Source of the DNA: Candidatus Moraniibacteriota bacterium
GTDB lineage: Bacteria; Patescibacteriota; Minisyncoccia; Moranbacterales; UBA1568
Reading direction: 5' to 3'
NCBI GenBank assembly: GCA_016699425.1
Contig: CP064975.1
Span: 66,979-130,978 of the forward strand
Length of the DNA stretch: 64,000 nucleotides
A program made the translations under genes and the position numbers. This document shows positions 1 to 64,000 of this stretch, piece by piece. Positions within the stretch are counted from its first letter, which is position 1. Each line of letters starts with the position of its first letter. The notes under the pieces are model-generated. The model was not told where the DNA came from. It did not search any database and was given only the letters and a program-made list of their open reading frames with translations.

Positions 1-89
1 TTCCCCTGATCCGACTCGCTCGGAAATCCACTCGGTTCACGTCTGCTGACCTCACGCTGATCGAGCGTTCCCAGGTTGCCAGTTGCCAG

Positions 90-533
90 ATGGCCGGCAA
101 TCAGCAGAAACGCTGGGCTACCCGCATTTCGGATATCGCTGCCTGTATTCGGAGGCTCCATGGCGAGCATATCCGTGAGGCCGCGACACAGTATGACTTG
201 TCCGAAAAGCTGATCATCGCCGTGATGATCAAGGAGTCCGAAGGTAATCCCAATGCGGTGTCCTCATCGCGCTGCCTCGGACTGATGCAGCTCTTGCCGT
301 CGACGGCTCGTGGCTATGGTATCGACCTAGCCCAGATCTTCGATCCCCGCACCAATATTTTGGTCGGCGCGCGCGTACTCCGTGACTACGGAGCCAGTGC
401 GAATCTCGATCGAGGTCTCGCAGCGTACAATCTTGGGCCCGGTGCCGTGAACCAGAGGATGAAGAATGAAAACTTCAATCCCTCCGCCTTCGACTATGTA
501 GTCAAGGTAAAGAATATCCTTCGTCTCCTCTAA
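90..533 (+). CDS. lytic transglycosylase (SLT domain) protein
   Basis: Motifs ESEGNPNAVSSSRCLGLMQLLPSTA and AYNLGPGAV match the catalytic-Glu SLT/GEWL fold; the start may lie upstream of the window. Confidence 0.7.
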   Translation: MAGNQQKRWATRISDIAACIRRLHGEHIREAATQYDLSEKLIIAVMIKESEGNPNAVSSSRCLGLMQLLPSTARGYGIDLAQIFDPRTNILVGARVLRDYGASANLDRGLAAYNLGPGAVNQRMKNENFNPSAFDYVVKVKNILRLL

Positions 534-673
534 GAGAGGTAAGGATTCGAGCGAGAGGCATCTGACCTCTCCTCGTAATGCCCGTCTGATCTATCACTCT
601 GATATGATCGGCGGGCTTTTGAATTTTTATACGCTTCGAGCTACGCTTTTCTGCGTGCTACACTTTTCTCTGT

Positions 674-1399
674 ATGGAATATCGATTCACGAGTATCATG
701 CTCCGGAAGCGCGAAGTGGCGGAGACCGACCGTTTCTATACATTCTTCACGCGCGAGCAGGGCAAGGTGACCGCGATCGCTAAGGGGGTGCGCAAAGCCG
801 AAGCGAAACTCGCAAGTTCGCTCGAGACAGCAACGCTCGCCGAGATCATGGTGGCCCGGACACGCGGTGTGGGCAAGATCACGGGTGCGGTCCTGGAACA
901 ATCCTATCCGGCGCTGCATCGTTCCTTTGAGCTCTTGCGTGAGACGGTCCAGTTCTTCGCCGCGGTTGATCACTTGGTCGAGCCAGAGGAGAAAGACGAG
1001 ACGCTCTTCGCCCTCCTCCGGACCTATCTCGAGACCGGCGAGCGTATTGCGACCGAAGGGAAAGATATGCACCAGGGACGGCTGCTCACTGAGGCGGCTT
1101 TCTTCCGACTTTTTGTCTTGCTCGGCTACCAATTTGAATTGAGCCGTTGCAGTATCTCGCATGAACGGCTGAAGCAAGGCGGGCGGTTCTTCCTGAGCTT
1201 CGAAACCGGCGGTGTCGTGTCAGAGTCGCATGTCCGTGAGGTGAAAGACGCCCAACCGATATCGGAGAGTGCGATCAAGGCGCTCCGGCTCATGACCGCG
1301 CAGTCGCTCGAACATATCCCGAGAATCATCCTCGATGACCGGACCAGAGATGAACTCACTCGACTCAGAACCAGTTATCAGCGCTGGATCAGGGATTGA
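674..1399 (+). CDS. recO: DNA repair protein RecO-like
   Basis: The N-terminal OB-fold signature (VLRKREVAETDRFYTFFTREQGKVTAIAKGVRKAEAK) resembles RecO, but the C-terminal zinc-finger region is degenerate. Confidence 0.55.
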   Translation: MEYRFTSIMLRKREVAETDRFYTFFTREQGKVTAIAKGVRKAEAKLASSLETATLAEIMVARTRGVGKITGAVLEQSYPALHRSFELLRETVQFFAAVDHLVEPEEKDETLFALLRTYLETGERIATEGKDMHQGRLLTEAAFFRLFVLLGYQFELSRCSISHERLKQGGRFFLSFETGGVVSESHVREVKDAQPISESAIKALRLMTAQSLEHIPRIILDDRTRDELTRLRTSYQRWIRD

Positions 1400-1494
1400 G
1401 TAGCTGTATCGATGACAGTATACTCGGTTCAGGGCGGACCTGACGTCGGCCTTCCTTGGGTCGAGTGACTCTGATAAGATGAAGGCAATACACT

Positions 1495-3438
1495 ATGTCG
1501 CTTACCGAAGTAAACGAAGAGCTTCACCGTCGCAGCCGCGAGGCTGATCCGACGCTGCCTGGAGATGCTGATTTCCAGCCGAAATCGATTCTTCCTGAAT
1601 CAACGGACGTGCCGCCCCCCGTGGTGCCTTTGGGTGATGCTTGGGGAGGGGAAGAGACGCGCAATGTACCGGTCGCTCCCGGGATGAAATTTAACAATCC
1701 TCTCGGTCACCTGCCGCGAAAAGCCGCACTACTCTTGGGTGGCATCGCCCTCACTCTCATCGCTGCGGGGGTTATCTTCAAGGTAAGCGGGTGGCTCTTC
1801 GTCCCGGAACGCGTCATTGTGAGTATCACAGGCCCGAAGCGCTCCGAAAGCAATGATCCGGTCGAGTACGTGATCCGCTATGAGAACAATAACTGGGTCG
1901 ATCTCGATGAAGCCGAACTCATCATCACGTATCCGGAATTCTTCCGCTTTGCATCCACCGATGGATTTCAGATGAGCGCGACTCGGGCCGTGCTCCCGCT
2001 CGGGACGGTGAAGAAGTCCAGTCAAAACAGCGTCACGATCAAGGGCTCCTTCCAATCATTGCAGGACCAGGTTGCGCTCTTCACAGCGACCTTGCGCGCG
2101 GCGCCGAAGGGCGTGTCGAGCCGTATCGATACGGAGTTTCAATACAGTGTTGCCGTAGAGAGCTCGGCCGTCGTCGTGGAGCTCTCGGCTCCGCAGCAGG
2201 CAGGGGACAATCAATTCGCAGACTACGTCGCGACGTATCGCAATGAGAGTGTTGAGACCATCAGTAATCTCGAGCTCGTCGTCGAGTATCCAGCTGGTTT
2301 CACATATCGCGAATCAGATCCGGCTCCCTCGCGAGCAGAGAATATCTGGCGTCTCCCGACGCTCGCACCGGGAGCCTCGGGCACAGTGACAATCCGGGGT
2401 GTGCTGACGGGACTCCAGGGCGATGTAAAGCGTGTCTGGGCCAGAGTCGGAGTACCACAAGGGGATGGTTCGCTCCTGTCTTATGCCGAGATCGAACGAC
2501 AGACTCGTATCGTGGCCTCGCCCCTCGTCATTTTTCAGAAGATTGGTGAGCATGAAGAAAAACAGGTCGTCGAACCAGGCGAGTCTCTAGCGTATCGGAT
2601 TGTATTTCGGAACGATGGTGATGTCGGACTTCGCGATCTCATCGTCACCGTCGATATCGACCCGAAGTACTTCGATGTGAACAAGATTCAGTTGAACGAA
2701 GGTGGAGGGGCCTACAACATCGCCAAACAGCAGATTGTGTTCCGAGCGGCCGATCGGGCGGTCCTCTCGCACATCGAGCCGGGTCAAAGTGGCGAAATCA
2801 CCTTCACCGTTCCGGTGCGATCGGATTTTGCCGCGTCGGGCAGGAGCAATGTGGAGATCGAATCGATCGCGCGGATTGACAGTCCGGATGTTCCGACCCC
2901 GATCGGGGCGAACAAAGTTATCGCAAGCAATCGGATCGCATTCAAGGTCAAAACAGCGCCAGTCTTCGAGCTGCTCGGATTCCATTTTGATGAGCATGGG
3001 AATACTGGTCCAGTCCCGCCGATTGTCGGTCAAGAGACAACATACACGCTGAATCTCCGCGTGGCGAGCACGCTGAATGCGCTGGAGGATGCACGAGTAG
3101 TCTTGTCTGTGCCCGGTCAGGTGCGTTACTTGAAGACCTATACGAATGGACAGGGGTCAGTCATTTACAATGATCGGACCGGTGAGATTTTCTGGAATCT
3201 GGGGACCATGGCACCGGGAGTTGGCAAGACTATCGGTTTGTCAATTCAAATCGGTTTTACACCCGACCCGAGCCAGGTTGGGACTGAAGCGAGGATTGTG
3301 AATTCGGCTGTGCTCACCGGCAAAGATATCTGGAGTGGGGCAATGGTGCAGAGTACTCTCCCAGCCAAACTCATGAATCCTATGGAGGATACTCATTTGA
3401 TAGATGAGCTGAAGTCCGGCGTGAGAGCAGCGCAGTAG
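1495..3438 (+). CDS. membrane-anchored protein with four DUF11/CARDB-like beta-sandwich repeats
   Basis: A single TM helix (AALLLGGIALTLIAAGVIF) is followed by four ~120 aa repeats, each with a Y(P/E)xxF(R/T)Y motif; function unknown. Confidence 0.6.
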   Translation: MSLTEVNEELHRRSREADPTLPGDADFQPKSILPESTDVPPPVVPLGDAWGGEETRNVPVAPGMKFNNPLGHLPRKAALLLGGIALTLIAAGVIFKVSGWLFVPERVIVSITGPKRSESNDPVEYVIRYENNNWVDLDEAELIITYPEFFRFASTDGFQMSATRAVLPLGTVKKSSQNSVTIKGSFQSLQDQVALFTATLRAAPKGVSSRIDTEFQYSVAVESSAVVVELSAPQQAGDNQFADYVATYRNESVETISNLELVVEYPAGFTYRESDPAPSRAENIWRLPTLAPGASGTVTIRGVLTGLQGDVKRVWARVGVPQGDGSLLSYAEIERQTRIVASPLVIFQKIGEHEEKQVVEPGESLAYRIVFRNDGDVGLRDLIVTVDIDPKYFDVNKIQLNEGGGAYNIAKQQIVFRAADRAVLSHIEPGQSGEITFTVPVRSDFAASGRSNVEIESIARIDSPDVPTPIGANKVIASNRIAFKVKTAPVFELLGFHFDEHGNTGPVPPIVGQETTYTLNLRVASTLNALEDARVVLSVPGQVRYLKTYTNGQGSVIYNDRTGEIFWNLGTMAPGVGKTIGLSIQIGFTPDPSQVGTEARIVNSAVLTGKDIWSGAMVQSTLPAKLMNPMEDTHLIDELKSGVRAAQ

Positions 3439-3459
3439 GCACGGACACCAGAAACAGCG

Positions 3460-4569
3460 ATGGATACAGCGGTAAAGAGAAAGCACATACTCGTCACGAG
3501 AAACGGCGCCGTCCAGACGCCGGTTTTCATGCCGATCGCGACCCGTGGCACAGTGAAGCATCTTACGACAGACGACCTTCACATGCTCGGGGCGGAGATC
3601 GTCCTCGGCAATACCTATCACCTATGGCTACGGCCAGGTGATGATCTAATCGCGCGCGCGGGTGATCTCCATCAATTCATGTGCTGGGGCAGGTCGATTC
3701 TCACAGACTCGGGCGGTTTCCAGGTGTTTTCCTTGGGGGCGCGGGCTGGTGAGCGCTTTGGGAAAAGCGGTGTGAAACTTTCGGAGGAGGGGGTGGAGTT
3801 TCAGGATCCGACGAATGGCAACACCTATTTCCTTTCGCCAGAAAAGTCGATCGATATCCAGCTCAATCTCGGCTCAGATATCATCATGGTCCTCGACGAG
3901 TGTCCGCCGTATCCGTGCACACGCGAGTATGCGCTCGCTTCGCTTGAGCGGACGACGCGTTGGGCGGCGCGAGCTAAGGCACATTTCGAAAAGCGCATTG
4001 TCGAACTCGACCTCACAGAAAACCGGCCGCTTCTTTTTGGTATCGTCCAGGGTTCCACGTATCCGAAACTCCGCGAACAATCGGTACGTGAACTGACAGC
4101 GATCGGATTTGATGGCTATGCGATCGGCGGAGTCGCAGTTGGTGAACCGCGTGAGAGCCTATCAGATATCCTAGCAGCAACTCTTCCACATCTTCCAGCG
4201 AACAAACCGCGCTACCTCATGGGACTTGGCCGCCCGGAGGAAATCGTCATGGCGGTCAGGGCCGGGGTCGATATGTTTGACTGCGTCATCCCGACACGTG
4301 AGGGACGGCACGGGCGACTTTTTTACCGGACGGGGAAGACCCTGGATACCATCGGTAGTTTTTATCAGACGGAGAATCTGACGAGCGAAGCCTTTCGCGA
4401 AGATTTCTCACCGATCGATGCCGACAGTCCGATCCCGCTCCTCCGGGAATATTCCAAAAGCTATCTCCGTCATCAGTTTGCGGCGGCCGAACCGCTCGCC
4501 GGCCGCCTCGCGACCCTGCACAATCTCGCCTTCTATCTCGGGCTCATGCGAGAGCTTCGCGAAGAGTAG
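3460..4569 (+). CDS. tgt: queuine tRNA-ribosyltransferase
   Basis: TGT hallmarks are present: LTDSGGFQVFSLG, the DCVIPTR catalytic Asp region, and LGLMRELR at the C-terminus. Confidence 0.9.
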   Translation: MDTAVKRKHILVTRNGAVQTPVFMPIATRGTVKHLTTDDLHMLGAEIVLGNTYHLWLRPGDDLIARAGDLHQFMCWGRSILTDSGGFQVFSLGARAGERFGKSGVKLSEEGVEFQDPTNGNTYFLSPEKSIDIQLNLGSDIIMVLDECPPYPCTREYALASLERTTRWAARAKAHFEKRIVELDLTENRPLLFGIVQGSTYPKLREQSVRELTAIGFDGYAIGGVAVGEPRESLSDILAATLPHLPANKPRYLMGLGRPEEIVMAVRAGVDMFDCVIPTREGRHGRLFYRTGKTLDTIGSFYQTENLTSEAFREDFSPIDADSPIPLLREYSKSYLRHQFAAAEPLAGRLATLHNLAFYLGLMRELREE

Positions 4570-4651
4570 GGACTCGCTATTTTTTCAAGATAAAAAAAAC
4601 GGCGCGGAGCAGGATGCTGCTTCGCGCTTGGTTAAGAATCGATGGCATCAA

Positions 4652-5008
4652 TCAGTCGGATGGGTATGTCTGAGGGATCCAACGCCCGATGTTGCGAGCG
4701 AGCCCTTTCATGACTATGACGAGCCGAACGTCTTGGTGGAATGCAGGATGGTCTTGGCTTGTGTATTCGGCCGCTCGATTCTTCAGCCTCCGGGATCGTT
4801 GATGAGCAGTCGCGGTGAGTTGTGTCGAGAGGCTGCGCCAATCGCGGCGTTCGAAGAGAACTTGTAGGTGGTCGAGTCCTTGCACACCGAAGAGGTTGAG
4901 ATACATGATGGTCCGGACTTCTGAGAGTGTGGCGGTATTGCCAGCGCGATTCAGGAAATTGACAGCCTGGTTAAGTGTGCGGAGTTGTTCGGGGAAGGTC
5001 TCTGTCAT
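4652..5008 (-). CDS. hypothetical protein
   Basis: The ORF-track ORF 4652..5194 was trimmed to an internal ATG (MTETFPEQL) preceded by a GGAG motif; no recognizable domain; it is the only minus-strand ORF in a + strand block. Confidence 0.3.
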   Translation of the reverse strand: MTETFPEQLRTLNQAVNFLNRAGNTATLSEVRTIMYLNLFGVQGLDHLQVLFERRDWRSLSTQLTATAHQRSRRLKNRAAEYTSQDHPAFHQDVRLVIVMKGLARNIGRWIPQTYPSD

Positions 5009-5138
5009 GGAGTGCTCCAGTGGGTTGGATCGGTTGATGGATGGAGTGAATGTTGATATATTCACTATGGTAAAGAATCTGCTGAATATAGGGAAAAAGC
5101 GCTTTTTTGTCAACCTTGGAAGAGAGGGAATGTAAAGA

Positions 5139-6581
5139 ATGATTATGACGGAAAAACAAGACGGTCTGATGGACAAGATCATCTCGCTCGCCAAGCGACG
5201 CGGCTTCGTGTTTCCGTCGTCGGAAATCTACGGCGGTTTTGCAGCGGTGTATGACTTCGGCCCGTATGGTGTCGAACTGGCCAAAAACATCCGCGAGGCC
5301 TGGTGGAAAGCGATGGTCCGCGATCACGACAATATCGTGGGGCTCGACAGTGCCATCTTCATGCATCCGAAAGTCTGGGAGGCATCGGGGCATGTCGGCG
5401 GATTTAGCGATCCACTTGCGGAATGCAAAGAGTGTCACACACGTGTTCGAGTTGATCATCTCCTTGAAGCGGTCGATGTCTTTGCTGATGAAAAGATGAC
5501 CGAAGCGGAGATCAATGCGCTTTTCACAGAAAACAAGGAAAAAGTGAAATGCCCGAAATGTGGCAAGAGTAATTTCACCGAGGCGAAGAGCTTCAATCTC
5601 CTCGTCAAATCAAACTTAGGAAACTTTACTGAGAGCTGGACCAAAGAGCCTGCCCGAGACGCTTCGCAGAGCGATGCGGGCGGGCCGACCTACCTCCGGG
5701 GTGAGACGTGTCAGGGGATCTATGTGAATTTCAAGAACGTCCTCGATTCGTCGCGGGTGAAGGTGCCATTCGGTATCGCACAGATTGGCAAAGCCTTTCG
5801 CAATGAGATCACCGCCCGCCAGTTCATCTTCCGCAAGCGCGAATTTGAACAGATGGAAATGCAGTACTTCATCCGGCCGGAAGAGGCGGCGACGGTGTAT
5901 GAAGAGTGGCGCGCCAAGCGTTTCCAGTACTATATCGATCTCGGCATCAAACCAGAGAACCTCCGTTGGCACCAGCATGAGAATCTGGTCTTCTATGCCA
6001 AGGCGGCTTGGGATATCGAGTACAATTTCCCCTTTGGCTTCAAGGAGCTTGAAGGTGTGCATAATCGGAGCGATTATGATCTGACCCAGCACTCGAAATT
6101 CTCGGGTGTCGATCTCTCATATCGCGACCCGGTGACGAATGAAAAATACATCCCATGGATCGTGGAGACGTCCGTCGGCCTCGAGCGCACCTTTCTGGCC
6201 GTCTTGACCGACGCTTATTCTGAAGAGAAGATCACTGAAGACGATACACGCATTGTGCTGAAACTCCCGAAACAGCTTGCCCCGGTACAAGTGGCGGTCT
6301 TCCCACTCATGAAGAATAAGCCGGAACTAGTGAACAAGGCACGCGAAGTGTATCAGAAGCTCAAAAAAGATTTCCGCTCGGAGTTCGATGACAATGGCAA
6401 TGTCGGCAAGCGCTATCGCCGCCAGGACGAGATCGGCACGCCGTACTGCGTCACGGTCGACTTCGACACCCTCGGCGAGAATCCGGACCTGGCTGGCACC
6501 GTCACCGTCCGTGATCGCGACAGCATGCAGCAGGAGCGGGTGAAGATAGAAGAGCTCAAGACATATCTATCAAGGGATTAA
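5139..6581 (+). CDS. glyQS: glycine--tRNA ligase (dimeric, archaeal/eukaryotic-type)
   Basis: Class II motifs and full-length similarity to GlyQS-type GlyRS (FVFPSSEIYGG, FRNEITARQFIFRKREFEQMEMQYF, anticodon-binding C-terminus). Confidence 0.9.
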   Translation: MIMTEKQDGLMDKIISLAKRRGFVFPSSEIYGGFAAVYDFGPYGVELAKNIREAWWKAMVRDHDNIVGLDSAIFMHPKVWEASGHVGGFSDPLAECKECHTRVRVDHLLEAVDVFADEKMTEAEINALFTENKEKVKCPKCGKSNFTEAKSFNLLVKSNLGNFTESWTKEPARDASQSDAGGPTYLRGETCQGIYVNFKNVLDSSRVKVPFGIAQIGKAFRNEITARQFIFRKREFEQMEMQYFIRPEEAATVYEEWRAKRFQYYIDLGIKPENLRWHQHENLVFYAKAAWDIEYNFPFGFKELEGVHNRSDYDLTQHSKFSGVDLSYRDPVTNEKYIPWIVETSVGLERTFLAVLTDAYSEEKITEDDTRIVLKLPKQLAPVQVAVFPLMKNKPELVNKAREVYQKLKKDFRSEFDDNGNVGKRYRRQDEIGTPYCVTVDFDTLGENPDLAGTVTVRDRDSMQQERVKIEELKTYLSRD

Positions 6582-6590
6582 TATAATGTT

Positions 6591-6914
6591 ATGCCGATAG
6601 TCCGTGTCGATTTTGATCAGGAGAAAGTAAATCCAGCGGATGCTCGGGCCCTCTCGGAAGCAATTCAGAAGATCGTGGCCGAAGTGACAGAAATCGAGGA
6701 TGTCATCGTGTATGCGAATGATTCGCAAATAAAAGTGAAAGCCTGGCCAGTAGAAGTTTTTGTCCAGATGAACGTAAGTCTTATCAAGGAGGAGGATAAG
6801 TTATTTGAATCATTGAAGTCGCGTATCATCGCCTGGAAGAAAGAAAGTAATTTCCCGCACCCGATCAATCTGACATTTATCCCGATGAAGTGGCGGATCG
6901 AGGTAGGACTGTAA
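6591..6914 (+). CDS. hypothetical protein, possibly tautomerase-superfamily (N-terminal Met-Pro)
   Basis: Starts MPIVRVDF, like the catalytic Pro1 of 4-oxalocrotonate tautomerase/DUF1904 proteins; the beta-alpha-beta size fits; low GC. Confidence 0.4.
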   Translation: MPIVRVDFDQEKVNPADARALSEAIQKIVAEVTEIEDVIVYANDSQIKVKAWPVEVFVQMNVSLIKEEDKLFESLKSRIIAWKKESNFPHPINLTFIPMKWRIEVGL

Positions 6915-6945
6915 CCTGAGATGATCAAATAAAGAGTAAATACGT

Positions 6946-7647
6946 ATGAGTATGTATAATCCTGAAAAAAAACAACCAGTATCTTCCCCATCCGAATCCG
7001 ATGAGCTTGAAATCGATTTGGGTACGGCAGACAAAAAAAGAGAGGGAAACGAGATCACTTTGACAGCAGGCAATACTAGCGAGTCGCTGTCTGCATCTCC
7101 TATTGATCCAGCAATTGTTGCTAGCGAGGCTGCAAATGATAGGCAAGAGAGTGGCGAGAACGCAGAGAAATTGATTTCAGCCATCAAATCAGGCGCATCC
7201 GGTGGAAAGTTGAAAGAGTTTGTAGCAGCACTCGCTGTTGGAACGGCGCTGGCTGTTGATGCTACTGCTGCCCAAGCAGAACCAGTTCCGAGTACTCTCG
7301 AGAAGATACAAACGCCCGATACGCAGGAGCAGCGAGGGTGGAAAGAAAAACCATTTTCTGGCAGCGTCGAACATCCAACACTGGGGAAAATCTCAATTGA
7401 GCTACAGGCCGTCCGGCGCTCCGACGGGTCCTTTGCTGCGGAGCAGTGTACTGCGAAAATCAATGGGAAAGACCGCAAGGTTTTGGGGGCATTGCAGTCA
7501 AGGGCGAAGAATGCGCCGGCCATGAGCTACATCATCGAGGGGGAGAAACCTGGCGCGATGGACTATATCCGTTTACATATTGATGGTAGTAGATACACCA
7601 CAAAAGATGAGGGAGGGAATGAACTCGTTTTGCCAATTACTGAGTAA
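6946..7647 (+). CDS. hypothetical protein (low-complexity acidic N-terminus)
   Basis: Long ORF in a lower-GC segment with no recognizable domain. Confidence 0.45.
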   Translation: MSMYNPEKKQPVSSPSESDELEIDLGTADKKREGNEITLTAGNTSESLSASPIDPAIVASEAANDRQESGENAEKLISAIKSGASGGKLKEFVAALAVGTALAVDATAAQAEPVPSTLEKIQTPDTQEQRGWKEKPFSGSVEHPTLGKISIELQAVRRSDGSFAAEQCTAKINGKDRKVLGALQSRAKNAPAMSYIIEGEKPGAMDYIRLHIDGSRYTTKDEGGNELVLPITE

Positions 7648-7650
7648 CTG

Positions 7651-7687
7651 TATGAACTACAAGAAACACACGTTGAAGAATGGGTGA
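7651..7687 (+). repeat. direct repeat copy 1 (duplicated 5' end of the M16 peptidase gene: ATGAACTACAAGAAACACAC(G/T)TTGAAGAATGGGT)
   Basis: 36/37 nt identical to 8159..8195; this copy encodes MNYKKHTLKNG followed by a stop. Confidence 0.8.
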
Positions 7688-7738
7688 AGACTGAGGAGTT
7701 GAGTCATCAGCTGCGACGGTAACCATTGCTTATTAATA

Positions 7739-8023
7739 ATGTATATGGAACAACAAGACCAATCTTCAGAAACGAATGAAACTTCTATGGGGACGGATAA
7801 CATAGAGGCTGATGCTGGAGAGAAGAAGATACAATATCGACCAACGGTAGTGCTTATTGCCTTGATTCCCATTTGTATTTTTGGACTATTCTGTTCAATA
7901 CTAGTTGGTGCTGGTGTTGGTGCACATCTTATGTCTGATTTCCTTATCGTCCTTGGTTTACCGGTTTTGGTTATGTCTATAGGTATTGTGGTCATCGGTC
8001 ATTTGTGGGGTCGAGCTCGTTGA
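7739..8023 (+). CDS. small two-TM membrane protein (in low-GC insert)
   Basis: 94 aa with two hydrophobic helices; lies in the ~470 bp ~40% GC segment bounded by the 37-bp direct repeats. Confidence 0.4.
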   Translation: MYMEQQDQSSETNETSMGTDNIEADAGEKKIQYRPTVVLIALIPICIFGLFCSILVGAGVGAHLMSDFLIVLGLPVLVMSIGIVVIGHLWGRAR

Positions 8024-8158
8024 ATATCTATGAAGGTTCGGTTTCTGATCTTAATGGGGATGGTGGTATTAATGCTTAGCCATCCTCGAGCTACATAGTT
8101 GTTGACTACCGTATACAAAGCAGCCTCCTAATTAATTACGCTTTACTTCTGGCATTAG

Positions 8159-8195
8159 TATGAACTACAAGAAACACACTTTGAAGAATGGGTTG
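8159..8195 (+). repeat. direct repeat copy 2 (authentic start of M16 peptidase gene)
   Basis: Matches 7651..7687. Confidence 0.8.
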
Positions 8196-9428
8196 CGCAT
8201 CATCCTCGCACCGATGCAGGACACGCAGACGGCGACGGTCTTCATCATGACGGGGGTGGGGAGTCGCTATGAGACACGTGCCGAAAATGGCCTGGCACAC
8301 TTCCTCGAGCACATGTTTTTCAAGGGGACGAAGAAGCGGCCGAATGCGATCGATATCTCCAAAGAGCTCGATGAGCTCGGTGCGGAATACAATGCGTACA
8401 CGGGCAAGGACCGGACGGCGTACTATGCCAAGGTTGAAGCGCGGCATTGGGACACGGCGCTCGATATCGTCTCGGACCTGTTCCTGAATGCCAAGATCGA
8501 ACAAGAAGAGATCGACCGCGAGAAGGGCGCGATCCTTCAAGAGCTCAACATGTACGAGGATACGCCGATGCGTCACATCAATGACTTGTGGGAGTCGCAT
8601 CTGTACGGCGATACCCCCTTGGGCTGGGAAATCATCGGGACCAAGGAGAACCTCCATGCATTCCGCCGGGCTGACTTCATCAAGTATCTCGCGCGCGGCT
8701 ACGTGGCGGAAAACGTCGTTGTCGGTGTCGCGGGCAATATCGATCCGAAGCAAGTGCTCGCGGCGGTCAAGCAGCATTTTGCCACCATCCGTACTGGGAA
8801 AAAACCGACGTTCAAAAAATTGAAAGACCAGCAGTCGAAGCCGGGGGTCTTCATCCAGAACAAAAAGACGGATCAGACCCACCTCCTCCTCGGGGTGCGA
8901 ACGTATCCGATGGGGCATCCGGACCGGTATGCGCTCTCGGTCCTCGCGACGGTCCTCGGTGGTGGGATGTCATCGCGACTGTTCCTCTCAGTTCGGGAGC
9001 GGCGCGGACTCGCCTATCGGGTCACGACGAGCAGCGACAGTTATCACGATGTCGGTTATCTCACGACTCAAAGCGGAGTGGAACATCAGAACTTGGATGA
9101 GACAGTGAAAGTCATCCTGACTGAGTATCGTCGGATCGCCGATGAACAAGTTGGCGATGAAGAATTGAAGAAAGCCAAAGAACACATGAAGGGACAGATG
9201 GCGCTCGGGTTTGAAGGATCAGACGATATCATCGAATACCTGGTCACTCAGGAAACGCTCAAGGGTGAAATCAAGTTACCGCAGGAGATCGCCAAGAAAA
9301 TCGATCAGGTGACGGCCAAGGATGTGCTCCGTGTCGCGAAAGATATCTTTCGAAACAAGAAACTCAACCTTGCGGTCATTGGACCGAAAGCCGACAAGAA
9401 GAAACTCGAGAAACTGGTGAGGCTGTAA
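8160..9428 (+). CDS. M16 family zinc peptidase (insulinase-like)
   Basis: Inverted zinc motif HFLEHMFFKGT (HxxEH) and the M16 N- and C-domain architecture. Confidence 0.9.
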   Translation: MNYKKHTLKNGLRIILAPMQDTQTATVFIMTGVGSRYETRAENGLAHFLEHMFFKGTKKRPNAIDISKELDELGAEYNAYTGKDRTAYYAKVEARHWDTALDIVSDLFLNAKIEQEEIDREKGAILQELNMYEDTPMRHINDLWESHLYGDTPLGWEIIGTKENLHAFRRADFIKYLARGYVAENVVVGVAGNIDPKQVLAAVKQHFATIRTGKKPTFKKLKDQQSKPGVFIQNKKTDQTHLLLGVRTYPMGHPDRYALSVLATVLGGGMSSRLFLSVRERRGLAYRVTTSSDSYHDVGYLTTQSGVEHQNLDETVKVILTEYRRIADEQVGDEELKKAKEHMKGQMALGFEGSDDIIEYLVTQETLKGEIKLPQEIAKKIDQVTAKDVLRVAKDIFRNKKLNLAVIGPKADKKKLEKLVRL

Positions 9429-9450
9429 GTGTTTAAGTGGAGACGCGCGT

Positions 9451-10452
9451 ATGTTCGAATCGATAAACACGAATAAAATCAAAGGTACCGCCGGTAGCAT
9501 AGAGCTTCCAAATCAAGGAGGCAGAAACGTGACACCGGAAAGTCTGTGCAAGCAGCAATTTCCGACAGTGAAGCCTGAAAATCAGGCGGGAGAAGACACG
9601 GAGAGGATTCAGGCGTTGCTGGCGGGACTCTCTCGTCCGGAGTTTCTGTCTTTGGAATCGCCAGAAGGTACTCAACGAAGAAATGAACAAGAACAAACAT
9701 TGCGGTTGCTGTTCGAGAGGTTGAGTACAGAGAATCCTATTCGAAAAGCGGAAAGAAAGGTATCCATCGGAACGGGGCGGGACAAAATATTTGAAGGTGA
9801 GAAACTTGTTCAAACCAGAGACTTCGCTGTAGGTAGTGAACAGCCACTTATGGTCAGAGAGGAAGAGTTTGTGGTAGATGGAGAAACACATACACGGGTC
9901 GCCTTATGCAGCCAAACTGGTGAAAAGCTGTATGTTGATAACTTACTCCCTGAGGGAGTCCAGTTTCGCCCAGGTATCACTGGGCAAGGCGAGGAGACAG
10001 AGAGGTATTTTCAGTATGGTAACCCAGAGAGAGGCCATAAGGAGCACGTTGTGTACTATGGGGATATCGATACGCCGGAAGGGGTGTATGCATTGTTTCA
10101 TGAGGTTGGTCATGCTTGGAACGATGCAGCAGGACTTCCTTCCGGTCCGGACGGCATGACAGTACGGGCGACATTTGGAAGGCTGGCTGACAAGATCTTC
10201 AAGACTCATTTTGAAAGAAATGATGCTGAAGCTCAGATGCTCGAAGAGAGGGACGCGAGTGCACACGCGCTGCGTGCTCTGCGCGCCCTCCGTGATGCGG
10301 GGTACCCACTACAGGAAGCGACTTCAGCCCGGGTAGGTGATTATATCCAGGAATGTCTGAAAACATATCAAGATTCAGATGAAGAGTTTGGGAATACCGA
10401 ACGACTGAAACCGCGGAGGAGCTTCGTCTCAGGTCGGAGGAAACAGCTGTAA
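9451..10452 (+). CDS. hypothetical protein with HExxH metallopeptidase-like motif
   Basis: ALFHEVGHAWND is present; no signal peptide; otherwise an orphan. Confidence 0.55.
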   Translation: MFESINTNKIKGTAGSIELPNQGGRNVTPESLCKQQFPTVKPENQAGEDTERIQALLAGLSRPEFLSLESPEGTQRRNEQEQTLRLLFERLSTENPIRKAERKVSIGTGRDKIFEGEKLVQTRDFAVGSEQPLMVREEEFVVDGETHTRVALCSQTGEKLYVDNLLPEGVQFRPGITGQGEETERYFQYGNPERGHKEHVVYYGDIDTPEGVYALFHEVGHAWNDAAGLPSGPDGMTVRATFGRLADKIFKTHFERNDAEAQMLEERDASAHALRALRALRDAGYPLQEATSARVGDYIQECLKTYQDSDEEFGNTERLKPRRSFVSGRRKQL

Positions 10453-10459
10453 CTCGCGT

Positions 10460-11143
10460 ATGGATGAAGACATGAAAGGGACGCTCTACGTCGTCGGAAC
10501 ACCGATCGGGAATCTCGGTGATATCACGCTGCGGGCGATCGAGACACTCAAGTCTGTGGATTTCGTCTTGGCGGAAGATACGCGCGTGACGAAAAAGCTC
10601 CTATTGAAGTATGAGATCGCGGTCTCGGTGTATTCGGCGCACGAACACACCGAGGTGAAGAAGCTGGAATCATTCCTCGGGCGAATCGAAGACGGCGAGA
10701 GTGCTGCGGTCGTCACTGATGCTGGGACGCCGGGGCTATCGGATCCGGGGAATGTGCTCGTGTCGCTTGCGATCGCTCGGGGTATCGCAGTCGTGCCCAT
10801 CCCGGGCGTGTCCGCGCTCGCGGCACTCGTCTCGGTCGCCGGGATTGATATGCGGGAATTCGTCTTCCTCGGTTTCCCACCGCACAAGAAAGGACGCGAG
10901 ACGTATTTCAAACGGGTGGCGGCGAGCGAGGTTCCGGTCATATACTATGAGTCACCGCATCGGTTCATGAAGAATCTGGAACTGCTCCAGTCACTTGCGC
11001 CAGAAAAGCGCCTCATCATCGGCCGTGAGCTGACAAAAGTGTATGAGGAAATCGTCCGGGGAAACGTGGCCGAGGTGATCGCTTATTTTGCCGAGCGGCC
11101 AGCAAAAGTAAAGGGGGAGTTTACCATCATCGCTTACGCTTGA
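10460..11143 (+). CDS. rsmI: 16S rRNA (cytidine1402-2'-O)-methyltransferase
   Basis: LYVVGTPIGNLGDITLRAIETLKSVDFVLAEDTR is the typical RsmI/tetrapyrrole-methylase-fold N-terminus. Confidence 0.9.
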   Translation: MDEDMKGTLYVVGTPIGNLGDITLRAIETLKSVDFVLAEDTRVTKKLLLKYEIAVSVYSAHEHTEVKKLESFLGRIEDGESAAVVTDAGTPGLSDPGNVLVSLAIARGIAVVPIPGVSALAALVSVAGIDMREFVFLGFPPHKKGRETYFKRVAASEVPVIYYESPHRFMKNLELLQSLAPEKRLIIGRELTKVYEEIVRGNVAEVIAYFAERPAKVKGEFTIIAYA

Positions 11144-11499
11144 AGCCTATGGACCTGATCAACAAAAAATGTGTACCGTGCGAAGGGGGAGTAGATCCGC
11201 TCTCTTCGGAAGTGATTGCTACGTACCTAGCGGTCGTGGAGGGGTGGACGAATGAAGCCGACAAGAAGATTCATAAGGATTATGTTTTCAAGGATTTTGC
11301 GGAAGCGCTCACCTTCGTCAATCAGGTCGGCGCTATCGCCGAAGCAGAGGGGCATCACCCGGATATTTTGCTTCACGGCTGGAAGGAAGTAAGACTCACG
11401 CTTTTCACCCATGCCATCCAGGGACTCCACCTGAACGACTTCGTGCTCGCATCCAAGATCGACGCGATGTGGAAAAAGGACTTCGAAAAGAGTGTATAA
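11140..11499 (+). CDS. pterin-4a-carbinolamine dehydratase (PCD/DCoH)
   Basis: EGHHPD active-site motif and the right size; the start overlaps the rsmI stop (ATGA). Confidence 0.85.
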   Translation: MKPMDLINKKCVPCEGGVDPLSSEVIATYLAVVEGWTNEADKKIHKDYVFKDFAEALTFVNQVGAIAEAEGHHPDILLHGWKEVRLTLFTHAIQGLHLNDFVLASKIDAMWKKDFEKSV

Positions 11500-11527
11500 A
11501 AGGGTGTGATCGGTCGGTGGAAAGTTT

Positions 11528-11559
11528 CGAAGCCCGAGTACGCAATGCGTATCGGGCTT
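11528..11559 (+). terminator. strong hairpin (near-perfect 15-bp stem) downstream of PCD gene
   Basis: GAAGCCCGAGTACGCAATGCGTATCGGGCTTC; no T-run follows, so intrinsic-terminator status is uncertain. Confidence 0.35.
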
Positions 11560-11918
11560 CGGGTTGTGGGACGACAGTCGACTACTTCCTCGGGCCGAGG
11601 ACGGCGTTCGCGAGACCGTCATTTGCCAAAGTGCAGCTCCCACCAGTGCTGCAATCAATGGACAGTAGCAGGTAGAAACTGCCCACTACGATTGCGACCC
11701 CCAGGGTGACGAACAATGTCCCCCCGTGGTCGTACCAGAACATCCTGATACGACGATATTTGATACCATGGTATCGCATTCTACACCCCTTGTGAGTTGC
11801 TAGCCGTTCAGCTAGCTGGTTGGAAATAACAACAAACCATACCAGTATACATCATAGTGACCGGAAAGTCAAGGATGCTATACTGAAAGGGTCTGAATAA
11901 GCCATTTATTGCCTCAGG

Positions 11919-12329
11919 ATGCAATTTTATCTCGCAGTAAAAGGGATTGTCCGGAATGCAGCAGGAGAAATCCTCGTTGTGAAGCGCAGTGACCAGGATG
12001 ATCATCTGCCTGGTGTCTGGGAGACCGTCGGCGGGGGCGTCGACCATGAAGAGACGCCACAGCAAGCGCTCGAGCGGGAAATCATGGAAGAAGCGGGTAT
12101 CAAGGTTAGGATAAGCGAGCCCTTCAATGTCTTCACGTTTCGCAAGGATACCGGCGAGTTCAAGGTCGGGATCACCTTCCTCTGCGACACTGATGACACG
12201 GTGGTCACGCTCTCCGAAGAGCATAGTGAATACCGGTGGATCCGGCCGTCAACATTTAAGGACCTGGAATCAATCCCGTCGCTCTATCAAGAAATCGCTC
12301 TCTACGCACAAAAATATGCCGGGAAGTGA
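11919..12329 (+). CDS. NUDIX hydrolase
   Basis: Nudix box GGGVDHEETPQQALEREIMEEAGI (Gx5Ex7REUxEExGU). Confidence 0.85.
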   Translation: MQFYLAVKGIVRNAAGEILVVKRSDQDDHLPGVWETVGGGVDHEETPQQALEREIMEEAGIKVRISEPFNVFTFRKDTGEFKVGITFLCDTDDTVVTLSEEHSEYRWIRPSTFKDLESIPSLYQEIALYAQKYAGK

Positions 12330-12603
12330 AAGTTCAAGCAGCTTCCATTATGTCTATGTGTTGAGAAATATAGCGAAGAAATTTGTTTATGTTGGTGTGA
12401 CGAGTGACTTAAGGCGTCGATTGACAGAACATAATGAAAGCAAGGTGTTTTCGACAAAGCCATACGTACCTCTGAAGCTGATATACTATGAAGCATGTTG
12501 CGAAGGAAAGGATGCGTTGCGTCGTGAAAAGTATCTCAAAACCAGTCAAGGTGCTCGCTTATTGAGAAGGCGCCTGAAAGAATATTTCTACAATAATACT
12601 TGA
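12317..12603 (+). CDS. GIY-YIG domain nuclease family protein
   Basis: YVYVLRN...FVYVGVTSDLRRRLTEHN is the canonical GIY-YIG motif; the start was set to ATG at 12317 inside ORF 12127..12603, overlapping the Nudix stop by 13 nt. Confidence 0.75.
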
Positions 12604-12619
12604 ACTTCTACTTCCCGGT

Positions 12620-14059
12620 ATGCCCAAGCCATTTTTCATCACTACCGCCATTGATTATGTGAATGCGGCACCCCATGTCGGGCATGCCGTGGAGAAAGTG
12701 CTGACCGATGTTGTAGCGCGCTATCAAGTGCTCCAACGCGGAAAAGAGGATGTGTATTTCCTCACGGGTTCGGACGAGAACAGTCTGAAGAATGTCCAAG
12801 CAGCTGAGCGAGTGGGGCGACCAGTTGCGGAGTTTGTCGCAGAGAATGCCGAGAGTTTCAAGGCACTCGCTGGTTCGCTCGATCTCTCCTTTGACCAGTT
12901 TATTCGCACAACTGAACCGCGGCATTTTGAGGGGGCGAAAAAAATGTGGAATGCGTTCAAGAAAGAAGATTTATATTTGAAGAAGTACAGTGGCCTCTAC
13001 TGTGTCGGCTGCGAAGAATTCAAAATGGAGAAGGATCTCGTTGACGGTCTCTGTCCCGATCATAAGGTTGCGCCGGAAGTAGTAGAGGAAGAGAATTGGT
13101 TTTTCAAGCTCTCAAACTACGCTGATAGATTGCTTGCACTGATTGAGAGTGGTGAACTGAAGATCTATCCCGATTATCGGAAGAACGAAGTCGTATCGTT
13201 CATCAAGATGGGACTGGAGGATTTCTCGATCTCGCGTTCGGTCGCGCGGGCTAAAGGCTGGGGCGTCCCGGTGCCGGGTGACGAGAGTCAGATCATGTAT
13301 GTGTGGGTGGATGCCCTGTCCAACTACATCACGGCGCTCGATTATGCGACAGATGGCGAACTGTACAAAAAATTCTGGACGAGTGATTCCGAGCGCGTGC
13401 ATGTCATCGGCAAAGGCATCCTCCGTTTCCATGCGATCTATTGGCCAGCGATGCTCCTGTCGGCCGGACTGCCGCTCCCGACGACGATCTATGCCCACGA
13501 GTACCTGACGATCAATGGGCAAAAGATGTCGAAGACGCTCGGTAACGTCATCTATCCCGACGAGCTCGTGGAGAAATTCGGCGTCGACGGGACGCGCTAC
13601 CTCCTCCTCACCGCGTTGCCGTACTCAAAAGATGGCGATTTGTCCTGGGAGAAAATGACCGAGAAGTATAATGCCGACCTGGCGAATGGTCTCGGCAATC
13701 TTGTCTCGCGCGTGATGAAGCTTTCTGAGAAGCTCGAGGTTTCTTTTTCTGTAGAAGATGATTTCGGAACGAAAGAAACATCGGATCTTCTTGAAGAATT
13801 TCGAGTGGCTGATGCGTTGGCGCATATCTGGACTTATATTGCCGTCCTTAACCGTTCAATAGATGAGAATAAGCCCTGGGAACTCGTTAAGACTGATTAC
13901 AAAAAGTTTGAGAGTAATCATCTCGTTTTGATGCAGGAAATCTACAAGATAGCAGTATTGCTCAGGCCATTCCTCCCATCAACATCAGAAAAAATTGAAA
14001 CTGCACTCAAGACGGGGAAAGTTGAACCGTTGTTTCAGCGGATCAAGACTGAAAAATGA
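12620..14059 (+). CDS. metG: methionine--tRNA ligase (short form)
   Basis: HIGH motif (HVGHA), KMSKS motif (QKMSKT), Cys knuckle CVGCEEF...CPDH, and the ENWFFKLS motif. Confidence 0.9.
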   Translation: MPKPFFITTAIDYVNAAPHVGHAVEKVLTDVVARYQVLQRGKEDVYFLTGSDENSLKNVQAAERVGRPVAEFVAENAESFKALAGSLDLSFDQFIRTTEPRHFEGAKKMWNAFKKEDLYLKKYSGLYCVGCEEFKMEKDLVDGLCPDHKVAPEVVEEENWFFKLSNYADRLLALIESGELKIYPDYRKNEVVSFIKMGLEDFSISRSVARAKGWGVPVPGDESQIMYVWVDALSNYITALDYATDGELYKKFWTSDSERVHVIGKGILRFHAIYWPAMLLSAGLPLPTTIYAHEYLTINGQKMSKTLGNVIYPDELVEKFGVDGTRYLLLTALPYSKDGDLSWEKMTEKYNADLANGLGNLVSRVMKLSEKLEVSFSVEDDFGTKETSDLLEEFRVADALAHIWTYIAVLNRSIDENKPWELVKTDYKKFESNHLVLMQEIYKIAVLLRPFLPSTSEKIETALKTGKVEPLFQRIKTEK

Positions 14060-14068
14060 GTATGACTA

Positions 14069-15739
14069 TTGTCGCGACGGATATCGAGAATATCGACAAG
14101 GAGCTGCGGGAAGCCGTGGCTGAATTCCGGCGCGACATGGGTGCACTGCGAAAACAGCGCGCAGATCTCGAACACGAGTGGACGAGCGCAGTCGATGAGA
14201 GAGCGGCAACGGATATCTTACAAAAAATACATGGAACGACAGAAGCCTGAGAATAGTTCTTCTCAGGAACAATTAAGCCCAAGGCTGGAAATAGCATCGA
14301 AGGAGATATCCGCTATCGAGACGGTCCGGCGGGTGAATGCTGCTTTCAAAGATGCAGAGGGGTCAGCGGATTTGCATGATTCGCAAGCGGCAGAGGAGGA
14401 GATGCTGCGGAATACGCGGGAATACGGCGCACGGGCCGGAGTATCGAAAGAGACGCTGAGAAGTGTCGACGAAGAAATCGGTCTCGTAGGGAAGCTTGCG
14501 GAGATCAGGAAGCAGGAAGAAGGTGCCCTCGCTCGTTTCCGTCAGAAGCTGCAGAAGCTCGCTGGCCCGCTCGCTGGTATGGCGATGATGATGCCCAATG
14601 CTGCTGGTGCTGGTGAGAGGGTCGAGGCGCCGAGTGCGTATGTGCAACTCGAACCGGAGAGGCAGCCTGATATACCTGATCGAGGGACTGAGTCAGTAGT
14701 GGCGGGTGACTCTGGCAATGAGGTAGTCCTACCAAATGAGTTCGCTCCGGTTGGTAAGGATGTTGAAGAGACGAAGGGGGAGGGGAAGACAGCCGTGGTC
14801 CTGGGGGGAGAACAAGAAACGGAGGCTCTGGAGTCGAGACAGCGCGATGCAAAGTACGCATTTGAACAGGAGTTTCGTGATGGAACGTTTTCCAACGAAG
14901 AGGAAGTGCTAGCACTTCTCCACAAGGCAGCCCGTGAGTTTGATAACGAGTTTTTTTCTATGTATGCGATCAAACCGGATGGAAGGGTTGAAATCGTATC
15001 AGCAACATTCATAGGGAAATACGGTGGTACACTCCCGGATCGGAATGAAAACATGAGAATGTCGAGGACAAAGAATCAAAAAATACTGTTGGCACATACG
15101 CATCCGATCAGTTCGGCCGAGTCTCTCGATCTTGAGAAGTCGCACGAAAAGGCATTTCAGCGCATGCCTCCCAGTCTGGTGGATATTCGGGCAGCCTCCG
15201 AATTGTCTTGGCTTGATAGATATGATGACCCTCGGGCGTCAGAGGGAATAGAAAGGGGTGGGCAGATCTCGGATCCGACGGAAGGGGTGGTTGTCGATGG
15301 GGAAGGTGTCTGGAAGTATCGAGTTGATTTTTTCCATCCGTATCTGCAGGAACAGCGGAAAGCAGCGGTTGAAGAGGCGGTAAAAATGAATGCGGTACAG
15401 CAAACAATATCACAAGAGAGGGGAGGTGCTGCGGTTGATGCAGAAAGGGTGAGGAAGTACTATGCACAGATTGTTATTCCTGATGAAACGATTGCTCGGA
15501 GACTCCTAAAAGATATCCCAAAAAATATCCAAAGAGATTTCGCTTCCGTGTCGCACGCGAGAATGGCGGGGACAGGTTCCGATGAAGGTTTCGGATATGA
15601 ATATACCAATGAACAGGTCAAGGTCGGCAACGCGAAACCGGAAGAGAGAGAAAAGGCAACGGAGGATTTTATTCTCTGGTGTCGGGAAAGAGGTATAGAG
15701 ATAACGTTCACCCCCTTTGAAAAGAAAGTAACAGAATAA
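14069..15739 (+). CDS. hypothetical protein (coiled-coil N-terminal half, His-rich motif in C-terminal half)
   Basis: Long ORF whose start is uncertain (see finding on 14056..14250); the C-terminal half contains LLAHTHPISSAESLD. Confidence 0.55.
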   Translation: MSRRISRISTRSCGKPWLNSGATWVHCENSAQISNTSGRAQSMRERQRISYKKYMERQKPENSSSQEQLSPRLEIASKEISAIETVRRVNAAFKDAEGSADLHDSQAAEEEMLRNTREYGARAGVSKETLRSVDEEIGLVGKLAEIRKQEEGALARFRQKLQKLAGPLAGMAMMMPNAAGAGERVEAPSAYVQLEPERQPDIPDRGTESVVAGDSGNEVVLPNEFAPVGKDVEETKGEGKTAVVLGGEQETEALESRQRDAKYAFEQEFRDGTFSNEEEVLALLHKAAREFDNEFFSMYAIKPDGRVEIVSATFIGKYGGTLPDRNENMRMSRTKNQKILLAHTHPISSAESLDLEKSHEKAFQRMPPSLVDIRAASELSWLDRYDDPRASEGIERGGQISDPTEGVVVDGEGVWKYRVDFFHPYLQEQRKAAVEEAVKMNAVQQTISQERGGAAVDAERVRKYYAQIVIPDETIARRLLKDIPKNIQRDFASVSHARMAGTGSDEGFGYEYTNEQVKVGNAKPEEREKATEDFILWCRERGIEITFTPFEKKVTE

Positions 15740-15759
15740 GTTGCAGCGGAGGTAACTAT

Positions 15760-16608
15760 ATGTACGATATCCACACTCATCTCTACATGCCGCAGTATGA
15801 CGTGGATCGCGACGCGGTGATCGCACGCGCCCGGGCGGCGGGGATTGATGGCATGTTTGCGATCGGCTGTACGGTCGAGGAAAGCCGGCAGTGTGTCGCG
15901 CTGGCCGAGGAACACCCCGAGATCTTTGCCTCTGTCGGTATCCATCCGCATGAGTTTCTTGCAGATGAATCAAGAATGAAGAATCAGGAATTTTGGTTAC
16001 CAGAGCTGAGAGAATTGGCCCGACATCCAAAAGTGATAGCAATCGGGGAGTGCGGGTTGGATTATTTCGGGCGTGAAAACCCGGTAACGGAGGAGGTGAA
16101 GGGGAGACAGAGGGACGGGTTTCTGTTGCAGCTTGATCTGGCGCAGGAATGCAAACTACCTGTCATCATCCATTGTCGCGATGCCTATGGTGATCTTTTT
16201 GATATTCTTTCCGATTCGAAATTTCAGAATCAAGATTTGAGATTCATCCTGCACTGCTACATGGGCGATACCGAAGCGACAAAGCAGTTCCTGGAGCTGC
16301 CCAATGTCTACTTTTCTTTTACGGGGAATATCACCTATCCAGTAAAAGCGATTGTGGCTGGGACGAAAGACGATCTCCGTGAGACGGTGAAGCTTATCCC
16401 GCTCGACCGGCTACTCATCGAGACGGATTGCCCATTTCTCGCGCCGCAGACGAAACGCGGGGAGCGCAATGAGCCGGCGTATGTGTCGTATGTCAGTGAA
16501 GCAGTGGCGAAACTGCATGGCGAGGACCAGACTGTCGTAGAGATGAAGACCCGAGAGAATGTAAGGTGCGTTTTCGGAAAGATGACTGACCAGGTATACT
16601 ACAAATAG
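15760..16608 (+). CDS. tatD: TatD family metal-dependent hydrolase
   Basis: HTHL at the N-terminus, GECGLDY, HCRDA and DCPFLAP motifs. Confidence 0.85.
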   Translation: MYDIHTHLYMPQYDVDRDAVIARARAAGIDGMFAIGCTVEESRQCVALAEEHPEIFASVGIHPHEFLADESRMKNQEFWLPELRELARHPKVIAIGECGLDYFGRENPVTEEVKGRQRDGFLLQLDLAQECKLPVIIHCRDAYGDLFDILSDSKFQNQDLRFILHCYMGDTEATKQFLELPNVYFSFTGNITYPVKAIVAGTKDDLRETVKLIPLDRLLIETDCPFLAPQTKRGERNEPAYVSYVSEAVAKLHGEDQTVVEMKTRENVRCVFGKMTDQVYYK

Positions 16609-16621
16609 TTAACGCAACGCT

Positions 16622-17179
16622 ATGAGCTTGTTTGAGTCTGTTTTCGGTAAGGAGAAAGTGGTTGAGGTAGGAGGGTTGGAGGGTCAGGTCTTGGAGGATC
16701 GGACCGCTACGGACGAAACAAAACCAGAGGACCCAGTAGTCCTCGGTTTGCCGCTTGTGACGGTTGAGGCTTCGTTGAATGAGGATGGTTTCCGGGCGGA
16801 TGCGCCGATCAGTTATGGTACGAATCATGTAGGATCGGGTAGGATCACTCCGGATGATGAATCTGCTCACGCGGGCGATGGTCCGGGAGCGCTCCATCTC
16901 AATTTGCCGCCTCTCAGCGCATCAGCTGGGGCACCAGCGGTTGATCCGAATCAGCCCCCCAATGGCAGTATCGATGGCCCCCTGGACGATTTGTACATCA
17001 CTAAGGGGAGGGGAACTATGGGTACCGAGAGTCCGAATCATTTCCAGCAGATGTTGCGGGCGGAAGAGCTCGGGGAAGTGTATCGGGGTACGTCCGATGA
17101 GCTCCAGCTTCCATTGCCGTCTGCGAAAGAGATGATTCATCTGAGAGGTCGAGATACGGGAGTAACTCATTCAGCTTGA
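16622..17179 (+). CDS. hypothetical protein (Gly/Pro-rich, likely disordered)
   Basis: ORF only; no recognizable domain. Confidence 0.4.
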   Translation: MSLFESVFGKEKVVEVGGLEGQVLEDRTATDETKPEDPVVLGLPLVTVEASLNEDGFRADAPISYGTNHVGSGRITPDDESAHAGDGPGALHLNLPPLSASAGAPAVDPNQPPNGSIDGPLDDLYITKGRGTMGTESPNHFQQMLRAEELGEVYRGTSDELQLPLPSAKEMIHLRGRDTGVTHSA

Positions 17180-17226
17180 AGGAGCCGTGATACGGTGAGA
17201 GTGCATAATTTGTTGAAAAAAATCGT

Positions 17227-17634
17227 ATGTTCAAAGAATGGTTCAAAAAATCCGATACATCTGTAATAGCGCCGCAGACAGAGCTACCACCGGAATTATC
17301 GCGAGCGCAGGGAGCAGTGGAAGAAGGGATCTATCGGGGGGACCTGTCAGCCCCTACTGGAAAAGGCTTCGACGCGACACCTCTTACACAACAGGCAGAA
17401 CGGGAGTCGCAGACGGGTGGTTCGATATATGCGCTTCCCAATGCATCGCATGATGATTGGCAGGGTGGGAGGGTGGAGCAAGTCTCTGCCGCACCCGGGA
17501 CCGCGGAGGAAGACGCGACCGCTGAACAAGAGAAACTCCTCCACAGTATCAAACAGATGCAGACCGATCATCCAGAGAGTTTCGAGAAACCTGCGGCGCG
17601 TCCGGGAGAGTCTGACGAGCGACAGGCTGCGTAA
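17227..17634 (+). CDS. hypothetical acidic protein
   Basis: ORF only; no recognizable domain. Confidence 0.4.
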   Translation: MFKEWFKKSDTSVIAPQTELPPELSRAQGAVEEGIYRGDLSAPTGKGFDATPLTQQAERESQTGGSIYALPNASHDDWQGGRVEQVSAAPGTAEEDATAEQEKLLHSIKQMQTDHPESFEKPAARPGESDERQAA

Positions 17635-17743
17635 CTTAGAAACACCATCTCGGACCTTTTCTCGCTTTGAGGACGACTTACCCGGCGGTGCGGAGATGAG
17701 CTAATTGACGTATCGCTCGTTCGCCATTAGACTAGAAGCGCTT

Positions 17744-17768
17744 AAAAAGAAGGGCAATCCTTCTTTTT
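17744..17768. terminator. bidirectional intrinsic-terminator-like hairpin
   Basis: AAAAAGAAGG-gcaat-CCTTCTTTTT is a perfect 10-bp stem flanked by an A-run and a T-run, 19 nt upstream of atpB. Confidence 0.55.
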
Positions 17769-17786
17769 GCGTATCCAATTCAGATT

Positions 17787-18539
17787 ATGGAAATCTCTAT
17801 TGCCGCGGAAAAACTTTTCTCGTTTGGCACCTTTCCGGTGACGAATGCTTTTCTCATCGGAGCGATTGTCTCAGGGGCGCTTATGCTCTTCACTCGTCGT
17901 ATCGTCGAACACTGGAAAGAGGTCCCGCGGGGTGCACAAAATGTCCTCGAGATCATCGTCGAATCACTCCTCGACCTGGTTCAGTCGGTGACTGTTGACC
18001 GGAAACAGGCGCTACAGTTCTTTCCGTTGATCGCGACCATTTTCCTGTTTGTGCTGTGTTCGAATTGGGCGGGACTCCTCCCGGGGCTCGGCACAGTCGG
18101 TCTCACTCATGGCGAGGCTGGCCATGCGACTATCATCCCGTTTCTCCGGAGCACATCGGCAGACCTGAACTTCACTCTCGCTCTCTCGCTCATCACCGTC
18201 CTCACAATCCAATTCACCGGTATCGCAGCGATGGGTATCGTGAAATATGGTCAGAAGTTTTTCGTTAGTCCGCTTCACAAGCCATACGGTATCGGGACCG
18301 CTGTCGGTATCCTGGAGCTCGTGTCGGAAGTCGGCAAGACCATTTCGTTTACCTTTCGTCTCTTTGGCAATGTGTTTGCGGGTGAAGTGCTTCTGACTGT
18401 CATGCTCCACCTGGTGCCGTATTTTCTGCCGCTCCCATTCCTTTTCCTCGAGATTTTCGTCGGCTTCATCCAGGCGGTCGTGTTCGCGATGCTCACGCTT
18501 GTCTTCTTGAAGATGGCGACGATTCCACCGGAGCACTGA
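17787..18539 (+). CDS. atpB: F0F1 ATP synthase subunit a
   Basis: RLFGNVFAGE motif and multi-TM topology. Confidence 0.9.
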   Translation: MEISIAAEKLFSFGTFPVTNAFLIGAIVSGALMLFTRRIVEHWKEVPRGAQNVLEIIVESLLDLVQSVTVDRKQALQFFPLIATIFLFVLCSNWAGLLPGLGTVGLTHGEAGHATIIPFLRSTSADLNFTLALSLITVLTIQFTGIAAMGIVKYGQKFFVSPLHKPYGIGTAVGILELVSEVGKTISFTFRLFGNVFAGEVLLTVMLHLVPYFLPLPFLFLEIFVGFIQAVVFAMLTLVFLKMATIPPEH

Positions 18540-18629
18540 AAATAATTGAGATTGGACAAGGTGTTTACTTTGGGGTAGACTGGAGGCGTTTTATTTCGTG
18601 TTTCACCCGAGGAAGATAACTCGTATTAA

Positions 18630-18869
<240 letters not shown>

Positions 18870-19037
18870 AATGTTTGTTTCGGCGCGCTGCCTCGTTCTG
18901 GTCTCCAGTGCTCGCCGCGGTACCTTTCTGTACCGCTTACTCTGCTCTTCGACCACGCCTTGCATCGCATCCGAAACACTCCATTTTTTCCCGGATTGAA
19001 AGTTATTGGGAGTGGGCCCTAAGTCGTCAGCTACTCT

Positions 19038-19532
19038 ATGGAAGTTCTCGCAAAACTCGGCATTGATTGGAAGCTCCTCATCGCTCAGGCGGTGAACTTC
19101 ATTGTGCTGCTTTGGGTCTTGCGTCGGTACGCGTATCGGCCGATCCTCCTCGCGCTCGAGGCACGGACGAAAAAGATTGAGCAGGGGCTTTCGGACGCAG
19201 CCCAGTCTCAGGTGAAACTTCAGGAGATTGTCGAAGAAGAGAAACGAGTCATGGCGGCTGCCCGGGAAGAGGCACGGGATATCCTCTCGAAGGCCGAAAC
19301 GAGTGCCAAAGAGCGCGATGCCCACATGCTCCGCGAGACGAAGGGTAAGATCGACAAAATGATCACTGAGGCGGATTCACATCTAGCCGAAGAAAAGGCA
19401 CGGCTCGTCCGAGAGGCAAAGGCCGAGATTTCTGATCTCGTTATCAAGGTAACGGAACGTGTCCTCGGAGATGTGGTGGATACTAAGATCGATACTCAAC
19501 TTGTCGAGCGATCCTTGAAGTCAGCTGAATAA
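19038..19532 (+). CDS. atpF: F0F1 ATP synthase subunit b
   Basis: N-terminal TM helix followed by a long charged coiled-coil, in the expected operon position. Confidence 0.85.
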   Translation: MEVLAKLGIDWKLLIAQAVNFIVLLWVLRRYAYRPILLALEARTKKIEQGLSDAAQSQVKLQEIVEEEKRVMAAAREEARDILSKAETSAKERDAHMLRETKGKIDKMITEADSHLAEEKARLVREAKAEISDLVIKVTERVLGDVVDTKIDTQLVERSLKSAE

Positions 19533-19537
19533 TACCT

Positions 19538-19936
19538 ATGCGAATTGTCGACGCACAACTTGCTCGGGCCGTCGGTGAACTCCACACTTCGGGACAGCTG
19601 AAGGGGAGTGACCTCGCCGCGGCCCTCGCTCAGTTCCTCCGTCGCCATCGGCTCGGTCGCCGGGCGGGCAAGATCAGTCGCACCCTCGAGGCACATGTCG
19701 CTGCTATGTCTGGCAATCTCTCTATCAAAGCGACCACCGCCCATCCATTGGATGCCTTGTGGCGGAAGCGTGTTACCGAAGAAGCGGCTCGCCTCTTGGG
19801 GAAGTCAGGGCAAGGTGTCGCGATCGAATTCCACGAAAATCCCGCGCTTATCGGCGGCCTTCGGTTAGAGACCGGCGATACACGCTATGACGGCTCAGTC
19901 TCCCGGGCGCTCAGAGAACTCCATAAATCATTGTGA
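19538..19936 (+). CDS. atpH: F0F1 ATP synthase subunit delta (short)
   Basis: C-terminal [21 protein letters not shown] matches the delta/OSCP signature; 132 aa is shorter than usual. Confidence 0.7.
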
Positions 19937-19946
19937 CTTGCTTGCT

Positions 19947-21446
19947 ATGTCCAATCCGCTTATCGAAGAACTGAAAAAGGAACTCGCGCAATTCCATCAT
20001 GCAGTGGAACGAGAATCGATCGGTACCGTCCTTGAGGTCGGTGACGGCGTCGCACGCGTGGCGGGACTGTCCGAGGTCATGGCGTCGGAGATGGTGGAAT
20101 TCGAAAACGGGGCGCTCGGTGTCGCACTCAACCTCGAAGAGAGCGAAGTCGGTGTGATGATTATGAGTGAGATGGGTGACCTCTCCGAAGGTACGAAAGT
20201 TAAAGCAACGGGTCGTATTCTGTCAGTCCCAGTCGGTGAGGGGCTGGTCGGCCGTGTCGTGAATGCCCTCGGCAAAGCCATCGATGGCAAGGGCGAGATC
20301 AAGAGTGATATATTCTATCCTGTTGAAAAGATCGCGCCGGGTGTCATCACGCGCCAGTCGGTGCATCAACCGCTCCAGACGGGTATCAAGGCGATCGACG
20401 CGCTCATCCCAGTGGGTCGCGGCCAGCGCGAGCTCATCATCGGTGACCGACAGACGGGCAAGACCGCCGTCGCGATCGACACGATCATCAACCAAAAGGG
20501 ACAAGGTGTGCTCTGTATCTATGTCGCTATCGGCCAGAAGGCATCTAAAGTCGCTCGGATCAGAGCCGAGCTTGAGAAAGCCGGAGCGATGGAGTATACG
20601 ACAATCGTCGTCGCGGGTGTTTCCGAGTCTGCCGCGCTGTCCTATATCGCGCCCTATGCCGGTTGTGCCATGGGCGAATACTTCATGGATCAGGGGAAAG
20701 ACGTACTGGTCATCTATGATGATCTCTCCAAGCACGCGGTGGCGTATCGCCAGATCTCGCTCATCCTCCGTCGTCCGCCGGGTCGTGAAGCGTATCCCGG
20801 AGATGTCTTTTATGTCCACTCGCGGCTCTTGGAGCGCAGCGCAAAATTGAATGCCGAGAATGGCGGTGGATCGCTCACGGCGCTTCCTATCATCGAGACA
20901 CAGGCGGGTGATGTCTCGGCCTATATCCCGACCAATGTCATCTCGATCACAGACGGCCAGATCTATCTCGAGTCCGATCTTTTTTACAAGGGCATTCGTC
21001 CAGCCTTGAATGTCGGTATCTCGGTCTCACGCGTCGGATCAGCCGCTCAGATCAAGGCGATGAAACAGGTGGCGGGGACGCTTCGTCTCGACCTCGCCCA
21101 GTTCCGTGAGATGGAGGCTTTCGCACAGTTCGGCTCCGACCTCGATGAGAATACTCGTTCACTGATCGAGCGCGGTCGTCGAGCGGTGGAACTCTTGAAG
21201 CAGCCGCAGTATGCGCCGCTCACGGTCGAGAAAGAAGTCGCCCTCCTCTATGCACTCTCGCGGGGACACCTCGATGACATCGCGGTCGACGTACTGGGCC
21301 GATTTGAACAGGAGTTCCTCACATCACTCGAGTCAGATGGGGCAACAGTATTGGAAGCAATCCGTACCGAAAAAGCACTGACGGAAAATGTCGAAAGCCT
21401 CCTCAAGGAACATCTCCTCTCATTCAAGAAAGGTTTTGTTGCCTAA
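19947..21446 (+). CDS. atpA: F0F1 ATP synthase subunit alpha
   Basis: Walker A GDRQTGKT and high overall conservation; the start was moved to ATG at 19947 (MSNPLIEEL) just after the atpH stop. Confidence 0.95.
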
Positions 21447-21455
21447 GAGATTTTT

Positions 21456-22349
21456 ATGCCATCCGGGAAAGACATTCGCCGACGTATCAAGGGCGTAAAG
21501 AGTACAGGAAAGATCACTCGAGCGATGGAGATGATTTCGGCTGTCAAAATGCGCCGGGCGGTCGAACGGGCACTGGCGATGCGGCCCTATGCGCAGGCAG
21601 TACTCTCCGTCCTCCATCGGGTGACGGTCGCCGTGAAACACGAACGGCATCCGCTCCTCCTCGAACGGCCGGTCAAGCGGGAGCTGTATGTGGTCATCAC
21701 GTCCAATCGTGGGCTGTGTGGTTCTTTCAATACCCAAGTCTTGAGAAAACTGCGTGAAGCACGGGCCGAAGACAAGGATCGGACGGCGGCATTTATCACA
21801 CTCGGCAAGAAAGGTGAACAGGCGGTTCGTCGGATGCAAGGTGATATCATCGCATCCTTTCCAGAAGTTTTCGAGTATCCACGAGTGACCGATATGCAGC
21901 CTATCGTGCGCATCATCCTGGACGAATTCCTCGCGGGCCGGGTGGACCGGGTGGTCATGGTCTACACGGACTATGTCTCGGCCCTGGTCCAAAAGGTGAA
22001 GGTCCGGGCGCTTCTCCCGGCGACCGAAAAGGACGCCAAGAAAATGCTCGACGAAATCGGACTGGAAACCAACGGAGACATGGGTGGTGGTGACTTCCTC
22101 ATCGAGCCGTTTCCCGAGACGGTGCTCGAGACGATCATCCCGCGGCTCATCGAAGCCGAGCTGTATCATGCCGTGCTCGAGTCCAATGCTTCACAGGAAG
22201 CCGCGCGCATGGTCGCGATGCGCAGTGCCACCGATGCCGCCCAAGAGATGACCGCTGACCTCACTCTTGCCTACAATCAGCTCCGTCAAGGCAAGATCAC
22301 TCAGGAGATCGCCGAGCTCAGTGCGGGCATGGCCGCGGTGCAGGGGTAG
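21456..22349 (+). CDS. atpG: F0F1 ATP synthase subunit gamma
   Basis: Conserved N-terminus IKGVKSTGKITRAMEMISAVKMRRA and C-terminal helix ITQEIAELSAG. Confidence 0.9.
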   Translation: MPSGKDIRRRIKGVKSTGKITRAMEMISAVKMRRAVERALAMRPYAQAVLSVLHRVTVAVKHERHPLLLERPVKRELYVVITSNRGLCGSFNTQVLRKLREARAEDKDRTAAFITLGKKGEQAVRRMQGDIIASFPEVFEYPRVTDMQPIVRIILDEFLAGRVDRVVMVYTDYVSALVQKVKVRALLPATEKDAKKMLDEIGLETNGDMGGGDFLIEPFPETVLETIIPRLIEAELYHAVLESNASQEAARMVAMRSATDAAQEMTADLTLAYNQLRQGKITQEIAELSAGMAAVQG

Positions 22350-22360
22350 GGACTGGGATG
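22345..22360 (+). repeat. 16-bp direct repeat copy 1 (GGTAGGGACTGGGATG), contains atpG stop codon
   Basis: Identical to 22958..22973. Confidence 0.8.
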
Positions 22361-22377
22361 CATGATGTACGAGTACT

Positions 22378-22962
22378 ATGAAGAAGACGATGAAAAACCT
22401 GGTAGCGGTTCCGAGCGAACATATCATCAAGCAGATTTTCTGGCTGCGTGGTGAGAAAGTGATGCTGGACTCCGATCTAGCAGAAATGTATGCTGTTGAA
22501 GTTAAGGTTCTGAATCAGGCGATCAAGCGAAATATCGAGCGCTTTCCGAAGGACTTTATGTTTCAGCTGACGTTCGAAGAGGCGAATCTGATGCTTGGTT
22601 CAAGGTCACAGTCTGTGACCTTGAACGAGGAAGGAGATAGCCGGATGCAGCCACAAACTGTGACTCCAAAGAGAGGTAAGAACATCAAATATGCCCCCTA
22701 TGCTTTCACCGAACAGGGAGTGGCGATGCTGTCGAGTGTGCTCAAGAGCGAGCGAGCGGTCCAGGTGAATATCCAGATCATCCGGACCTTCGTCGAGCTA
22801 CGGAAGATGCTTGTCACGCACGAGGCGTTGCGGAAGAAGATCGAGGCGATGGAACGAAAATACGATAAGCGGTTCCGAGCGGTGTTTGATGTATTGCGGC
22901 AGCTTTTGAAGGAAGAGGCAGAGCCGAAAAAGAAAATCGGATTCGAGGAAAAGAAAAGGTAG
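22378..22962 (+). CDS. ORF6N-domain (KilA-N-like) DNA-binding protein
   Basis: FWLRGEKVMLDSDLAEMYAVEVKVLNQAIKRNIERFPKDFMFQL is the ORF6N signature; the gene interrupts the atp operon between atpG and atpD. Confidence 0.8.
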   Translation: MKKTMKNLVAVPSEHIIKQIFWLRGEKVMLDSDLAEMYAVEVKVLNQAIKRNIERFPKDFMFQLTFEEANLMLGSRSQSVTLNEEGDSRMQPQTVTPKRGKNIKYAPYAFTEQGVAMLSSVLKSERAVQVNIQIIRTFVELRKMLVTHEALRKKIEAMERKYDKRFRAVFDVLRQLLKEEAEPKKKIGFEEKKR

Positions 22963-22973
22963 GGACTGGGATG
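22958..22973 (+). repeat. 16-bp direct repeat copy 2 (GGTAGGGACTGGGATG), contains ORF6N stop codon
   Basis: Identical to 22345..22360; immediately followed by the TGGAATCTGGAATCTTGG mini-repeat. Confidence 0.8.
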
Positions 22974-23116
22974 TGGAATCTGGAATCTTGGGGTGAAGAC
23001 CAAAATTCTAGATTCTAAATTCGAGACTCGGGTTTAGACAGTTGTTTGGAAAAAAGAAAAAAGACATACTATTGCGGTATGTCAGCGCGTAGTGTTGCTG
23101 ATGTGGCAGCCTATCA

Positions 23117-23383
23117 TCACTTAGGAAGTGTGGTGGCCCAGGCTACCAGCTCTTGAGAACGACACCGTATGCGTTCTCGAGAACCTGGAAACATTACTTC
23201 ATGCGCCGCCATTCTTTCTTCTTCGCTCATGCCGGCAAAAAGCTCATCATACGCTTCAAGGTATGTCCTATCAAGCTCATGAATTGCTTCTTCGTTGAGA
23301 GCAGCCAGTCTTTTTTCAAGATCAGCCTGGTTTAACGAATCCAATGCTTCTTCCAGTGTATGATACTTGGGGATTGACCGCAT
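23117..23383 (-). CDS. hypothetical small protein (88 aa), antisense to atp operon orientation
   Basis: A strong AGGAGG RBS lies 8 nt upstream of ATG (MRSIPKYHTLEEALDSL...), so the ORF-track GTG start was trimmed; no known domain. Confidence 0.55.
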   Translation of the reverse strand: MRSIPKYHTLEEALDSLNQADLEKRLAALNEEAIHELDRTYLEAYDELFAGMSEEERMAAHEVMFPGSRERIRCRSQELVAWATTLPK

Positions 23384-23444
23384 TTCCACTTCCTCCTATG
23401 TTGAAGTTCAAGGTAAAGGACTAGAAAAATAGTGTAGTATAAAA

Positions 23445-23476
23445 TTGAAAAAAAGTCAATCTCATTTACTATAACT
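23445..23476 (+). promoter_or_regulatory. candidate sigma70-like promoter for atpD (TTGAAA ... TATAAC) in AT-rich spacer
   Basis: Pattern match only in a 120-bp AT-rich gap; spacing is 16-19 nt depending on which -10 is chosen. Confidence 0.25.
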
Positions 23477-23495
23477 AATCAAGATTTCCCCCTAA

Positions 23496-24911
<1,416 letters not shown>

Positions 24912-24913
24912 CC

Positions 24914-25360
24914 ATGATCTCTCTCACTCTCAAATTGGTCACACCCGAACGCGCCGTTGCTCTGATGGAGGCGGCGGCAGTGACGCTCCCCATTGCGGAT
25001 GGAGATGTGACTATCCTCCCCACGCACACGCCGTATATCGGTGCGCTCAAGGCGGGCGAAGTCATCATTCGTTTGACGGATGGTAAGACGGAAAGCTTGG
25101 CGGTTTCTGGTGGATTTGTGGAGTTTGATACTAATACGCTCTCTATCTTAGCGGATACTGCCGAACGAGCTGAGGAGATTGATATGGAACGAGCCGAAGC
25201 GGCACGCGCACGGGCCGAAGCTATTCAGCTCAAGCAAGGAGCGATGGGCGAGGAAGAATACGCGCGTGTGGCGGCAGCTCTGGAAAAGGAAATGATTCGC
25301 ATCAGGGTAGTCCGCAAGCATCGGAGTCGCGTCGGACCGAATGTCATATCGCAGGAATAA
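24914..25360 (+). CDS. atpC: F0F1 ATP synthase subunit epsilon
   Basis: Beta-sandwich N-domain plus a helical C-terminus, in the expected position after atpD. Confidence 0.85.
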   Translation: MISLTLKLVTPERAVALMEAAAVTLPIADGDVTILPTHTPYIGALKAGEVIIRLTDGKTESLAVSGGFVEFDTNTLSILADTAERAEEIDMERAEAARARAEAIQLKQGAMGEEEYARVAAALEKEMIRIRVVRKHRSRVGPNVISQE

Positions 25361-25437
25361 TACTGTTCTGAACGGAAGAACGGGGAGGAGTGTTTATTGT
25401 TTCGGTACTGGTGCAATTTGCTGACAGGGAGTAGACT

Positions 25438-25465
25438 GAAGAGGTAGTCGGCCTCTTCGGTTTTT
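25438..25465 (+). terminator. intrinsic terminator of atp operon
   Basis: GAAGAGG-tagtcgg-CCTCTTC followed by GGTTTTT. Confidence 0.6.
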
Positions 25466-25487
25466 CGTAACACATAAACAAAATCAT

Positions 25488-26504
25488 ATGGCAGTGCGAC
25501 GCTCAGAGTGGCGGAAGCATGTGCGGGTGGGCGGATTCCTTCTTGTGTTTGTGCTTTTCGCTCCGGTACTTGGTATTTTCCTCGTGCAGACGCTTTCGCT
25601 GATTCCAAAACGGATACATGTCTCGATGCCGTCTCCGAGCTATCAGGACCAGTCGATGGTGTACAAGGGAGGGGTGATGATGGATCAACCGGGCGTGGCG
25701 GCAGCTGGTATAGATGGCGATATGCTGTGGCGCGGCGAACGGGATATCGTCCCGATGCCGATGGATGCAGTGACCATCCCGAGTTGGGGAACGACGACAC
25801 CAGTTTCGGCGGTTGACCAGAAAATGGTGAAAAGCGCCTCGCTTGATCTACGCGCTCAGAGTTTGGTATGGACAAGTAATCAGATTCAGGCATCGGCGAA
25901 GAATGTCGGCGGATATGTCGAGAGCGCCAATGTCTCGCAGCCGAAGAATGATGTCCAGACCGCATGGCTCGTCGTCCGAGTCCCCGTAGACCGTCTCGAC
26001 GTAGTGATCGAAGAAGCGAAGAAGGTGGCATCGTCGGTCATCAACGAGAACCTGAGCGCCGGAGACGTTACTGATCAGAGTATCGATCTCACGGCCCGGC
26101 TGAATGCGAAGCGAGCCGAAGAAACAGCGCTCGTCTCCCTCCTCGACAAGGCGACCAAAGTGAGTGATGTCATCGAGGTGACGGATCGTTTGGCGTTCGT
26201 TCGGAGTGAGATAGAGGGACTCGATGCGCAGCAGCGCCGGCTAGAAGGGCAGGTCGCCATGTCGTCGCTCTCGATATCGATTACCGAAGATCCGCGCGTC
26301 GTAATCAATGGCGATTCGGTGCGTGACGGCAATGTGATAAAGCAGTCAGTCAATGACCTCACTCGATGGTTGATCGCCCTGGGGAGTGCCCTCGGAGCTA
26401 TCATCATCAGCGGTCTCCCGGTGGTTCTGGTGTACGGATTTTTCCTCTGGGTTTTCTACCGGATCGGTGTCTTTGTCGCCGAGCGTGTCGTCGGACGGAA
26501 ATAG
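25488..26504 (+). CDS. DUF4349-like membrane-anchored protein
   Basis: N-terminal TM, central coiled-coil (LEGQVAMSSLSISI), C-terminal TM; this architecture is typical of the DUF4349 family. Confidence 0.55.
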   Translation: MAVRRSEWRKHVRVGGFLLVFVLFAPVLGIFLVQTLSLIPKRIHVSMPSPSYQDQSMVYKGGVMMDQPGVAAAGIDGDMLWRGERDIVPMPMDAVTIPSWGTTTPVSAVDQKMVKSASLDLRAQSLVWTSNQIQASAKNVGGYVESANVSQPKNDVQTAWLVVRVPVDRLDVVIEEAKKVASSVINENLSAGDVTDQSIDLTARLNAKRAEETALVSLLDKATKVSDVIEVTDRLAFVRSEIEGLDAQQRRLEGQVAMSSLSISITEDPRVVINGDSVRDGNVIKQSVNDLTRWLIALGSALGAIIISGLPVVLVYGFFLWVFYRIGVFVAERVVGRK

Positions 26505-26522
26505 TCTTGTACCCTAAAACTG

Positions 26523-26556
26523 AAAAAGCCCGACTCCTTGAGCCGGGCTTTTTGTC
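26523..26556 (+). terminator. intrinsic terminator
   Basis: AAAAAGCCCGACTCCTTGAGCCGGGCTTTTTGT. Confidence 0.6.
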
Positions 26557-26612
26557 CGCTTTCTTTTTCGGGTGATATACTGCAATCAAATATACTCAAA
26601 CCAAATTCTACC

Positions 26613-28853
26613 ATGCCCCGCTCTCTTCTCATCTTCCTCGCTCTCTTCATTCTCGCTACCACGACCCTCTCCCTCGTCCCCACCACGTCTCTCCACGCAG
26701 GCCTCATTCCCTGCGGCCTCTCCACCCCGGATCCCGATATCCTCGCTAGTACGGATCCTACTCAAGGCACATCCCGTTGCACCCTCTGCCACCTGTTAGT
26801 TGGCTTAAGTCGCATCGTCGTCTTCCTCCGAAACATCATGGCCGCAGTCGCGGTCGCCGTCTTGGTCGCGATGGCCATCATCTACCTCACCTCAGGGGGG
26901 AATGAAGGTCGCATGACCTTTGCCAAAGGAGGCATGTTCGCGGCTTTGATTGGACTCGGTGTCGTCCTCTTAGCCTGGGTCACGGTCAACTTCATCTTGA
27001 CGCTTCCCATCATCAATACTACAACCGGTCTCATCCGTACCGGTTGGGATACGGTGAGCTGTAGTACCACATCCCTCTCGACGGGAGCGGTGGCTACAAC
27101 CACCCCCACCCCTAGTACGGGCGGAGGTGGAGCAGGTGGCACGGGTGGAGGCCTGGGAGGTGGAGGTGATCTCGTCACCTTGCCCAGAGATACATCCGGC
27201 GCGGTCATTGTTGCTCCCATCGCTTCGCCAGCGAGCCTTGGTGTGACGGCTCCGTCTGCTTCGAGTGCAATCCTCTCATGGGGAGCAGTGCCTGGAGCGA
27301 CCGGGTATGAGGTGGAACGCTGTACGGGACTGACCTGTACCGTCTTTACCTCCCTGGGTACGTCCAATACCACGAGTTTTACCGACACCACCCTCACTCC
27401 CGGTACCAGCTATTCCTACCATGTCCGTGCGATCACCTCAGCTGGAGTCTCAACCTGGTCGAATGTGGTGGGAGTGACGACACCTGCCAATCCTGGGAGT
27501 ACGCCCGGGACCGGGGCGATGTGTCCCGATCCGGGGTCTCTCCAATTCCTGTATGGCAAGAGCTGGGTGAGTGATTTCACCCAAGCCGGCAACAACCTGC
27601 CCGTCCGTTGGGAAGTGAGTGTCGATGCCAACAACCAGCTCACCTATCGAGTCACCTGTCGGATGAGTCTCCTCGGCTGGGGAGCTGATCTGTCCCCTCA
27701 GATCACCGTCCCCATTGGGAGTGTCACAGGCAGCTCCTTCCAGGTCTTGAGTCCGGGGACCCAACGCCTGACGAATGCTCAGGGCAACTACTGTGAAGTG
27801 ACCCTCAATGCTTCGATCCTTTCCTACACCCCAAGGACGAGTGCCACGATGACCTTCCAGGGGCAGAACTTTGTCACGGGGGCGTGTTCGGGAGGGAGTG
27901 GGAGTGATGGGGGTGGAGGGAGTGGGGGGACGGATGGAGGAGGGGTGGTGTTGCCTGGGACGGGTGGCGAAGGGGCTTCTCGCTGGCTTGATCCTGCCGG
28001 TGGTGTCACTGTAAATGGTGAGCACTTCAATACGACAGCAGATATCACACGGGGATTGAATGCATATTATACCGGAGTCAATCAACTTGTCAGGAACCGA
28101 TGTGATGCAAGGCATTTGGGCAATCTGGGTGGGCATACGATTTGGATATACGATGATACTGGTACCGAATGTACCGCATACCGGGAGACGATGTCTGATT
28201 ACCAGGAAGCTTCCTATGCACTTCAGCGTGCCGAGAATCCTGATATGGTTACAATCAATGAGCAGCCCAGGTCCTGTAGCTTTGCGCAATACGCACCCGG
28301 CCCAGATATAAAAAGCACCGCATGGAATTGTAGCGCCGATGGGTTCACCTGCGGTTCCCTCGATCCTGGACAGTGGCGCCGGACAGAAGGGATTTTGATC
28401 CAGCTCTCGCCTGGTATCGCGTATACTATTCCCTACACCTATAATCCTGCCACTGATGGTGGTTTGGGATTTAATCTGTCCGTTCATCACTGGTTTGGTG
28501 ATGCCCCCTACAATAATGTTGATCTCTGGCTGTCGGCATCGCCGGGACAGGCTGCTGATACGGATTGTACATCCGCACTTGCTGGCGGAAGTGGAGGAAC
28601 TCCCTCGATCACCGTGAAGACAGGTTATTGCGAGCCGCCGCGTACCGGATACATCAATATCAAGGCGACATCGTGCCAGTATTTCAACACGAACGAACCC
28701 TACCAATTTAGGAGAGGGGGTGGAGACACTTGTTTGGTTAGGATTTTCGGCCCGGATGAGCTTGGCAGTTCCCCGATGCAAATCACCCTGAGTAACGGAA
28801 CAACCGGCGGTCGATCCTACACCTGCCCAGCAGATGTGAATAGCCCCAGGTAA
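26613..28853 (+). CDS. secreted TrbC/VirB2-like pilin domain fused to fibronectin type III and large C-terminal domain
   Basis: Signal peptide, then a two-TM segment with YLTSGGNEG between the helices (the same architecture as the 62-63.7 kb pilins), then a Gly-rich linker, an FN3-like module (SWGAVPGATGYEVERC...YSYHVRAITSAGVS) and ~400 aa of Cys-containing domain; the start was set to ATG at 26613 (the ORF-track start is TTG). Confidence 0.7.
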   Translation: MPRSLLIFLALFILATTTLSLVPTTSLHAGLIPCGLSTPDPDILASTDPTQGTSRCTLCHLLVGLSRIVVFLRNIMAAVAVAVLVAMAIIYLTSGGNEGRMTFAKGGMFAALIGLGVVLLAWVTVNFILTLPIINTTTGLIRTGWDTVSCSTTSLSTGAVATTTPTPSTGGGGAGGTGGGLGGGGDLVTLPRDTSGAVIVAPIASPASLGVTAPSASSAILSWGAVPGATGYEVERCTGLTCTVFTSLGTSNTTSFTDTTLTPGTSYSYHVRAITSAGVSTWSNVVGVTTPANPGSTPGTGAMCPDPGSLQFLYGKSWVSDFTQAGNNLPVRWEVSVDANNQLTYRVTCRMSLLGWGADLSPQITVPIGSVTGSSFQVLSPGTQRLTNAQGNYCEVTLNASILSYTPRTSATMTFQGQNFVTGACSGGSGSDGGGGSGGTDGGGVVLPGTGGEGASRWLDPAGGVTVNGEHFNTTADITRGLNAYYTGVNQLVRNRCDARHLGNLGGHTIWIYDDTGTECTAYRETMSDYQEASYALQRAENPDMVTINEQPRSCSFAQYAPGPDIKSTAWNCSADGFTCGSLDPGQWRRTEGILIQLSPGIAYTIPYTYNPATDGGLGFNLSVHHWFGDAPYNNVDLWLSASPGQAADTDCTSALAGGSGGTPSITVKTGYCEPPRTGYINIKATSCQYFNTNEPYQFRRGGGDTCLVRIFGPDELGSSPMQITLSNGTTGGRSYTCPADVNSPR

Positions 28854-29051
28854 TGTCAGTGGTTCTATTCTGTTGCTGTTGTCTGACTGAGCTGTTTACC
28901 AGGAGGACTGCAAACTTGTATTGTTTTTCTTGCAAATTGAATGGGATGGTGCAGGAGGAGAATCTGAGGATTTGATTTTGGGAGACCAGTTTATCCTTGA
29001 AAAGAGCCCCATTTCCCGCTAGAATGGGCGAGTAATCGTCCGTCTTTGCCT

Positions 29052-31910
29052 ATGAAATACGACCCGAAAAAGATTGAAAAGAAGTGGCAGGGATATTGGG
29101 CTGCCCAGGGGACATTTCGCCAGTATCGGCGTCCCAAGAAGCAGTATGTTCTGGATATGTTTCCGTACCCATCCGGGGCCGGGCTGCATGTTGGGCATCC
29201 CAAAGGCTACATCGCAACGGACGTTTACTCGCGTTTCAAGCAGCTCCAAGGCTATGGCGTGCTGCACCCGATGGGGTGGGATGCATTCGGTTTGCCGGCC
29301 GAGCAGTATGCGATCAAGAACCAGGTCCATCCGGCTGTGGCGGTCAAGAAAAATATCGCAACCTTCAAGAAGCAACTGGAAAGAATTGGCTTCACCTACG
29401 ATTGGGAACGCGAGATCAACACGACCGATCCGGAATATTATAAGTGGACACAGTGGATATTCCTCCAGATGTTCAAGAAAGGATTGGCGTATCAATCTTT
29501 CGATCCCATCAATTGGTGTCCGTCGTGTCAGACAGGGCTGGCCAATGAAGACTTGGAAGAAGGGCGCTGCGAGCGCTGCAACAGTCTGGTGGAAAAGCGG
29601 CCGATGCGCCAGTGGGTGCTCCGGATTACGGCGTACGCTGACAAAATGCTGCGAGATTTGAAGAAGCTCGACTGGCCGGATGGTGTGAAAGAGGCACAAA
29701 AAAATTGGATTGGTCGTTCGGAAGGGGTGGAGGTTACTTTTTATGTTGCGGATTCCGAAGAAGAAGTCTGCGTATTTACGACGCGTATCGACACGATCTA
29801 TGGCTGTACCTATGTGGTGGTGGCGCCAGAACATGAATTACTGAAGAAGCTCGAAGAACGAGTTACGAATTACGATGAGGTAAAAAAATACTTAGAGCAG
29901 ACGAAGAAGAAAACTGATCTGGAGCGGACGGAACTCAATAAGGAGAAGACTGGCGTGAAGCTCGATGGCATCGAGGCGGTCAATCCGTTCACAGGCGAGA
30001 AGGTGCCGGTGTATACAGCGGACTATGTGCTTGGATCGTATGGGACGGGGGCGGTGATGGCAGTGCCAGGGCACGATGAACGTGATTTTGAGTTTGCGAA
30101 AAAGCATGATTTGCCGTCAAAATCTGTCATAGCCCCGTATATCAAACTGACGGGAGACTTTGCGCCGAGAAAAAATAAGACAACGACGACGCGCGAATGC
30201 GTAACGGGAATAGTCTTGAGTGAGAACGGAGATAAAGTTCTTATGCTGAGACGGAAGAAAGACAGCATGCATGTGTTTCCTGGCGGAGGAGTAGAAGCGG
30301 GGGAATCGTCAGAGGCAGCCATGATGCGAGAAATCCGAGAGGAAACTGGTTACACGGATTTTGAGATTATTCGAGTGATTACACCGCGTCTGTATGGACT
30401 TGGGTATAAGGCACACAAGGATGTGAACTGTTTCGATCCGGACACGGTATTCGAGATTCGTCTGAAATCAGAAAAGGGAGAAGAGATGGCCGAAGAGGAA
30501 CATCAGACACATGAGGTACTCTGGGTAGAAAAGGAAAAGGTAGGCGATTTGCCGCGATTTGCTGATCATCATGAATACATGTGGAAAATGTTCCATGGAG
30601 GTAAAGAATCATTCTGCAATGACGGTATCGTTTTTGATTCGGGTGAATTTACCGGGTTGGAGTCTACTGAAGCGCGGAAAAAGATGACAGCGTGGCTCGT
30701 GAAGGAGAAGCTTGGGAAGAAAAAGGTGAATTACAAGATGCGGGATTGGGTGTTCAGCCGGCAGCGCTATTGGGGCGAGCCGATCCCACTCATTCATTGT
30801 GAACGCTGTGGTGTCGTGCCGGTGCCGGAAAAAGAACTTCCGGTGAGGCTTCCGAATGTAAAGAGTTATGAGCCGACAGGAACCGGAGAGTCTCCGCTCG
30901 CCGGTATCGCATCATGGGTGAATGTGAAGTGTCCGAAATGTACGGGGCCAGCCAAGCGCGAGACCAACACGATGCCGCAGTGGGCGGGATCGTCGTGGTA
31001 CTATCTCCGATTTCTCGATCCGCACAATCAGAGAGCCTTGGTGAGTAAGCAGAAGGAAAAACAGTGGATGCCCGTCGATGTTTATGTCGGTGGCGATCAC
31101 GCGACGCGGCATCTCATCTATGCACGTTTCTGGCACAAATTTCTCTATGATCAGGGCGTGGTGAGTACGCCGGAACCGTTCAAACGCCTGGAATTTCTGG
31201 GACTGATCCTCGCCTCCGATGGACGAAAGATGTCGAAGCGGTGGGGAAATGTCATCAATCCGGACGATGTCGTGGCTTTGTTCGGAGCGGACGCCTTCCG
31301 TCTGTACGAGATGTTCATGGGGCCCTTTACCCAGTCGATCGCCTGGAATACGGATGGGGTCGTCGGCACGCGGCGATTTCTCGAAAAGATCTGGAAGCTT
31401 CAAGGAAAACTTACAACCAACAACCAACAACCAACAACCAGAGATAGAATAATCGAGAGTCTATTGCACAAAACCACGAAAAAAGTGACCGAGGACATCG
31501 AAGCGTTCAAGTTCAATACGGCGATCAGTAGCCTGATGATATTGGTCAACGAAATGGAGAAAACTCCTGCGTTACCGGTCACCAGCTATCGATCGCTCCT
31601 GATTCTCCTCGCTCCGTTCGCGCCGCATATCGCCGAAGAACTCTGGAGCGGGCTCGGTGAAAAGAAGTCTGTCTTCCTCGCGGCGTGGCCAAAGTATGAT
31701 CCGAGGCAAATCCGCGAGGAGACGAAGATCATCGGTGTGCAGGTGAATGGGAAAGTCCGCGGCACGATCGAGCTGGCCGTCGATGCGACCGAAGCTGAGG
31801 CGAGAGCACTCGCACTCGCTGATCCAAAGGTGCAGGCTTTCACCGAAGGAAAATCAATCCGGAAATGTATCTATGTCCCGGGCCGCATCCTCAATTTTGT
31901 CATCGTCTGA
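29052..31910 (+). CDS. leuS: leucine--tRNA ligase with internal Nudix-domain insertion
   Basis: HIGH (HVGHPKGY), editing-site TTRIDT, KMSKR motif; an extra ~130 aa block with a Nudix box sits between AVPGHDERDFEFAKKH and DSGEFTGL. Confidence 0.95.
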   Translation: MKYDPKKIEKKWQGYWAAQGTFRQYRRPKKQYVLDMFPYPSGAGLHVGHPKGYIATDVYSRFKQLQGYGVLHPMGWDAFGLPAEQYAIKNQVHPAVAVKKNIATFKKQLERIGFTYDWEREINTTDPEYYKWTQWIFLQMFKKGLAYQSFDPINWCPSCQTGLANEDLEEGRCERCNSLVEKRPMRQWVLRITAYADKMLRDLKKLDWPDGVKEAQKNWIGRSEGVEVTFYVADSEEEVCVFTTRIDTIYGCTYVVVAPEHELLKKLEERVTNYDEVKKYLEQTKKKTDLERTELNKEKTGVKLDGIEAVNPFTGEKVPVYTADYVLGSYGTGAVMAVPGHDERDFEFAKKHDLPSKSVIAPYIKLTGDFAPRKNKTTTTRECVTGIVLSENGDKVLMLRRKKDSMHVFPGGGVEAGESSEAAMMREIREETGYTDFEIIRVITPRLYGLGYKAHKDVNCFDPDTVFEIRLKSEKGEEMAEEEHQTHEVLWVEKEKVGDLPRFADHHEYMWKMFHGGKESFCNDGIVFDSGEFTGLESTEARKKMTAWLVKEKLGKKKVNYKMRDWVFSRQRYWGEPIPLIHCERCGVVPVPEKELPVRLPNVKSYEPTGTGESPLAGIASWVNVKCPKCTGPAKRETNTMPQWAGSSWYYLRFLDPHNQRALVSKQKEKQWMPVDVYVGGDHATRHLIYARFWHKFLYDQGVVSTPEPFKRLEFLGLILASDGRKMSKRWGNVINPDDVVALFGADAFRLYEMFMGPFTQSIAWNTDGVVGTRRFLEKIWKLQGKLTTNNQQPTTRDRIIESLLHKTTKKVTEDIEAFKFNTAISSLMILVNEMEKTPALPVTSYRSLLILLAPFAPHIAEELWSGLGEKKSVFLAAWPKYDPRQIREETKIIGVQVNGKVRGTIELAVDATEAEARALALADPKVQAFTEGKSIRKCIYVPGRILNFVIV

Positions 31911-31959
31911 GAGTAGCGTAGTCCTGACACGGCCTCGGCTTTGCGATATACTTGACCCT

Positions 31960-32631
31960 ATGCACTCCATTATCCCAGAACTGTTACCACTCGATCGGCC
32001 GCTGATTGTCTTCGATCTCGAGACGACCGGGTTGTCTGCGGGCGAGGACAAGATCATCGAGCTCGCGTATGAGAAGATCATGCCGAATGGCAGCGTCACG
32101 GCGCATGTCCACCGAATCAACCCTGGCCGGCCGATCCCGCCGGAAGCGAGCGCGATAAATGGCATCTCAGACGCAGATGTGGCGGATGCACCGAGCTTTG
32201 CCAAGCTTTCGTATGCACTGTGGAGCGCCTTCGAGGGGGCGGATGTCGGCGGTTTCAATATCACTGGCTTTGACCTCCCTTTCCTGAAGACGGAATTCGC
32301 TTCAGTCGGGAAAAGCTTCGATTATCTCTCGAAAAAAATTCTCGATGCCAAGATTCTTTACCACAAGATGGAACGGCGTGACATGTTCGCGCCGCGCAAC
32401 CTGAGTGCAGCCTACAAGCTTTACTGCGGCAAAGAGCATACGACCGCGCATACCGGAGCGGGTGATGTGCGGGTGACGGTCGAGGTGCTCGAAGAGGAAT
32501 TGCGTCGGTATCCGGAATTCCGCGATTGGAAGTATCTCGCCGAGCTCCATGGGAATAAAGATCTCCTTGAATCGGCCAAGACTGAACACGCGAGCCTCGA
32601 GGACACGCTGCGCGCCAATACGCTCTTTTGA
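31960..32631 (+). CDS. DnaQ-like 3'-5' exonuclease (DEDDh family)
   Basis: Exo I motif FDLETTGL, a later HTAHTGAGD Exo III-like motif; the start was set to ATG at 31960, avoiding overlap with leuS. Confidence 0.8.
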   Translation: MHSIIPELLPLDRPLIVFDLETTGLSAGEDKIIELAYEKIMPNGSVTAHVHRINPGRPIPPEASAINGISDADVADAPSFAKLSYALWSAFEGADVGGFNITGFDLPFLKTEFASVGKSFDYLSKKILDAKILYHKMERRDMFAPRNLSAAYKLYCGKEHTTAHTGAGDVRVTVEVLEEELRRYPEFRDWKYLAELHGNKDLLESAKTEHASLEDTLRANTLF

Positions 32632-32640
32632 TCAAATCAT

Positions 32641-33405
32641 ATGGATAGTCTCGATGCGATCATTCTCGGCGTCGTCGAAGGTCTGACGGAATTTTTGCCG
32701 ATTTCCTCGACCGGTCATCTCGTGCTCGTCTCGCATCTCCTCGGATTGTCGGAAACGGATTTCTTGAAGTCATTTGAGGTGGTCATTCAACTTGGGGCCA
32801 TCCTCGCGGTGGTCACACTCTATTGGCGGAAACTTCTCTTTGATCGGGCAGTGATGCAGCGTATTGTGGTCGCGCTCCTCCCGGCGCTTGGCGTGGGGTA
32901 TCTCTTCTACGCGACGATCCGCTCACTGCTCGTGTCACAGCTGACCGTGGTCATAGCGCTGTTTGTCGGCGGCGTAATCCTCATACTGTTTGAACGGTAT
33001 CGCCAGGAACCGACGAATCCGGCCGCGGTGGAAACGTTGACATACAAGCAAGCCCTCCTGATAGGACTCGCTCAGGCGCTCTCGGTCGTGCCGGGCGTGT
33101 CGCGCGCCGGAGCGACGATTGTCGGTGGGCTCGCGACCGGACTTTCTCGGTCAGCGGCAGTGGAGTTCTCGTTTCTCCTTGGCGTACCGACGATGGTCGC
33201 AGCCACGACCTTGGATGTTGTGAAACATCATGCTGATTTCTCGCTCGCAGATATTCAATCACTCGCCATCGGTCTCATTGTTTCCTTCCTCGTGGCTCTC
33301 GTCGCGATCAAATTCCTGCTTCGCTATGTCGAGACCCATTCCTTTGTTGCTTTCGGTGTGTATCGTATCCTCGTCGCGGTCCTCTTTACCCTCATCATCC
33401 TCTAG
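32641..33405 (+). CDS. uppP: undecaprenyl-diphosphatase
   Basis: VEGLTEFLPISSTGHL signature and 8 TM helices. Confidence 0.9.
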   Translation: MDSLDAIILGVVEGLTEFLPISSTGHLVLVSHLLGLSETDFLKSFEVVIQLGAILAVVTLYWRKLLFDRAVMQRIVVALLPALGVGYLFYATIRSLLVSQLTVVIALFVGGVILILFERYRQEPTNPAAVETLTYKQALLIGLAQALSVVPGVSRAGATIVGGLATGLSRSAAVEFSFLLGVPTMVAATTLDVVKHHADFSLADIQSLAIGLIVSFLVALVAIKFLLRYVETHSFVAFGVYRILVAVLFTLIIL

Positions 33406-33410
33406 GGCTT

Positions 33411-34262
33411 ATGCAACCGATTCTCGGAAAACCAATTGCCGAGCAGTTACTGCAGACGGCCGCCGAACGTATCCGTTCACAGAGCGTGACGCCAGGCCTC
33501 GCAGCTATCCTCGTGGGAGGAAACCCGGCTTCACAGATTTATGTCGGACTGAAGGCTAAGGCGGCTCAATCGGTCGGGGTGTATTTCGAGAAACAGGTAC
33601 TCCCGGTGACCGCAACGACCACTGAAGTCCAGGCAGTGGTACGCTCGCTCAATGGACGACCAGACATCCATGGCATCATCGTCCAATTGCCACTCCCTGA
33701 GTCGATTGATGCGGACAGAGTGATCGCGACTATCCAACCGACGAAAGACGTAGATGGGTTTCATCCAGAGACAGTGGCGCGGTTCCTGACTGGCACATCA
33801 TCGGTGCCACCGGTTTTCCCACGGGCTATCCTCGCCCTGCTCCAGAATACGGGCGTGCCGCTTGAGGGGAAACGAGCATGTGTTTTCGCGAACTCGCCTT
33901 TGTTTGCTCGTGTCATGGCGATAGCTCTCGGCCGTCTAGGTGTCCAGGCCGATGACAATCTCAGTCACACCCCGACCGAGATGGCAGCGAAGCTCGGCCT
34001 GGCCGATATCATCATCACTGCCACGGGCAACCCACATTCCATCACCGGGAGTATGGTCCGTCCAGGAGCGATCATCATCGATGGTGGGATCACACGAACC
34101 GGCGAGCAAGTGATGGGGGATACGGATCCTGAGAGTTTCGTCCGGCTTGAGGGGTATCTCACCCCTGTCCCGGGTGGCGTGGGTCCAGTGACAGTCGCGC
34201 TCCTCATCGCGCGCGTGACCGAACTCGCATTGGGCGATAGTCACGAGGAGAGTATACTGTAG
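33411..34262 (+). CDS. folD: bifunctional methylenetetrahydrofolate dehydrogenase/cyclohydrolase
   Basis: Conserved GKPIAEQL...AAILVGGNPASQIYVGLKAKA and the TPVPGGVGPVTVA Rossmann region. Confidence 0.9.
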   Translation: MQPILGKPIAEQLLQTAAERIRSQSVTPGLAAILVGGNPASQIYVGLKAKAAQSVGVYFEKQVLPVTATTTEVQAVVRSLNGRPDIHGIIVQLPLPESIDADRVIATIQPTKDVDGFHPETVARFLTGTSSVPPVFPRAILALLQNTGVPLEGKRACVFANSPLFARVMAIALGRLGVQADDNLSHTPTEMAAKLGLADIIITATGNPHSITGSMVRPGAIIIDGGITRTGEQVMGDTDPESFVRLEGYLTPVPGGVGPVTVALLIARVTELALGDSHEESIL

Positions 34263-34266
34263 CTGT

Positions 34267-34782
34267 ATGACAGTCAGGAAAACAAATCTTAAAGGATCAA
34301 CGCTCGGTTTTTCTCTCATGCTGCTTTCGCTGCTCCTGTTTTCGGGGATCACGCTCCTCAGCGTTTCGGTTTTGGAGCGGAAAGCGAGTTTCGCGACGCA
34401 GAAGTCCGTCATCGCGTTTCAGGCGGCGGATAGCGGCGCGGAACGTGTCTTGAAACGCATCTATATCGATAATTCGCCGCTGATCGCTTCTGTGCCAATC
34501 AATGGTCCGATGCCGGATAGCACACTAAACACCCTGGCTGGCAACCTGTCTTCTGTATCTAGTGCGAGCTGTTCGAGCGGTGTGATCAGTGCAACCAATA
34601 CCAACAGTCCCGCATCGTCAAGTCCGAATTACACCTTTCAGGTCACGTTCTTTGATAGCACTGGTACGGCCATCACTTGTTCGGCGACCGACTGGCGCGA
34701 CAAAGTGGTCCGAATCCGATCGGAAGGATTCTTTCAACGGACTTCGCGGGCGATCGAAGTCGGAATCCGCGCCCGAAAATAA
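34267..34782 (+). CDS. type IV pilus minor pilin-like protein (PilX-N-like)
   Basis: N-terminus LKGSTLGFSLMLLSLLLFSGITLLSVSVLERKAS resembles the prepilin hydrophobic segment; the Glu at +5 is replaced. Confidence 0.45.
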   Translation: MTVRKTNLKGSTLGFSLMLLSLLLFSGITLLSVSVLERKASFATQKSVIAFQAADSGAERVLKRIYIDNSPLIASVPINGPMPDSTLNTLAGNLSSVSSASCSSGVISATNTNSPASSSPNYTFQVTFFDSTGTAITCSATDWRDKVVRIRSEGFFQRTSRAIEVGIRARK

Positions 34783-34938
34783 ACGAGCACTTTGCTTCGG
34801 ATAGATAAACAGGTTTCAATTGTATTTGTGCCGCGGGAGACCCTCCGCCGCTCTTCGAGCCTTGGACGGGCAGGGACTCTCCAACTTGAAACCGTCTGCT
34901 TGGAGTGAAAGTTTTTTGTGGGCGAGGAGGGACTTGAA

Positions 34939-35020
34939 CCCTCACAGTATTGCTACTATTGGATTTTGCCCTCCCAAGGCGGGTAAAAGTCCAACATTTC
35001 TTCGGTGCCGCGGGAGAGAC
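34939..35020 (-). tRNA. tRNA-like 3' fragment / degenerate type-II tRNA (T-arm + acceptor 3' strand intact, 5' half does not fold)
   Basis: The reverse complement reads ...AATAGTAGCAATACTGT GAGGG TTCAAGT CCCTC CTCGCCC A; no matching 5' acceptor strand or canonical anticodon arm could be found. Confidence 0.35.
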
Positions 35021-35025
35021 TCGAA

Positions 35026-35108
35026 CTCTCATGATATTGCTATCGCGGGATTTTGAGTCCCGTGTGTCTACCATTCCACCACCGCGGCATGTGTCTGGAG
35101 CATTGCCA
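35026..35108 (-). tRNA. tRNA-Leu (anticodon CAA), type II
   Basis: Hand fold: GCCGCGG-TG-GTGG AATGGTAGA CAC-A-CGGGA CTCAAAA TCCCG-CGATAGCAATATCATGA-GAGAG TTCGAGT CTCTC-CCGCGGC-A. The acceptor stem is perfect, the long variable arm has a GCAA loop, and CCA is not fully encoded. Confidence 0.8.
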
Positions 35109-35260
35109 GAAAAGGCTCTCTTTAGGGAAGAGTAGGCAATTGATAGAGTGTTGTCAATGGAATATAATGGAACCAACAACCCACGACTCACAACCTACAA
35201 TCGGAAAGGGTGAGGATTATTTTTTTGTTGGTTATCGGATATAAGTTGTAGGTTAATTTC

Positions 35261-36052
35261 ATGGCCAAAGTCATCGCGTTTGTGAACCAGAAAGGCGGGG
35301 TGGGGAAGACCACGACCACCATCAATGTCGCTCGCTATCTCGCGGAGGCGGGGAAGCGCGTCCTGTTGGTCGACCTCGATCCACAGGGCAATGCCTCGTC
35401 GGGCCTGGGGGTGCATATCCGGAATCTGGAAAAGAATCTGTACCATTCGATGATTATGGGGCTGCCCACCACTGAGATCATCCTCGATATCGGTATCCCG
35501 AATCTCTACCTCATCCCGGCGGCGCAGGACTTGGCAGGGGCTGAGATCGAGATGGTCCATATCGCTGAACGCGAGTTTCGTCTCTACCAGGTCATTCGTC
35601 AGATCCGTTCGGAGTTTGACTATATCCTCATCGACTCTCCGCCGTCCCTCGGTCTCCTCACGGTGAACGGGCTCGTCGCGAGTGATGGCGTCATCGTGCC
35701 GGTGCAGACCGAGTACTACGCGCTCGAAGGTTTGTCCCAACTTCTCGGCACGATCGAGCTCGTCCGGGAACACCTGCAGCCGAATCTGAAGATCTTCGGT
35801 GCGCTCCTCACCCTCTTCGACCGTCGGAATCGGCTGGCGCGACAGGTCGTCGAAGAAGTCAGGCGTCATTTTCCTGGTCCCGTTTTCGACTCGGTCATCC
35901 CGCGCTCCGTTCGTCTCGCCGAGGCGCCGAGTTTCGGCAAGTCCATCCTCGACTTCGATGCGTTTTCCAAAGGTGCCCGAGCCTACAAATCCGTCGCGCG
36001 TGAGATCATCGCCCGCGAAGAAGCCGAACACGACAGCGCTAAAGTGGTATAG
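35261..36052 (+). CDS. parA: chromosome partitioning ATPase ParA/Soj
   Basis: Deviant Walker A KGGVGKTTT. Confidence 0.9.
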   Translation: MAKVIAFVNQKGGVGKTTTTINVARYLAEAGKRVLLVDLDPQGNASSGLGVHIRNLEKNLYHSMIMGLPTTEIILDIGIPNLYLIPAAQDLAGAEIEMVHIAEREFRLYQVIRQIRSEFDYILIDSPPSLGLLTVNGLVASDGVIVPVQTEYYALEGLSQLLGTIELVREHLQPNLKIFGALLTLFDRRNRLARQVVEEVRRHFPGPVFDSVIPRSVRLAEAPSFGKSILDFDAFSKGARAYKSVAREIIAREEAEHDSAKVV

Positions 36053-36104
36053 TAGAGAGGATCACGTGTTTGATTATTGAGATTTTCATTTTACATTGAC
36101 CGAT

Positions 36105-37025
36105 ATGGCCCAGCAGTATGGACTCGGACGGGGATTGGCATCGCTCATCCCGCCGAAGCGAAATCCAGTATCTGACCCCGCTCAGCCAGTGGCGATTGGT
36201 GACATCCCGGTTTCGGCACTTCCACCGACCACTGTCTCACATCCCGATGTCCCGCTGACGCGAGAGGTCGCCATCGGTGATATCATCCCGAACCCGCATC
36301 AGCCCAGGCTGCATTTCGACGAAGCCAAACTCACCGAACTCGCTGACTCTATCAGGGAACACGGTGTCCTGCAGCCACTGGTCGTATCGGCCCTCGGTGA
36401 TGGGAAGTACGAGCTCATCGCGGGGGAACGACGGCTGCAGGCGGCCAAGCGAGTCGGCCTCGCCACGGTCCCGGTCGTCATCCGCGAGACGTCGGGTGAT
36501 CAGGAAAAGCTTGAGCTCGCCATCATCGAGAATATCCAGCGGCATGACCTGAACCCGATCGAAGAGGCGAAGGCCTACTTGCGGCTCACGGATGAATTTG
36601 GCCTGCATCAGGATGCCGTCGCGAAGAAAATGGGCAAGAGCCGACCGAATATCTCCAACACACTCCGGCTCTTGACTCTCCCGGTTGAAATTCAACGGGC
36701 CATTATCGAAGGCAAGATCAGTGAAGGTCATGCCAAGGCGCTCCTCTCCATCGACAATCCGGAAAAACAGCGCGCCCTCTTTGATCTCATCATCAAGGAA
36801 GAACTGACCGTCCGTGAGACTGAGGAAAAAGCCCGTGAAGTGTCGGTCCGTTCGCATCTGCGTACGGCGCGTGAGCCAGCCCCTGAGCTCGCTGCCAAAG
36901 AGGAGTGGCTGACCGAGCAGCTCGGGACGAAGGTGAAGATCCAGCCCAAGGGCAAGGGTGGCAAGATTACGATCGAATTCTACTCGAACGAAGAACTGAA
37001 TGGCATCCTCGGAAGACTCGCGTAG
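36105..37025 (+). CDS. parB: chromosome partitioning protein ParB/Spo0J
   Basis: ParB box LIAGERRLQAAKRVGL, an HTH region, and a C-terminal dimerization domain; the start was set to ATG at 36105. Confidence 0.9.
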   Translation: MAQQYGLGRGLASLIPPKRNPVSDPAQPVAIGDIPVSALPPTTVSHPDVPLTREVAIGDIIPNPHQPRLHFDEAKLTELADSIREHGVLQPLVVSALGDGKYELIAGERRLQAAKRVGLATVPVVIRETSGDQEKLELAIIENIQRHDLNPIEEAKAYLRLTDEFGLHQDAVAKKMGKSRPNISNTLRLLTLPVEIQRAIIEGKISEGHAKALLSIDNPEKQRALFDLIIKEELTVRETEEKAREVSVRSHLRTAREPAPELAAKEEWLTEQLGTKVKIQPKGKGGKITIEFYSNEELNGILGRLA

Positions 37026-37094
37026 TTATTAGTAATTAGTTTTTAGTTGTTAGCCGCGACCGTATCTGCTAGAAACTAGCAACTAATAACTAGC
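37023..37094. repeat. AT-rich imperfect inverted repeat (~30-bp arms, 13-bp spacer) between parB and the LamG gene
   Basis: TAGTTATTAGTAATTAGTTTTTAGTTGTTAGC ... GCTAGAAACTAGCAACTAATAACTAGC; could be a terminator or a protein-binding site. Confidence 0.5.
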
Positions 37095-37108
37095 GAGTTG
37101 TAGCTGCC

Positions 37109-38287
37109 ATGTCCTCTTACTCTCTTACCAAATCTCGAGCGTTCCAGTATGTTGGGATATTGTTGGCGCTGGCCACCCTCGCGGCGGGTTATTGGTATTT
37201 CTCCGTTCGCGCGAGTACGCTCAATAAGTCGCCCACCAGCTCCCTCACGAGTGGTCTGGTCGGTTACTGGACCTTCGATGGAGCGGACATCAGTGGCACT
37301 ACGGCGACGGACCGGAGCGGCAATGCAAACAATGGCACCCTCACCAATGGCCCGACGAAGACCGAAGGCAAACTTGGCCAGGCTTTGTCCTTTGATGGAG
37401 TGGATTCAACGGGTGGCTACATCGGATTACCCGGAGTGGTGATGACGAACACAAACACCATTTCGATGTGGGTCAGAAAAACAAGCAGTTATTATAAAGC
37501 ATTATTCACTCAGAATGTCAGTGTAGGAATAAACTGGTTAGGAGCAAGCGGAATCTGTGGTTGGGATGGCGATCGAATTAGTTTTACATATTCGGGTTCT
37601 GAACATTGCAGCACTGGGACGGTTGTAGCGAACGAATGGACACACATCGTGATTACGAATAACGCAGGGACGGCAACGTTCTACATCAACGGCGCCCAAA
37701 GTGGAACGACAACAAGCGCCCCAGGCTTAACAGCGAATTTTATTGCGTCGGATGATGGACTGTACAATAGATTTGACGGCTCCCTCGACGAAGTCCGCAT
37801 CTACAACCGCGCGCTGTCGGCCGGCGAAGTGAAGTCGCTCTATGACCTGGGTGCATCCGACAAAGTAAACACGAGTGTCTCCCAGCTCCAAGGCACTGGC
37901 CGATTGGACTCTGGCCTCGCTGGCTACTGGAAGCTGGACGAAAACACGGGCACGAGCGCCGGCGATGCCAGTACCAATGGCAATAGTGGCACTCTGACCA
38001 ACGGCCCCACCTGGACGACGGGACAGATCAAAACAGGGGTGGACTTTGACGGCACCGATGACTACATCACGGTCGCTGATCCGGCGAGCGGGGGTGCTCG
38101 ATGCGGTGGGGGACCAATACTACACGCTGTCGGGCTGGTTCAACCGCGACACCGCCACGACGACCGACACCATCCTCGCCAAGAGCAATGGGACAGCGGA
38201 CGCCATGGGCTATCTGGTCTATCTCGATGCCACGACGGACAAGCTCGTCTTCGCTACCCGCAGTGCGTTAGGAGACAATACCCTTGA
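37109..38287 (+). CDS. LamG/concanavalin-A-like lectin repeat surface protein, N-terminal part (frame breaks near 38090)
   Basis: TM anchor followed by LamG modules (LDEVRIYNRALSAGEV); sense is lost after DYITVADPAS at a G-run. Confidence 0.6.
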   Translation: MSSYSLTKSRAFQYVGILLALATLAAGYWYFSVRASTLNKSPTSSLTSGLVGYWTFDGADISGTTATDRSGNANNGTLTNGPTKTEGKLGQALSFDGVDSTGGYIGLPGVVMTNTNTISMWVRKTSSYYKALFTQNVSVGINWLGASGICGWDGDRISFTYSGSEHCSTGTVVANEWTHIVITNNAGTATFYINGAQSGTTTSAPGLTANFIASDDGLYNRFDGSLDEVRIYNRALSAGEVKSLYDLGASDKVNTSVSQLQGTGRLDSGLAGYWKLDENTGTSAGDASTNGNSGTLTNGPTWTTGQIKTGVDFDGTDDYITVADPASGGARCGGGPILHAVGLVQPRHRHDDRHHPRQEQWDSGRHGLSGLSRCHDGQARLRYPQCVRRQYP

Positions 38288-40586
38288 AACGACGAGTGCG
38301 TATACCGCGCCGGGTTGGCACCATTTCGCTATCATCTTCAATATCCCGCGGACGGGGGGCAACTTTGGTCAGATATATATCGATGGCGGTATTCAAAATG
38401 ACAATTCTATCGGTGGTGGGTATGCTGGCTCGATCGAGAGTACACGCGCTTTCGTCATCGGGGCGGAGAGCGATGGCGGCAATCCCTTCGACGGCAAGCT
38501 TGACGAAATCCGCCTGTACAATCGCGCCTTGTCCGCCGATGAAGTCGCCCAGCTGTACCGTCTCACCATGCCCACCGGTGTCGACACGAGTCTGAAGGGC
38601 TACTGGAGTTTCAATGGGAGTGATACCACCGGTACGACGGCCTATGATCGCAGCGGCGCGGGGAACAACGGGACGCTCACCAATGGCCCAACCATCGCGG
38701 AAGGCAAGCTCGGCCAGGCGCTGAACTTTGATGGAGTGGATGATAGTGTTGGAATCACCGGACTCTCGTTTCCCGACTGGCAGTCAGCGAGCGGATATAC
38801 CATATCATTGTGGGTGAAGGATTTCCCTGATGATCTCCAGGATATAGTCTTGTTTGAGATGTGGAATTCTGGAGATAATGATGAACGGATCCGTCTCGGA
38901 AGCAATAACTATCCTCCATACCAGCGGTTGCAAGTGATGGCCGGCCGGCAATATTCCCAGTCGGAGGCGTATATCCCGGAGTACGTATATCCATCTCTTG
39001 ACGACACCCGGATATGGCATCAATTAGTTGTGACGGCGAATAGTTCAAAGCTGGCGTTATTCCACAACGGAGTGGAAGTGGCAAGCGATACCGCGTTCAC
39101 GACTTTCGGATCGTTTTCATTTGATTCCATCCGTATCGGTGGCGGCGCGAGTGACTACAACGGCAACCCGAGCAACAGCTACGCCGGGGCCTTGGTCGAC
39201 GAAGTCCGTATTTACAACCGGACGCTCACGACGTCGGAAATTACCGCACTCTATAATCTGGGTGCATCCGACAAAGTAAACACGAGTGTCTCCCAGCTCC
39301 AAGGCACTGGCCGATTGGACTCTGGCCTCGCTGGCTACTGGAAGCTGGACGAAAACACGGGCACAAGCGCGGCTGATACCAGTACCAATGCGAGTACCGG
39401 GACCCTCACTAATGGCCCCACCTGGACCACGGGCCGCATCGGGAGCGCGGTGAACTTTGATGGGGTGAATGATGAAATAGGAGTAAGTGATGCGCCGGCT
39501 TTAGATTTCGGGGTCGGCGAAGCATTTTCGTATGCTGGGTGGTTCAATCTTAGTGCTGTGGACGGCAATGAACCACTTGTTATGAAGAGTACGAACGATG
39601 CCTCACAGGGGTATGGTCTTTTTATTCATACTACCGACCTATTCAATATAATGCTGAATGATGCAACGGATGATTGTAGTGATTATGTTGACCTAAATAC
39701 CACCCTCACCGGTGCCTGGCATCACTACGTGTGGTCCGTCGACACGAGCCACATCTCGCGCCTCTATGTTGATGGTACGCTACGCCTCACGACCGACTGT
39801 TCTGTCTCCGGTGATCTCTCTAATGCGGATGCCCTGTCTTTGGGGTGGATGTATGCCGGTACTTCCCAGTATTTTAGTGGCAAACAGGACGACGTTCGCC
39901 TCTACAACCGAGCGCTGTCCGCCGATGAAGTCGCTCAGCTGTACCGACTGACATCACCGACTGGCGTCGACACGAGTCTGAAGGGCTACTGGTCCTTCAA
40001 TGGGCCGGATGTCTCGGGCACGACCGCCTCTGACAGGAGCGGCGCGGGCAACAATGGCACCCTCACCAACGGCCCAACCATCACCGAAGGCAAACTCGGC
40101 CAGGCTTTGTCCTTTGACGGGACAAATGACACTGTTAGTATCTCTCCGACCGGCTTACCCACCGGATCACGTACTATCTCTGTGTGGGCAAAGGCGCCTC
40201 TGCTTGATGGTTCCTATCGTGGTGTTATCGGATATGGAAATCAGAATAATGGGGAGGCATTTGCAATCCAGATTAATTCCTCAAACGAATGGGTAATCAC
40301 TGGGTGGGGCGCTCCCAATGCTGTTAGTGGAGGTGCAGTGGTGCTGAATCAGTGGACTCATATCGTTGGTACGTATAGTGGCGGAAACGCGAGTATCTAT
40401 GTAAATGGTGTCCTTGTTGGTGGTCCGGCGGCCATTACTAGTGCTCCGAATCTTAACTATTCTGCCATTGGGTCTCGTCTGGATGGAGGAGGAGATTATT
40501 TCCCCGGTCAGATAGACGAAGTCCGCATCTACAATCGCGTGTTGTCGGATACCGAAGTGAAAGCGCTCTACAATAGTGGCCGCTAG
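38046..40586 (+). CDS. LamG/concanavalin-A-like lectin repeat surface protein, continuation (5 further LamG modules)
   Basis: Repeated (L/V)DE(I/V)R(I/L)YNRALSA(D/G)EV motifs; sense begins at GVLDAVGDQYYTLSGWFN, which continues the 37109 ORF in another frame. Confidence 0.8.
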   Translation: MTAPMTTSRSLIRRAGVLDAVGDQYYTLSGWFNRDTATTTDTILAKSNGTADAMGYLVYLDATTDKLVFATRSALGDNTLETTSAYTAPGWHHFAIIFNIPRTGGNFGQIYIDGGIQNDNSIGGGYAGSIESTRAFVIGAESDGGNPFDGKLDEIRLYNRALSADEVAQLYRLTMPTGVDTSLKGYWSFNGSDTTGTTAYDRSGAGNNGTLTNGPTIAEGKLGQALNFDGVDDSVGITGLSFPDWQSASGYTISLWVKDFPDDLQDIVLFEMWNSGDNDERIRLGSNNYPPYQRLQVMAGRQYSQSEAYIPEYVYPSLDDTRIWHQLVVTANSSKLALFHNGVEVASDTAFTTFGSFSFDSIRIGGGASDYNGNPSNSYAGALVDEVRIYNRTLTTSEITALYNLGASDKVNTSVSQLQGTGRLDSGLAGYWKLDENTGTSAADTSTNASTGTLTNGPTWTTGRIGSAVNFDGVNDEIGVSDAPALDFGVGEAFSYAGWFNLSAVDGNEPLVMKSTNDASQGYGLFIHTTDLFNIMLNDATDDCSDYVDLNTTLTGAWHHYVWSVDTSHISRLYVDGTLRLTTDCSVSGDLSNADALSLGWMYAGTSQYFSGKQDDVRLYNRALSADEVAQLYRLTSPTGVDTSLKGYWSFNGPDVSGTTASDRSGAGNNGTLTNGPTITEGKLGQALSFDGTNDTVSISPTGLPTGSRTISVWAKAPLLDGSYRGVIGYGNQNNGEAFAIQINSSNEWVITGWGAPNAVSGGAVVLNQWTHIVGTYSGGNASIYVNGVLVGGPAAITSAPNLNYSAIGSRLDGGGDYFPGQIDEVRIYNRVLSDTEVKALYNSGR

Positions 40587-40668
40587 AAACAGTGATAGAC
40601 GGAGCAAATGCTGACACCACCCCCTCCGCTGCTTCGACGGGTGTGGGGGTACACTGAGTGCGGCAGCG

Positions 40669-40693
40669 TCATTTGGAGGTCGAACCTCCAAAT
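40669..40693 (+). terminator. 11-bp perfect hairpin downstream of LamG gene
   Basis: CATTTGGAGGT-cga-ACCTCCAAATG; lies within a ~100 nt GC-rich structured spacer. Confidence 0.45.
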
Positions 40694-40728
40694 GGGTTTG
40701 AGGCTTGAAAGAGGGGTTTTGCCAGAAA

Positions 40729-40758
40729 TTTTTGTTGGTGGTATGATAGTTTTGCTAT
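40729..40758 (+). promoter_or_regulatory. candidate sigma70-like promoter (TTGCCA-17 nt-TGgTATGAT)
   Basis: Extended -10 match directly upstream of the 40757 ORF. Confidence 0.35.
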
Positions 40759-41017
40759 GAAAAAGAAGCTGAAGAAAGTCACGACGATCGAAGACTTGGC
40801 GACCCTGATGCAGGGAGAGTTTTTGGTGATTCATGAGAAGATGGATTCAGGCTTCCAGCGTGTCGATGAGCGATTGGATGAGATGCAACAAGAGATGAGG
40901 GAGTTGAAAAGGGATGTTGAGGATCTTAAACTCCGGATGGTCGAAGTGGCGTATCGTTTCGAAGTGCGTGAGTTGGAGAAAAGAATTCACAAACTCGAAC
41001 TCCGTCTTGCAAAATAG
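40757..41017 (+). CDS. small coiled-coil protein (86 aa)
   Basis: Heptad-rich charged sequence; a terminator hairpin follows. Confidence 0.5.
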   Translation: MKKKLKKVTTIEDLATLMQGEFLVIHEKMDSGFQRVDERLDEMQQEMRELKRDVEDLKLRMVEVAYRFEVRELEKRIHKLELRLAK

Positions 41018-41045
41018 TTTCCAGTAGTCGAATATTTGAGCTAAG

Positions 41046-41071
41046 AGCGATCAGAAAGGTCGCTTTTTTTC
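41046..41071 (+). terminator. intrinsic terminator (AGCGA-tcagaaagg-TCGCT + T7)
   Basis: Short stem followed by a run of 7 T. Confidence 0.5.
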
Positions 41072-41221
41072 AGTCTTGTTTACGTTGTCTCGGTACGGTC
41101 CGAGTATGTGCGAAGATGCTCGGAAATATATGGGGAAAACAGTGTCGGGACGCGTGAAAGCGTGGTACAATAATACCGATATAGAGCCATGTCTTGACCA
41201 CGAACCGTCACTCCTTTGCGT

Positions 41222-42058
41222 ATGGCACAGCCGCCATCACCCCTCAATCCTTTTCTCGGCAGTCAGTCTCCCCCGATACCGGAAAAGCCAGTCGTCTCGG
41301 CCACGGTGAAAGCTCCCGCCGCGTCTTCGGCGGTGCCGAGAATCGTCCCTGCCTCAAGACCATCCGAACCGAGTCCAGCTGTGAGTGATGTCGCTACGCC
41401 GGCGAGTAAGTGGCGGCATCGGGTAGTGCGACGCAGTCTGATCACTCTCGTCCTCGTCGTGATCATCGCGGGGATCATGTACTGGTGGTTCCGCGATACC
41501 GGGAGTGCACCGATAGTCGATGAGCCAAAGTCGGTCACAGAAGTGAAGGAAGCGACACCGCCCGCACTCATACCAGAGCAAGGGACGCTCGCCCTGCCGG
41601 ATGACAATGCGAATTTCGAAAGTGAGAATTTCAAGGCGGGGGAGATCGTGATCGGAGGCGAGCTGCAGTTCCTTGTCGATGAGGATGAAGTCGGAGCACT
41701 CACGGTAGAGGATATCCGCGGCGAAGCCTTCACTGAGAAAAATAAGCAGGATGTGAAGCTGGTCGTGACTTGGACGACCAACAAGCTCGCTCAGGCATCA
41801 GTCCGCTACTCCAAGGGTATTGGTCAGACCGAGCGGGGAATTGACGAGGAAGACTACAGCTACAACCACAGCGTCATCATCTCGGGTCTCGATCCAGCTT
41901 CGACATATCTCTACACAATCGACGCGAGTGACCGCTATGGCAACCGGGTGAAAAGCGAGCCGCATGCAGTCTTCACCGGCGCGCGGACCGTATCGCTCTT
42001 TGACCTCATCGCGGGGGCGATCGGCGAGGTATTCGGTTGGGCAGTGACGTCTCGTTAG
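41222..42058 (+). CDS. membrane-anchored protein with C-terminal FN3/PAP-N-like beta-sandwich
   Basis: Pro/Ser-rich N-terminus, one TM (LITLVLVVIIAGIMYWWF), and a C-terminal SGLDPASTYLYTIDASDRYGN motif. Confidence 0.6.
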   Translation: MAQPPSPLNPFLGSQSPPIPEKPVVSATVKAPAASSAVPRIVPASRPSEPSPAVSDVATPASKWRHRVVRRSLITLVLVVIIAGIMYWWFRDTGSAPIVDEPKSVTEVKEATPPALIPEQGTLALPDDNANFESENFKAGEIVIGGELQFLVDEDEVGALTVEDIRGEAFTEKNKQDVKLVVTWTTNKLAQASVRYSKGIGQTERGIDEEDYSYNHSVIISGLDPASTYLYTIDASDRYGNRVKSEPHAVFTGARTVSLFDLIAGAIGEVFGWAVTSR

Positions 42059-42231
42059 AGATGCGTATGATACGTTTGCCTGTGAAAAATATCTCAATCC
42101 AGAGTCAGAAAAAATTACCTGAAAAATCGGATGGAACTTCGCCCTCGCTCTAACCGGATGAACAACAAATACCCTCTTGCCAAGATAGTGAAAATGACTG
42201 TATTCCGTGGTATAATTCTCCTATGGCATGA

Positions 42232-44643
42232 ATGTCCGCCATGCACTGGTATGTAAAAAATAAAAACCTAAAAACGCATATATTTCTCCTAGCGATCGCA
42301 TTGGCGACGGGGAGTCTCATTGGTTGGGGATACACTTCCCAATCGGTTTTGGCGCAATCAATAAACCAGATTTCAGTCGCTGTTTCGCTCTTTGACGCCG
42401 AAAGCAAGATAATCACCAACGGCGAGTACGATGTGCGGTTCGCTCTGTACCGGACCGACCGGACGACAGCGGATGCCTATCCCTCGAATGCGGATAATCG
42501 GCTTTGGGAGGAAACCCAGAAAGTGATCGTGAAAAATGGTGTGTTGCGGGCCTTCCTCGGATCAGCGACAGCGCTGCCGGCGAGCCTGAGTTTTGAAAGC
42601 GGGGATTATTATCTCGGTATCCGGGTCGGCACTGATTCGGAAATGGTGCCGCGCAAGAAACTCGGCGCGGTCCCATCTGCTCTCAATTCCCAATTCCTGC
42701 GCGGCAAGACATTCGGCACGAGCGAAGGCAATCTGCTCGTGCTCGACAAGAACGGCAAGGTGAATCTTAAACAGCTGCCCGTGGGGACTGGCAATAACCA
42801 GCTCGTGCGTGGTGACGATGCACGCTTCGGCGATATCCACCAGCAGAACACGGACACAGGGACAGACTCCGAAGTCTTTACGATCGGGAGCGGTACTGGA
42901 CCAACGGGTGCAAACTTCGATCTCGCGGTTTCGAGTTCGAGCACACCGCCCGCAATCCGTTACAATGGGTCGACGCAGAGCTGGCAGGTCTCCAACGATG
43001 GTTCAGCTTTCTCCGACATTTCGACCACGGCCTCCGGCAGTTTCCTCCCGCTGTCGGGTGGGACGATGACGGGGGACATCACCTTCGCTGGGACACAGGC
43101 GTTCACCAATCTCATCGATCTCGGCGCGGATACTGTCGGGAATTATGTCGCGACGATCGCAGGCGGCAATGGTGTCTCGGGTTCGGCCTCGGGCGAAGGT
43201 GTGGCAGCCACGCTCGATATCGACCTCCTCGACAGCACGGATGGGGCGGGTGCGACGTCATCGAACAGCGGCTTGGAATTTAGCGGCGCGGGCTCGGACG
43301 AACTTTCGCTCCTGCAGGGTTGCGCCAATGGTCAGGGCATCTCTTGGAATGATGCGACCAATGTGTGGGAATGTGCGAGCTTTTCCTCGGGTCTCTCGGG
43401 GACAGGGACAGCAGGGAATGTTGCGTACTGGAGCGGGGCGAGTTCACTCGGGAGTGAAGCGCAGCTCAACGTCTCGCGCGGTGGAACTGGAGTAAGTGGA
43501 TCAGCCGCCAGCAATGGATCATTGCTCATCGGCAACGGTACTGGCTATACACTCAATACCCTCGCGGTGGGCAACGGTGTCACGGTCACGAACGGCGCCG
43601 GCACGATCACGCTTGGTCTCGATGTGACGACGACGGGTACGACGATCAATGCTTCATCGAATTCCGGCCTTGAACTCACTGCTGACGGCCTACGGTTGCT
43701 CGGTGGCTGCAGCAACGACCAAGTGTTGTCATGGAACTCGACGCTTGAGACATGGGGTTGCTCCAACAAGACCGGCGGCACGAGCGATTGGACGAGTGCT
43801 GGCTCATTCACATACCTGACGGATACGGCGGATGACCTCGTTGTCGGCGGCTCGACCACGGACACGGGATTTTTCTTTGATGTGTCAGCTTCAACGCTCG
43901 CGTTTGAGGGGACAGCGGCTGATGGTTTCGAAACGACATTGGCGGTCACGAATCCGACCGCTGATCGGACCGTGACGCTGCCGAATGTCACAGGCACGGT
44001 CATCACGACTGGCAACCTGACCGATATCACGGCGGTCGGGACGATTGCTTCGGGCGTGTGGAATGGCACGACGCTCGCGGTGGCAAATGGTGGGACGGGG
44101 GCAACGAGCCTGAACAATCTCATCGCCCTCACCACCGACACCACCGGTAACTACGTCCAGTCCATCACCAACGGTAACGGTCTCACTGGGGGTGCCGCCG
44201 GCAGCGAAGGAGCGACCCTCACCCTCGGCCTCGACCTCCTCGACAGTGCGGATGGCACTGGTTCCACCGCTTCTAACTCTGGTCTCGAATTCCAAGGTGC
44301 TTCATCCAATGAACTCGCCTTGCTTCAGGGGTGTGCAGACAATGAGATTCTCTCCTGGAACAATGCGACCAATGTCTGGCAGTGTGCCACGGTCTCTGGT
44401 GTCGGCGGTATCACGGGAAGCGGAACAAATGGCCAAGTCACCTACTGGACTGGGACGAGTACGCTCGCCGGTGAGAATCAACTCTCTGTCACACGAGGTG
44501 GGACCGGTATCGGTAGCTACACCATCGGTGATCTCCTCTATGCGACGGGTGCCACCACACTCGCTGCTCTCCCCCGATGTCGCGACAGGCAATGTCCTCC
44601 TCTCAGGTGGTATCGGTGTCGCTCCATCTTGGGGCAAAGGTGA
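42232..44643 (+). CDS. giant Gly/Thr/Ser-rich repetitive surface protein, fragment 1 of 4 (N-terminal signal anchor)
   Basis: N-terminal TM, then tail-fibre-like repeats (GTGATSLN..., LLQGCA.N..LSWN...W.C); it ends where two +1 homopolymer insertions occur. Confidence 0.75.
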   Translation: MSAMHWYVKNKNLKTHIFLLAIALATGSLIGWGYTSQSVLAQSINQISVAVSLFDAESKIITNGEYDVRFALYRTDRTTADAYPSNADNRLWEETQKVIVKNGVLRAFLGSATALPASLSFESGDYYLGIRVGTDSEMVPRKKLGAVPSALNSQFLRGKTFGTSEGNLLVLDKNGKVNLKQLPVGTGNNQLVRGDDARFGDIHQQNTDTGTDSEVFTIGSGTGPTGANFDLAVSSSSTPPAIRYNGSTQSWQVSNDGSAFSDISTTASGSFLPLSGGTMTGDITFAGTQAFTNLIDLGADTVGNYVATIAGGNGVSGSASGEGVAATLDIDLLDSTDGAGATSSNSGLEFSGAGSDELSLLQGCANGQGISWNDATNVWECASFSSGLSGTGTAGNVAYWSGASSLGSEAQLNVSRGGTGVSGSAASNGSLLIGNGTGYTLNTLAVGNGVTVTNGAGTITLGLDVTTTGTTINASSNSGLELTADGLRLLGGCSNDQVLSWNSTLETWGCSNKTGGTSDWTSAGSFTYLTDTADDLVVGGSTTDTGFFFDVSASTLAFEGTAADGFETTLAVTNPTADRTVTLPNVTGTVITTGNLTDITAVGTIASGVWNGTTLAVANGGTGATSLNNLIALTTDTTGNYVQSITNGNGLTGGAAGSEGATLTLGLDLLDSADGTGSTASNSGLEFQGASSNELALLQGCADNEILSWNNATNVWQCATVSGVGGITGSGTNGQVTYWTGTSTLAGENQLSVTRGGTGIGSYTIGDLLYATGATTLAALPRCRDRQCPPLRWYRCRSILGQR

Positions 44644-47600
44644 ATCTCACGACTGCGGTCACGGGGACGCTCCCGGTAGCCAACGGTGGAACAGGGGCGA
44701 GCAGTCTCACCGATCTCATCGCTCTCACCACTCATACGACCGGGAACTATGTCGCCACGATTACCAGTGGCAATGGTCTCACGGGTGGCAATGGTGGTTC
44801 GGAAGGGGCAGCATTGACGCTGGGACTTGATCTCCTCGATGCCGATGACTCGACCGGTGCTATCGCGAGCAACTCCGGTCTTGAATTTCAAGGTGCCGGG
44901 AATAATGAACTCACGCTCCTGCAGGGCTGTGCCGATCTCGAAATCTTGGCATGGGACAACACGACCAATGAATGGGAATGTGCCACTGTCTCTGGTGTCG
45001 GTGGACTTTCTGGTTCCGGAATCAATGGCCAGGTCACGTATTGGACCGGTACTTCGACATTATCCTCCGAAGCCCAACTGCATGTCTCCCGAGGGGGTAC
45101 CGGCGTGAATGGTTCGGCCGCCGTCAACGGCTCACTCCTCATCGGTAATGGCACCGGCTATACCCTGACAACATTGACGGATGGTACCGGTGTCTCTATC
45201 ACGGAAGGGTCAGGCACCATCACTATCGCGTCCACACTCGGTACGGATATCAATCTCGCCTCAGCTGAAGTCACGGGGACGCTCCCGGTCGCCAATGGCG
45301 GCACCGGGGCAGCCACCCTCGCGAGTAATGGCGTCCTCTACGGCAATGGTACGGGCATCGTCCAGGTCACCACTGCGGGCACCACCGGTCAATTCCTCGT
45401 CGCCAATGGTTCGGGTGTCCCCACCTTCGTCTCCATGGGTACGGATGCGACACTCGCGGCTTCGGGGGCAATCACGATCGCCGCCAATGCGGTCGCCCTC
45501 ACCACCGACACCACCGGTAACTACGTCCAGTCCATCACCAATGGTAACGGCCTCACCGGGGGTGCCGCTGGCAGTGAAGGGGCGACTCTCACTCTCGGCC
45601 TCGACCTCCTCGACTCCGCCGATGGCACTGGTTCAACCGCTTCTAACTCTGGTCTCGAGTTCCAAGGCGCTTCATCCAATGAACTCACCTTGCTCCAGGG
45701 GTGTGCGAACAATGATGTCTTGGCTTGGGTGGATGCTTCGAATTCGTGGGCCTGCACCTCCGTTGGTGGCGTCGGTGCAGGTGATATCACTGCCATCGGT
45801 GACGCGGTGTCGGGGGATGCGTTTACGGCGAGTGGCACGGCTGGGACGTCGCTCTACTTCTATGATGCGAGCGGTCGCGGGCAACTGACCATTGCGGATC
45901 TGTCTGCTCCGCACACGTATACGCTGCCTGACACAACTGGCACACTTATCACCAATGGTGATACGGGGACGGTGACTGGGACGATGATCACTGACAATAC
46001 CATCGAAGAAGTCGACCTCGAAGCGACGAATGCGGCGACGAATGGCTACATTCTCTCCTATGATTCCGGCACGGGTGGTTTCACCTGGATTTCGAATACC
46101 GGAGGGACGGGATCATCGAAGTGGACAGATTCGGGAGCGATTACCTATCTGACGGATACAACAGATAGTCTCGCCATCGGTGGATCGACATCGAACGCTT
46201 CCAAGTTTTACTTCGATGTCGCGACGGGTAATCAGATTATCTTCGAGGGGACGGGTGCGGATGATGCGAATGAGACATCTCTCATCATCGCCAACCCGAG
46301 CACTGACCGGACGATAACACTCGCTGATCTCTCAGGAACGGTAATCTTGTCGGGACATTCGTTTACGGGCGATGTGACAGCGACCCTTGATTCCGATAAT
46401 TCGACGGCGCTCACTATCGCTGCTGACGCCGTTGCTCTCGGCACCGACACCACCGGCGACTATGTTTCCTCTGCCACCGCCTCGGGTGGTCTCACCCTGA
46501 CTGGGACCGAAGGAGCAAGCTTGGGCATTCTCCTTCAACCCTCAGCTGATGCCCTCTCCGCTACCACGAGCTCAGGCTCCGGTCTCCAACTCCTCGCGAC
46601 GGGACTCACCTTGCTTCAGGGCTGTGCCAACAATGAAGTGCTCTCGTGGAATGAAACCTCGGATACATGGGGGTGTTCATCCGTCTCTGGTGTTGGTGGT
46701 GTGACGGGGAGTGGCGCCAACAATCAGGTGGCGTATTGGACAGGAACATCGTCTCTTGCTGGTGAGAATCAACTGAATGTCTCCCGCGGGGGGACGGGCG
46801 TCAATGGCAGCGCTGCCGCCAATGGTTCGCTCCTCATCGGTAATGGTACCGGCTATACGCTTGCCACGCTGACCGATGGCACCGGTATCAATATCACTGA
46901 GGCTGCGGGATCGATTACGGTTGCGGTAACTTCTGCTGTTCCGACTTCTATCGTCAATGATACGAACGTGACTGGATCCATCTCCAGCAATGTCCTCACG
47001 CTCGGGTGGACAGGGCAATTGTCAGTCGCTCGGGGTGGCACAGGCGCTTCTACTTTGACGAGTAACGGCGTTCTCTACGGCAATGGATCGAGCGCGGTCG
47101 CTGCGACGGCGGCTGGTACTAGTGCTCAGTTGCTCGTCGCCAATGGTTCGGGTGTCCCCACCTTCGTCTCCATGTCAGGCGATGTCACTATCACGAACGC
47201 TGGTGTTTCCGCAATCGGTGCAAATACCGTCGCCCTCACCACCGACACCACCGGTAACTACGTCCAGTCCATCACCAACGGTAACGGTCTCACTGGGGGT
47301 GCCGCCGGCAGCGAAGGAGCGACCCTCACCCTCGGCCTCGACCTCCTCGACAGTGCGGATGGCACTGGTTCCACCGCTTCTAACTCTGGTCTCGAATTCC
47401 AAGGTGCTTCATCCAATGAACTCGCCTTGCTTCAGGGGTGTGCAGACAATGAGATTCTCTCCTGGAACAATGCGACCAATGTCTGGCAGTGTGCCACGGT
47501 CTCTGGTGTCGGCGGTATCACGGGAAGCGGAACAAATGGCCAAGTCACCTACTGGACTGGGACGAGTACGCTCGCCGGTGAGAATCAACTCTCTGTCACA

Positions 47601-50600
47601 CGAGGTGGGACCGGACTCGGTAGCTACACTATCGGTGATCTCCTCTATGCGACGGGTGCCACCACACTCGCTGCTCTCCCCGATGTCGCGACAGGCAATG
47701 TCCTCCTCTCAGGTGGTATCGGTGTCGCTCCATCTTGGGGCAAGGTGAATCTCACGACTGCGGTCACGGGGACGCTCCCGGTAGCCAACGGTGGAACAGG
47801 GGCGAGCAGTCTCACCGATCTCATCGCTCTCACCACTCATACGACCGGGAACTATGTCGCCACGATTACCAGTGGCAATGGTCTCAATGGTTCCGCGAGT
47901 AGCGAAGGCGCCACTCCCACCCTCGCCCTCGGAGCTTTGACCGCCGACTGGAATCAGACCGGAGCATTTGATTTCTCCCTCAACAATGCTTCATCAGAAC
48001 TGAAGATCCTTGAATCAGCCGGGGCGGCGTTTTACGGCGTGCTAGATGTGGGGGACTTGTCGGGAAGTGACAAGACATATACTTTCCCCAATGCAAGTGG
48101 GACAGTCGCATTGCTCGATGGTGGGCAGACATTCACGAATGCGACGTGGAATGGAACAACGATTGGAGTCGCCAATGGCGGCACCGGCGCCACTACCCTC
48201 ACCCCGAATGGCGTCCTCTACGGCAATGGTACGGGCATCGTCCAGGTCACCACCGCGGGCACCACCGGTCAATTCCTCGTCGCCAATGGCAGTGGAGTCC
48301 CCACCTTTGTTTCCATGAGTAGTGATGCTACGCTCGCTGCTTCCGGTGCCGTGACGATCGCCGCCAATGCGGTCGCCCTTGGTACCGACACCACCGGCGA
48401 CTATGTTTCCTCCGCCACCGCTTCGGGTGGTCTCACCCTGACCGGGACCGAAGGCGGCTCGCTGGGCATTCTCCTCCAACCCTCCGCTGATGCCCTCTCC
48501 GCTACCACGAGCTCAGGCTCTGGCCTCCAACTCCTCGCGACGGGTCTCACCTTGCTTCAGGGCTGTGCCAACAATGAGGTCTTAGCCTGGAATGAAACGA
48601 CGGATGTCTGGAGTTGTGCCAGTATTGCCGGTACGGGTGGAGTCACCGGCACCGGAGCCACAGGTCAAGTCACCTACTGGACGGGCACGAGTACGGTCGC
48701 AGGGGAGAATCAACTCTCAGTGAGTAGAGGAGGGACGGGAATCGGGAGTTATGCTGTTGGTGACGTGATCTATGCCAGCGGGACAAGTACTTTGTCGAAG
48801 CTCACAGCTGGTTCAGATGGCCAGGTCCTCATCCTCGCTGGTGGCGTCCCGACATGGAATACCATCGGGGGCGGAGGCGGGGGTGGCGTGACCGCCGACT
48901 CTCTCGACTTCACCGAGTTCCAAGACACCCTCGATCTCGATGCTGCTCTCACCTTGAATCAAACCACCAATACTTGGAGCCAGTCCTTCACCGGGACCAC
49001 GACTACAGGCTTTGCGTATACGGCGACGTCTCTCACTACGGGAAGTGCTCTCAACCTCACCACGACCAATACCGCCACGACCAATACCGCTCTCTCGGCA
49101 GCTCAGTTCAATCTGACCAATGCTCAAGCCACCAATGCCAACACCAATGGTGTTACTGGTCTGGCGGTGAACTTCACCAACAATCCGTCTGCCGCGGGCA
49201 ATAGTGAGTACGCCGTCCGGATCCAGAATCAATCAACAAGTAATACCACGGACAATGCGCTCGCCGCTCTCCTCCTCCTCGACAACGCCGATACCACCGC
49301 GACTGGTACAACTATTGTCACCGATGCCATCGCCATCACCAATAGTGGAGGATCAAACTTCACTAACTTCCTCAATACCCCAACGCTCGACATCAGTGCC
49401 GCTGGCGCGATCACTGGAGCCACCGGCATCACTTCCTCCGGCAACATCACCTTCTCTGGTCTCACGCCAAACTCTTTCCTCTACTCGGGCACCGGGGGTC
49501 TCCTCACCACGACCACGGCTCCCACCAATGGCCAACTTCTCATCGGTTCCACTGGTGTGGCACCCGTAGCTGCAGCTCTGACCCAAGGGACGGGCATCAC
49601 GGTCACCAATGGCGCGGGGAGTATCACGGTGGCGAGTACCCTCGGCACCAGTGTTGACCTCACCACCGAAGTCACGGGGACGCTCCCGGTCGCCAATGGC
49701 GGCACCGGCGCCACTACCCTCACCCCGAATGGCGTCCTCTACGGCAATGGTACGGGCATCGTCCAGGTCACCACCGCGGGCACCACCGGTCAATTCCTCG
49801 TCGCCAATGGCAGTGGAGTCCCCACCTTTGTTTCCATGAGTAGTGATGCTACGCTCGCTGCTTCCGGTGCCGTGACGATCGCCGCCAATGCGGTCGCCCT
49901 TGGTACCGACACCACCGGCGACTATGTTTCCTCCGCCACCGCTTCGGGTGGTCTCACCCTGACCGGGACCGAAGGCGGCTCGCTGGGCATTCTCCTCCAA
50001 CCCTCCGCTGATGCCCTCTCCGCTACCACGAGCTCAGGCTCTGGCCTCCAACTCCTCGCGACGGGTCTCACCTTGCTTCAGGGCTGTGCGAACAATGAGG
50101 TCTTAGCCTGGAATGAAACGACGGATGTCTGGAGTTGTGCCAGTATTGCCGGTACGGGTGGAGTCACCGGCACCGGAGCCACAGGTCAAGTCACCTACTG
50201 GACGGGCACGAGTACGGTCGCGGGTGAGAATCAATTGAATGTCTCTCGGGGCGGCACCGGGGTGGATGGCTCAGCCGTCACCAATGGGCAGCTCCTCATC
50301 GGGCACGATGCGAACAACAACTTCTCCCTCGCGGCTCTGACCCAAGGGACGGGTATCACCGTCACCAATGGCGCGGGGAGTATCACGGTGGCGTCCACCC
50401 TCGGCACCAGTGTTGACCTCACCACCGAAGTCACCGGGACGCTCCCGGTCGGAAACGGCGGCACCGGGGCAGCCACCCTCGCGAGTAATGGCGTCCTCTA
50501 CGGCAATGGTACGGGCATCGTCCAGGTCACCACCGCGGGCACCACCGGTCAATTCCTCGTCGCCAATGGCAGTGGAGTCCCCACTTTTGTTTCCATGAGT

Positions 50601-51098
50601 AGTGATGCCACGCTCGCTGCTTCCGGTGCCGTGACGATCGCCGCCAATGCGGTCGCCCTTGGTACCGACACCACCGGCGACTATGTTTCCTCCGCCACCG
50701 CTTCGGGTGGTCTCACCCTGACCGGGACCGAAGGCGGCTCGCTGGGCATTCTCCTCCAACCCTCCGCTGATGCCCTCTCCGCTACCACGAGCTCAGGCTC
50801 TGGCCTCCAACTCCTCGCGACGGGTCTCACCTTGCTTCAGGGCTGTGCGAACAATGAGGTCTTAGCCTGGAATGAAACGACGGATGTCTGGAGTTGTGCC
50901 AGTATTGCCGGTACGGGTGGAGTCACCGGCACCGGAGCCACAGGTCAAGTCACCTACTGGACGGGCACGAGTACGGTCGCGGGTGAGAATCAATTGAATG
51001 TCTCTCGGGGCGGCACCGGGGTGGATGGCTCAGCCGTCACCAATGGGCAGCTCCTCATCGGGCACGATGCGAACAACAACTTCTCCTCGCGGCTCTGA
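44577..51098 (+). CDS. giant repetitive surface protein, fragment 2 of 4
   Basis: Continuous with fragment 1 once the C5 and A3 run lengths are set to those of the identical downstream copy; it ends at a 1-nt-short C-run in a repeat junction. Confidence 0.8.
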   Translation: MSRQAMSSSQVVSVSLHLGAKVNLTTAVTGTLPVANGGTGASSLTDLIALTTHTTGNYVATITSGNGLTGGNGGSEGAALTLGLDLLDADDSTGAIASNSGLEFQGAGNNELTLLQGCADLEILAWDNTTNEWECATVSGVGGLSGSGINGQVTYWTGTSTLSSEAQLHVSRGGTGVNGSAAVNGSLLIGNGTGYTLTTLTDGTGVSITEGSGTITIASTLGTDINLASAEVTGTLPVANGGTGAATLASNGVLYGNGTGIVQVTTAGTTGQFLVANGSGVPTFVSMGTDATLAASGAITIAANAVALTTDTTGNYVQSITNGNGLTGGAAGSEGATLTLGLDLLDSADGTGSTASNSGLEFQGASSNELTLLQGCANNDVLAWVDASNSWACTSVGGVGAGDITAIGDAVSGDAFTASGTAGTSLYFYDASGRGQLTIADLSAPHTYTLPDTTGTLITNGDTGTVTGTMITDNTIEEVDLEATNAATNGYILSYDSGTGGFTWISNTGGTGSSKWTDSGAITYLTDTTDSLAIGGSTSNASKFYFDVATGNQIIFEGTGADDANETSLIIANPSTDRTITLADLSGTVILSGHSFTGDVTATLDSDNSTALTIAADAVALGTDTTGDYVSSATASGGLTLTGTEGASLGILLQPSADALSATTSSGSGLQLLATGLTLLQGCANNEVLSWNETSDTWGCSSVSGVGGVTGSGANNQVAYWTGTSSLAGENQLNVSRGGTGVNGSAAANGSLLIGNGTGYTLATLTDGTGINITEAAGSITVAVTSAVPTSIVNDTNVTGSISSNVLTLGWTGQLSVARGGTGASTLTSNGVLYGNGSSAVAATAAGTSAQLLVANGSGVPTFVSMSGDVTITNAGVSAIGANTVALTTDTTGNYVQSITNGNGLTGGAAGSEGATLTLGLDLLDSADGTGSTASNSGLEFQGASSNELALLQGCADNEILSWNNATNVWQCATVSGVGGITGSGTNGQVTYWTGTSTLAGENQLSVTRGGTGLGSYTIGDLLYATGATTLAALPDVATGNVLLSGGIGVAPSWGKVNLTTAVTGTLPVANGGTGASSLTDLIALTTHTTGNYVATITSGNGLNGSASSEGATPTLALGALTADWNQTGAFDFSLNNASSELKILESAGAAFYGVLDVGDLSGSDKTYTFPNASGTVALLDGGQTFTNATWNGTTIGVANGGTGATTLTPNGVLYGNGTGIVQVTTAGTTGQFLVANGSGVPTFVSMSSDATLAASGAVTIAANAVALGTDTTGDYVSSATASGGLTLTGTEGGSLGILLQPSADALSATTSSGSGLQLLATGLTLLQGCANNEVLAWNETTDVWSCASIAGTGGVTGTGATGQVTYWTGTSTVAGENQLSVSRGGTGIGSYAVGDVIYASGTSTLSKLTAGSDGQVLILAGGVPTWNTIGGGGGGGVTADSLDFTEFQDTLDLDAALTLNQTTNTWSQSFTGTTTTGFAYTATSLTTGSALNLTTTNTATTNTALSAAQFNLTNAQATNANTNGVTGLAVNFTNNPSAAGNSEYAVRIQNQSTSNTTDNALAALLLLDNADTTATGTTIVTDAIAITNSGGSNFTNFLNTPTLDISAAGAITGATGITSSGNITFSGLTPNSFLYSGTGGLLTTTTAPTNGQLLIGSTGVAPVAAALTQGTGITVTNGAGSITVASTLGTSVDLTTEVTGTLPVANGGTGATTLTPNGVLYGNGTGIVQVTTAGTTGQFLVANGSGVPTFVSMSSDATLAASGAVTIAANAVALGTDTTGDYVSSATASGGLTLTGTEGGSLGILLQPSADALSATTSSGSGLQLLATGLTLLQGCANNEVLAWNETTDVWSCASIAGTGGVTGTGATGQVTYWTGTSTVAGENQLNVSRGGTGVDGSAVTNGQLLIGHDANNNFSLAALTQGTGITVTNGAGSITVASTLGTSVDLTTEVTGTLPVGNGGTGAATLASNGVLYGNGTGIVQVTTAGTTGQFLVANGSGVPTFVSMSSDATLAASGAVTIAANAVALGTDTTGDYVSSATASGGLTLTGTEGGSLGILLQPSADALSATTSSGSGLQLLATGLTLLQGCANNEVLAWNETTDVWSCASIAGTGGVTGTGATGQVTYWTGTSTVAGENQLNVSRGGTGVDGSAVTNGQLLIGHDANNNFSSRL

Positions 51099-52040
51099 CC
51101 CAAGGGACGGGTATCACCGTCACCAATGGCGCGGGGAGTATCACGGTGGCGTCCACCCTCGGCACCAGTGTTGACCTCACCACCGAAGTCACCGGGACGC
51201 TCCCGGTCGGAAACGGCGGCACCGGGGCAGCCACCCTCGCGAGTAATGGCGTCCTCTACGGCAATGGTACGGGCATCGTCCAGGTCACCACCGCGGGCAC
51301 CACCGGTCAATTCCTCGTCGCCAATGGCAGTGGAGTCCCCACTTTTGTTTCCATGAGTAGTGATGCCACGCTCGCTGCTTCCGGTGCCGTGACGATCGCC
51401 GCCAATGCGGTCGCCCTTGGTACCGACACCACCGGCGACTATGTTTCCTCCGCCACCGCTTCGGGTGGTCTCACCCTGACCGGGACCGAAGGCGGCTCGC
51501 TGGGCATCCTCCTCCAACCCTCCGCTGATGCCCTCTCCGCTACCACGAGCTCAGGCTCTGGCCTCCAACTCCTCGCGACGGGTCTCACCTTGCTTCAGGG
51601 CTGTGCGAACAATGAGGTCTTAGCCTGGAATGAAACGACGGATGTCTGGAGTTGTGCCAGTATTGCCGGTACGGGTGGAGTCACCGGCACCGGAGCCACA
51701 GGTCAAGTCACCTACTGGACGGGCACGAGTACGGTCGCGGGTGAGAATCAATTGAATGTCTCTCGGGGCGGCACCGGGGTGGATGGCTCAGCCGTCACCA
51801 ATGGGCAGCTTCTCATCGGTCACGATGCCAACAACAATTTCTCCTCGCGGCTCTGACCCAAGGGACGGGTATCACCGTCACCAATGGCGCGGGGAGTATC
51901 ACGGTGGCGTCCACCCTCGGCACCAGTGTTGACCTCACCACCGAAGTCACCGGGACGCTCCCGGTCGGAAACGGCGGCACCGGGGCAGCCACCCTCGCGA
52001 GTAATGGCGTCCTCTACGGCAATGGTACGGGCATCGTCCA
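49577..52040 (+). repeat. tandem near-identical ~758-bp coding repeats (3 full units + partial 4th)
   Basis: Units start at ~49577, 50335, 51093 and 51851 (GCTCTGACCCAAGGGACGGG...). Confidence 0.85.
51146..51856 (+). CDS. giant repetitive surface protein, fragment 3 of 4 (one repeat unit)
   Basis: Identical to the previous unit; bounded by the same CC-versus-CCC junction defect on both sides. Confidence 0.7.
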   Translation: MASTLGTSVDLTTEVTGTLPVGNGGTGAATLASNGVLYGNGTGIVQVTTAGTTGQFLVANGSGVPTFVSMSSDATLAASGAVTIAANAVALGTDTTGDYVSSATASGGLTLTGTEGGSLGILLQPSADALSATTSSGSGLQLLATGLTLLQGCANNEVLAWNETTDVWSCASIAGTGGVTGTGATGQVTYWTGTSTVAGENQLNVSRGGTGVDGSAVTNGQLLIGHDANNNFSSRL

Positions 52041-55000
52041 GGTCACCACCGCGGGCACCACCGGTCAATTCCTCGTCGCCAATGGTTCCGGGGTCCCGAC
52101 CTTTGTCTCGCTGAGTAGCGATGTCACGATCAGTAATGCAGGGGTTGCCACCATCGCCGCCGATGCCGTCGCTCTCACCACCGACACGACGGGGAACTAT
52201 GTCGCCAATGTTGCGAATGGCAACGGCATCACTGGAGGCAGTGCTGGATCTGAAGGGGCTTCCCTCACCCTCACCCTTGATCTCCTCGACTCCGCCGATG
52301 GCACGGGTTCTACCTCCTCTAACTCTGGCCTCGAGTTCCAAGGTGCGTCCTCCAATGAGCTCGCCCTCCTTCAGGGGTGTGCCGACAATGAAATCCTCTC
52401 TTGGAACAATACGACCAATGTCTGGCAGTGTGCCACCGTCAGTGGTGTCGGAGGCATCTCAGGCACCGGCACATCGGGTCACGTCGCCTTCTGGACTGGC
52501 ACCTCTTCCCTTTCCTCGGAAGCCCAACTCTCAGTCAGTCGGGGTGGCACCGGCCTCGACGGCTCAGCGGCGGCCAATGGCACCCTCCTCATCGGTAATG
52601 GTACAGGCTACACGCTCGCTACCTTGACCGACGGCACCGGCATCAGTATCACCGAAGGCGCGGGCACGATCACGGTCGCGAGTACCCTCGGCACTTCCAT
52701 CGCTGCGGGCGAAGTCGACGCCGACTCCCTCGACTTCACCGAATTCCAAGACACCCTCGACCTCGATGCGGCTCTCACCTTGAACCAAACCACCAATACC
52801 TGGGCACAGACCTTCACCGGCACAACGACCACGGGCTTTGCGTATACGGCCACCTCGCTCACCACCGGGAGTGCCCTCAACCTGACGACGACGAATACCG
52901 CCACCGCCAACACCGCCCTCACTCCGGTCAGCTTCAACCTGACCAATGCCCAATCCACCCTCGCCAACACCAATGGTGTCACGGGCCTGGCGGTCAACTT
53001 CACCAACAATCCATCTGTCGCCGGCAACAGCGAGTACGCCGTCCGCATCCAGAATCAAGACACAAACAATACGACCGACAATGCTCTCTCTGCCCTCCTC
53101 CTCCTCGACAATGCGGATACGACGACATCCGGCACGACCATCGTCACCGATGCCATCGCTATCACCAACAGTGGGGGATCAAACTTCACCACTTTCCTCA
53201 ATACCCCAACCCTCGACATCAGTGCCGCCGGAGCGATCACGGGCGCGACTGGCATCACCTCCTCCGGCAATATCACCTTCTCTAGTCTCACGGCCAACAG
53301 CTTCCTCTACTCCGGTACGGGTGGCCTCCTCACCACGACCAGTGCTCCCACCAATGGTCAACTCCTCATCGGCAGTACGGGTGTGGCTCCCGTAGCGGCC
53401 GCTCTGACTCAAGGCGCTGGCATCACCGTCACGAATGGCGCCGGGAGTATCACCATCGCCTCGACTTTGGGGACGAGTGTGGACGGGAGTGAGATCACCG
53501 ATAACACCGTCGAGGAAGTCGATCTCGAGGTAACCAATGCGCCGACGGGCGGCTATGTGCTGACCTATGATGCCGGTACGGGCGGCTTCACCTGGGTCGA
53601 TGCGGGCGGTCTCGGCAATTCGAAGTGGACCGATTCGGGTACGCTCACGTATCTCACGCAGACATCTGACGATGTTGCTTTCGGCGGCTCGACCACGACC
53701 TCGGCGCGTTTCGTTTTCGATGTCACCACCGGCAATCAAATCCTCTTTGAGGGCACCGGCGCGGATGATGCGAATGAAACGACACTCGTCATCACCAATC
53801 CGACTGCCGACCGGACGATCACCCTGCCGAATCTGACTGGTACCGTCGCCACCATCGATGGGGGACAGACGTTCACAAGCGCGACCTGGAACGGCACAGC
53901 TATCAGCGCTCAATACGGTGGCACGGGTCTCGACGGTTCAGCCGCGGCCAATGGCACGCTTCTCATCGGTAATGGCTCAGGCTACACCCTCGCCACCCTC
54001 ACCGACGGTACCGGTATCACTATTTCTGAAGGCGCAGGGAGTATCACCATCGCCTCGACCCTCGGTACCTCGGTTGATCTCGCCAGTGAAGTCACCGGGA
54101 CACTCCCTGTCGGGAATGGCGGCACCGGCGCCACCACCTTCACGAGTAACGGCGTCCTCTATGGCAATGGCACCGGTGCCGTCCAAGTCACTGCCGCTGG
54201 CACCAGTGCTCAACTTCTCGTGGCCAATGGCTCCGGGGTCCCGACCTTTGTCACCCTCTCGAGTGATGCAACCATCTCCAATGCCGGTGTCCTTACCGTG
54301 GCGGCCGATGCCGTCGCCCTCACCACCGACACCACCGGCAACTATGTCGCCAATGCCCAGACGAGTGTACTGACTGGTCTCACGGGCGGCTCCGCGGGGA
54401 GTGAAGGGGCGTCCCTCACCCTCGGCCTCGATTACTCGCAAGCCCTCACCGGCGATGTCGGCCTCGCGGCCAATGCCGGTGTCTTCGGTCAATCTGGCTT
54501 TGCCTTTGAGGGGAGTACAGCCAATACGATTGAGACCTACCTCGTCATCAGCGACCCGACGACGACGGACAAAACGATCACTTTCCCGGACGCTTCAGGC
54601 ACGGTTGCGGTCTCGGGATCGGGTGGTCTCTCTGTCTCGGCGCTTGGGGACATTACTTGTTCCACCTGTGTCGTATCAGGAGGAACATTGTTCACAGCGG
54701 CGGGCACTTCAGGTTCCAATCAGACCATCGCTCAAGGCGACACCCTGACGATCGCTGCGGGCACGGGTATCACCACAACGGGTGGAGCAACGGATACGAT
54801 TACTATTGCGAGTACGCTCGGGACTTCTATCTCCGCTGGAGAAGTCGACGCCGACTCCCTCGACTTCACCGAGTTCCAAGACACCCTCGACCTCGATGCG
54901 GCCCTCACCCTGAACCAAACCACCAATACCTGGGCACAGACCTTCACCGGCACAACGACCACGGGCTTTGCGTATACGGCTGACGCTCTCACCTCTGGCT

Positions 55001-58000
55001 CTGCCCTCACCCTCGCTTCTGCCGCCGCCGCCCTCACCGGGAGCCTGGAGACCATCACTCTCTCCGGTAGTAACGCTGCCAATACCGGCTCCCTCCTCGA
55101 CCTCCAGAACACGGGTACCGCCAATGCCAACACCTCCCTCCTCATCCAGCACAATGCCACCGGCACCGGCAACCTCGCCTTCCGCGTGAATGATGTGGCG
55201 AGTGACACCTCCCCCTTCGTCATTGATGGGACAGGGAATGTGGGGATCGGGACGGCGGCACCGAGTCTTCCGCTGCACGTCTCACGAAGCACGGGGGGTA
55301 CGTATAACAAGTTAGCCGGATTGTATGTTCCAGACATAACGACGGGTCAGTATGTGGAAGCCCCAATCGGTAGGAGCGAGACGGTACGCAATAGGGCAAG
55401 TTGGTCATTTCTCTATGATGGAGATGGCAGTGCGAATAATGCGATGGGGCTGCTTTTCTACGGGGATTCGTCTGCACGTATTACTGCGCTCGCCTCGGGG
55501 AATTTCGGTATCGGCGATACCTCTCCTGCTTCACTCTTTACGGTCGGAGATGGAGATGCCTTCCAAGTGAATTCAACCGGCGCGATTGTGGCTGCCACCG
55601 GCATCATCTCGAGCGGCACCATCACCTTCAGCGGGTTCACGAGTAATGGCGGTGTCTTATATACCAACGGTTCCGGTACTTTGGCTCAGGCGACGGCAGG
55701 GACGAGCACCCAGGTGCTTCTCGGTGGCGCGACCCCGAGTTTCGGTACTATCGGCGCCTCCTCCGTCACCGCCGACTCCCTCGACTTCACCGAATTCCAA
55801 GACACCCTCGACCTCGATGCCAACCTCACCCTGAATCAAACGACCAATACCTGGGCACAGTCGTTCACGGGCACAACGACCACAGGCTTTGCGTATACGG
55901 CGGATGCACTGACTTCGGGATATGCTGAGACGCTCAATGTGAACGGTGCAGCCGTTCTCACCACTGGCGGTGCTCTCAACATCGATGGTCCGACCGGGGC
56001 GGCGACGATGAATACCACTACGGGCCTCCTTAATATCTCCTCGACCGGGGCCATCACGAACTCCACCACGGGCGCGGGGTCCGGCTCCCTCTTCCAGGTG
56101 ACCGGCAACGGAGCCATCACCCCGACCCTCGCCTCGATCTCAGATACCTCGGTCATGACGACGACCGGCAAGCTCCTCGATCTAACGGCTGATGCGGCCA
56201 CCACTACAACTGGCCTCCTCACTATGAATGCGGCTGGTTTGACCACTGGCTACGCTCAGAATATTAACGTGAATGGCGCCGCGGTCCTCACCTCGGGCGG
56301 GGCGATCAATATCGTCGGTCCGACGGGAGCAGCAGCTCAGGCGGCAGGCGCGCTCCTCAAGATCACTACGACGGGCGCAGTCACAGGAACAGCCGGTACG
56401 GGCAACTCGCTCCAGGTGACGAGTGGCACGGTTACGGGAACAGTGGCTTCCATCACAGATGCTGCTGTGATGACGACGACGGGCTCTCTCCTCACTCTTA
56501 CAGGTAACTCCGCGACGACCACAACGGGTCTCTTGCAAGTGAATGCCAATGCCCTCACCTCCGGCTCGGCCGTGAACATCGCCTCCTCCTCCGTCGCCTT
56601 CACCGGCTCCCTCGAATCCATCACCCTCTCTGGCTCCAATGCCGCCAATACCGGCAACCTCCTCCTCATCGCCGATACCGGGGCCCTCAATACCACCACC
56701 TCCTTCAAAGTCACCGCCAATGGTGCGGCTACTCAAGTTGCCGCCCTGATCGAAAACACCGGCTCCGGTACGAGTTTCCGCGTCAATGATGTCGCTAGTG
56801 ACACCGACCCCTTCCTCATTGATGCCTCGGGTCAGGTCGGGATCGGGGACGCCACCCCCAACACAATTCTGGATGTCCTCTCCTCTGGAGCAGCGGACAC
56901 TATCTTTACTCTCGCCAATACCAATGCCGGTGACTATGACCCCGTCGTCAAGTTTGAACTGACTGAAGGCACCCCCCTCTTCACCCTCGGCATCGATGAC
57001 TCTGACTCGGACAAGTTCAAGATCTACTCGGGTGATGGCCTCGCCAGTGGGGATGAGTTTGTCATTGACGCGAGCGGCACCACCACCATCGCTAACCTCA
57101 ACCTGGGCGCTACCTCCTTTGATGAGAACGCGGGAGCAGTGACCTGGATCGATATGCCGGTGACGAGTGCGGCGACTTCCGGGACCGTCGAGAGCTACAC
57201 CGCGGCCATCGATGGGACGAGCTTCCTCACGGTGTACGCGCAGTCGAACGGTTCGGGCGGTCTTGATACAGCGCAGTCCGCAGTGAAATCCGACGTCGAG
57301 CTCGATGCTACTGTCGACGGCTTGGCTACCAAGGTCAATGCTGGAGCCTGCAGCGATACGACTTTCACGCGTGACACCAACGGTACGATCTGTGTCGATT
57401 CCACCAACGGTCGCATCTATTTCCGCTACGGTGGCGCTTGGCACTACTCTGCCCAGACGGCTGGCTTTCAGATCCCGAGCTATGAAACGGCCCCTTTGAG
57501 TAAACTTACCAGTGACGCTGAGACCGAGTTAGAAAACGCGCTGCCCTTCGATACGACCAATCATCCAGAGTACCTCACTCAAAGACTTCAGGCGGGTGAA
57601 TTCCTCATCCCGTATGTGGATGAGTATCTCGAGGATGGTGCGGTCCACGGCCTGTACGCTCGCTTCGGTGATGTGAAGAGCAAGCTTTTCGGTGAGGAAC
57701 AGCAGCAGATCGCTGATCTCTCCCTCCAGACAACAGCGAATATCACGACGCTTTCCGAACTCCAGACGAGTGTCGACGAACAGCTCTTGCTCGCGAGTAC
57801 AAACCTGACGGCTTTCGCCACAAAGGATACCGAGATCGATGCGAAGCTCGCCGAACACGATACGTACTTCGCTCGTGACCTCGCCCGGCTCGATACACTC
57901 GATACATTGACTGCACAAATCGCACTCGACCAGAACACGCTCGCGGCCAATCTTACCAGTATCCAGTCCGATATGGTGACGCTCACGGCACAGGTGGGGA

Positions 58001-58461
58001 CGCTGACCGAATTCTTCAACGCCTTCGATCTCGGCAATATGATCGCCAAGGATGAGCTCGGTAATGTTGATCTCCTCGGTGGGGCACTCCGTGCTAAGTC
58101 GCTGGCGACTGGCGGAATTACGATTGAAGTATCAGATGCAGAGGCACCAACTATCGGGACGGCGACGGTATTGCCTGTGGTGACGGATACGGATGGTGAT
58201 GGCAAAGATGATGAGACCGGTTCGGACGGACGAAGTATCGAGATCCGGACCAAGGCGATGATCCCGATGGTGAACGGCTCGCGTATCTTCACGAGTTTCA
58301 AAGGCAATCCGAATGCCTTTAGCTGGGTCGAAAAGGTGCGTGACGGGGACGGGGACTATGTTGGGTTCAAGATTCGGCTCTCGGAAAAGGTCGATGAGGC
58401 GGTAAAAGTTGACTGGTGGCTAATCGAACAAAAAGATACATTCTCCGCAGCGACACCATAG
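51904..58461 (+). CDS. giant repetitive surface protein, fragment 4 of 4 (C-terminal, includes non-repetitive C-terminal domain)
   Basis: Repeats continue to ~57.2 kb, followed by a unique ~400 aa C-terminal domain. Confidence 0.8.
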   Translation: MASTLGTSVDLTTEVTGTLPVGNGGTGAATLASNGVLYGNGTGIVQVTTAGTTGQFLVANGSGVPTFVSLSSDVTISNAGVATIAADAVALTTDTTGNYVANVANGNGITGGSAGSEGASLTLTLDLLDSADGTGSTSSNSGLEFQGASSNELALLQGCADNEILSWNNTTNVWQCATVSGVGGISGTGTSGHVAFWTGTSSLSSEAQLSVSRGGTGLDGSAAANGTLLIGNGTGYTLATLTDGTGISITEGAGTITVASTLGTSIAAGEVDADSLDFTEFQDTLDLDAALTLNQTTNTWAQTFTGTTTTGFAYTATSLTTGSALNLTTTNTATANTALTPVSFNLTNAQSTLANTNGVTGLAVNFTNNPSVAGNSEYAVRIQNQDTNNTTDNALSALLLLDNADTTTSGTTIVTDAIAITNSGGSNFTTFLNTPTLDISAAGAITGATGITSSGNITFSSLTANSFLYSGTGGLLTTTSAPTNGQLLIGSTGVAPVAAALTQGAGITVTNGAGSITIASTLGTSVDGSEITDNTVEEVDLEVTNAPTGGYVLTYDAGTGGFTWVDAGGLGNSKWTDSGTLTYLTQTSDDVAFGGSTTTSARFVFDVTTGNQILFEGTGADDANETTLVITNPTADRTITLPNLTGTVATIDGGQTFTSATWNGTAISAQYGGTGLDGSAAANGTLLIGNGSGYTLATLTDGTGITISEGAGSITIASTLGTSVDLASEVTGTLPVGNGGTGATTFTSNGVLYGNGTGAVQVTAAGTSAQLLVANGSGVPTFVTLSSDATISNAGVLTVAADAVALTTDTTGNYVANAQTSVLTGLTGGSAGSEGASLTLGLDYSQALTGDVGLAANAGVFGQSGFAFEGSTANTIETYLVISDPTTTDKTITFPDASGTVAVSGSGGLSVSALGDITCSTCVVSGGTLFTAAGTSGSNQTIAQGDTLTIAAGTGITTTGGATDTITIASTLGTSISAGEVDADSLDFTEFQDTLDLDAALTLNQTTNTWAQTFTGTTTTGFAYTADALTSGSALTLASAAAALTGSLETITLSGSNAANTGSLLDLQNTGTANANTSLLIQHNATGTGNLAFRVNDVASDTSPFVIDGTGNVGIGTAAPSLPLHVSRSTGGTYNKLAGLYVPDITTGQYVEAPIGRSETVRNRASWSFLYDGDGSANNAMGLLFYGDSSARITALASGNFGIGDTSPASLFTVGDGDAFQVNSTGAIVAATGIISSGTITFSGFTSNGGVLYTNGSGTLAQATAGTSTQVLLGGATPSFGTIGASSVTADSLDFTEFQDTLDLDANLTLNQTTNTWAQSFTGTTTTGFAYTADALTSGYAETLNVNGAAVLTTGGALNIDGPTGAATMNTTTGLLNISSTGAITNSTTGAGSGSLFQVTGNGAITPTLASISDTSVMTTTGKLLDLTADAATTTTGLLTMNAAGLTTGYAQNINVNGAAVLTSGGAINIVGPTGAAAQAAGALLKITTTGAVTGTAGTGNSLQVTSGTVTGTVASITDAAVMTTTGSLLTLTGNSATTTTGLLQVNANALTSGSAVNIASSSVAFTGSLESITLSGSNAANTGNLLLIADTGALNTTTSFKVTANGAATQVAALIENTGSGTSFRVNDVASDTDPFLIDASGQVGIGDATPNTILDVLSSGAADTIFTLANTNAGDYDPVVKFELTEGTPLFTLGIDDSDSDKFKIYSGDGLASGDEFVIDASGTTTIANLNLGATSFDENAGAVTWIDMPVTSAATSGTVESYTAAIDGTSFLTVYAQSNGSGGLDTAQSAVKSDVELDATVDGLATKVNAGACSDTTFTRDTNGTICVDSTNGRIYFRYGGAWHYSAQTAGFQIPSYETAPLSKLTSDAETELENALPFDTTNHPEYLTQRLQAGEFLIPYVDEYLEDGAVHGLYARFGDVKSKLFGEEQQQIADLSLQTTANITTLSELQTSVDEQLLLASTNLTAFATKDTEIDAKLAEHDTYFARDLARLDTLDTLTAQIALDQNTLAANLTSIQSDMVTLTAQVGTLTEFFNAFDLGNMIAKDELGNVDLLGGALRAKSLATGGITIEVSDAEAPTIGTATVLPVVTDTDGDGKDDETGSDGRSIEIRTKAMIPMVNGSRIFTSFKGNPNAFSWVEKVRDGDGDYVGFKIRLSEKVDEAVKVDWWLIEQKDTFSAATP

Positions 58462-58921
58462 GAAAATATATATGGATCAAATCAATCGATCACCGTAAAG
58501 AAAAAAAGCAAGCCGAGCTCTCGGGAGGGCTCGGCCAGGCGCGGGATAGTCATGTCTTGGGAAGGGGTGGAAGCACGAACACTCCTCCTCTCCCAAGACA
58601 GGATCATACCACCTGTCTAAACTTCAGGAAGTATAGTCATTAAAACTCCTCCTGAAGTGAACCGACATTCCGCACGAAGCGCTTTTTGAGAAGCGCTTTT
58701 TGCGTTACACCGTATGATAGAGGAAGTGGTCACCCTTTGGCAAACGCGCTGCGGATTTTCTGACGAGAAACACAGTCGATCGGTGGCCGTACGATGGGCG
58801 TATATTCGATGGCACCTGACGATCATGATCGAGGGCTCTTTTGGTGATTTTGGCTTTCTTGCGTCGTCATTTGGGGTGGCGTATAATAGCGTCATTACCG
58901 TATAACCTAAACTATTGCGCT

Positions 58922-61495
58922 ATGCAGGCATCAGAAAAGCCATCCTTTGCGCGTTTTGGGAGTCAGGCGAATTTTTCCAATAACCCTAACGAGAGACCGA
59001 ATGATGTCGTCCCCCGTGCCGATGCCGTGATCCGACCGGGCGCTGTCGGCGGACAAGTCACGAAGGCGCGCACTTCGAAAGCGTTCGACTTTATTATCAC
59101 CGCGGTGCTCGTGCTTCTCTTCTTCGGTGTACCGGTATTCTTCACAGGCCTGACATTCCAGGGCATCGCCTTCGAGAAACAAATCTTTTTCTACTTCTGT
59201 CTCCTCATCGGCCTCGTCGCGTGGGTGTCCAAGGGCGTCATGACTGGTGAGATGCGGGTTCGCCGTACCCCACTCGATATCCCGATCCTCCTGTTTTGGT
59301 TATTTGCGATCGTGGCGACGGTCTTTTCGGTTGACCGATGGCATAGTTTCTGGGGCTTCTTCGGTGATCCGTCCCGTGGTTTCATCAGCCTGACCGCGCT
59401 CGTCTTGGCCTATTTCTTCATCCTGAGTCACTTCACCGAAAGGCGGCGCAACCTCATGCTGACGGCATTTCTCGCCTCGGGTGTCTTGGTCATCGTCTGG
59501 AGCTTCCTCGTCGTTATGAAGATTCACTTCATTCCAGCGAGCTTTGAAGCGATCGCTCCGCTCTCCCTGATTGGTTCCATGTCGACTTTGACCCTCTACC
59601 TCGCCCTGCTCGTACCACTCATGGTGACGGCACTTTTCCTCCTCTTCCGTGACGGCTCAGGCGCCTCACGTGGGCTGCGGATTTCAGGTGCGGTGGTGCT
59701 TGGTGTGGCGCTCCTCTTGGACTTGTTCCTCCTCATCGCGCTCTACCCGTTTGTGACGTGGGCGGTGGTGCTCGGTGGACTCGGGTTCTTCCTGATCTAT
59801 ATCTTGGCTCAGATCGTCCGGCCGGTGCAGGAATTGACGTGGATGCCGATGGTCATCTTCGTCATCGTCCTTGCCTTCCTCATGATTGGGAGGAATAACC
59901 TGGCTCAGGCGACGCTCCCGGTTGAAGTGACACCGAATATGAAGCTTTCCTGGCAGGTGGTTCAGGAATCGCTCAGTGCCAATTTCCTCTCAGGTTCCGG
60001 TCTGGCGACCTATGGATATGACTTCTCGCTCTTCCGTCCGCAGGAATTCAATGGTAATGCACTCTACACCCTCCGGTTCTATCAAGGGACTGGCCTCGTC
60101 GCCGAAGCCCTTGCCACGATAGGTGTTGTCGGGACGATACTCATGCTCATCGTCTGGTTCTCGCTCCTCTCTATCGGTCTCTATCTCCTGACCATGGACA
60201 AGGCCAAGAATAAAATCGCCTCACTGGGCTTGTGGTCAGTCACGGTGATGCTCTTCGTCGCGGGTTTCGTCTCGCCGATAAATGCGACGATACTCATCCT
60301 CGGCGTCATCCTCTCGGCTCTTGCCCTCGCGACGCTCCTCCAAGAAAGTGGCTCAGAGGAACGCTATTGGGAATTGTCATTCCGTGCGACGCCCAAGTTC
60401 GCCCTCGCTCTCGCGTTCGTCTTCATGGTGGTCTCGGCGGGTGTGGCCTTCATCTTTGTCTTCATGGGTAAGGTCTTCCTCGCGGATGTCTCGGCGGGTG
60501 TGGCTACCCGACAGCCGGCCTCGATTGACGGTACGATTCCAAAGTACGTGCGAGCGATCCAGCTTTACCCGCAGGAGGGGCGGTACTATACGCGCATCGC
60601 ACAGGAATACATGGCCGTCGCCAATGCCGAAGGTGGTAAGAACGCTGATGAGCGCGATGTGAACCGGATCGCCTTCACGGTACGTGAGTCGGTCGCAGCC
60701 GGACTCCGAGCCAAGGACCTGATGCCAAACGACGTCCTAGCGACCGAAGCTCTCGGCCTCGTCTATGAAAACGCCAGTATCTTTGCGACTGATGCCCTGC
60801 CCAAAGCCGAAGAGATGTATACCCGAGCGCTCGAGCTTGAGCCTCAGAACCCACTCTTCGCGATCAAGCTCGGCCAGATCAAGCGCCTCTCGGCTGATGG
60901 GAAGCCGGATGGAGCTGAAAAGACGGCACTCTTGAACGAAGCGAAGGGGCTCTTTGAGCAGGCGATTGAGAAGAAAGCTGACCTCGCCATCGGTCACTAC
61001 AACCTCGCAGTTATCCACTCGCGATTGAAGGACTACGATGCAGCGATAAGCGCGACTTCGCAAGCTATCCGACTGGCGCCCACTAACCTCTCATTCCGGT
61101 ACAACCTCGGCCTCCTCTATCAGGAGCGCAATGCCGAAGGGGACCGAACTCAGGCGGAAAACCTCTACAAGCAGGTGCTCGATGCCAATGACCGGCTGAT
61201 CGACGTCCGTCTCTCGCTCGGCCTCCTCTATGAGGCCCAAAACAAGCGTGAAGCTGCGATGGCGGAATATGAGAAAATCCTCACACTTATTCCGGAAGAC
61301 GAGCGAACTTCGGCCAATGTGAAACAGACCCGTGCCCAGATCACTCAGGTGATCGACAACCTCCGCTCGGGCAAGGGCAATATTCCCGCTGGCAATAGTC
61401 TCGCTGAGCCCGGTCCGGTCACGCCGGCGACCGCTGCTCCGACCAACCCCGCCGCGAGCCAAGGTGAATCTCTCTTGAATGGCCCGACACCATAA
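58922..61495 (+). CDS. polytopic membrane protein (O-antigen ligase/Wzy-like) with C-terminal TPR repeats
   Basis: At least 10 TM helices, then TPR-like repeats (AIGHYNLAVIHSRLKDYDAAI..., FRYNLGLLYQERN...); the start was set to ATG at 58922. Confidence 0.6.
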   Translation: MQASEKPSFARFGSQANFSNNPNERPNDVVPRADAVIRPGAVGGQVTKARTSKAFDFIITAVLVLLFFGVPVFFTGLTFQGIAFEKQIFFYFCLLIGLVAWVSKGVMTGEMRVRRTPLDIPILLFWLFAIVATVFSVDRWHSFWGFFGDPSRGFISLTALVLAYFFILSHFTERRRNLMLTAFLASGVLVIVWSFLVVMKIHFIPASFEAIAPLSLIGSMSTLTLYLALLVPLMVTALFLLFRDGSGASRGLRISGAVVLGVALLLDLFLLIALYPFVTWAVVLGGLGFFLIYILAQIVRPVQELTWMPMVIFVIVLAFLMIGRNNLAQATLPVEVTPNMKLSWQVVQESLSANFLSGSGLATYGYDFSLFRPQEFNGNALYTLRFYQGTGLVAEALATIGVVGTILMLIVWFSLLSIGLYLLTMDKAKNKIASLGLWSVTVMLFVAGFVSPINATILILGVILSALALATLLQESGSEERYWELSFRATPKFALALAFVFMVVSAGVAFIFVFMGKVFLADVSAGVATRQPASIDGTIPKYVRAIQLYPQEGRYYTRIAQEYMAVANAEGGKNADERDVNRIAFTVRESVAAGLRAKDLMPNDVLATEALGLVYENASIFATDALPKAEEMYTRALELEPQNPLFAIKLGQIKRLSADGKPDGAEKTALLNEAKGLFEQAIEKKADLAIGHYNLAVIHSRLKDYDAAISATSQAIRLAPTNLSFRYNLGLLYQERNAEGDRTQAENLYKQVLDANDRLIDVRLSLGLLYEAQNKREAAMAEYEKILTLIPEDERTSANVKQTRAQITQVIDNLRSGKGNIPAGNSLAEPGPVTPATAAPTNPAASQGESLLNGPTP

Positions 61496-61940
61496 GGTGG
61501 GGTAAAGCGGAGAGGGGAGAATGAGGAAAATGCTATGCCCACCTCTAGCCTCTTTCGAAGAGCTTATCGTCTGGCAACGATCGATGGAACTTGCTGGGGC
61601 CGTTTATTTGGGTACAGAAGCACTGCCAAAATCGGAACAGTATGGTTTGATGAAGTCAGATGTGCCGTTCTGCAGTTTCTATATCCTTCCAATATTGCTG
61701 AAGGCTATATAAAGGAAGGGACTGGGTGAGTATGTCTACTTCTTGTCTGTCGCCGATGCTTCGGCAGCGGAACTTGAAACTCAAATACGCCTGGTCTGTG
61801 GTATTTATCCGGATATGAGTCTGAAGCGATCACTTGCCCTTCTGGATGAGGTACAGAAACTGTTAACAGTTATGATCAAAAAACTGAAAGCGAAATCAGC
61901 TCACCCCTAAACGTTCGCCGCTCTGCATTTTCCGACCAAT

Positions 61941-62255
61941 ATGTTCAGACCTATCATAGGCAGTATCATTTTCAGTAGCACTCTCTTTCCGAGGAGCGTC
62001 TTCGCCGGCGTGATCGATGAAGCCCAACCTCTGTCGGTTGGGTTGGCCAAGATCCTTGACTTTTTATTGTCAATCATCGGTGTAGTTGCTATCATTGGAT
62101 TAGTGATTGCGGGGCTCTTGTATTTCTTCGCGGCGGGTGACATGCGTCAGATCGCCCTCGCCAAGAAAGCGACGCTCGCGGCCATCACCGGCATCGTCAT
62201 CGCGCTCGGGGGCTATGTCCTCATCCGGACGATTGCGACGTTTGTCGCTGGTTGA
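61941..62255 (+). CDS. TrbC/VirB2-like pilin family protein (paralog 1)
   Basis: Signal peptide plus two TM helices separated by LLYFFAAGDMRQIALAKKA. Confidence 0.6.
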   Translation: MFRPIIGSIIFSSTLFPRSVFAGVIDEAQPLSVGLAKILDFLLSIIGVVAIIGLVIAGLLYFFAAGDMRQIALAKKATLAAITGIVIALGGYVLIRTIATFVAG

Positions 62256-62318
62256 ACACAAAAATAAAAAATCCTTGTCAGTCAGACTGACGAGAGAAAA
62301 GAAAGGGGGTGAGAGGTT

Positions 62319-62699
62319 ATGCAAAAATTCAAAAAATTGGCTATCGGTGCGGTGAACGGTCTCGTGCTGCTCGCCCCAGCCACAGCGTTAGCGCTGACAA
62401 ATGGTAGCTGGGCTGATCGGGGGACGACGAACTATCAGTCATCCGGACTGCCGACAGGAACGATTTACCAGATTATCTCGTCAACCCTGTCCTGGCTCCT
62501 GGCCATCCTCGGTTTCATCGCGGTCATCGGTTTCGTGATATCGGGCATTCTCTATCTCACCGCTGCTGGCAACGAGACACAGATCGAGAAGGCGAAGAGC
62601 GCCATGACGTACTCCATCATTGGCGTCATCGTCGCCCTCATGGGCTACGTGATCATCCAAGCTGTCAACGCTTGGCTCGGGACATCAGCGAACTTCTAG
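62319..62699 (+). CDS. TrbC/VirB2-like pilin family protein (paralog 2)
   Basis: GGGGGTGAG RBS; signal peptide ending AxA; ILYLTAAGNETQIEKAKSAMTYSIIGVIVALMGYVIIQAVNAWL. Confidence 0.7.
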   Translation: MQKFKKLAIGAVNGLVLLAPATALALTNGSWADRGTTNYQSSGLPTGTIYQIISSTLSWLLAILGFIAVIGFVISGILYLTAAGNETQIEKAKSAMTYSIIGVIVALMGYVIIQAVNAWLGTSANF

Positions 62700-62835
62700 T
62701 GTTCTTTTCGATCGAAAAGAGAAAGGCAATCCCGCCAGAGCGGGGTTGTTTTCTTTTCATCCGGACTGGGGGTGTACAGACGATGCTCATGTAGTGGTAT
62801 ACTAGAAGGGAGGCTAAATAAGCTAACCGTATTCG

Positions 62836-63207
62836 GTGAGTATGTTGCACAAAAAACTGGTTTTTATTGTACTCGGGGCGGCCATCACGTTTCTTCCGAA
62901 CATCGTCACAGCGACGGGTTGGATAGCAGGACAAACCAATGTCGCGAATTCCAATCTTCCTGTTTCGAGTGTGTACGGCATCATCTCCAATACTCTGTCC
63001 TGGCTTCTCGCCGTTCTTGGTTTCATCGCGGTCATGGGCTTTGTTCTTTCAGGAATCCAATACCTCTTGGCGGCGGGGGATGAAGGTATGGCTGAGCGGG
63101 CGAAAAATGCTATGAAGTACTCCATTATCGGCGTCATCGTCGCTCTCGGTGGGTATGTGGCTATTTTTGCCATCAATAACTGGCTCAACGCCGGAACAAA
63201 TTTCTAA
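62836..63207 (+). CDS. TrbC/VirB2-like pilin family protein (paralog 3)
   Basis: IQYLLAAGDEGMAERAKNAMKYSIIGVIVALGGYVAIFAINNWL; the start may be the ATG at 62842. Confidence 0.7.
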   Translation: MSMLHKKLVFIVLGAAITFLPNIVTATGWIAGQTNVANSNLPVSSVYGIISNTLSWLLAVLGFIAVMGFVLSGIQYLLAAGDEGMAERAKNAMKYSIIGVIVALGGYVAIFAINNWLNAGTNF

Positions 63208-63282
63208 GAGCGTGGTTTCAGGATTTTTCTGACGGGTGCGTAACATAAATACAAAAATCAGCGTATGTCGGTATCTGTGAGT

Positions 63283-63669
63283 ATGAAAAAAATTCTTCCC
63301 GCTTTTGTGGTTGCGGTCTTTCTTCTGGTGACGTGGATTCAACCAGTGGCAGCGACTGGCTGTCCCACTGGGTATGCTATGACGGCTGGAGTATGTTTTC
63401 CAACTGGTACCGGTCTCTCTAGTCAGCCATTGGCGACTATCATCATGGGAGTGATGAACTGGATGCTCGCCGTCCTGGGCTTTATCGCCGTCCTGGGATT
63501 TGTCATCTCGGGGATGCAGTACCTGTTATCAGCCGGGGATGAAGGAATGGTCGAGACCGCCAAACGCAACATGAAATACTCTATCATCGGTGTCGTCGTC
63601 GCCCTCTCGGGCCGTGTCCTCATCATGGCGATCAATAATTTGCTGAACGCCAGCACGACACCATTTTAA
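63283..63669 (+). CDS. TrbC/VirB2-like pilin family protein (paralog 4)
   Basis: MQYLLSAGDEGMVETAKRNMKYSIIGVVVALSGRVLIMAINNLL; the start was trimmed to MKKILPAFVV. Confidence 0.7.
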   Translation: MKKILPAFVVAVFLLVTWIQPVAATGCPTGYAMTAGVCFPTGTGLSSQPLATIIMGVMNWMLAVLGFIAVLGFVISGMQYLLSAGDEGMVETAKRNMKYSIIGVVVALSGRVLIMAINNLLNASTTPF

Positions 63670-63693
63670 TCCCCAAGGCCGATTATCTTTCGT

Positions 63694-64000
63694 ATGAAAA
63701 AAGGACTTCTGCTGCCAGTACTCGGATTCTTTCTCTGCTTCAGTTTCCTTGGCCTGCTCTCCACCGAAACAGTATCAGCCCAGACCTGTGTCGGAACTGG
63801 TTTGAGCTGTGTACCGATCGGATCGTGTACAGGTACTACCAACTCGTCACTTACTTGTGCCGGTTCGAATCTTTGTTGCCAAGCAACGGGGACAGGCGTC
63901 GGTGGTCCGACTGGCGGGACGGGGACAGGTGTCGGCGGTCCGACTGGTGGGACCATCTCCGTGAGTATTTCCAACCCACTCTCGTACAATACGGTGAACG
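63694..64000 (+). CDS. secreted Cys-rich, Gly/Thr-rich protein (3' end beyond window)
   Basis: Begins ATG MKKGLLLPVLGFFLCFSFLGLLSTETVSA (signal peptide), then CVGTGLSCVPIGSCTG...CAGSNLCC; the ORF runs open to the window end and the competing antisense ORF is ignored. Confidence 0.5.
   Translation, partial: MKKGLLLPVLGFFLCFSFLGLLSTETVSAQTCVGTGLSCVPIGSCTGTTNSSLTCAGSNLCCQATGTGVGGPTGGTGTGVGGPTGGTISVSISNPLSYNTVN

Follow-up and report, generated by a model that had tools for sequence, protein, structure and literature searches.

We found that the 36-base direct repeat at the start of the M16 peptidase gene is a recombination scar rather than a mark left by a mobile element. According to the reading that we favour, to which we assign a probability of roughly 0.6, the scar was left by an illegitimate, homology-anchored recombination that set two alternative alleles of the gap between glyS and the M16 gene in tandem. 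The sequence comes from a MAG of Candidatus Moraniibacteriota, and the window is the whole 64-kb stretch of DNA that we analyzed. The gap was compared across 108 related loci. We observed the repeat itself, the identity of positions 7682-7722 with a glyS tail, a 4-nt overlap at the joint, variability of the site among relatives and a second scar in one related locus (L086).

The duplicated gene start and the insert

We searched the window for repeats and for the pattern GTATGAACTACAAGAAACAC-AC[G/T]TTGAAGAATGGGT, and exactly two copies were identified, at 7650-7685 and 8158-8193 on the + strand. Both are 36 nt long, their starts lie 508 nt apart and they are identical at 35/36 positions; none of 100 dinucleotide-preserving shuffles yielded any match. 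The repeat takes in 2 nt (GT) ahead of the ATG. The downstream copy is the true start of the M16 (insulinase-family) peptidase gene (8160-9428, + strand; Pfam Peptidase_M16 and Peptidase_M16_C), which is the conserved right flank of the gap and whose product shares 98% amino acid identity with that of the nearest relative, L003. The upstream copy, GT plus the first 34 nt of the gene, is a gene-start stub. Its open reading frame (7652-7687) has 11 codons, MNYKKHTLKNG*, and it matches the true M16 start of the window at 33/34 positions and the M16 start of L001 at 32/34. The stub peptide is a by-product.

Between the two copies lies an insert of 472 bp (7686-8157) with a GC content of 41.1%, compared with 55.0% for the window and 54.3% for the M16 gene. 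On the sense strand the insert has a single ORF of 30 aa or more, orf94 (7739-8023, + strand), the cargo of the second cassette, which could be assigned to no family. Residues 31-92 of its 94 are hydrophobic, which fits a small membrane protein with two transmembrane helices. Among 5.8 billion proteins orf94 matched itself alone, no relative was found in metagenome or viral contigs, and homology was not detected to the small membrane proteins that L003, L001 and L086 carry in their gaps. The spacer from orf94 to M16 (8024-8157, + strand) is non-coding according to its sequence and the ORF list, with no Rfam match and no terminator-like site. The sequence-only reading had described most of this correctly, namely a direct repeat around a low-GC insert of about 470 bp with a 94-aa two-TM protein, and an upstream copy consisting of an M16-start stub closed by a stop codon. 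We corrected the repeat from 36/37 to 35/36, and its coordinates (7651 and 8159) were 1 nt off.

We did not find any transposase, integrase or recombinase in the insert or in the directly adjoining genes by ORF and Pfam analysis, and terminal inverted repeats are absent from the two ends of the insert (7686... and ...8157). The neighbours around the insert are glyS, orf107, orf233, M16, orf333 and rsmI. There was no tRNA near the insert, Rfam gave nothing in 4500-8300 either at gathering thresholds or at E <= 1, and promoter and terminator scans at the locus gave signals no better than those of shuffles. Other copies of the insert or of orf94, for which the sequence-only reading had suggested a search, were absent from the 64-kb window, 5.8 billion proteins, JGI metagenome contigs, viral contigs, phages and plasmids. 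The orf94 insert is without mobility machinery of its own. Typical transposase target duplications measure 2-15 bp; the repeat described here, 36 nt long and imperfect, is far above that length.

A glyS tail at the joint

The conserved left flank of the gap is glyS (5139-6581, + strand), which encodes a class II glycyl-tRNA synthetase (Pfam HGTP_anticodon and tRNA-synt_2b) and precedes M16, in the same orientation, in the 108 related loci. The resident tail ends ...ERVKIEELKTYLSRD*. We observed that 7682-7722 (+ strand) matches the glyS tails of relatives (GGGTGAAGACTGAGGAG...; VKTEELSHQLRR*). It contains a 16/17 match to a block of the L003 glyS tail, and among 128,000 positions this was the only site in the window with at least 16/17; 15/17 was reached besides by the true glyS tail only. 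Local alignment gave a score of 29, which 0/299 null segments reached (null mean 19.5, sd 2.4). The frame is open and its stop comes after 12 codons, which is a natural length for such a tail. A protein HMM from 99 GlyRS C-terminal tails did not single out the stub (rank 9, E = 14), and therefore we relied on the nucleotide test against close relatives. On the basis of these 41 nt, we take 7682-7722 to be a remnant of a glyS 3' end. The glyS stub has diverged further from its resident gene (30/45 identical) than the M16 repeat has (35/36 identical; Fisher p = 5e-4), and so appears to come from another allele.

The M16 start and the glyS tail have the 4-nt motif GGGT in common (7682-7685, + strand). 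On direct reading, M16 runs ...AATGGGTTGCG and glyS runs ...GCGGGTGAAGA, and the match to the glyS block starts at 7682. We calculated that about 1.5% of random junctions would show a 4-nt microhomology by chance, so that the one seen here backs an illegitimate joint, short of proof. Further, the stop codon and short spacer that follow (TAACCATTGC...GTATATG, 7720-7746, + strand) seem to resemble the junction of L081 from the glyS stop to the next gene (TAACCATGCGTATATG), and orf94 starts where the next gene starts in L081, which is suggestive. With 7682-7722 read as a glyS tail, the locus would therefore consist of glyS, orf107, orf233, the M16-start stub/glyS-tail stub, orf94 and M16.

The sequence-only reading had proposed a target-site or recombination scar left by a small mobile cassette. 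The mobile cassette is not supported: the left end of the insert is the glyS 3' tail of the same locus, and further copies in the collections searched, terminal inverted repeats and a recombinase were not found. A recombination scar is supported, as the duplicated gene boundary marks a junction made by recombination.

The glyS-M16 gap in related loci

Across the 108 loci the gap varies in length between -25 bp and upwards of 5 kb. It measures at most 120 bp in 51 of them, 121-500 bp in 12, 501-1500 bp in 26 and more than 1500 bp in 19. Empty sites, which the sequence-only reading suggested looking for in related genomes, do occur (L002, L004, L005 and L008, gaps of 13-97 bp). The gap contents of the relatives are unrelated to each other. 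GC content in close relatives is 0.34-0.48 for the gaps and 0.48-0.56 for the flanks. The description of a low-GC accessory segment was thus right as to GC, but low GC is general in the relatives' gaps and not particular to the insert, and the segment includes a conserved resident.

This resident is orf107 (6591-6914, + strand), a tautomerase-superfamily protein with an invariant Pro2. We identified 40 homologs, all of about 107 aa and with 46-83% identity, and orf107 is located between glyS and M16 also in L081, L082, L170, L171, L086 and L172. Its AlphaFold model has a pLDDT of 92, and Foldseek matched it to cis-CaaD/MIF (E ~1e-5). The gene belongs to a conserved tautomerase-fold family that is native to the glyS-M16 gap. 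In contrast, orf233 (6946-7647, + strand), which occupies the former orf107-M16 spacer and ends 4 nt upstream of the M16-start stub, matched only itself among 5.8 billion proteins and belongs to no Pfam, NCBIfam or PHROG family. The earlier count of three orphan ORFs therefore holds for orf233 and orf94 and fails for orf107, which had been miscalled. The exact orf233 protein is present on 2 Logan contigs (longest 1505 bp); exact-protein contig look-ups for orf94, orf233, orf107 and the Logan copy of orf233 recorded no contig.

We compared the window with L003, which carries an unrelated gap of 443 bp. Homology stops at the end of glyS and restarts exactly at 8159. The two sequences are near-identical from ~8,230 to 12,100, with 0 mismatches over 9559-10758, and 79-86% identical in the flanks. 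From these alignments, recombination appears to be active at the locus, and its tracts end at the glyS-M16 gap, with conserved genes on both sides. The M16 start is conserved among relatives at the nucleotide level (78-92%), and for this reason the 35/36 identity of the repeat neither dates the event nor tells which copy was the donor. We did not observe a duplicate of the M16 start in any other relative among the 108 loci. The gap is best described as a variable hotspot and not as a presence/absence element.

In L086 we detected a 65-nt duplicate of the glyS tail (55/65 identical, frame and stop retained) flanking a 546-bp insert with one membrane ORF of 134 aa. An M16-start stub was looked for beside it and not found. 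This is an independent second scar of comparable kind. Apparent glyS-tail matches in L057 and L131 were dismissed as low-complexity. Free-standing GIY-YIG nucleases are present in some of the gaps. We set aside an apparent GIY-YIG enrichment (3/8 sites in 4% of the DNA), as the cases were too few and the comparison was confounded, gaps being accessory DNA.

Origin of the joint and comparison with known systems

We propose that two parental arrangements were combined. Parent A would have been glyS-orf107-orf233-M16, with ...CCAATTACTGAGTAACTGTATGAACTAC... running on into an intact M16, and parent B would have been glyS-orf94-M16, with a full-length glyS ahead of GAGGAGTTGAGTCATCAGCTGCGACGGTAACCATTGC. 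Nucleotide 34 of the M16 start would have been joined to the last 41 nt of glyS at GGGT, which would give glyS(A) - orf107 - orf233 - [M16 stub / glyS stub] - orf94 - M16. The likeliest route would be homology-facilitated illegitimate recombination (HFIR), in which homologous recombination anchors the incoming DNA on one conserved side (in glyS and what precedes it, or in M16 and what follows it) and its other end is joined at the microhomology. Unequal crossing-over between two co-resident copies, or an excised circle integrating via the 36-bp homology, would yield the identical product. We infer the existence of two parents, the direction of transfer and the enzymology. The collections searched, including a metagenome scan with M16 in which the closest match was 77%, yielded no glyS-orf94-M16 arrangement and no orf233 placed directly against an intact M16.

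The joint could also have arisen within one genome in two steps: slippage at GGGT would first have duplicated in tandem the stretch between the glyS tail and the M16 start, and recombination with another allele would later have replaced the left copy (glyS and cassette). A gene-start stub fused to a gene-end stub is the architecture expected from tandem duplication of the gap, and allele replacement is evident at the locus. We nevertheless consider this route unlikely, as it invokes two events although a single one is enough, nothing is shared between the two cassettes and the second event would require a crossover within or beyond the 36-bp stub. In a simple tandem duplication both ends would be equally similar, which is not the case here (30/45 against 35/36, p = 5e-4). 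An assembly artefact, in which the gap cassettes of two strains were linearised in tandem by a chimeric long read or by under-collapsed strain variation, seems to us quite unlikely. The sequence is indeed a MAG (IPJ68_00340-00350 on a contig of 1,217,328 bp), the gap is polymorphic among relatives and orf94 is missing from independent Logan assemblies that carry the exact orf107 and orf233; this last absence is explained by the shortness of those contigs. However, a joint of only 4 nt is far too short for an overlap or k-mer join, and both breakpoints fall ~40 nt or less from the edges of the cassettes, where random chimeric reads would be unlikely to end. Moreover, a stub of similar kind is present in L086, an independent contig built from short reads of another sample.

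It is highly improbable, in our estimation, that the repeats are the attL/attR of a miniature or remnant site-specific integrative element that carried the M16 start to rebuild the gene and was served by an integrase in trans. Integrative elements typically show direct repeats in which a gene end is duplicated on either side of low-GC cargo, and the near-identical core at both junctions (35/36) agrees with this, though it is not family-specific. As in phage- or ICE-type integration, the repeats lie at a gene boundary, the gene is intact and the intervening DNA is lower in GC. Unlike in such integration, there is no recombinase, the cargo is 472 bp and in single copy in everything searched, terminal inverted repeats are lacking, no other relative has the M16-start duplicate, and chromosomal glyS sequence of the same locus forms one of the insert's ends, so that the insert is not DNA unrelated to its target. 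Duplication of a gene boundary need not mean an attachment site.

The recombination of two gap alleles is an event of an ordinary kind, exceptionally well preserved, and not a new kind of system. Natural illegitimate recombination with both breakpoints still readable is uncommon. Here one can read from the two gene-end stubs how a CPR bacterium that is uncultured and has a reduced genome acquired an orphan membrane-protein gene with no mobile element involved. The locus also shows that gene turnover recurs at the glyS-M16 junction in this group, which bears on the spread of orphan genes in CPR genomes. It is very unlikely that the junction in Moraniibacteriota and related CPR is a dedicated cassette-exchange site, with the nucleotide-conserved gene ends (the glyS tail and the first ~36 nt of M16) as recombination handles, where small, unrelated membrane-protein genes are swapped and sometimes stacked into arrays and double-strand breaks by the GIY-YIG nucleases of some gaps might drive the process. 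If it were, the 36-bp repeats would permit the orf94 cassette to pop out, and the site would be an integron-like generator of diversity without an integrase.

Replacement-type flexible genomic islands and integration hotspots lie between conserved core genes. The locus resembles them in its conserved flanks (glyS and M16), in the unrelated, lower-GC, lineage-specific genes between these and in the empty sites of some relatives. It differs in its very small scale (single small ORFs, 0-5 kb), and also because two alternatives were stacked instead of exchanged and the junction was preserved. HFIR has been described in natural transformation of Acinetobacter baylyi, Streptococcus pneumoniae and Pseudomonas stutzeri (de Vries & Wackernagel 2002; Prudhomme et al. 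2002; Meier & Wackernagel 2003; as summarised in PMC6382021), and in such transformable bacteria the illegitimate joints form at 3-10 bp (PMC6382021). As in HFIR, one end of the heterologous DNA lies at a microhomology within that range (GGGT) and no mobile-element machinery is involved; the conserved genes on its two sides would each be a candidate for the homologous anchor. In contrast to the HFIR experiments, the event is deduced from a natural genome. A further difference is that the heterologous DNA here would be an alternative allele of the same locus, and therefore the gene-end stubs reveal the joint.

The repeat and the open reading frames of the gap

A repeat search of the window returned a single 36-nt family, with copies at 7650-7685 and 8158-8193 that are 35/36 identical and lie 508 nt apart. 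The direct repeat described in the sequence-only reading is thus present, with coordinates shifted by 1 nt and an identity of 35/36 rather than 36/37. With up to 3 mismatches allowed, the pattern occurred at two sites only in 64 kb and was never found in 100 shuffles. The repeat begins with GT and continues into the M16 peptidase gene (8160-9428; Pfam matches to Peptidase_M16 and M16_C), of which it takes in the initial 34 nt. We confirmed that the upstream copy is a stop-terminated stub of the peptidase gene start, reading MNYKKHTLKNG and then a stop at 7652-7687. The proposed low-GC insert of about 470 bp was also found: 472 bp separate the copies, with 41% GC compared with 55% for the window. 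On its sense strand, orf94 (7739-8023, 94 aa, residues 31-92 hydrophobic) is the sole ORF that reaches 30 aa.

All three ORFs between glyS and M16 had been regarded as orphans. This holds for orf94 and orf233 (6946-7647), which gave self-hits only among 5.8 billion proteins and no Pfam, NCBIfam or PHROG family match, but not for orf107 (6591-6914). The latter has no Pfam or NCBIfam family, but has 40 homologs, nearly all of 107 aa and 46-83% identical, in a conserved position. The order glyS-orf107-M16 was observed in the related loci L081, L082 and L171; in L170 orf107 lies 35 bp before M16, and L086 and L172 carry additional genes between glyS and orf107. Since the homologs occupy the same position, the ancestral state in this clade is glyS-orf107-(35-50 bp)-M16, and orf107 is native to the gap despite its GC of 45%. 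The AlphaFold model of orf107 (38-sequence alignment) was confident, with pLDDT 92. Foldseek matched it to the tautomerase superfamily (cis-CaaD, MIF, 4-OT; E about 1e-5), and the N-terminal Pro2 is invariant. We consider orf107 to represent an unnamed family, conserved at a length of about 107 aa and syntenic between glyS and M16 in several CPR lineages, for which a tautomerase-superfamily fold is confidently predicted.

Variability of the glyS-M16 gap among relatives

A search with the M16 protein retrieved genomes of Candidatus Moraniibacteriota and other Patescibacteria (CPR). The window proteins are listed as IPJ68_00340, IPJ68_00345 and IPJ68_00350 in a Moraniibacteriota MAG (1,217,328-bp contig), which probably comes from a long-read activated-sludge study. 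The order tgt-glyS-M16-...-rsmI is conserved among relatives, with 108 related loci in which M16 directly follows glyS on the same strand. The gap between them was at most 120 bp, often with overlapping genes, in 51 of the 108, 121-500 bp in 12, 501-1500 bp in 26 and more than 1500 bp in 19. Even in close relatives its filling differs completely. Empty sites, which the sequence-only reading had proposed to look for, were seen in L002, L004, L005 and L008 (13-97 bp). The gap of L003 holds a 138-aa protein with four TM segments, that of L001 a 202-aa protein, those of L009 and L010 a Bro-N-like protein, and that of L081 orf107 alone. Gap DNA of close relatives has a GC of 0.34-0.48, compared with 0.48-0.56 in the flanks. 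The pattern is that of a variable hotspot and not of presence or absence of one element.

Several further features of this region were observed. Immediately after the glyS tail or tail stub, four different genomes carry a small multi-TM protein gene (window 7739-8023; L003 7299-7715; L001 3079-3705; L086 2627-3031), with no detectable sequence similarity among the four proteins. GlyRS of L004 (8650-9969), L005, L006, L009 and L010 is just 46-60% identical to that of the window, whereas the genes around it show much higher identity (85% for tgt and 80% for rsmI in L004), which suggests that glyS was replaced as a whole gene in some lineages. In the 570-bp tgt-glyS spacer (4570-5138) G is in strong excess over C, with a skew that reaches +0.43; the spacer contains neither a convincing gene on the sense strand nor an Rfam match, and over 4630-5032 it is not homologous to L003. 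Between M16 and rsmI lies orf333 (9451-10452), 100% identical in L003 and without a match to any Pfam, NCBIfam or PHROG family; other relatives have different genes there, e.g. 23S_rRNA_IVP-family in L081 and L086.

A probable tandem of two gap versions

The repeat search also paired 7682-7698 with the glyS end at 6538-6554 (family D9). In the glyS frame, 7684-7722 reads VKTEELSHQLRR followed by a stop, and GlyRS tails of relatives read ERVKIEEL followed by 6-9 aa and a stop. Local alignment of 7676-7750 with 105 glyS tails gave a top score of 29, compared with a mean of 19.5 (sd 2.4, max 28) for 299 random window segments; the best alignments were 16/17 to L003 and 21/26 to L081. A 17-nt glyS tail block from eight close relatives was run against all 128,000 window positions. 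Two sites matched at 15/17 or better, the true glyS tail and 7682, and 7682 alone reached 16/17. For the single best extra match to coincide exactly with the M16 stub end by chance is very unlikely. A broad protein HMM (99 tails) failed to single out the glyS stub (E = 14), a test of little power because the tail is short and variable. After the stop, TAACCATTGC...GTATATG resembles the junction of glyS with the next gene in L081, TAACCATGCGTATATG, and the orf94 start corresponds to the start of that gene. Homology to M16 extends to 7685 and that to glyS starts at 7682, with GGGT as the overlap.

The locus can therefore be read as glyS / orf107 orf233 / M16 start (34 nt) joined to glyS end (41 nt, on which identification of the glyS stub rests) / orf94 / M16. 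It would be a tandem of two complete gap versions, each retaining a piece of its conserved flanking gene. The glyS stub is 30/45 identical to its resident copy and the M16 repeat 35/36 (Fisher p = 5e-4). This difference excludes a one-step duplication inside a single genome and indicates two alleles. Among relatives, the nucleotide sequence of the M16 start is 78-92% conserved, and the stub matches L001 at 32/34 positions, the M16 protein of L001 being just 75% identical; the near-identity of the two copies therefore gives no date for the event. Neither parent arrangement, glyS-orf107-orf233-M16 or glyS-orf94-M16, was found in any collection searched.

The small mobile cassette previously proposed is not supported. 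The insert has no terminal inverted repeats, no recombinase was present in it or in adjacent genes, and glyS sequence forms one of its ends. A search for other copies of the insert or its protein found none in the window, the 64 kb of this genome that the analysis covered, or in 5.8 billion proteins, metagenome and viral contigs, phages or plasmids. An assembly artefact is improbable: an overlap of 4 nt is too short to make an assembler join two sequences, each of the two breakpoints falls no more than about 40 nt from a cassette edge, and a scar in L086 comes from an independent assembly. Logan assemblies contained exact orf107 and orf233 but not orf94, which is uninformative because the contigs are at most 1505 bp. 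A two-step origin, tandem duplication followed by allele replacement, is unlikely and less economical than a direct joining of two alleles.

Recombination at the locus

The scar in L086, a Logan contig from another sample and organism, is a duplicate of the glyS tail (2549-2613 and 3160-3224; 65 nt, 55/65 identical, first 26 nt identical). It retains frame and stop, reading TMVQERIAIADLQNYFVEHLK and then a stop, and borders an insert of 546 bp whose one ORF encodes a multi-TM protein of 134 aa. After 57 occupied related gaps had been scanned, stubs were present in 2 of 58 occupied gaps, the window and L086; the M16-start duplicate was absent from the related gaps and is found in the window only.

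Identity between the window and L003 is 79-86% in tgt-glyS and past 13.9 kb. From around nt 76 of M16 (~8230) to ~12,100 the two are almost identical, with zero mismatches over 9559-10758. This tract of about 4 kb (L003 7800-11670) covers the M16 body, orf333, rsmI and pterin dehydratase. It indicates a recent exchange between lineages, with the tract ending within the first 75 nt of M16. Together with the L086 scar, it supports active recombination at this locus. At the right edge of the tract, just before metG, lies a free-standing small GIY-YIG nuclease gene (~12319-12603, Pfam E = 3.6e-16), and 12318-13516 has no homologous counterpart in L003. The glyS-M16 gaps of L086, L029 and L122 likewise contain GIY-YIG genes; gap DNA, 4% of the total, holds 3 of the 8 GIY-YIG sites of all loci.

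The simplest route to the tandem would need one illegitimate joint at the 4-nt microhomology (GGGT) and one homologous exchange in a conserved flank, either of which could serve as the anchor. Such a route would be homology-facilitated illegitimate recombination. The same product would arise by unequal crossing-over, or if an excised circle integrated via the 36-bp homology.

In behaviour the locus resembles a small flexible island of the replacement type between core genes, which is an already-known kind. What is unusual is the CPR host and the preservation of the junction with both gene-end stubs intact. The event in the window would work like homology-facilitated illegitimate recombination, known in naturally transformable bacteria, where joints are 3-10 bp (PMC6382021, in a passage citing de Vries & Wackernagel 2002, Prudhomme et al. 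2002 and Meier & Wackernagel 2003 for such joints), compared with 4 nt here.

Follow-up and report, generated by a model that had tools for sequence, protein, structure and literature searches.

Locus and architecture of the pilin-fusion gene

The window, by which we mean the whole stretch of 64,000 nucleotides that was analysed, contains an open reading frame that joins a pilin-like module to a passenger of 592 residues. Its extent (26613-28853) matches that given by an earlier reading made from the sequence only, and a related partial protein (P0010) shares the same start, MPRSLL. The gene is flanked by a DUF4349 gene and leuS, with atpC also a neighbour, and lies 33 kb from a tandem array of small pilin genes. 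The features are as follows.

26527..26581, + strand: terminator-like hairpin 3' of the DUF4349 gene, and beyond it a promoter-like site (extended -10, TGATATACT) (consensus scans and sequence reading)
26613-28853, + strand: pilin-fusion ORF, 746 aa, ATG at 26613 and stop at 28851-28853
26613..26699, + strand: signal peptide, aa 1-29, signal peptidase I predicted to cut at LHA↓G (relatives have AEA↓G), within hydrophobic stretch 1-27
26700..26795, + strand: N-segment of the mature pilin on the extracytoplasmic side, aa 30-61, GLIPCG...RCTLCHL (subfamily alignment)
26796..27008, + strand: two-helix hairpin corresponding to the PF18895 T4SS_pilin core, aa 62-132, with TM1, the loop YLTSGGNEGRMTFAKGG and TM2 (Pfam, hhalign, AF2, hydropathy)
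27009..27074, + strand: C-tail of the pilin module on the extracytoplasmic side, aa 133-154; R142, W145 and C150 are invariant (subfamily alignment)
27029..27921, + strand: recently exchanged cassette comprising module tail, linker, FN3 and middle domain (nucleotide comparison with JBATNG)
27075..27221, + strand: linker 1, aa 155-203, Gly/Thr/Pro-rich, 31% Gly (composition; pLDDT <50)
27222..27485, + strand: fibronectin type III (FN3) domain, aa 204-291, with the Cys pair C237 and C242 (Pfam, AF2, Foldseek)
27522..27902, + strand: middle domain, aa 304-430, four Cys, modelled with ten beta strands (AF2)
27903..27998, + strand: linker 3, aa 431-462, 41% Gly, holding a recombination breakpoint near 27921 (composition, comparison with relatives)
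27999..28853, + strand: orphan C-terminal region, aa 463-746, 10 Cys, plus the stop codon (search negatives, G+C profile)
61941..63669, + strand: four small VirB2-like pilin genes arranged in tandem (104, 126, 123 and 134 aa; PF18895 matches)
61941-62255, 62319-62699, 62836-63207 and 63265-63669, + strand: the four array pilin ORFs (PF18895)

The terminator-like hairpin and the promoter-like site hint that the pilin-fusion gene may be transcribed on its own. No gene of the type IV secretion system (T4SS) machinery (T4SS ATPase, VirB6, VirB8) was met among the window ORFs scanned with Pfam, and within these ORFs the pilin-fusion gene lies neither in the pilin array nor near virB4 or other T4SS genes. 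Pilin arrays like the one in the window have already been described (PMC12102498); in Patescibacteria such VirB2-like pilins occur in arrays of 2-11 genes, one of which is essential in Southlakia epibionticum (PMC12102498, PMC10633639).

The N-terminal pilin module and its stand-alone relatives

The hairpin at the N-terminus had been taken to be kin to the four small array pilins, and the comparisons agree. Positions 10-71 of the 71 in the T4SS_pilin profile PF18895 align to aa 66-128, scoring 30.2 bits where the gathering cut-off is 26.6 (E 4.8e-7); the profile also matches all four array ORFs (31.7-49.4 bits), and profile-profile alignment (hhalign) between the subfamily of the target and the four array pilins gave a probability of 95% and an E-value of 3.9e-8 over 63 columns at 33% identity. 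When the N-terminus was aligned with these paralogs (MAFFT, target plus four array pilins), Y91, G96, A104, K105, G114, L119 and V123 were invariant, and the loop in this region, YLTSGGNEG in the target and YL(T/L)AAG(N/D)E(G/T) in the array, was kept in all five modules. Searched against the window's 652 six-frame ORFs, HMMs built from either set recover these five modules and no others. The invariant loop, the profile match and the specificity of the HMMs mean that the similarity exceeds generic hydrophobicity. These comparisons support the assignment of the N-terminus as a genuine VirB2-like pilin module, beyond a mere hydrophobic anchor. The target module is 22-27% identical to the four array pilins, which are themselves 37-55% identical to the 62319-62699 protein (the reference, as first alignment row). 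The target gave no match to the TrbC/VirB2 family PF04956 at E <= 1, one array paralogue (61941-62255) scored 26.3 bits against that profile, under the cut-off of 27.9, and a sequence search with the module profile recovered no pilin from the PDB.

Hydropathy analysis delimits three hydrophobic stretches (1-27, 58-97 and 101-136), and AlphaFold (AF2) places helices at 51-93 and 98-130 (pLDDT 62-76). Together with the conserved AxA↓G site, in which the subfamily alignment shows A29 without exception and G30 almost without exception, these data confirm the earlier proposal of a signal peptide followed by two TM helices around YLTSGGNEG. The loop between the helices bears invariant R100 and K105, and the N-segment carries three invariant Cys (C34, C56 and C59) in a motif missing from the four array pilins. 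The hydropathy profile, the distribution of charge and homology point to a topology of signal peptide, N-terminus out, TM1, short loop, TM2 and C-terminus out. Such a hairpin puts the 592-residue passenger outside the membrane, and its outward display is well supported by this topology. Three other modes of processing or anchoring were rejected. A lipoprotein is contradicted by the AxA↓G cleavage site and by the L-I-P-C stretch, which is unlike a lipobox; the N-terminus is a type I signal peptide cut at AxA↓G, with no N_methyl motif match in Pfam and no class III signal peptide, contrary to a type IV pilin; and the sole LPxTG motif (LPGTG, aa 447-451) is internal, in linker 3 with 295 residues following it, and the C-terminus (…CPADVNSPR) is without a hydrophobic segment, contrary to sortase anchoring.

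The first 154 aa form a complete copy of a member of a tight Moraniibacteriota pilin subfamily, most members of which are stand-alone proteins of 143-157 aa with 55-59% identity to the target over this region; a metagenome scan contributed one further locus only (L019). The subfamily alignment has fifty invariant columns, including four Cys, the loop and an LLAWxxVNF helix, and the fused forms retain every one of these positions. Stand-alone proteins terminate 3-5 residues past the point where the passenger of the target begins, so the passenger is joined at the natural C-terminus of the pilin. The target module belongs to a separate, Cys-bearing subfamily distinct from the array pilins.

Stand-alone orthologues sit between pilM and clpB in at least six species, outside pilin arrays and away from virB4. 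The gene is divergent from pilM at a distance of about 100-200 bp, and pilM opens a complete type IV pilus cluster (pilM-pilN/O-pilB-pilT-pilC-pilin-prepilin peptidase). Two extended forms, P0003 and P0014, occupy the same slot, and therefore the extended protein takes the place of the plain pilin there. This linkage and the 22-27% identity to the array pilins could mean that the Cys-bearing subfamily serves the type IV pilus apparatus, or acts as an independent envelope factor, rather than working with a T4SS or the array. We consider this unlikely, however, because the species that share the slot are closely related (PilM 73-77% and ClpB 75-82% identical), so that the synteny is possibly just inherited, because the linkage is absent in the window and in L012, L016 and L020, and because the module lacks the class III signal peptide and the N_methyl motif. 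The 28-nt overlap of the subfamily gene with clpB in L002 likewise suggests co-transcription with clpB and not with pilM. The proposal of the sequence-only reading that the protein belongs to the same appendage as the array pilins is doubtful in view of the low identity, the separate Cys-bearing subfamily, the lack of a T4SS gene in the scanned window ORFs and the position of the stand-alone orthologues beside pilM and clpB, not in arrays or near virB4.

Passenger domains, their exchange and gene integrity

Beyond the module, the protein had been described as continuing for about 600 aa with a Gly-rich linker, an FN3 module and a Cys-containing domain; the length, linker and FN3 stand, whereas the single Cys-containing domain proved to be two units separated by a second Gly-rich linker. 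The fn3 profile matches aa 205-286 (38 bits against a cut-off of 25, Pfam), and AF2 models this domain with pLDDT 74-86, Foldseek returning FN3 matches down to E 2e-7 with TM up to 0.84 on the target. The structure prediction suggested for the part beyond FN3 yielded, for the 127-aa middle domain, a ten-strand beta domain (AF2 from the 8-sequence alignment A4; pLDDT 88.9, pTM 0.80). Its top matches in the PDB are small up-and-down barrels (3lhn, YedD 4hwm, ToxS, lipocalins), which are weak (Foldseek TM 0.45-0.53, E >= 0.04), and the model thus only weakly suggests a calycin/lipocalin-like fold. The domain has no credible Pfam match and its family is rare, with only 7 relatives when 1.84 billion representatives were scanned in full with HMMER.

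No homologue of the C-terminal 307 aa was found in a word-indexed search of 5.8 billion proteins or in the full HMMER scan of the 1.84 billion representatives, where all seven hits fall on the middle domain, and comparison with the PDB gave noise only. AlphaFold on the full protein with 15 sequences gave a mean pLDDT of 47, with the C-terminal region below 45, and that part of the model was not used; confidence was also low for the N-segment and the tail of the pilin module. The last ~130 aa share the motif LSxSPG...C...CxPPxTGYxN with the C-terminal domains of P0001 (BLASTP 33% over 82 aa, E 1e-6). The Cys count is even in every unit of the protein. With its FN3 domain, even Cys counts and putative calycin-like barrel the passenger looks like an extracellular binding region, with a putative binding role, and a relative carries a lectin-type passenger (CBM6) on the same module.

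Passengers on the same module vary widely among relatives. L012 has two CBM6 modules and a beta-helix (1229 aa) on a module 92% identical to the stand-alone P0017; in L016 the passenger is Cys-rich (530 aa); P0014 is extended by 60 aa (a Cys knot) and is 89% identical to the stand-alone P0013; P0003 and P0002 carry FN3 and the same barrel as the target; and P0025 carries two FN3, this barrel and more. These additions arose independently, as polyphyletic grafts. With quite different domains found on one pilin, the pilin looks like a plug-in scaffold displaying binding domains at the surface of the cell or pilus.

The gene is a mosaic, and a cassette of it has been exchanged between species. At the nucleotide level the cassette shares 97.8% identity with JBATNG, a Moraniibacteriota MAG, against 78-83% for the flanking genes, and the similarity stops abruptly at 27921, in a Gly linker. 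After the same SGGSGSDGGGG, three near-identical relatives have three different C-terminal regions, and in the target G+C is 0.50-0.53 in the C-terminal region versus 0.59-0.61 upstream. Silent cassettes and a diversity-generating retroelement were rejected as the origin of the C-terminal variation: neither a second copy nor a partial repeat of the gene was found anywhere in the window, and no reverse transcriptase was met among the window ORFs scanned with Pfam. Codon differences from JBATNG are 31 synonymous versus 15 non-synonymous, an excess that marks purifying selection on the gene.

Damaged copies do occur: P0021, in the closest complete genome, is frameshifted, the region after the barrel in L007 is a relic (an in-frame TAA, then a frameshift), and the JBATNG assembly breaks within the gene. 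It is nevertheless scarcely credible that the fusion is an assembly chimera or a decaying, functionless gene, given that the ORF is intact over 746 codons with an even number of Cys in every unit, that synonymous changes outnumber non-synonymous ones, that fused forms are present in several species and that the pilin-passenger junction recurs in independent assemblies (the window, P0010, P0021 and P0001).

The shared end point of the stand-alone members, all within 3-5 residues of one position, bears on whether the pilin is an export vehicle that is cut off just past the CxTxS tail to free the passenger as a secreted protein. C-terminal trimming has a precedent in TrbC and VirB2, for which C-terminal processing and cyclisation are reported in work cited in passages of bioRxiv 10.1101/2022.04.28.489814 and PMC13434634. 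Such release is nonetheless very improbable here, with no linked protease gene, no mark of a cleavage site in the sequence, and a flexible linker and FN3 spacer typical of tethered rather than released proteins.

Proposed display by a VirB2-like pilin and comparison with known systems

It is probable, if only just, that the gene encodes a modular VirB2-like pilin, i.e. a complete, functionally constrained module of the PF18895 type with extracellular domains grafted on its outward C-terminus. The protein would be exported by Sec and cut by signal peptidase I at LHA↓G, and the helices, judging from hydropathy, charge and homology, would form a membrane hairpin whose two ends face outwards and whose E98/R100/K105 loop faces inwards, like VirB2/TraA pilins. 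TM2 would act as the export signal for the passenger, which would then fold outside with disulfides. The module may do the job of a stand-alone pilin, docking to an assembly machine or packing with pilins, and the passenger, on its 49-residue flexible linker and FN3 spacer, would make the protein a low-abundance ligand-binding subunit on the surface of the cell or of a filament. Recombination at the Gly-rich linkers, of which the mosaic structure is the trace, may serve to diversify the distal passenger and change what is bound. A passenger of ~60 kDa on every subunit could not be packed in a VirB2-type helix, so only a minor or terminal subunit is possible, and the protein is no more than a candidate for incorporation into a pilus, at its tip or elsewhere.

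That the hairpin has been co-opted as a plain membrane anchor is rather improbable; the protein would then be an adhesin or ligand-binding protein of the cell surface that stays out of filaments altogether and is unconnected to a T4SS. No T4SS gene lies nearby among the window ORFs scanned, the size of the passenger speaks against regular polymerisation, the long Gly/Thr linkers and FN3 spacer are enough to span the cell wall from the membrane, and the other large surface proteins in the window are held by simple N-terminal TM anchors. A plain anchor, however, has no need for 50 invariant positions common to fused and stand-alone forms, among them loop residues and four extracytoplasmic Cys; moreover, one fused module and a stand-alone pilin share 92% identity, and fused forms substitute for the stand-alone gene at its conserved locus.

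A bolder form of the modular-pilin reading, which we regard as possible but on balance rather unlikely, would make the subfamily a plug-and-play display scaffold. Its exposed C-terminus would receive grafts of lectins, of glycan-active beta-helices, of calycin-like barrels and of orphan Cys-rich domains, which species would exchange with one another through recombination at Gly-rich linkers. Fused subunits would be built into, or prime, a T4SS-dependent filament, and would be the T4SS adhesins so far undetected in Patescibacteria, setting host specificity in an epibiotic lifestyle. If true, these would to our knowledge be the first natural VirB2-family pilins with a functional passenger.

Compared with the patescibacterial PF18895 pilins, the target shares the signal peptide, the two-helix hairpin, the Y-x-x-x-G-x-E loop and an HMM match above the cut-off. 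Known members are small (104-134 aa for the four in the window; the supplementary table of PMC12102498 gives PF18895 hits without protein lengths) and lie in arrays or near virB4, whereas the target has 746 aa and is solitary in a housekeeping neighbourhood, and it adds the 592-residue passenger, the extra N-segment (GLIPCG...CTLCHL) and four invariant Cys. VirB2 has two TM helices that seat it in the membrane, and positive charge on its lumen-facing residues (bioRxiv 10.1101/2022.04.28.489814). With the TrbC/VirB2/TraA pilins of diderm T4SSs, those of the T-pilus, F-pilus and RP4 pilus (PF04956), the target shares membrane topology and a positively charged inter-helix loop, but it has no direct PF04956 match. 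In the F- and T-pilus structures the pilin's C-terminus is on the outer face of the filament, and by analogy the same may hold for the target. We know of no natural large C-terminal passenger in the TrbC/VirB2/TraA family.

The closest parallel in design is offered by the modular type IV pilins, such as PilB (vWA) and PilC (lectin) of Streptococcus sanguinis and CofB, of which more than 1,200 proteins in 264 architectures have been described (PMC8179133). Both consist of a small assembly-driving pilin module onto which a functional module (a lectin, an adhesin or an enzyme) is grafted by way of a linker, and both show many architectures on one scaffold. The fold and the machine are unrelated, with a single N-terminal helix and globular head in type IV pilins versus the two-helix hairpin of the target, and the resemblance is a functional analogy and not membership. 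The principle of the modular pilin would thus be carried over to an unrelated conjugative-pilin fold. The LPXTG-anchored adhesins of the PrgB type, from Gram-positive conjugation, resemble the target in possibly serving a monoderm T4SS in contact between cells, but the target has neither homology to them nor a C-terminal LPXTG sorting signal, being anchored by the pilin hairpin. No PrgB-like or other T4SS adhesins were found in Patescibacteria in a survey of 3,035 genomes (PMC12102498).

VirB2-like pilin arrays and the T4SS are essential in the only genetically tractable patescibacterium (PMC10633639), yet no pilus, including a VirB2 pilus, has been visualised in Patescibacteria, and the possible pilus of these monoderms has been called an open question (PMC12857230). 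A pilin with binding domains would be a concrete, testable candidate for host recognition by ultra-small epibionts, and its passenger offers a handle: antibodies or tags directed at it could show if there is a VirB2-type filament at all. Were the protein only a membrane-anchored adhesin, it would still represent a new mode of anchoring, of more modest interest. The polyphyletic grafts and the exchange of a cassette between species show that the C-terminus of this pilin tolerates large cargo.

A VirB2-like pilin module at the N-terminus

The pilin fusion gene is a single ORF of 746 codons with an ATG start, and its product shares the initial MPRSLL with the partial relative P0010. The 108-bp gap 5' of the ATG holds a terminator-like hairpin and an extended -10 site, both weak matches to consensus.

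Genes in the window, and units of the fusion protein delimited from hydropathy and composition
24914-25360, atpC, last gene of the ATP synthase operon, upstream of the fusion gene
25488-26504, DUF4349 gene, between atpC and the fusion gene
26613-28853 (+), pilin fusion gene
from 29046, leuS, downstream neighbour
61941-63669, four divergent small pilin genes in tandem (the array)
Pilin module: signal peptide, aa 1-29
Pilin module: N-segment, aa 30-61, three Cys
Pilin module: TM1, loop and TM2, aa 62-132
Pilin module: tail, aa 133-154, one Cys
First linker, aa 155-203, 31% Gly
FN3, aa 204-291, two Cys
Middle domain, aa 304-430, four Cys
Second Gly-rich linker, aa 431-462, 41% Gly
C-terminal region, aa 463-746, ten Cys

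Pfam identified T4SS_pilin (PF18895) at aa 66-128 (30.2 bits; gathering score 26.6) and an fn3 domain at aa 205-286, and AlphaFold modelled two long helices (51-93 and 98-130; pLDDT 62-76). The Cys count is even in every unit, which would fit disulfide-bonded extracellular domains.

Our searches show that the module genuinely belongs to a conserved subfamily of VirB2-like pilins. A query with residues 1-154 found 14 proteins, all from Candidatus Moraniibacteriota-type MAGs, which identifies the source as a patescibacterium (CPR); nine are complete proteins of 143-157 aa that are 52-59% identical over their full length, one of them annotated as 'pilin'. A 12-sequence alignment of the module has 50 invariant columns, including A29 at the cleavage site, IPCG and CTLCH in the N-segment (C34, C56, C59), LRN at the start of TM1, Y-x-T-S-x-G-x-E-x-R-M-x-F-A-K in the loop, LLAW-xx-VNF in TM2, and R142, W145 and C150 in the tail. 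The stand-alone pilins terminate 3-5 residues past a CxTxS motif and the passenger starts exactly at this end point, showing that it was joined to the module at the natural C-terminus.

The sequence-only reading had seen in this N-terminus the same hairpin as in the array pilins, with generic hydrophobicity as the alternative. Alignment and profiles bear out a real similarity: all four array ORFs also match PF18895 (31.7-49.4 bits), seven residues are invariant in the five-way alignment (Y91, G96, A104, K105, G114, L119, V123), profile-profile comparison of the target subfamily with the array gives 95% probability (E 3.9e-8, 63 columns, 33% identity), an HMM of either set retrieves exactly these five ORFs from the 652 six-frame ORFs of the window, and the two AlphaFold helices agree. 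The fusion protein is only 22-27% identical to the array pilins and the Cys-bearing N-segment is absent from them; the two belong to different subfamilies. The array members themselves are 37-55% identical to the 62319-62699 protein, and the window ends 330 bp past the array, an ordinary example of a patescibacterial VirB2-like pilin array; arrays of this kind are reported as essential in Southlakia (PMC10633639).

Passengers carried by the module

The FN3 domain was modelled with confidence (pLDDT 74-86), with Foldseek E-values down to 2e-7. Only seven relatives of the middle domain turned up among 1.84 billion representatives, some lacking the pilin module (P0027, a single TM-anchored copy; P0029, two tandem copies), and no Pfam match to the domain is credible (best E 0.07, one member per family). 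Its model from the 8-sequence alignment has ten strands (pLDDT 88.9, pTM 0.80), and in the PDB it most resembles small up-and-down barrels (Shewanella lipoprotein 3lhn, YedD, ToxS, lipocalins, avidins). With TM-scores of only 0.45-0.53 and E-values no better than 0.04, the modelled fold is best described as calycin-like in shape rather than as a calycin member. For the C-terminal region (284 aa) no homologue was found in protein searches, the scan of 1.84 billion representatives or the PDB, and AlphaFold gave no usable model; a motif in its last ~130 aa recurs in the C-terminal domains of P0001 (33% identity, 82 aa, E 1e-6).

An LPGTG motif in the second Gly-rich linker (27951-27965, aa 447-451) is probably no sortase signal, since neither a hydrophobic segment nor a basic tail follows it. 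The related locus L016 (4962-7866) does contain a sortase-like gene together with an LPxTG protein.

Extended forms of the module were gathered from scans of species-representative genomes and metagenomes and from protein searches.

Extended forms of the pilin module
L012, 1229 aa, two CBM6/CBM35 modules and a right-handed beta-helix
L016, 530 aa, Cys-rich passenger lacking Pfam matches
P0014, +60 aa, Cys-rich tail
P0003, P0002 and P0026, one or two FN3 and the middle domain
P0025, 737 aa, more distant module, two FN3, middle domain and more
Window clade, the window protein, P0001, P0010 and P0021

Different passengers have thus been attached repeatedly to the same pilin module. In a neighbour-joining tree of modules the extended forms are dispersed among stand-alone pilins: the L012 module is 92% identical to stand-alone P0017, those of P0014 and P0003 are 89% and 77% identical to stand-alone P0013, and that of the window protein is 68% identical to P0011. 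Since they are scattered in this way, at least four independent C-terminal accretions have taken place on one narrow pilin subfamily. Because the L012 protein bears CBM6 lectin modules and a beta-helix, passengers on this scaffold may, by analogy, handle extracellular ligands, probably glycans.

In the closest complete genome (P0021, IPJ68_03950, on a 1.2-Mb contig) the gene is annotated as a 270-aa protein whose start lies inside TM1, and the frame is lost within FN3; these breaks are likely indel errors of long-read assembly, or else mark a real pseudogene.

Exchange of distal segments

Comparison with the Moraniibacteriota MAG JBATNG shows that the FN3-middle-domain cassette has been exchanged between lineages. 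The atp operon, the DUF4349 gene and the first part of the pilin module have 78-83% nucleotide identity, window positions 27029-27921 (module tail, linker, FN3 and middle domain) have 97.8% (20 differences in 893 nt, with the middle domain 100% identical as protein), and after 27921, within the Gly-rich linker, nucleotide identity ends. The gene downstream of the fusion also differs (leuS in the window, ftsK in JBATNG). Two JBATNG contigs overlap by exactly 127 nt within the fusion gene, as contigs do where a k=127 assembly graph branches. The window protein, P0001 and P0024 have SGGSGSDGGGG in common and continue into three different C-terminal regions, and the C-terminal region of the window gene has a G+C of about 0.50-0.53, against about 0.60 before it. 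Codon differences from JBATNG comprise 31 synonymous and 15 non-synonymous changes, 12 of the latter in the diverged module. Purifying selection acts on the gene even as its distal parts are exchanged, a combination that would be typical of recognition surface proteins.

In L007 (4124-4542) P0003 ends at an in-frame TAA followed by ~25 homologous codons and a frameshifted ORF matching the domain that follows the middle domain in P0025 and P0028; this part is the relic of a C-terminal domain in decay. The end point is shared by P0002, which comes from another sample.

Window positions 21455-23054 (atpG and an ORF6N/Rha-like gene), 95.75% identical to JBATNG between flanks at 78-83%, are a second segment of recent exchange and possibly a small mobile or phage-derived insert. 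The ORF6N/Rha-like gene (22378-22962) is inserted between atpG and atpD of the ATP synthase operon.

Genomic setting and probable display

In at least six species (L002/L011, L005/L014, L008/L010, L013, L015, L019) the stand-alone gene lies directly upstream of clpB and next to pilM, divergent from it, for example at L002 8769-13050, where it overlaps clpB by 28 nt. The adjoining type IV pilus (T4P) cluster is complete and comprises pilM, two small genes, pilB, pilT, pilC, N_methyl pilins and a prepilin peptidase. P0003 in L007 and P0014 in L021 stand in for the plain pilin in this slot, whereas in the window and in JBATNG the gene comes after atpC and the DUF4349 gene; L012, L016 and L020 have yet other neighbours. 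The conserved slot of the stand-alone gene places a T4SS-type pilin next to a T4P operon. The MAGs of L011, L012, L015 and L016 bear the title 'uncultured Bdellovibrionales bacterium', which is probably a mislabelling of CPR bins.

VirB2/TraA pilins, as in the F-pilus, have two TM helices and both termini on the trans side. Their positively charged inter-helix loop ends up lining the lumen (bioRxiv 10.1101/2022.04.28.489814). By this topology, once the signal peptide is cleaved, the C-terminus and passenger of the window protein would lie outside. The fused proteins retain every invariant position of the module, and such conservation suggests that the module would keep its native interaction with an assembly machine, whether a T4SS or one linked to the T4P cluster, or with other pilins; we lean towards a modular pilin and regard a plain membrane anchor as less likely. 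No T4SS or T4P machinery genes were found among the window ORFs scanned with Pfam; a T4SS is likely encoded elsewhere in the source genome, because Moranbacteria genomes are listed as VirB4-positive (Table S1 of PMC12102498). As a modular pilin, the protein would be a minor subunit presenting its passenger on the cell or filament surface via the 49-residue linker and FN3 stalk, the passenger being too large for a homopolymer.

Display outside the cell, as the sequence-only reading proposed, is well supported; a role as tip adhesin of the same appendage as the array pilins would be plausible but is weakened by the subfamily difference and the genomic context. Accounts of patescibacterial VirB2-like pilins and arrays make no mention of passenger-bearing forms (PMC12102498, PMC10633639, PMC12857230), and one of them states that adhesins went undetected (PMC12102498). 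In concept the window protein, a PF18895 pilin onto which a swappable passenger has been grafted, comes nearest to the modular type IV pilin (PMC8179133), which has its design logic in common with it but an unrelated fold and machine, and whose defining N_methyl signal is absent here.

Multi-repeat Laminin_G_3 (concanavalin-like) proteins with an N-terminal TM anchor occur in the window (37109-40586, two ORFs overlapping by 240 nt, which may reflect a frameshift), in L012 (5498-9760, just upstream of the pilin fusion) and in L020 (871-3777, further upstream); together with the fusions they possibly form a recurrent surface-protein neighbourhood. Window 42232-58461 holds a run of giant ORFs (803, 2173, 236 and 2185 aa) that match no Pfam family and in which a TGTLPVxNGGTGA motif recurs. 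The last 70 aa are identical in 44577-51098 and 51146-51856, an exact duplication, and the N-termini of the ORFs at 51146 and 51904 are nearly identical; these are probably huge repetitive surface proteins, possibly with frameshift breaks or assembly collapse.

Follow-up and report, generated by a model that had tools for sequence, protein, structure and literature searches.

The leucyl-tRNA synthetase (LeuRS) gene in a 64,000-nucleotide stretch of Candidatus Moraniibacteriota DNA (hereafter the window, meaning the whole stretch that was analysed) encodes, inside the CP1 editing domain, an additional block which, as judged from profile matches and predicted structures, is a genuine and complete domain of the Nudix fold. 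With a probability of about 0.55, we regard this self-folding and probably catalytic domain, seated in the I4b loop, as an exchangeable accessory cassette of a housekeeping synthetase that acts autonomously. The preliminary description of this DNA had noted no earlier report of such an architecture, and likewise no description of a nested Nudix cassette was found in the literature on LeuRS or other aminoacyl-tRNA synthetases (aaRS) with Nudix domains or on CPR bacteria. Coordinates of the relevant features are given in Table 1.

Table 1. Features of the leuS gene and of its inserted cassette, in positions of the window
Feature	Position	Strand	Details
leuS ORF	29046..31910	+	954 aa, uninterrupted; spans both anchor segments; bacterial-type LeuRS
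CP1 editing domain, first part	29700..30146	+	aa 219-367; Pfam PF13603, E=1e-61, profile positions 1-145 of 185
Central leuS block without close counterpart in relative L003	29726..30956	.	blastn of L003 against the window; P0001/P0039 protein alignment
Inserted cassette (linkers and Nudix domain)	30117..30611	+	aa 358-522, 165 aa; replaces the I4b loop
Pfam NUDIX match	30204..30575	+	aa 387-510; PF00293
Nudix box GGVEAGESSEAAMMREIREETGY	30285..30353	+	aa 414-436; exact fit to GX5EX7REUXEEXGU
Return into CP1 and catalytic core	30612..30749	+	FCNDGIVFDSGEFTGL...KVNYKMRDW

The host synthetase and the site of insertion

The host of leuS is a tiny-genome CPR/Moranbacteria bacterium, and the NCBI protein (P0001, 952 aa, beginning at the ATG at 29052) matches a protein of a Candidatus Moraniibacteriota metagenome-assembled genome exactly. 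The window LeuRS matches TIGR00396 with 1045.9 bits (cut-off 548.4), the match being split by the insert, aligns with T. thermophilus LeuRS at E=6e-238 and possesses both the HIGH (HVGH) and KMSKS (KMSKR) motifs; the leucine-specific domain is absent from it. CP1 is intact: the T-rich motif FTTRIDT is present, as are the GTG loop and, within HDERD, the catalytic Asp (YGTGAVMAVPGHDERD), and T243, T244, D247, T248, H341, D342, R344 and D345 are invariant across 79 LeuRS, so that by its residues CP1 has the features expected of an editing-competent domain.

The stretch 30135-30615 named in the preliminary description is in frame with the leuS ORF, and the insert was sized with the anchors AVPxHDERDxxFAxKxxLP and DSGEFTGL. 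Insert-less relatives measure 48-59 aa from anchor to anchor including the anchors (about 21-35 aa between them), as against about 200 aa between the same anchors in the window protein and 56 others. On alignment, residues 362-520 of the window LeuRS stand in for loop 364-376 of the T. thermophilus enzyme, and the loop replaced by the 165-aa block has 13 aa in the latter and about 23 aa in close relatives. From the anchor spacing and this loop comparison, the net gain is therefore about 140-150 aa; the extra block of ~130 aa reported in the preliminary description is real, only slightly larger than was stated there. The DNA of the insert was also said to be AT-richer, which agrees with its GC of 0.468 and GC3 of 0.465, compared with a GC of 0.55 for the window and a GC3 of 0.65 for the leuS flanks.

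In the full-length AF2 model, in which pLDDT is 88-96 across the inserted block, the cassette sits between CP1 helices alpha2 and alpha3, that is, at I4b, a loop that is variable and non-conserved among bacteria and borders the CP1 editing pocket (PMC3747510). The nesting is two levels deep, the Nudix domain lying inside CP1 and CP1 inside the Rossmann core. A self-excising intein was considered and rejected, as the C-terminal junction (...GGKES/FCNDG) lacks His-Asn and the Pfam scan of the window LeuRS returned neither a Hint/intein family nor an endonuclease domain, the insert being covered by the NUDIX model. The cassette junctions showed no notable direct or inverted repeats.

Nudix identity of the inserted domain

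PF00293 is matched with 65.8 bits in the whole protein and with 69.4 bits (E=4e-19) in the insert alone, well beyond the gathering threshold of 21.1. The predicted metal-binding and catalytic residues of the box are E429, E432 and E433 (ORF numbering), together with E420 and R428. When the insert was modelled by itself, AF2 returned a Nudix alpha/beta/alpha sandwich (pLDDT 92.4, pTM 0.86), and a Foldseek search of the PDB with this model gave 566 matches at E<=1e-3, of which the best 50 were all Nudix proteins at a probability of 1.0. Pfam, AF2 and Foldseek thus bear out the preliminary description, which had proposed a Nudix domain inside LeuRS with a textbook Nudix box and had pointed to the fold of the insert alone and to the conservation of its catalytic Glu residues among orthologues as decisive.

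The strict box is retained in 49 of the 57 inserts at this site (site A), and in two alignments, of 43 and 23 sequences, the E of RE, the EE pair and the G of the box never vary; the retention of the strict box and the invariance of the RE..EE glutamates indicate selection on catalysis. Judged by its motif, the domain of the window LeuRS is probably active, catalytically competent and Mg2+-dependent. Altered boxes (GX5Q, R->A/M/T) occur in one subclade and in many second copies, and some of these may be inactive or changed.

Distribution of the architecture

The notion that this architecture is rare or unique had to be rejected, as it occurs in at least 83 protein clusters (50 % identity) and at least 14 GTDB species, and is found in the same frame in dozens of independent samples and sources. 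The count of 14 GTDB species representatives is a lower bound, because the scan patterns (VFPGGG.. and G[YF]K..K[DN]VN, taken from a 7-sequence alignment) cover one subclade only. All of these clusters and species carry it under an annotation as plain LeuRS, which leaves an annotation gap. LeuRS make up 83 of the 149 top clusters.

Nor is the window's arrangement the only one. Other CPR LeuRS contain 2-3 Nudix copies at three or more sites; I4b, the CP1 hinge and the ZN loop are among the insertion sites in LeuRS. Ham1, HAD, serine-hydrolase, methyltransferase and unknown domains are also found in the same or neighbouring LeuRS loops, and this variety of enzyme domains argues for a general landing pad at this site. 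In DPANN archaea, members of this Nudix clade occur as fusions with prolyl-tRNA synthetase (ProRS), where the Nudix copy has no recognisable box; the clade also includes free-standing genes, of which 3 of 7 lie beside aaRS genes and 4 of 7 do not; free-standing members directly adjoin ProRS and a tRNA_SAD protein. Two of the free-standing loci (L089 and L090) seem to use another genetic code, their neighbours being unreadable with table 11.

Presence, absence and exchange among close relatives

A search for LeuRS with and without the insert among relatives, as the preliminary description had advised, showed that both exist, even at 98-99 % identity. In the closest such pair (P0007 and P0070), whose loci are syntenic, the two core halves are 98.9 and 99.1 % identical and the insert differs. 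Their DNA agrees at ~98 % as far as two sharp junctions; inside these, one allele has a Nudix block of 519 nt and the other an unrelated block of ~75 nt. For 19 of 56 Nudix-bearing LeuRS the nearest neighbour by core sequence has no insert, identities of core and insert are correlated at only r=0.24 across the Nudix-bearing enzymes, and some inserts resemble each other more closely than their cores do (for example 86 % vs 63 %). As alleles of such similarity occur with and without the cassette, LeuRS can do without it, and the idea of a fixed, built-in module, as put forward in the preliminary description, does not hold.

The window itself offers a similar case. Relative L003 is ~98 % identical to it at the nucleotide level in the flanks but differs in the central leuS block, which in L003 includes a HAD domain. 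The corresponding block of the window (Table 1) has a GC3 of 0.534 as against 0.65 in the flanks, and from its sequence it is probably a recombination tract that comprises the whole editing domain and the Nudix cassette. As for the source of the cassette, the standalone Nudix gene of the window (11919-12329), which had been suggested as a plausible donor, was rejected, since its identity with the cassette is only 36 %, over 56 aa around the box, as against 80-88 % for the cassettes of other LeuRS.

Proposed mechanism

In the mechanism that we propose, I4b and at least two other LeuRS loops in Patescibacteria (CPR) would be landing pads at which small domains, hydrolases or transferases, become inserted, and homologous recombination via the conserved LeuRS flanks would trade cassette-bearing and cassette-less alleles between close relatives. 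The tethered Nudix domain would act on its own on a soluble nucleoside-polyphosphate-X substrate, the likeliest class being NudH/RppH-like, which comprises dinucleoside polyphosphates (Ap4A, for instance) or nucleoside tri- and diphosphates. The domain would be co-expressed and co-localised with the synthetase and would take no part in aminoacylation or editing, an autonomy suggested by the existence of free-standing genes of the same clade.

Two observations count against regarding the domain as an autonomous passenger. Links to aaRS are repeated (the share of LeuRS among the matched clusters, the ProRS fusions, and the free-standing genes beside aaRS genes) and could reflect a real mechanistic coupling; and the lip of the editing pocket is not obviously a neutral place. 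A broader reading, which we hold only tentatively and consider unlikely, is that aaRS of ultra-small symbionts (CPR, and DPANN for ProRS) are platforms for recombination-shuffled, synthetase-coupled cassettes of nucleotide-directed hydrolases, of Nudix (1-3 copies), Ham1, HAD or serine hydrolase type. Possible roles under it include control of the Ap4A/Np4N alarmones made by aaRS, or policing of bound tRNA ends at the mouth of the pocket. If true, an enzyme essential for translation would bear an accessory layer that is modular and varies from strain to strain, and that conflict or niche-specific selection may maintain.

Substrate class and alternative explanations

None of the curated Nudix subfamily thresholds among the NCBIfam profiles was reached by the insert. 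The RppH/NudH models (PRK00714) gave at best 43 bits against an equivalog cut-off of 118, the MutT models (TIGR00586 / PRK10776) 28-32 bits against 97.9 and 27-30 bits against 148, and NadM-Nudix (PRK05379) 19 bits against 449, over the Nudix box only, so that the insert is not a member of that family. The top structural and sequence neighbours include the Ap4A hydrolase 3i7u, the Ap6A hydrolase Ndx1, CT771 and RppH bound to Ap4A; 3i7u, 1vc8, 4mpo and 7sp3 are among the top Foldseek matches, with MutT, NudI and DIPP scoring alike. The nearest named families are RppH/NudH and the Ap4A hydrolases, which suggests a substrate class only weakly because the scores are far under the RppH and MutT cut-offs. 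Hydrolysis of Ap4A is a possible activity, one candidate among several.

These neighbours are also part of the case for a dedicated Ap4A/Np4N hydrolase tied to aaRS chemistry, which would remove or tune the dinucleoside polyphosphates that the synthetase makes from aminoacyl-adenylate and ATP. The aaRSs are the main cellular source of Ap4A, and the association with them is recurrent and independent, at three or more sites in LeuRS, in the ProRS fusions and in the free-standing genes that adjoin ProRS and the tRNA_SAD protein. In Nudix-type Ap4A hydrolases an aromatic residue, Tyr, follows the box at a distance of about 16-18 positions; the window protein has Tyr at +14 and +18, and orthologues have F or Y in the aligned column. 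Nevertheless we consider this explanation unlikely: the cassette comes and goes among alleles that are 98-99 % identical, the same loops or their neighbours house unrelated enzymes (Ham1, HAD, serine hydrolase, methyltransferase), and the likeness to Ap4A hydrolases is no stronger than that to RppH, MutT, NudI or DIPP. Moreover, the insertion is on the editing domain, away from the synthetic site where Ap4A would form, and more than half of the free-standing members do not lie beside aaRS genes.

The RppH side of the resemblance can be read differently. Each of the 23 inserts has its best NCBIfam matches in models of the RNA pyrophosphohydrolases RppH and YtkD, complexes of RppH with RNA rank among the top Foldseek matches, and I4b borders the pocket that receives the tRNA 3' end; an RNA-end enzyme would on this basis strip a 5' triphosphate, diphosphate or nucleotide cap from LeuRS-bound tRNA-Leu or other RNA at the CP1 pocket. 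Such a role seems to us improbable, given scores so far below the family cut-offs, the occurrence of the cassette at other LeuRS sites and in ProRS, its dispensability, and the absence of any indication that 5' triphosphates or caps persist on the tRNAs of these organisms.

Strain-level turnover of the cassette, mosaic leuS and the diversity of the hydrolase and transferase domains could also be the signature of a hypervariable module under diversifying selection in a conflict, for example one that detoxifies nucleotide-like aaRS inhibitors or evades phage or competitor factors that target LeuRS; in other bacteria the I4b loop does contact editing-site inhibitors (PMC3747510). However, the sole PADLOC result was a generic Nudix candidate (PDC-S07) that covers the region of the box, and no toxin, immunity or defence genes were found in the leuS neighbourhoods examined. 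To our knowledge, moreover, Nudix enzymes are not known to inactivate aminoacyl-adenylate mimics, and we rate this explanation as distinctly improbable.

A non-catalytic lid, comparable to I4ae of eukaryal and archaeal LeuRS, whose main role would be to govern entry to the editing pocket or to sense a nucleotide by binding it, is very improbable. In its favour, the insertion point corresponds to I4, the element that lies over the opening of the pocket in eukaryal LeuRS (PMC3747510), some lineages have altered boxes (GX5Q, loss of Arg), and the ProRS copy has no recognisable one. Against it, the strict box prevails among the inserts, its Glu triad is invariant and unrelated folds occur in the same loop. 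Finally, an artefact is essentially refuted, whether as a chimeric assembly, as a wrongly called gene or as an intein or intron that is lost before the protein matures, for although the sequences are metagenome-assembled and mosaic alleles could in principle be chimeras, leuS is one clean ORF within a 1.2-Mb contig, the identical in-frame architecture recurs in independent samples, the NUDIX model covers the whole insert, intein matches and junction repeats are lacking, and the full-length predicted fold is confident.

Comparison with known systems

The reading that we prefer, an exchangeable cassette acting autonomously, sets the window LeuRS apart from each of the systems that it recalls. 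With RppH/NudH and the Nudix Ap(n)A hydrolases (E. coli RppH 4s2x/7sp3, A. aeolicus 3i7u, T. thermophilus Ndx1 1vc8), its best neighbours (phmmer E=1.5e-6, Foldseek E=1e-8, target-normalised TM (TMt) up to 0.8), the insert shares the fold and the catalytic Nudix box. Identity to them is however only 17-24 %, with NCBIfam scores far below equivalog level; they are free-standing whereas the window domain is nested in another enzyme, and its own conserved extras (an HKxVN motif and H..W) differ from those of RppH. The known I4b (bacteria) and I4ae (eukarya/archaea) insertions of LeuRS occur at the same point between alpha2 and alpha3, at the edge of the editing pocket, but are loops or single helices with no independent fold or catalytic motif, in contrast to the 140-aa enzyme domain here and to the methyltransferase or other domains that LeuRS of relatives carry at I4b.

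The concept of an enzyme-Nudix fusion is known from NadM-Nudix, a bifunctional NMN adenylyltransferase / ADP-ribose pyrophosphatase (PMC7824862). Here too an enzyme of the HIGH-motif nucleotidyltransferase superfamily is covalently joined to a Nudix hydrolase; the NadM fusion, however, is end-to-end and concerns a metabolic enzyme, whereas the LeuRS case is nested and concerns an aaRS. IleRS with a GNAT domain, whose model NF040702 is among the NCBIfam matches, is likewise an essential class Ia aaRS with an extra small-molecule-modifying enzyme domain, although both the synthetase and the added domain are different, and we know of no strain-level presence/absence or multi-site, multi-copy behaviour in it. 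Eukaryotic aaRS possess appended domains (WHEP, GST-like, EMAPII, UNE) as accessory additions that confer extra functions; these sit at the termini, serve mostly as interaction modules without enzymatic activity and are fixed in large clades, unlike the LeuRS Nudix cassette, which is internal, of enzymatic type and polymorphic between close strains.

The aaRS are among the most conserved enzymes, and idiosyncratic insertions in them usually mark deep lineages. Strains in which the rest of leuS is 98-99 % identical have gained, lost or swapped the LeuRS cassette, and an essential translation gene can therefore act as a recombination-driven cassette locus in CPR bacteria. Such strains offer a natural test system for whether aaRS and Nudix chemistry (Ap4A/Np4N turnover, RNA-end processing) are physically coupled. 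I4b, the CP1 hinge and the ZN loop are, in addition, permissive LeuRS sites for engineered domain insertion.

Identification of the insert

The product of leuS is identical to an NCBI record named leucine--tRNA ligase [Candidatus Moraniibacteriota bacterium] (P0001, on a 1.2-Mb contig), which starts two codons downstream of the ORF start. Scoring 1045.9 bits against TIGR00396 (cut-off 548.4; match split into two stretches), it is, as judged from its sequence, a complete bacterial LeuRS. It aligns to the Thermus thermophilus enzyme at E=6e-238 and lacks the leucine-specific domain. The HIGH motif occurs as HVGH and KMSKS as KMSKR, and the CP1 editing motifs TTRxDT, the GTG loop and HDxRD with its catalytic Asp are intact and invariant in an alignment of 79 sequences; the host LeuRS retains all functional motifs. 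The sole tRNA gene in the window, tRNA-Leu(CAA) at 35004-35088 (-), lies ~3 kb downstream.

The region 30135-30615, in which the preliminary description placed a Nudix domain, is in frame with leuS and falls within a 165-residue block (residues 358-522; 30117-30611) that stands in place of the loop 364-376 of T. thermophilus LeuRS. Between flanking anchors there are ~200 residues, as compared to 48-59 in insert-less close relatives, and the GC3 of the insert is 0.465 versus 0.65 in the leuS ends shared with L003, a ~98 % identical relative. The insert matches PF00293 with 69.4 bits (E=4e-19, cut-off 21.1). Its AlphaFold model, built from 42 homologues, has a mean pLDDT of 92.4 and pTM of 0.86, and confidence in the domain is just as high in the model of the whole protein (pLDDT 87.8). 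Foldseek detected 566 PDB matches at E<=1e-3, the best 50 of which are all Nudix hydrolases with probability 1.0, led by Enterococcus faecalis MutT/Nudix (2azw), Aquifex aeolicus Ap4A hydrolase (3i7u, TMt 0.80), Escherichia coli RppH, NudI and Ndx1. The strict Nudix box is kept in 49 of 57 LeuRS with a Nudix domain at this site, and alignments of 43 and 23 sequences show no variation at the Glu of RE or at the EE pair; a variant box (GX5Q, with Ala, Met or Thr at the Arg position) is common to one subclade and to many second copies in multi-copy proteins. With the fold predicted and the catalytic Glu conserved, both checks proposed in the preliminary description therefore came out in its favour, and the insert is shown to be a folded Nudix domain with a catalytic motif under purifying selection.

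The full-length model places the cassette between CP1 helices 343-351 and 538-551. Bacterial insertion I4b is a long loop connecting alpha2 and alpha3, non-conserved among bacteria, with a residue ~4 Å from an editing-site inhibitor (PMC3747510); the modelled position of the cassette coincides exactly with I4b so defined. The Nudix domain is therefore nested within CP1, at the rim of the pocket receiving the tRNA 3' end.

Features of the leuS locus and other parts of the window
Feature	Position	Strand	Remark
Free-standing Nudix gene, 136 aa	11919-12329	+	Pfam E=1.7e-21
Small GIY-YIG nuclease-domain ORF	12337-12603	+	Immediately after the Nudix gene
MetRS, 479 aa	12620-14059		After the GIY-YIG ORF
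ORF6N/Rha-like (phage-regulator type) gene; ~440-nt stretch	22378-22962; 23055-23497		Between ATP synthase gamma and beta genes
Gly/Thr-rich protein, 771 aa, T4SS-pilin-like N-terminus and fn3 domain	26538-28853	+	Directly upstream of leuS
leuS, uninterrupted ORF, 954 aa	29046-31910	+	ORF calling
Nudix box GGVEAGESSEAAMMREIREETGY	30285-30353	+	Exact fit to GX5EX7REUXEEXGU
DEDD RNase T-family exonuclease	31957-32628	+	Downstream of leuS
Undecaprenyl-diphosphatase-like membrane protein	32641-33405	+	Downstream of leuS

Distribution of the Nudix cassette

Amongst the best 120 LeuRS relatives, 115 were near full length, and I4b carries a Nudix domain in 56, is empty in 53 and holds another insert in six; their source names point to Moranbacteria, Pacebacteria, Parcubacteria and Patescibacteria. 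The other inserts include a SAM-methyltransferase (P0047) and a ~120-residue domain of no assigned family (P0098, P0107), some being shorter; neither the ~120-residue inserts nor that of P0078 (~105 residues) matched Pfam or PADLOC. I4b is shown to be a landing pad used by other small enzymes too.

When 1.84 billion cluster representatives were searched exhaustively with the insert by phmmer, 1678 matched at E<=1e-3, and 83 of the best 149 are LeuRS or LeuRS fragments. The top matches are LeuRS in which two or three Nudix domains are spread over three or more sites (the CP1 hinge, I4b and a loop following KVNYKMRDW); serine-hydrolase or Ham1 (ITPase) domains are present in some as well. Seven LeuRS (P0121, P0122, P0131, P0128, P0141, P0166 and P0195; 1100-1330 residues) contain three Nudix domains, or Nudix with serine hydrolase (PF06821) or with Ham1/ITPase, the second copies often having the variant box GX5Q...AE..EE. 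A scan of GTDB species representatives with narrow patterns found the I4b Nudix in 14 genomes (Moraniibacteriota, Magasanikbacteria and Patescibacteria, some evidently mislabelled), the remaining matches being ordinary free-standing Nudix genes.

A related Nudix domain lies between the anticodon-binding and C-terminal domains of a small clade of archaeal-type ProRS (P0197, P0273-P0276) from DPANN, relatives of Nanoarchaeota/Woesearchaeota; it is missing in the other 115 top ProRS matches, and no canonical Nudix box was recognised in P0197. The Nudix clade of the insert, to which this ProRS domain belongs, also occurs in an M17 aminopeptidase/GNAT protein, in a His-phosphatase protein and as free-standing genes. 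Three of seven free-standing genes are neighbours of aaRS genes: one has ProRS directly upstream, another a tRNA_SAD protein directly downstream, and the third ProRS two genes off. The other four are not, which makes the association suggestive rather than strong. At two free-standing loci (L089, L090) the neighbouring genes are stop-ridden under table 11 and the translation of the called gene differs from the query, which suggests a recoded lineage, e.g. with UGA reassignment.

Exchange of the cassette between strains

The N- and C-terminal cores of a Nudix-bearing LeuRS (P0007) and an insert-less one (P0070) are 98.9 % and 99.1 % identical, and both genes lie in the same order of neighbours (SLT, two response regulators, leuS, nucleotidyltransferase). 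Identity of the leuS DNA, ~98 %, ends at sharp boundaries that enclose a 519-nt Nudix block in one allele and an unrelated ~75-nt block in the other; the difference is a replacement, not a simple deletion. The methyltransferase and the ~120-residue insert are likewise found in such pairs. Overall, 15 pairs differ in insert state at a core identity of at least 90 %, the nearest core neighbour is insert-less for 19 of the 56 Nudix-bearing LeuRS, core identity is only weakly correlated with insert identity (r=0.24), and some inserts are far more alike than their hosts (86 % vs 63 %). The cassette is thus shown to be dispensable over short evolutionary times, and the fusion, earlier suggested to be a built-in module, is not fixed but swapped between strains.

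The MAG contig L003 is ~98 % identical to 20632-26503 and to both leuS ends, with a divergent block in place of 29726-30956, i.e. the entire editing domain and the Nudix. Its LeuRS (P0039; L003 positions 6001-9036) is identical to the window protein over the first ~225 residues and nearly so, with few substitutions, over the last ~270; its editing motifs are degenerate (SAHFEA where TTRxDT is expected), and a ~200-residue HAD-like domain lies inside the zinc-binding (ZN) loop (CPxC...RETNTMPQW).

No repeats were found at the cassette junctions, nor any endonuclease or intein by Pfam, and therefore homologous recombination through the conserved leuS flanks would be the simplest mechanism of exchange. 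Artefact, intein and intron readings of the insert are essentially excluded. The free-standing Nudix gene of the window, earlier proposed as the source of the insert, was rejected on sequence comparison.

Functional considerations and relation to known systems

The tethered Nudix would most likely be an autonomous pyrophosphohydrolase, and free-standing relatives exist. RppH models are the best NCBIfam match for all 23 inserts examined (~43 bits versus a cut-off of 118), with MutT, NudI, NudC and NadM-Nudix models scoring lower, and none of the curated subfamily cut-offs is reached. The nearest families point to an RppH/NudH-like range, putatively Ap4A and other dinucleoside polyphosphates, or else nucleoside polyphosphates. 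Aminoacyl-tRNA synthetases make Ap4A, and this Nudix clade recurs with them (LeuRS, ProRS, gene neighbourhoods); both points favour the coupling to synthetase-made Ap4A envisaged in the preliminary description, which nevertheless seems rather unlikely. Against an obligatory mechanistic role speak the strain-level presence or absence of the cassette, its position on the editing and not the synthetic domain, and the Ham1, HAD, serine-hydrolase and methyltransferase cassettes that keep it company. Alternatively, the Nudix could act RppH-like on the 5' end of LeuRS-bound tRNA, or the cassette could be a conflict-driven variable module or a non-catalytic lid.

Amongst the closest known systems are the I4b/I4ae insertion site of LeuRS CP1 and the RppH/NudH and Nudix Ap(n)A hydrolases, which the insert resembles in fold and motif while scoring below their membership thresholds. 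NadM-Nudix likewise joins a HIGH-family nucleotidyltransferase to a Nudix, but end to end, whereas the LeuRS Nudix is nested; IleRS-GNAT (NCBIfam) is another class Ia synthetase bearing an added enzyme domain. Multidomain synthetases and Nudix fusions are already known kinds; the nested, multi-copy and strain-variable character is what is unusual here. In agreement with the earlier view that the architecture is undescribed, a full-text literature search found no description of a Nudix insertion in LeuRS or any aaRS, nor of cassette variation in CPR LeuRS, and public records label these proteins merely LeuRS or 'class I tRNA ligase family protein'.

Other features of the window

The region 26504-28994, containing the gene for the 771-residue protein, is replaced by ~80 nt in L003 and is a strain-specific 2.5-kb indel adjoining the variable leuS. 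The ~440-nt stretch between the ATP synthase genes is also entirely different in the 98 % identical relative. Because the exonuclease ORF, as listed, overlaps the leuS 3' end, its real start is probably internal. The free-standing Nudix gene, the GIY-YIG ORF and MetRS follow in series, so that a second Nudix gene lies near a second synthetase gene.

Follow-up and report, generated by a model that had tools for sequence, protein, structure and literature searches.

The window analysed here is a 64-kb stretch of DNA from Candidatus Moranbacteria, ultra-small bacteria of the CPR/Patescibacteria. ORF, tRNA and domain searches bear out the gene inventory and order given from 34.3 kb onwards in a first-pass annotation, and hydrophobic segments and domains agree with its description of this region as rich in envelope and surface proteins: all the genes listed for the region except those for ParAB and an 86-aa protein encode an N-terminal hydrophobic segment. 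The genes are indeed co-directional, as had been stated, but this does not mark out the region, as all genes in the window, including 34 kb of housekeeping genes, lie on the + strand. tRNA-Leu lies on the − strand. The features are:

26538–28853, + strand: T4SS_pilin and fn3 fusion, 771 aa (PF18895, 5e-7; PF00041, 2e-9; hydrophobic segments)
34267–34782, + strand: membrane protein of 171 aa with a weakly PilX_N-like N terminus (PF14341, E 0.005)
34829–34978, − strand: two partial copies of the tRNA-Leu 3′ end, just 3′ of the tRNA gene (13-mer repeat, minus-strand reading)
35004–35088, − strand: tRNA-Leu(CAA) (ARAGORN; Rfam, 58.8 bits)
35261–36052, + strand: parA (full-length Pfam match)
36096–37025, + strand: parB (full-length Pfam match)
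37109–40586, + strand: N-terminally anchored LamG protein with five Laminin_G_3 domains (domain search)
40757–41017, + strand: coiled-coil protein of 86 aa without a hydrophobic segment (ORF and domain searches)
41216–42058, + strand: FN3-like protein of 280 aa with a Pro-rich N terminus, a single TM segment and an FN3-like domain at the C terminus (Pfam)
42232–58461, + strand: giant repetitive fibre rich in Thr, Gly, Ser and Ala (ORFs, repeats, PHROG and motif search); ORFs as sequenced at 42232–44643, 44577–51098, 51146–51856 and 51904–58461 (803, 2173, 236 and 2185 aa)
58922–61495 (alternative start 58841), + strand: WaaL-like/TPR membrane protein of 857 aa with about 13 TM segments and a C-terminal TPR domain (fold match)
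61521–61910, + strand: four-helix-bundle pseudogene (23S_rRNA_IVP/Avd-like) with three frame changes
61941–62255, 62319–62699, 62836–63207 and 63265–63669, + strand: four VirB2-type pilin genes in tandem (PF18895)
63694–64000, + strand: start of an apparent fifth pilin-family gene that leaves the window (by-eye comparison with a relative)

Surface proteins are also encoded to the left of the tRNA, including a DUF11 protein at 1495, a DUF4349 protein at 25488 and the pilin–FN3 fusion, whose reported presence about 6 kb upstream is confirmed. A custom-built pilin HMM matches this fusion at 2e-19, and its gene sits between those for the DUF4349 protein and LeuRS, outside the proposed region. The 171-aa product, called minor-pilin-like in the annotation, is a membrane protein with a PilX_N-like N terminus, but the match is weak (17.2 bits against a Pfam cut-off of 25.5) and an NCBIfam search gave no match; its gene has a conserved counterpart between FolD and tRNA-Leu only where the relative's ParB is at least 72% identical. 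The chromosome-partition genes parAB are members of the conserved backbone: tRNA-Leu lies upstream of parA at the same position in all 28 relatives tested, including distant ones without the fibre, and tRNA-Leu–parAB is present even where the fibre is missing. ParB is 95% identical to that of the Moraniibacteriota MAG JBATNG010000037.

Three genes separate parB from the fibre. The LamG gene comprises two ORFs, split by a +1 frameshift in the G5 tract at 38090–38094; with one G fewer in this tract they form a single frame of 1,158 aa. Relatives differ in whether they have the gene, in how many copies and where: it is missing in the closest relative (L001), occurs elsewhere in 0–2 copies and occupies other positions in L032, L044, L086 and L162. 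The 86-aa coiled-coil gene follows a promoter-like site at 40719–40747, and its product has tblastn matches only in L001 and L003. Domain matches of the FN3-like protein are weak (Pur_ac_phosph_N, 5e-6; fn3, 0.009), as are its matches to FN3 structures in the PDB. In 33 of 33 relatives with an FN3-like gene, this gene immediately precedes that of the fibre; the protein is a constant partner of the fibre and the two genes travel together.

The fibre has an anchor at its N terminus. A shaft of repeat modules follows, among them tandem copies of 759, 758 and 758 nt, and the protein closes with a coiled coil (about 90 aa) and a beta domain at the C terminus. Its ends are conserved (48% identity at the N terminus and 62% at the C terminus) and its middle is variable, with a C terminus that is mosaic relative to L169; intact ORFs in relatives range from 2,168 aa (L161) to more than 3,023 aa. 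Several features recall those phage tail fibres and tailspikes that have an intramolecular chaperone (Peptidase_S74, Peptidase_G2, K1-lyase_C) at the C terminus. The repeats have matches in the PHROG tail-fibre family phrog_31660 (5e-14 at best), the C-terminal module of coiled coil and terminal beta domain is homologous to that of P0138, a carrier of Peptidase_S74 and K1-lyase_C, and the protein carries the phage tail-fibre C-terminal motif GRIYFRYGGAWHY. In five phage contigs this motif ends a protein encoded three ORFs downstream of one that we read, from its protein sequence, as tape-measure-like. The structure model of the fibre C terminus is poor (pLDDT 56.8), with no more than marginal matches to viral folds. 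Unlike the phage proteins, the fibre in the window has no recognisable S74 domain, is chromosomal and stands in conserved synteny with no phage genes nearby.

The length of about 5,400 aa first given for the fibre holds once the gene is repaired, but as sequenced it is four ORFs in three frames, and 5,409 aa are reached only after four single-base repairs, at C5 (44571–75), A3 (44636–38), CC (51085) and CC (51843). As sequenced, the product would be only the 803-aa anchored N-terminal fragment. LamG and fibre together hold five frameshifts in about 20 kb, all in short homopolymers. It is quite possible, if short of probable, that assembly or polishing produced these breaks as artefacts, and perhaps also the number of 759-nt repeat copies, and that the organism has an intact fibre and LamG protein: indels confined to homopolymers are typical of long-read error, the breaks cluster in genes with internal repeats, and single-base repairs give full-length ORFs that have conserved ends and run free of further stop codons for 5,409 (fibre) and 1,158 (LamG) codons, which also argues against long neutral decay. 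Relatives point the same way, as the fibre gene is intact in L161/L021, L022, L026 and L044 and fragmented in L006 and L037, whose contig names suggest long-read assemblies. That the large surface genes are instead decaying pseudogenes, with real frameshifts and adhesins no longer made, strikes us as rather unlikely, although part of the evidence favours it. Two neighbouring 758-nt repeat copies, distinguishable at five other sites, share one CCC-to-CC change, which is lacking in a third copy of identical context. A single mutation spread by duplication accounts for this better than random or context-driven error, but polishing fails in near-identical repeats and may copy one error into both. 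The LamG break lies just outside the best-matching internal repeat of that gene, and the non-repetitive four-helix-bundle gene has three frameshifts of its own, the sole resolved junction of which is not in a homopolymer, whereas a scan of housekeeping genes found no truncated or split domain match.

Downstream of the fibre, the protein first described as a Wzy/TPR membrane protein is confirmed as a multi-TM protein with a TPR domain, and its membrane domain has the WaaL (O-antigen ligase) fold, so that a glycan-handling enzyme adjoins the pilins. Its nearest known kind is the WaaL/Wzy_C superfamily, including the protein O-oligosaccharyltransferases PglL and PilO (structure 7TPJ), from which it differs by its low identity (13%, with no Pfam Wzy_C match), by an extra TM segment and a TPR domain of about 280 aa, and by a host without LPS. 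The intervening four-helix-bundle gene, whose stitched product matches PF05635 at 2.9e-26, is missing at the corresponding position in L081, L082 and L084. The four VirB2-like pilins are likewise substantiated: they match PF18895 (T4SS_pilin) at 1.6e-7 to 5e-13, share 37–54% pairwise identity, and each has a signal segment and two TM segments. The Cys-rich secreted protein noted after them does have a signal peptide and a Cys-rich region, followed by a Gly/Thr/Pro-rich linker, but by eye it appears to be the N terminus of a fifth pilin-family gene: a gene of a relative (L081:15248–16057) encodes a similar Cys-rich N terminus followed by two T4SS_pilin units, although BLASTP at E<=1e-3 gave no link between the two. 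Pilin arrays of 4–8 genes occur in relatives, downstream of the WaaL-like gene only where WaaL-like identity is at least 68%; where it is 60% or less, the custom pilin HMM found no pilins, and thioredoxin or rRNA-like sequence stands there instead. Domain searches found no pilus-assembly ATPase and no T4P or T4SS core or assembly genes in the window, and no T4SS or T4P assembly genes, including virB4, virB6 and virB3, lie within 10 kb of the relatives' arrays.

We compared about 170 related loci, of which 80, anchored on ParB, establish the taxon and the synteny of the backbone. The backbone runs LeuRS, RNase T-like, UppP, FolD, tRNA-Leu, parA and parB, and resumes with the WaaL-like/TPR gene, after which closer relatives have the pilin array and then, beyond two unknown genes, NusA. 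With 10-kb locus flanks, parB and the WaaL-like gene are both visible in four genomes only; the distance between them is about 0.1 kb in L107 and L031, 8.8 kb in L161, 21.9 kb in the window and 51 kb in L006/L081, which are the same contig. The closest relatives keep the order apart from LamG (parB, the 86-aa gene where present, FN3 and fibre in L001/L002; fibre, WaaL-like/TPR and pilins in L084/L169), and these genes are thus inherited together at the species level. In L031 and L107, which have neither fibre nor FN3 partner, parB abuts the WaaL-like gene, and in L081, L082, L170 and L171 (WaaL-like 81–86% identical) a teichoic-acid/glycan cluster rather than the fibre lies directly upstream of it. 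Across loci this neighbour is variously the fibre C terminus, the FN3 protein, ParB, LamG, or a TagF/IspD/glycosyltransferase cluster; in L162, where it is LamG, an IS200-type transposase accompanies it. Cell-surface genes set between conserved flanks are typical of flexible or hypervariable genomic regions such as O-antigen loci and 'metagenomic islands'. The interval resembles such regions in its conserved anchors (parB and the WaaL-like gene) and variable interior of large surface proteins, glycan genes and one transposase, a likeness to be read with both anchors seen together in only the four genomes.

We therefore think it likely that the region is a set of separate surface-protein modules on a conserved chromosome stretch and not a single inherited island. 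The first-pass annotation had proposed one attachment island beginning at tRNA-Leu, and its own test of co-conservation as a block, run on the relatives, largely showed independent inheritance; synteny of tRNA-Leu–parAB with the upstream housekeeping genes also runs straight across the supposed left boundary. Dense, co-directional surface genes, the order kept in the two closest relatives, the WaaL-fold enzyme next to the pilins and the consecutive parB, FN3, fibre and WaaL-like genes of L161 do speak for one co-inherited, co-regulated island that builds and decorates a single surface filament for host contact. Such an island nevertheless seems improbable: its modules vary independently among relatives, filament assembly genes are missing both here and near the relatives' pilin arrays, co-directionality holds for the whole window, parA, the 86-aa gene and the fibre gene each have a promoter-like site of their own upstream, and parAB, in the middle, belongs to the backbone. 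Still less credible, to the point of being very improbable, is an origin of the region as a prophage remnant or horizontally acquired island with tRNA-Leu as its integration site. The tRNA-Leu 3′ fragments (at about 34978–34919 and 34840–34829) are probably footprints of past integration and would record use of this site, and the fibre has phage-tail-fibre-like modules and a GC content of 0.59–0.63 against 0.48–0.58 in the rest of the window. However, the tRNA 3′ end points to the left, as do both fragments, whereas parAB and the fibre lie to the right; the window yielded no integrase, phage structural genes or distal att repeat; every relative retains the synteny of tRNA–parAB with the housekeeping genes around it; and the high GC is consistent with the Gly/Ala/Thr-rich composition of the fibre.

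The modular region has partial counterparts among described systems. The MAT (mosaic adhesive trimer) fibres of Bdellovibrio bacteriovorus reportedly resemble phage tail fibres, with mosaic, exchangeable ends. MAT proteins are chimeric fibres that recognise a broad host range (Nat Microbiol 2024, PMC10769870), and by description they are like the fibre here in being encoded by the cell, in their case a bacterium living on other bacteria; the present fibre, as predicted from its genes, is far longer (2,168–5,409 aa), N-terminally anchored in a probable monoderm and always accompanied by its FN3-like membrane partner. Pam pili of Saccharimonadia and Microgenomatia, built from Ig-like pilins by donor-strand exchange with chaperone-usher-like partners (bioRxiv 10.64898/2026.03.03.709456), are likewise CPR-specific surface filaments thought to serve host contact, but nothing matched here points to Pam pilins. 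VirB2-like (PF18895/TrbC) arrays in CPR hold 2–11 genes each in one survey (Microb Genom 2025, PMC12102498), the text of which has no occurrence of Moranbacteria, and in Ca. Southlakia epibionticum essential pilins lie in a T4SS cluster (Cell 2023, PMC10633639). The present array shares with these its small PF18895 proteins with signal peptide and two TM segments in tandem, divergent paralogues, and differs in having no virB4, virB6 or virB3 at hand and in its link to a WaaL-fold/TPR gene, which the passages of PMC12102498 and PMC10633639 drawn on here do not mention. As such arrays were already published, the claim that the system is undescribed is weakened; the gene set is a partly new combination of known kinds.

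In our working model, the functional steps of which are all drawn from domains, the parB–WaaL-like interval would be a variable slot that gathers large envelope proteins, filled here by the five-domain LamG protein, the 86-aa coiled-coil protein and the module of FN3-like protein and giant fibre. The fibre would cross the membrane through Sec and stay attached by the hydrophobic segment at its N terminus, with a shaft of phage-tail-fibre-like modules whose length may shift by tandem duplication (2,168 aa in L161 and 5,409 aa here) and a tip of conserved coiled coil and beta domain that may serve trimerisation or distal binding. The FN3-like membrane protein may be a dedicated partner for anchoring or assembling the fibre, and the LamG protein a lectin-type surface protein that is independent and exchangeable. 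The WaaL-fold enzyme is predicted to transfer an undecaprenyl-linked glycan outside the membrane to an acceptor picked via its TPR domain; candidates for this acceptor are a glycopolymer of the envelope and the pilins or fibre encoded next to the enzyme. The VirB2-type pilins would rely on a T4SS encoded elsewhere in the genome. Overall, a conserved backbone with a variable surface slot, together with this working model, is the account of the locus that we favour as probably correct.

Annotation of the window recovers every gene named in the first-pass annotation from 34.3 kb onward, in the same sequence of genes. The preceding 34 kb is mostly housekeeping, with a few envelope proteins interspersed.

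Features of the window, in order
First 34 kb, plus strand: housekeeping genes (SLT transglycosylase, RecO, TGT, ProRS, M16 peptidase, MetRS, TatD, ATP synthase operon, LeuRS, RNase T-like, UppP, FolD)
First 34 kb, plus strand: envelope proteins (DUF11 protein, DUF4349 protein, T4SS_pilin+fn3 fusion at 26538)
From 34.3 kb, plus strand: weakly PilX_N-like membrane protein
35004-35088, minus strand: tRNA-Leu(CAA)
Next, plus strand: ParA and ParB
Next, plus strand: protein with five Laminin_G_3 domains (LamG)
Next, plus strand: 86-aa coiled-coil protein
41216-42058, plus strand: TM and FN3-like protein (FN3 protein)
42232-58461, plus strand: long repetitive gene rich in Thr/Gly/Ser/Ala (fibre)
58922-61495, plus strand: multi-TM and TPR protein (WaaL-like/TPR gene)
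61941-63669, plus strand: four PF18895 pilins
To the window end, plus strand: Cys-rich ORF, truncated there

N-terminal hydrophobic segments are present on all proteins listed from 34.3 kb except ParAB and the 86-aa protein. The co-directionality cited for these genes is real but extends over the whole window, including the 34 kb of housekeeping genes: all sizeable genes lie on the plus strand, and tRNA-Leu(CAA) is the sole minus-strand feature. This tRNA is also the sole match in an Rfam scan. A terminator scan gave a signal no higher than background, and promoter-like sites precede parA, the 86-aa gene and the fibre, a pattern that would fit several transcription units. Among the housekeeping genes, an ORF6N/Rha-like gene of the phage regulator type (22378-22962) lies between the gamma and beta genes of the ATP synthase operon, and in LeuRS (29046-31910) the editing domain is followed by an inserted NUDIX hydrolase domain (aa 387-510). 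Among related loci (L numbers), this insert recurs in L002 (79% identical) and L017 (52%), is weaker in L026, L036, L037, L042, L046 and L048, and is missing in the closest relative, L001, and in L003 and L005-L009.

The first-pass annotation placed the left boundary of a single ~30-kb cell-surface island at tRNA-Leu. All 28 loci tested have the tRNA upstream of parA, among them distant loci without the fibre, and the group as a whole retains the order LeuRS - RNase T-like - UppP - FolD - (PilX-like) - tRNA-Leu - ParA - ParB, so the proposed boundary is ordinary backbone. Immediately beyond the 3′ end of the tRNA gene (34829-34978, minus strand) are two incomplete copies of its 3′ part: one runs from the anticodon loop through the variable arm and T arm to the acceptor end, and the other is the last 12-13 nt only. 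Both resemble traces left by past integration and excision events. An island integrated at the tRNA is nevertheless rejected. The minus-strand orientation of the tRNA makes its 3′ end point left, away from parAB; all repeats of this end fall on that side, no more than 180 nt away, and no direct repeat was found farther right. A Pfam scan covering all genes between 34 and 64 kb detected no integrase, and presence/absence variation begins after parB, module by module and not as a unit beside the tRNA. Prophage origin is likewise rejected because phage structural genes and an integrase are both lacking.

To the right of parB, the modules vary separately. A ParB search of species-representative genomes returned 80 loci, the best from Candidatus Moraniibacteriota MAGs at 95, 90 and 85% identity; we compared relatives by tblastn and ORF labelling, with most contigs ending inside the fibre, and for the right half examined gene neighbourhoods and 77 metagenome loci. 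An exact-sequence query with the window ParA gave no match. The FN3 protein is encoded downstream of ParB in 33 relatives and the fibre is directly next in all 33, with ParB identity of ~58% or more in every FN3-bearing relative but L054 (55%). Many relatives carry a minus-strand gene of 365-389 aa between ParB and the FN3 gene, which in L161, the one case with a Pfam record, encodes a ManC-like nucleotidyl-transferase. LamG occupies this interval in 7 of the 33 and is not there in L001; it appears as one to three ORFs in other relatives and at a different position in L032 and L044. Directly upstream of the WaaL-like gene lies the fibre C-terminus in L084 (90% identity to the window WaaL-like protein), L169 (87%; the same genome as L002), L161, L090, L093, L095, L097 and others, the FN3 protein in L099, and ParB in L031 and L107. 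Upstream neighbours also include LamG (L086, L162) and a TagF-like/IspD/glycosyltransferase/epimerase cluster (L081, L082, L170 and L171; 81-86%). In L162 (68%), an IS200-type (Y1_Tnp) transposase gene (4116-4685) separates LamG from the WaaL-like/TPR gene. The distance from ParB to the TPR gene is 51 kb in L006 and L081, which belong to one 228-kb contig, 21.9 kb in the window, 8.8 kb in L161 and ~0.1 kb in L107. These varied neighbours and distances indicate that the modules are inherited separately. Co-conservation as a block, the check proposed for a single island, was not observed: the full gene order is common to the closest relatives only, and LamG is missing even there. Big surface proteins with LamG domains and giant adhesins built of repeats are both common. 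On this comparison the region amounts to several modules of known kinds that vary independently along a conserved backbone, with its two largest genes interrupted in this assembly, and not to one undescribed combined system.

The fibre that accompanies the FN3 protein contains phage-tail-fibre-like modules, as judged from profile and sequence matches. Four of five fibre segments match phrog_31660, a tail fibre PHROG (6e-7 to 5e-14), and the last ~250 aa, a coiled coil and beta domain, is homologous to the end of P0138, a protein bearing Peptidase_S74 and K1-lyase_C. The C-terminal 649 aa of the window fibre gave no Pfam match to Peptidase_S74 or Peptidase_G2, which occur only in more distant proteins having the last ~250 aa in common. 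The fibre motif GRIYFRYGGAWHY also terminates a phage-contig protein encoded three ORFs past a tape-measure-like protein, an assignment made from reading the sequence. In phage contig L163 (and also L164-L167), positions 7017-8162 encode a 381-aa protein ending ...DGTDGRIYFRYGGAWHYVNKTL, and this end motif is 51-55% identical to the fibre C-terminal region over ~60 aa. A single-sequence viral scan with the fibre returned just a short shared motif. The AF2 monomer model of the fibre C-terminus is poor (pLDDT 56.8), so its marginal viral fold matches in BFVD were discounted, and PDB sequence searches with the fibre N-terminus, fibre C-terminus and FN3 protein gave nothing significant. Homologues of the fibre N-terminus in the protein database are all Moranbacteria or other CPR fragments, mostly partial and unnamed or ‘hypothetical’. 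Compared with the intact 2,168-aa fibre of L161, the N-terminus (~620 aa) is 48% identical, the C-terminus (~650 aa) 62% identical and the middle variable; compared with L169, the C-terminus is a mosaic.

Described at first as a single gene for a ~5,400-aa protein, the fibre as sequenced is divided among three reading frames into four ORFs (803, 2173, 236 and 2185 aa). When these were aligned with sister repeats that are intact, every break mapped to a one-base change in a short homopolymer: C4 to C5 at 44571-75, A2 to A3 at 44636-38, and CCC to CC at 51085 and 51843, where the 759/758/758-nt tandem copies meet; four repairs yield a 5,409-aa ORF with no further stop. The adjacent 758-nt copies (50327-51842) have the identical CCC-to-CC frameshift yet differ at five other positions, and the preceding 759-nt copy is intact despite identical sequence context. 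Removal of one G from G5 at 38090-94 similarly fuses both LamG ORFs, with one and four Laminin_G_3 domains (E 2e-23 and 1e-93), into 1,158 aa. A third interrupted gene, 23S_rRNA_IVP (four-helix-bundle, Avd-like; 61521-61910), lies after the TPR gene and before the first pilin, has three frame changes within ~100 nt, and when stitched matches PF05635 at 2.9e-26; it is not at the corresponding position in L081, L082 or L084. A link to a DGR, considered because this remnant is Avd-like, was dropped, as Pfam scans of the window genes found no reverse-transcriptase domain.

The fibre and LamG breaks may be sequencing errors, since homopolymer indels within repeats are typical of long reads, but the identical change in two otherwise differing repeat copies, with a third copy of the same context intact, argues against this explanation. 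They may instead be real mutations, and the four-helix-bundle pseudogene, which is not repetitive, speaks for at least some of the decay being genuine. Domain matches seen in the housekeeping genes scanned were neither truncated nor split. Fibre genes are also split into several frames in L037 (13000-20963) and L006 (12041-20918), both long-read assemblies as their contig names suggest, and are intact in L161/L021, L022, L026 and L044. Taken as sequenced, the fibre would yield just an 803-aa N-terminal fragment. Given these interruptions in the assembly, the giant genes should be annotated or modelled as intact only after a read check.

The multi-TM/TPR protein belongs to a family of 678 homologues of ~855 aa, and the source names among the 120 best are all Moranbacteria or a generic TPR label. 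Its true start is probably Met28 at 58922. Pfam Wzy_C (PF04932) was not detected in the window protein (E<=0.01) or in 17 family members (E<=10), and a search of the membrane domain against PDB profiles returned WaaL 7tpg at a non-significant E of 1.1. In its predicted fold, the protein resembles WaaL, with multiple membrane helices and a large outer loop, and R114, R115, D138, R139, H141, R152, R372 and R385 are invariant in the family. Glycan-synthesis genes are present near the WaaL-like gene in L081, L082, L170 and L171 and absent in the window, L084, L169 and L161.

In every relative with at least 68% identity, the WaaL-like gene is succeeded by 4-8 pilin genes in tandem. At 60% or less, the gene is followed by thioredoxin or rRNA-like sequence, and no pilins were found after it even with a purpose-built pilin HMM. 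The four window pilins (104-134 aa) score 31.7-49.4 bits against PF18895 (cut-off 26.6) and each have three hydrophobic segments, a signal segment and two helices. VirB4, VirB6, VirB3, VirD4 and type IV pilus ATPase genes were detected neither in the 64-kb window nor within 10 kb of the pilin arrays of L081, L082, L162, L169 and L170. The array in relatives is followed by two minus-strand genes and then NusA, pyrophosphatase and trigger factor. In the same five loci these two genes encode proteins of ~450-530 aa and 305-345 aa; both are conserved, have no Pfam match and lie beyond the window end. By visual comparison, the Cys-rich ORF resembles the N-terminal part of a fifth gene of the pilin family: in L081:15248-16057, two pilin units come after a similar Cys-rich stretch at the N-terminus, a link that BLASTP did not confirm (E<=1e-3). 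At the other end, the PilX_N-like protein falls below the Pfam threshold (17.2 bits, cut-off 25.5), the canonical G/FxxxE motif is not visible by eye in MTVRKTNLKGSTLGFSLMLL, and no T4P genes lie nearby. Together with the FN3 protein, fibre and Cys-rich ORF, it gave only weak matches or none in Pfam and NCBIfam.

From the gene content, synteny pattern, WaaL fold and tail-fibre-like modules shown by the analysis, we propose for the fibre the role of a tail-fibre-like adhesin, anchored at its N-terminus and probably trimeric, whose length would shift through tandem duplication of ~253-aa modules, with the FN3-like membrane protein as its dedicated partner and LamG as an exchangeable lectin-type protein. 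The WaaL-fold/TPR enzyme would move undecaprenyl-linked glycan onto an envelope polymer, or onto pilins or the fibre, and the pilins would rely on a T4SS encoded elsewhere. A more ambitious and, in our judgement, unlikely reading treats the whole parB-WaaL interval as a hypervariable slot dedicated to host-contact proteins in Moranbacteria. Its core would be an undescribed two-gene module of FN3-like membrane partner and phage-tail-fibre-like giant adhesin, with adhesin reach tuned by duplication of the ~253-aa modules and expression perhaps switched by homopolymer frameshifts, and the WaaL-fold/TPR enzyme would act as a protein glycan-transferase decorating VirB2-type pilins or the fibre. If true, these modules would together set the host range of an ultra-small episymbiont.

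Parts of the region have published counterparts. PMC12102498 describes 441 CPR tandem arrays of 2-11 divergent VirB2-like pilin genes, PMC10633639 reports pilins as essential in the Southlakia T4SS cluster, and PMC10769870 reports that cell-encoded chimeric fibres serve prey recognition in Bdellovibrio. Pam pili, recently found in CPR (10.64898/2026.03.03.709456), are probably a different system from the window locus. The published CPR pilin arrays weaken the claim that the combined system is undescribed; for a Moranbacteria-restricted FN3 partner and tail-fibre-like giant protein beside parAB, and for the link of a WaaL-fold/TPR gene with a pilin array, we found no published description in the literature text available. 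Host recognition and attachment by ultra-small CPR bacteria are largely unknown outside Saccharibacteria. Replacing ‘one island’ with independent modules on a conserved backbone is equally useful as a negative result, and the locus provides a concrete lineage-wide Moranbacteria candidate, an FN3-like partner and tail-fibre-like giant protein found in 33 relatives, and ties CPR pilin arrays to a WaaL-fold enzyme.
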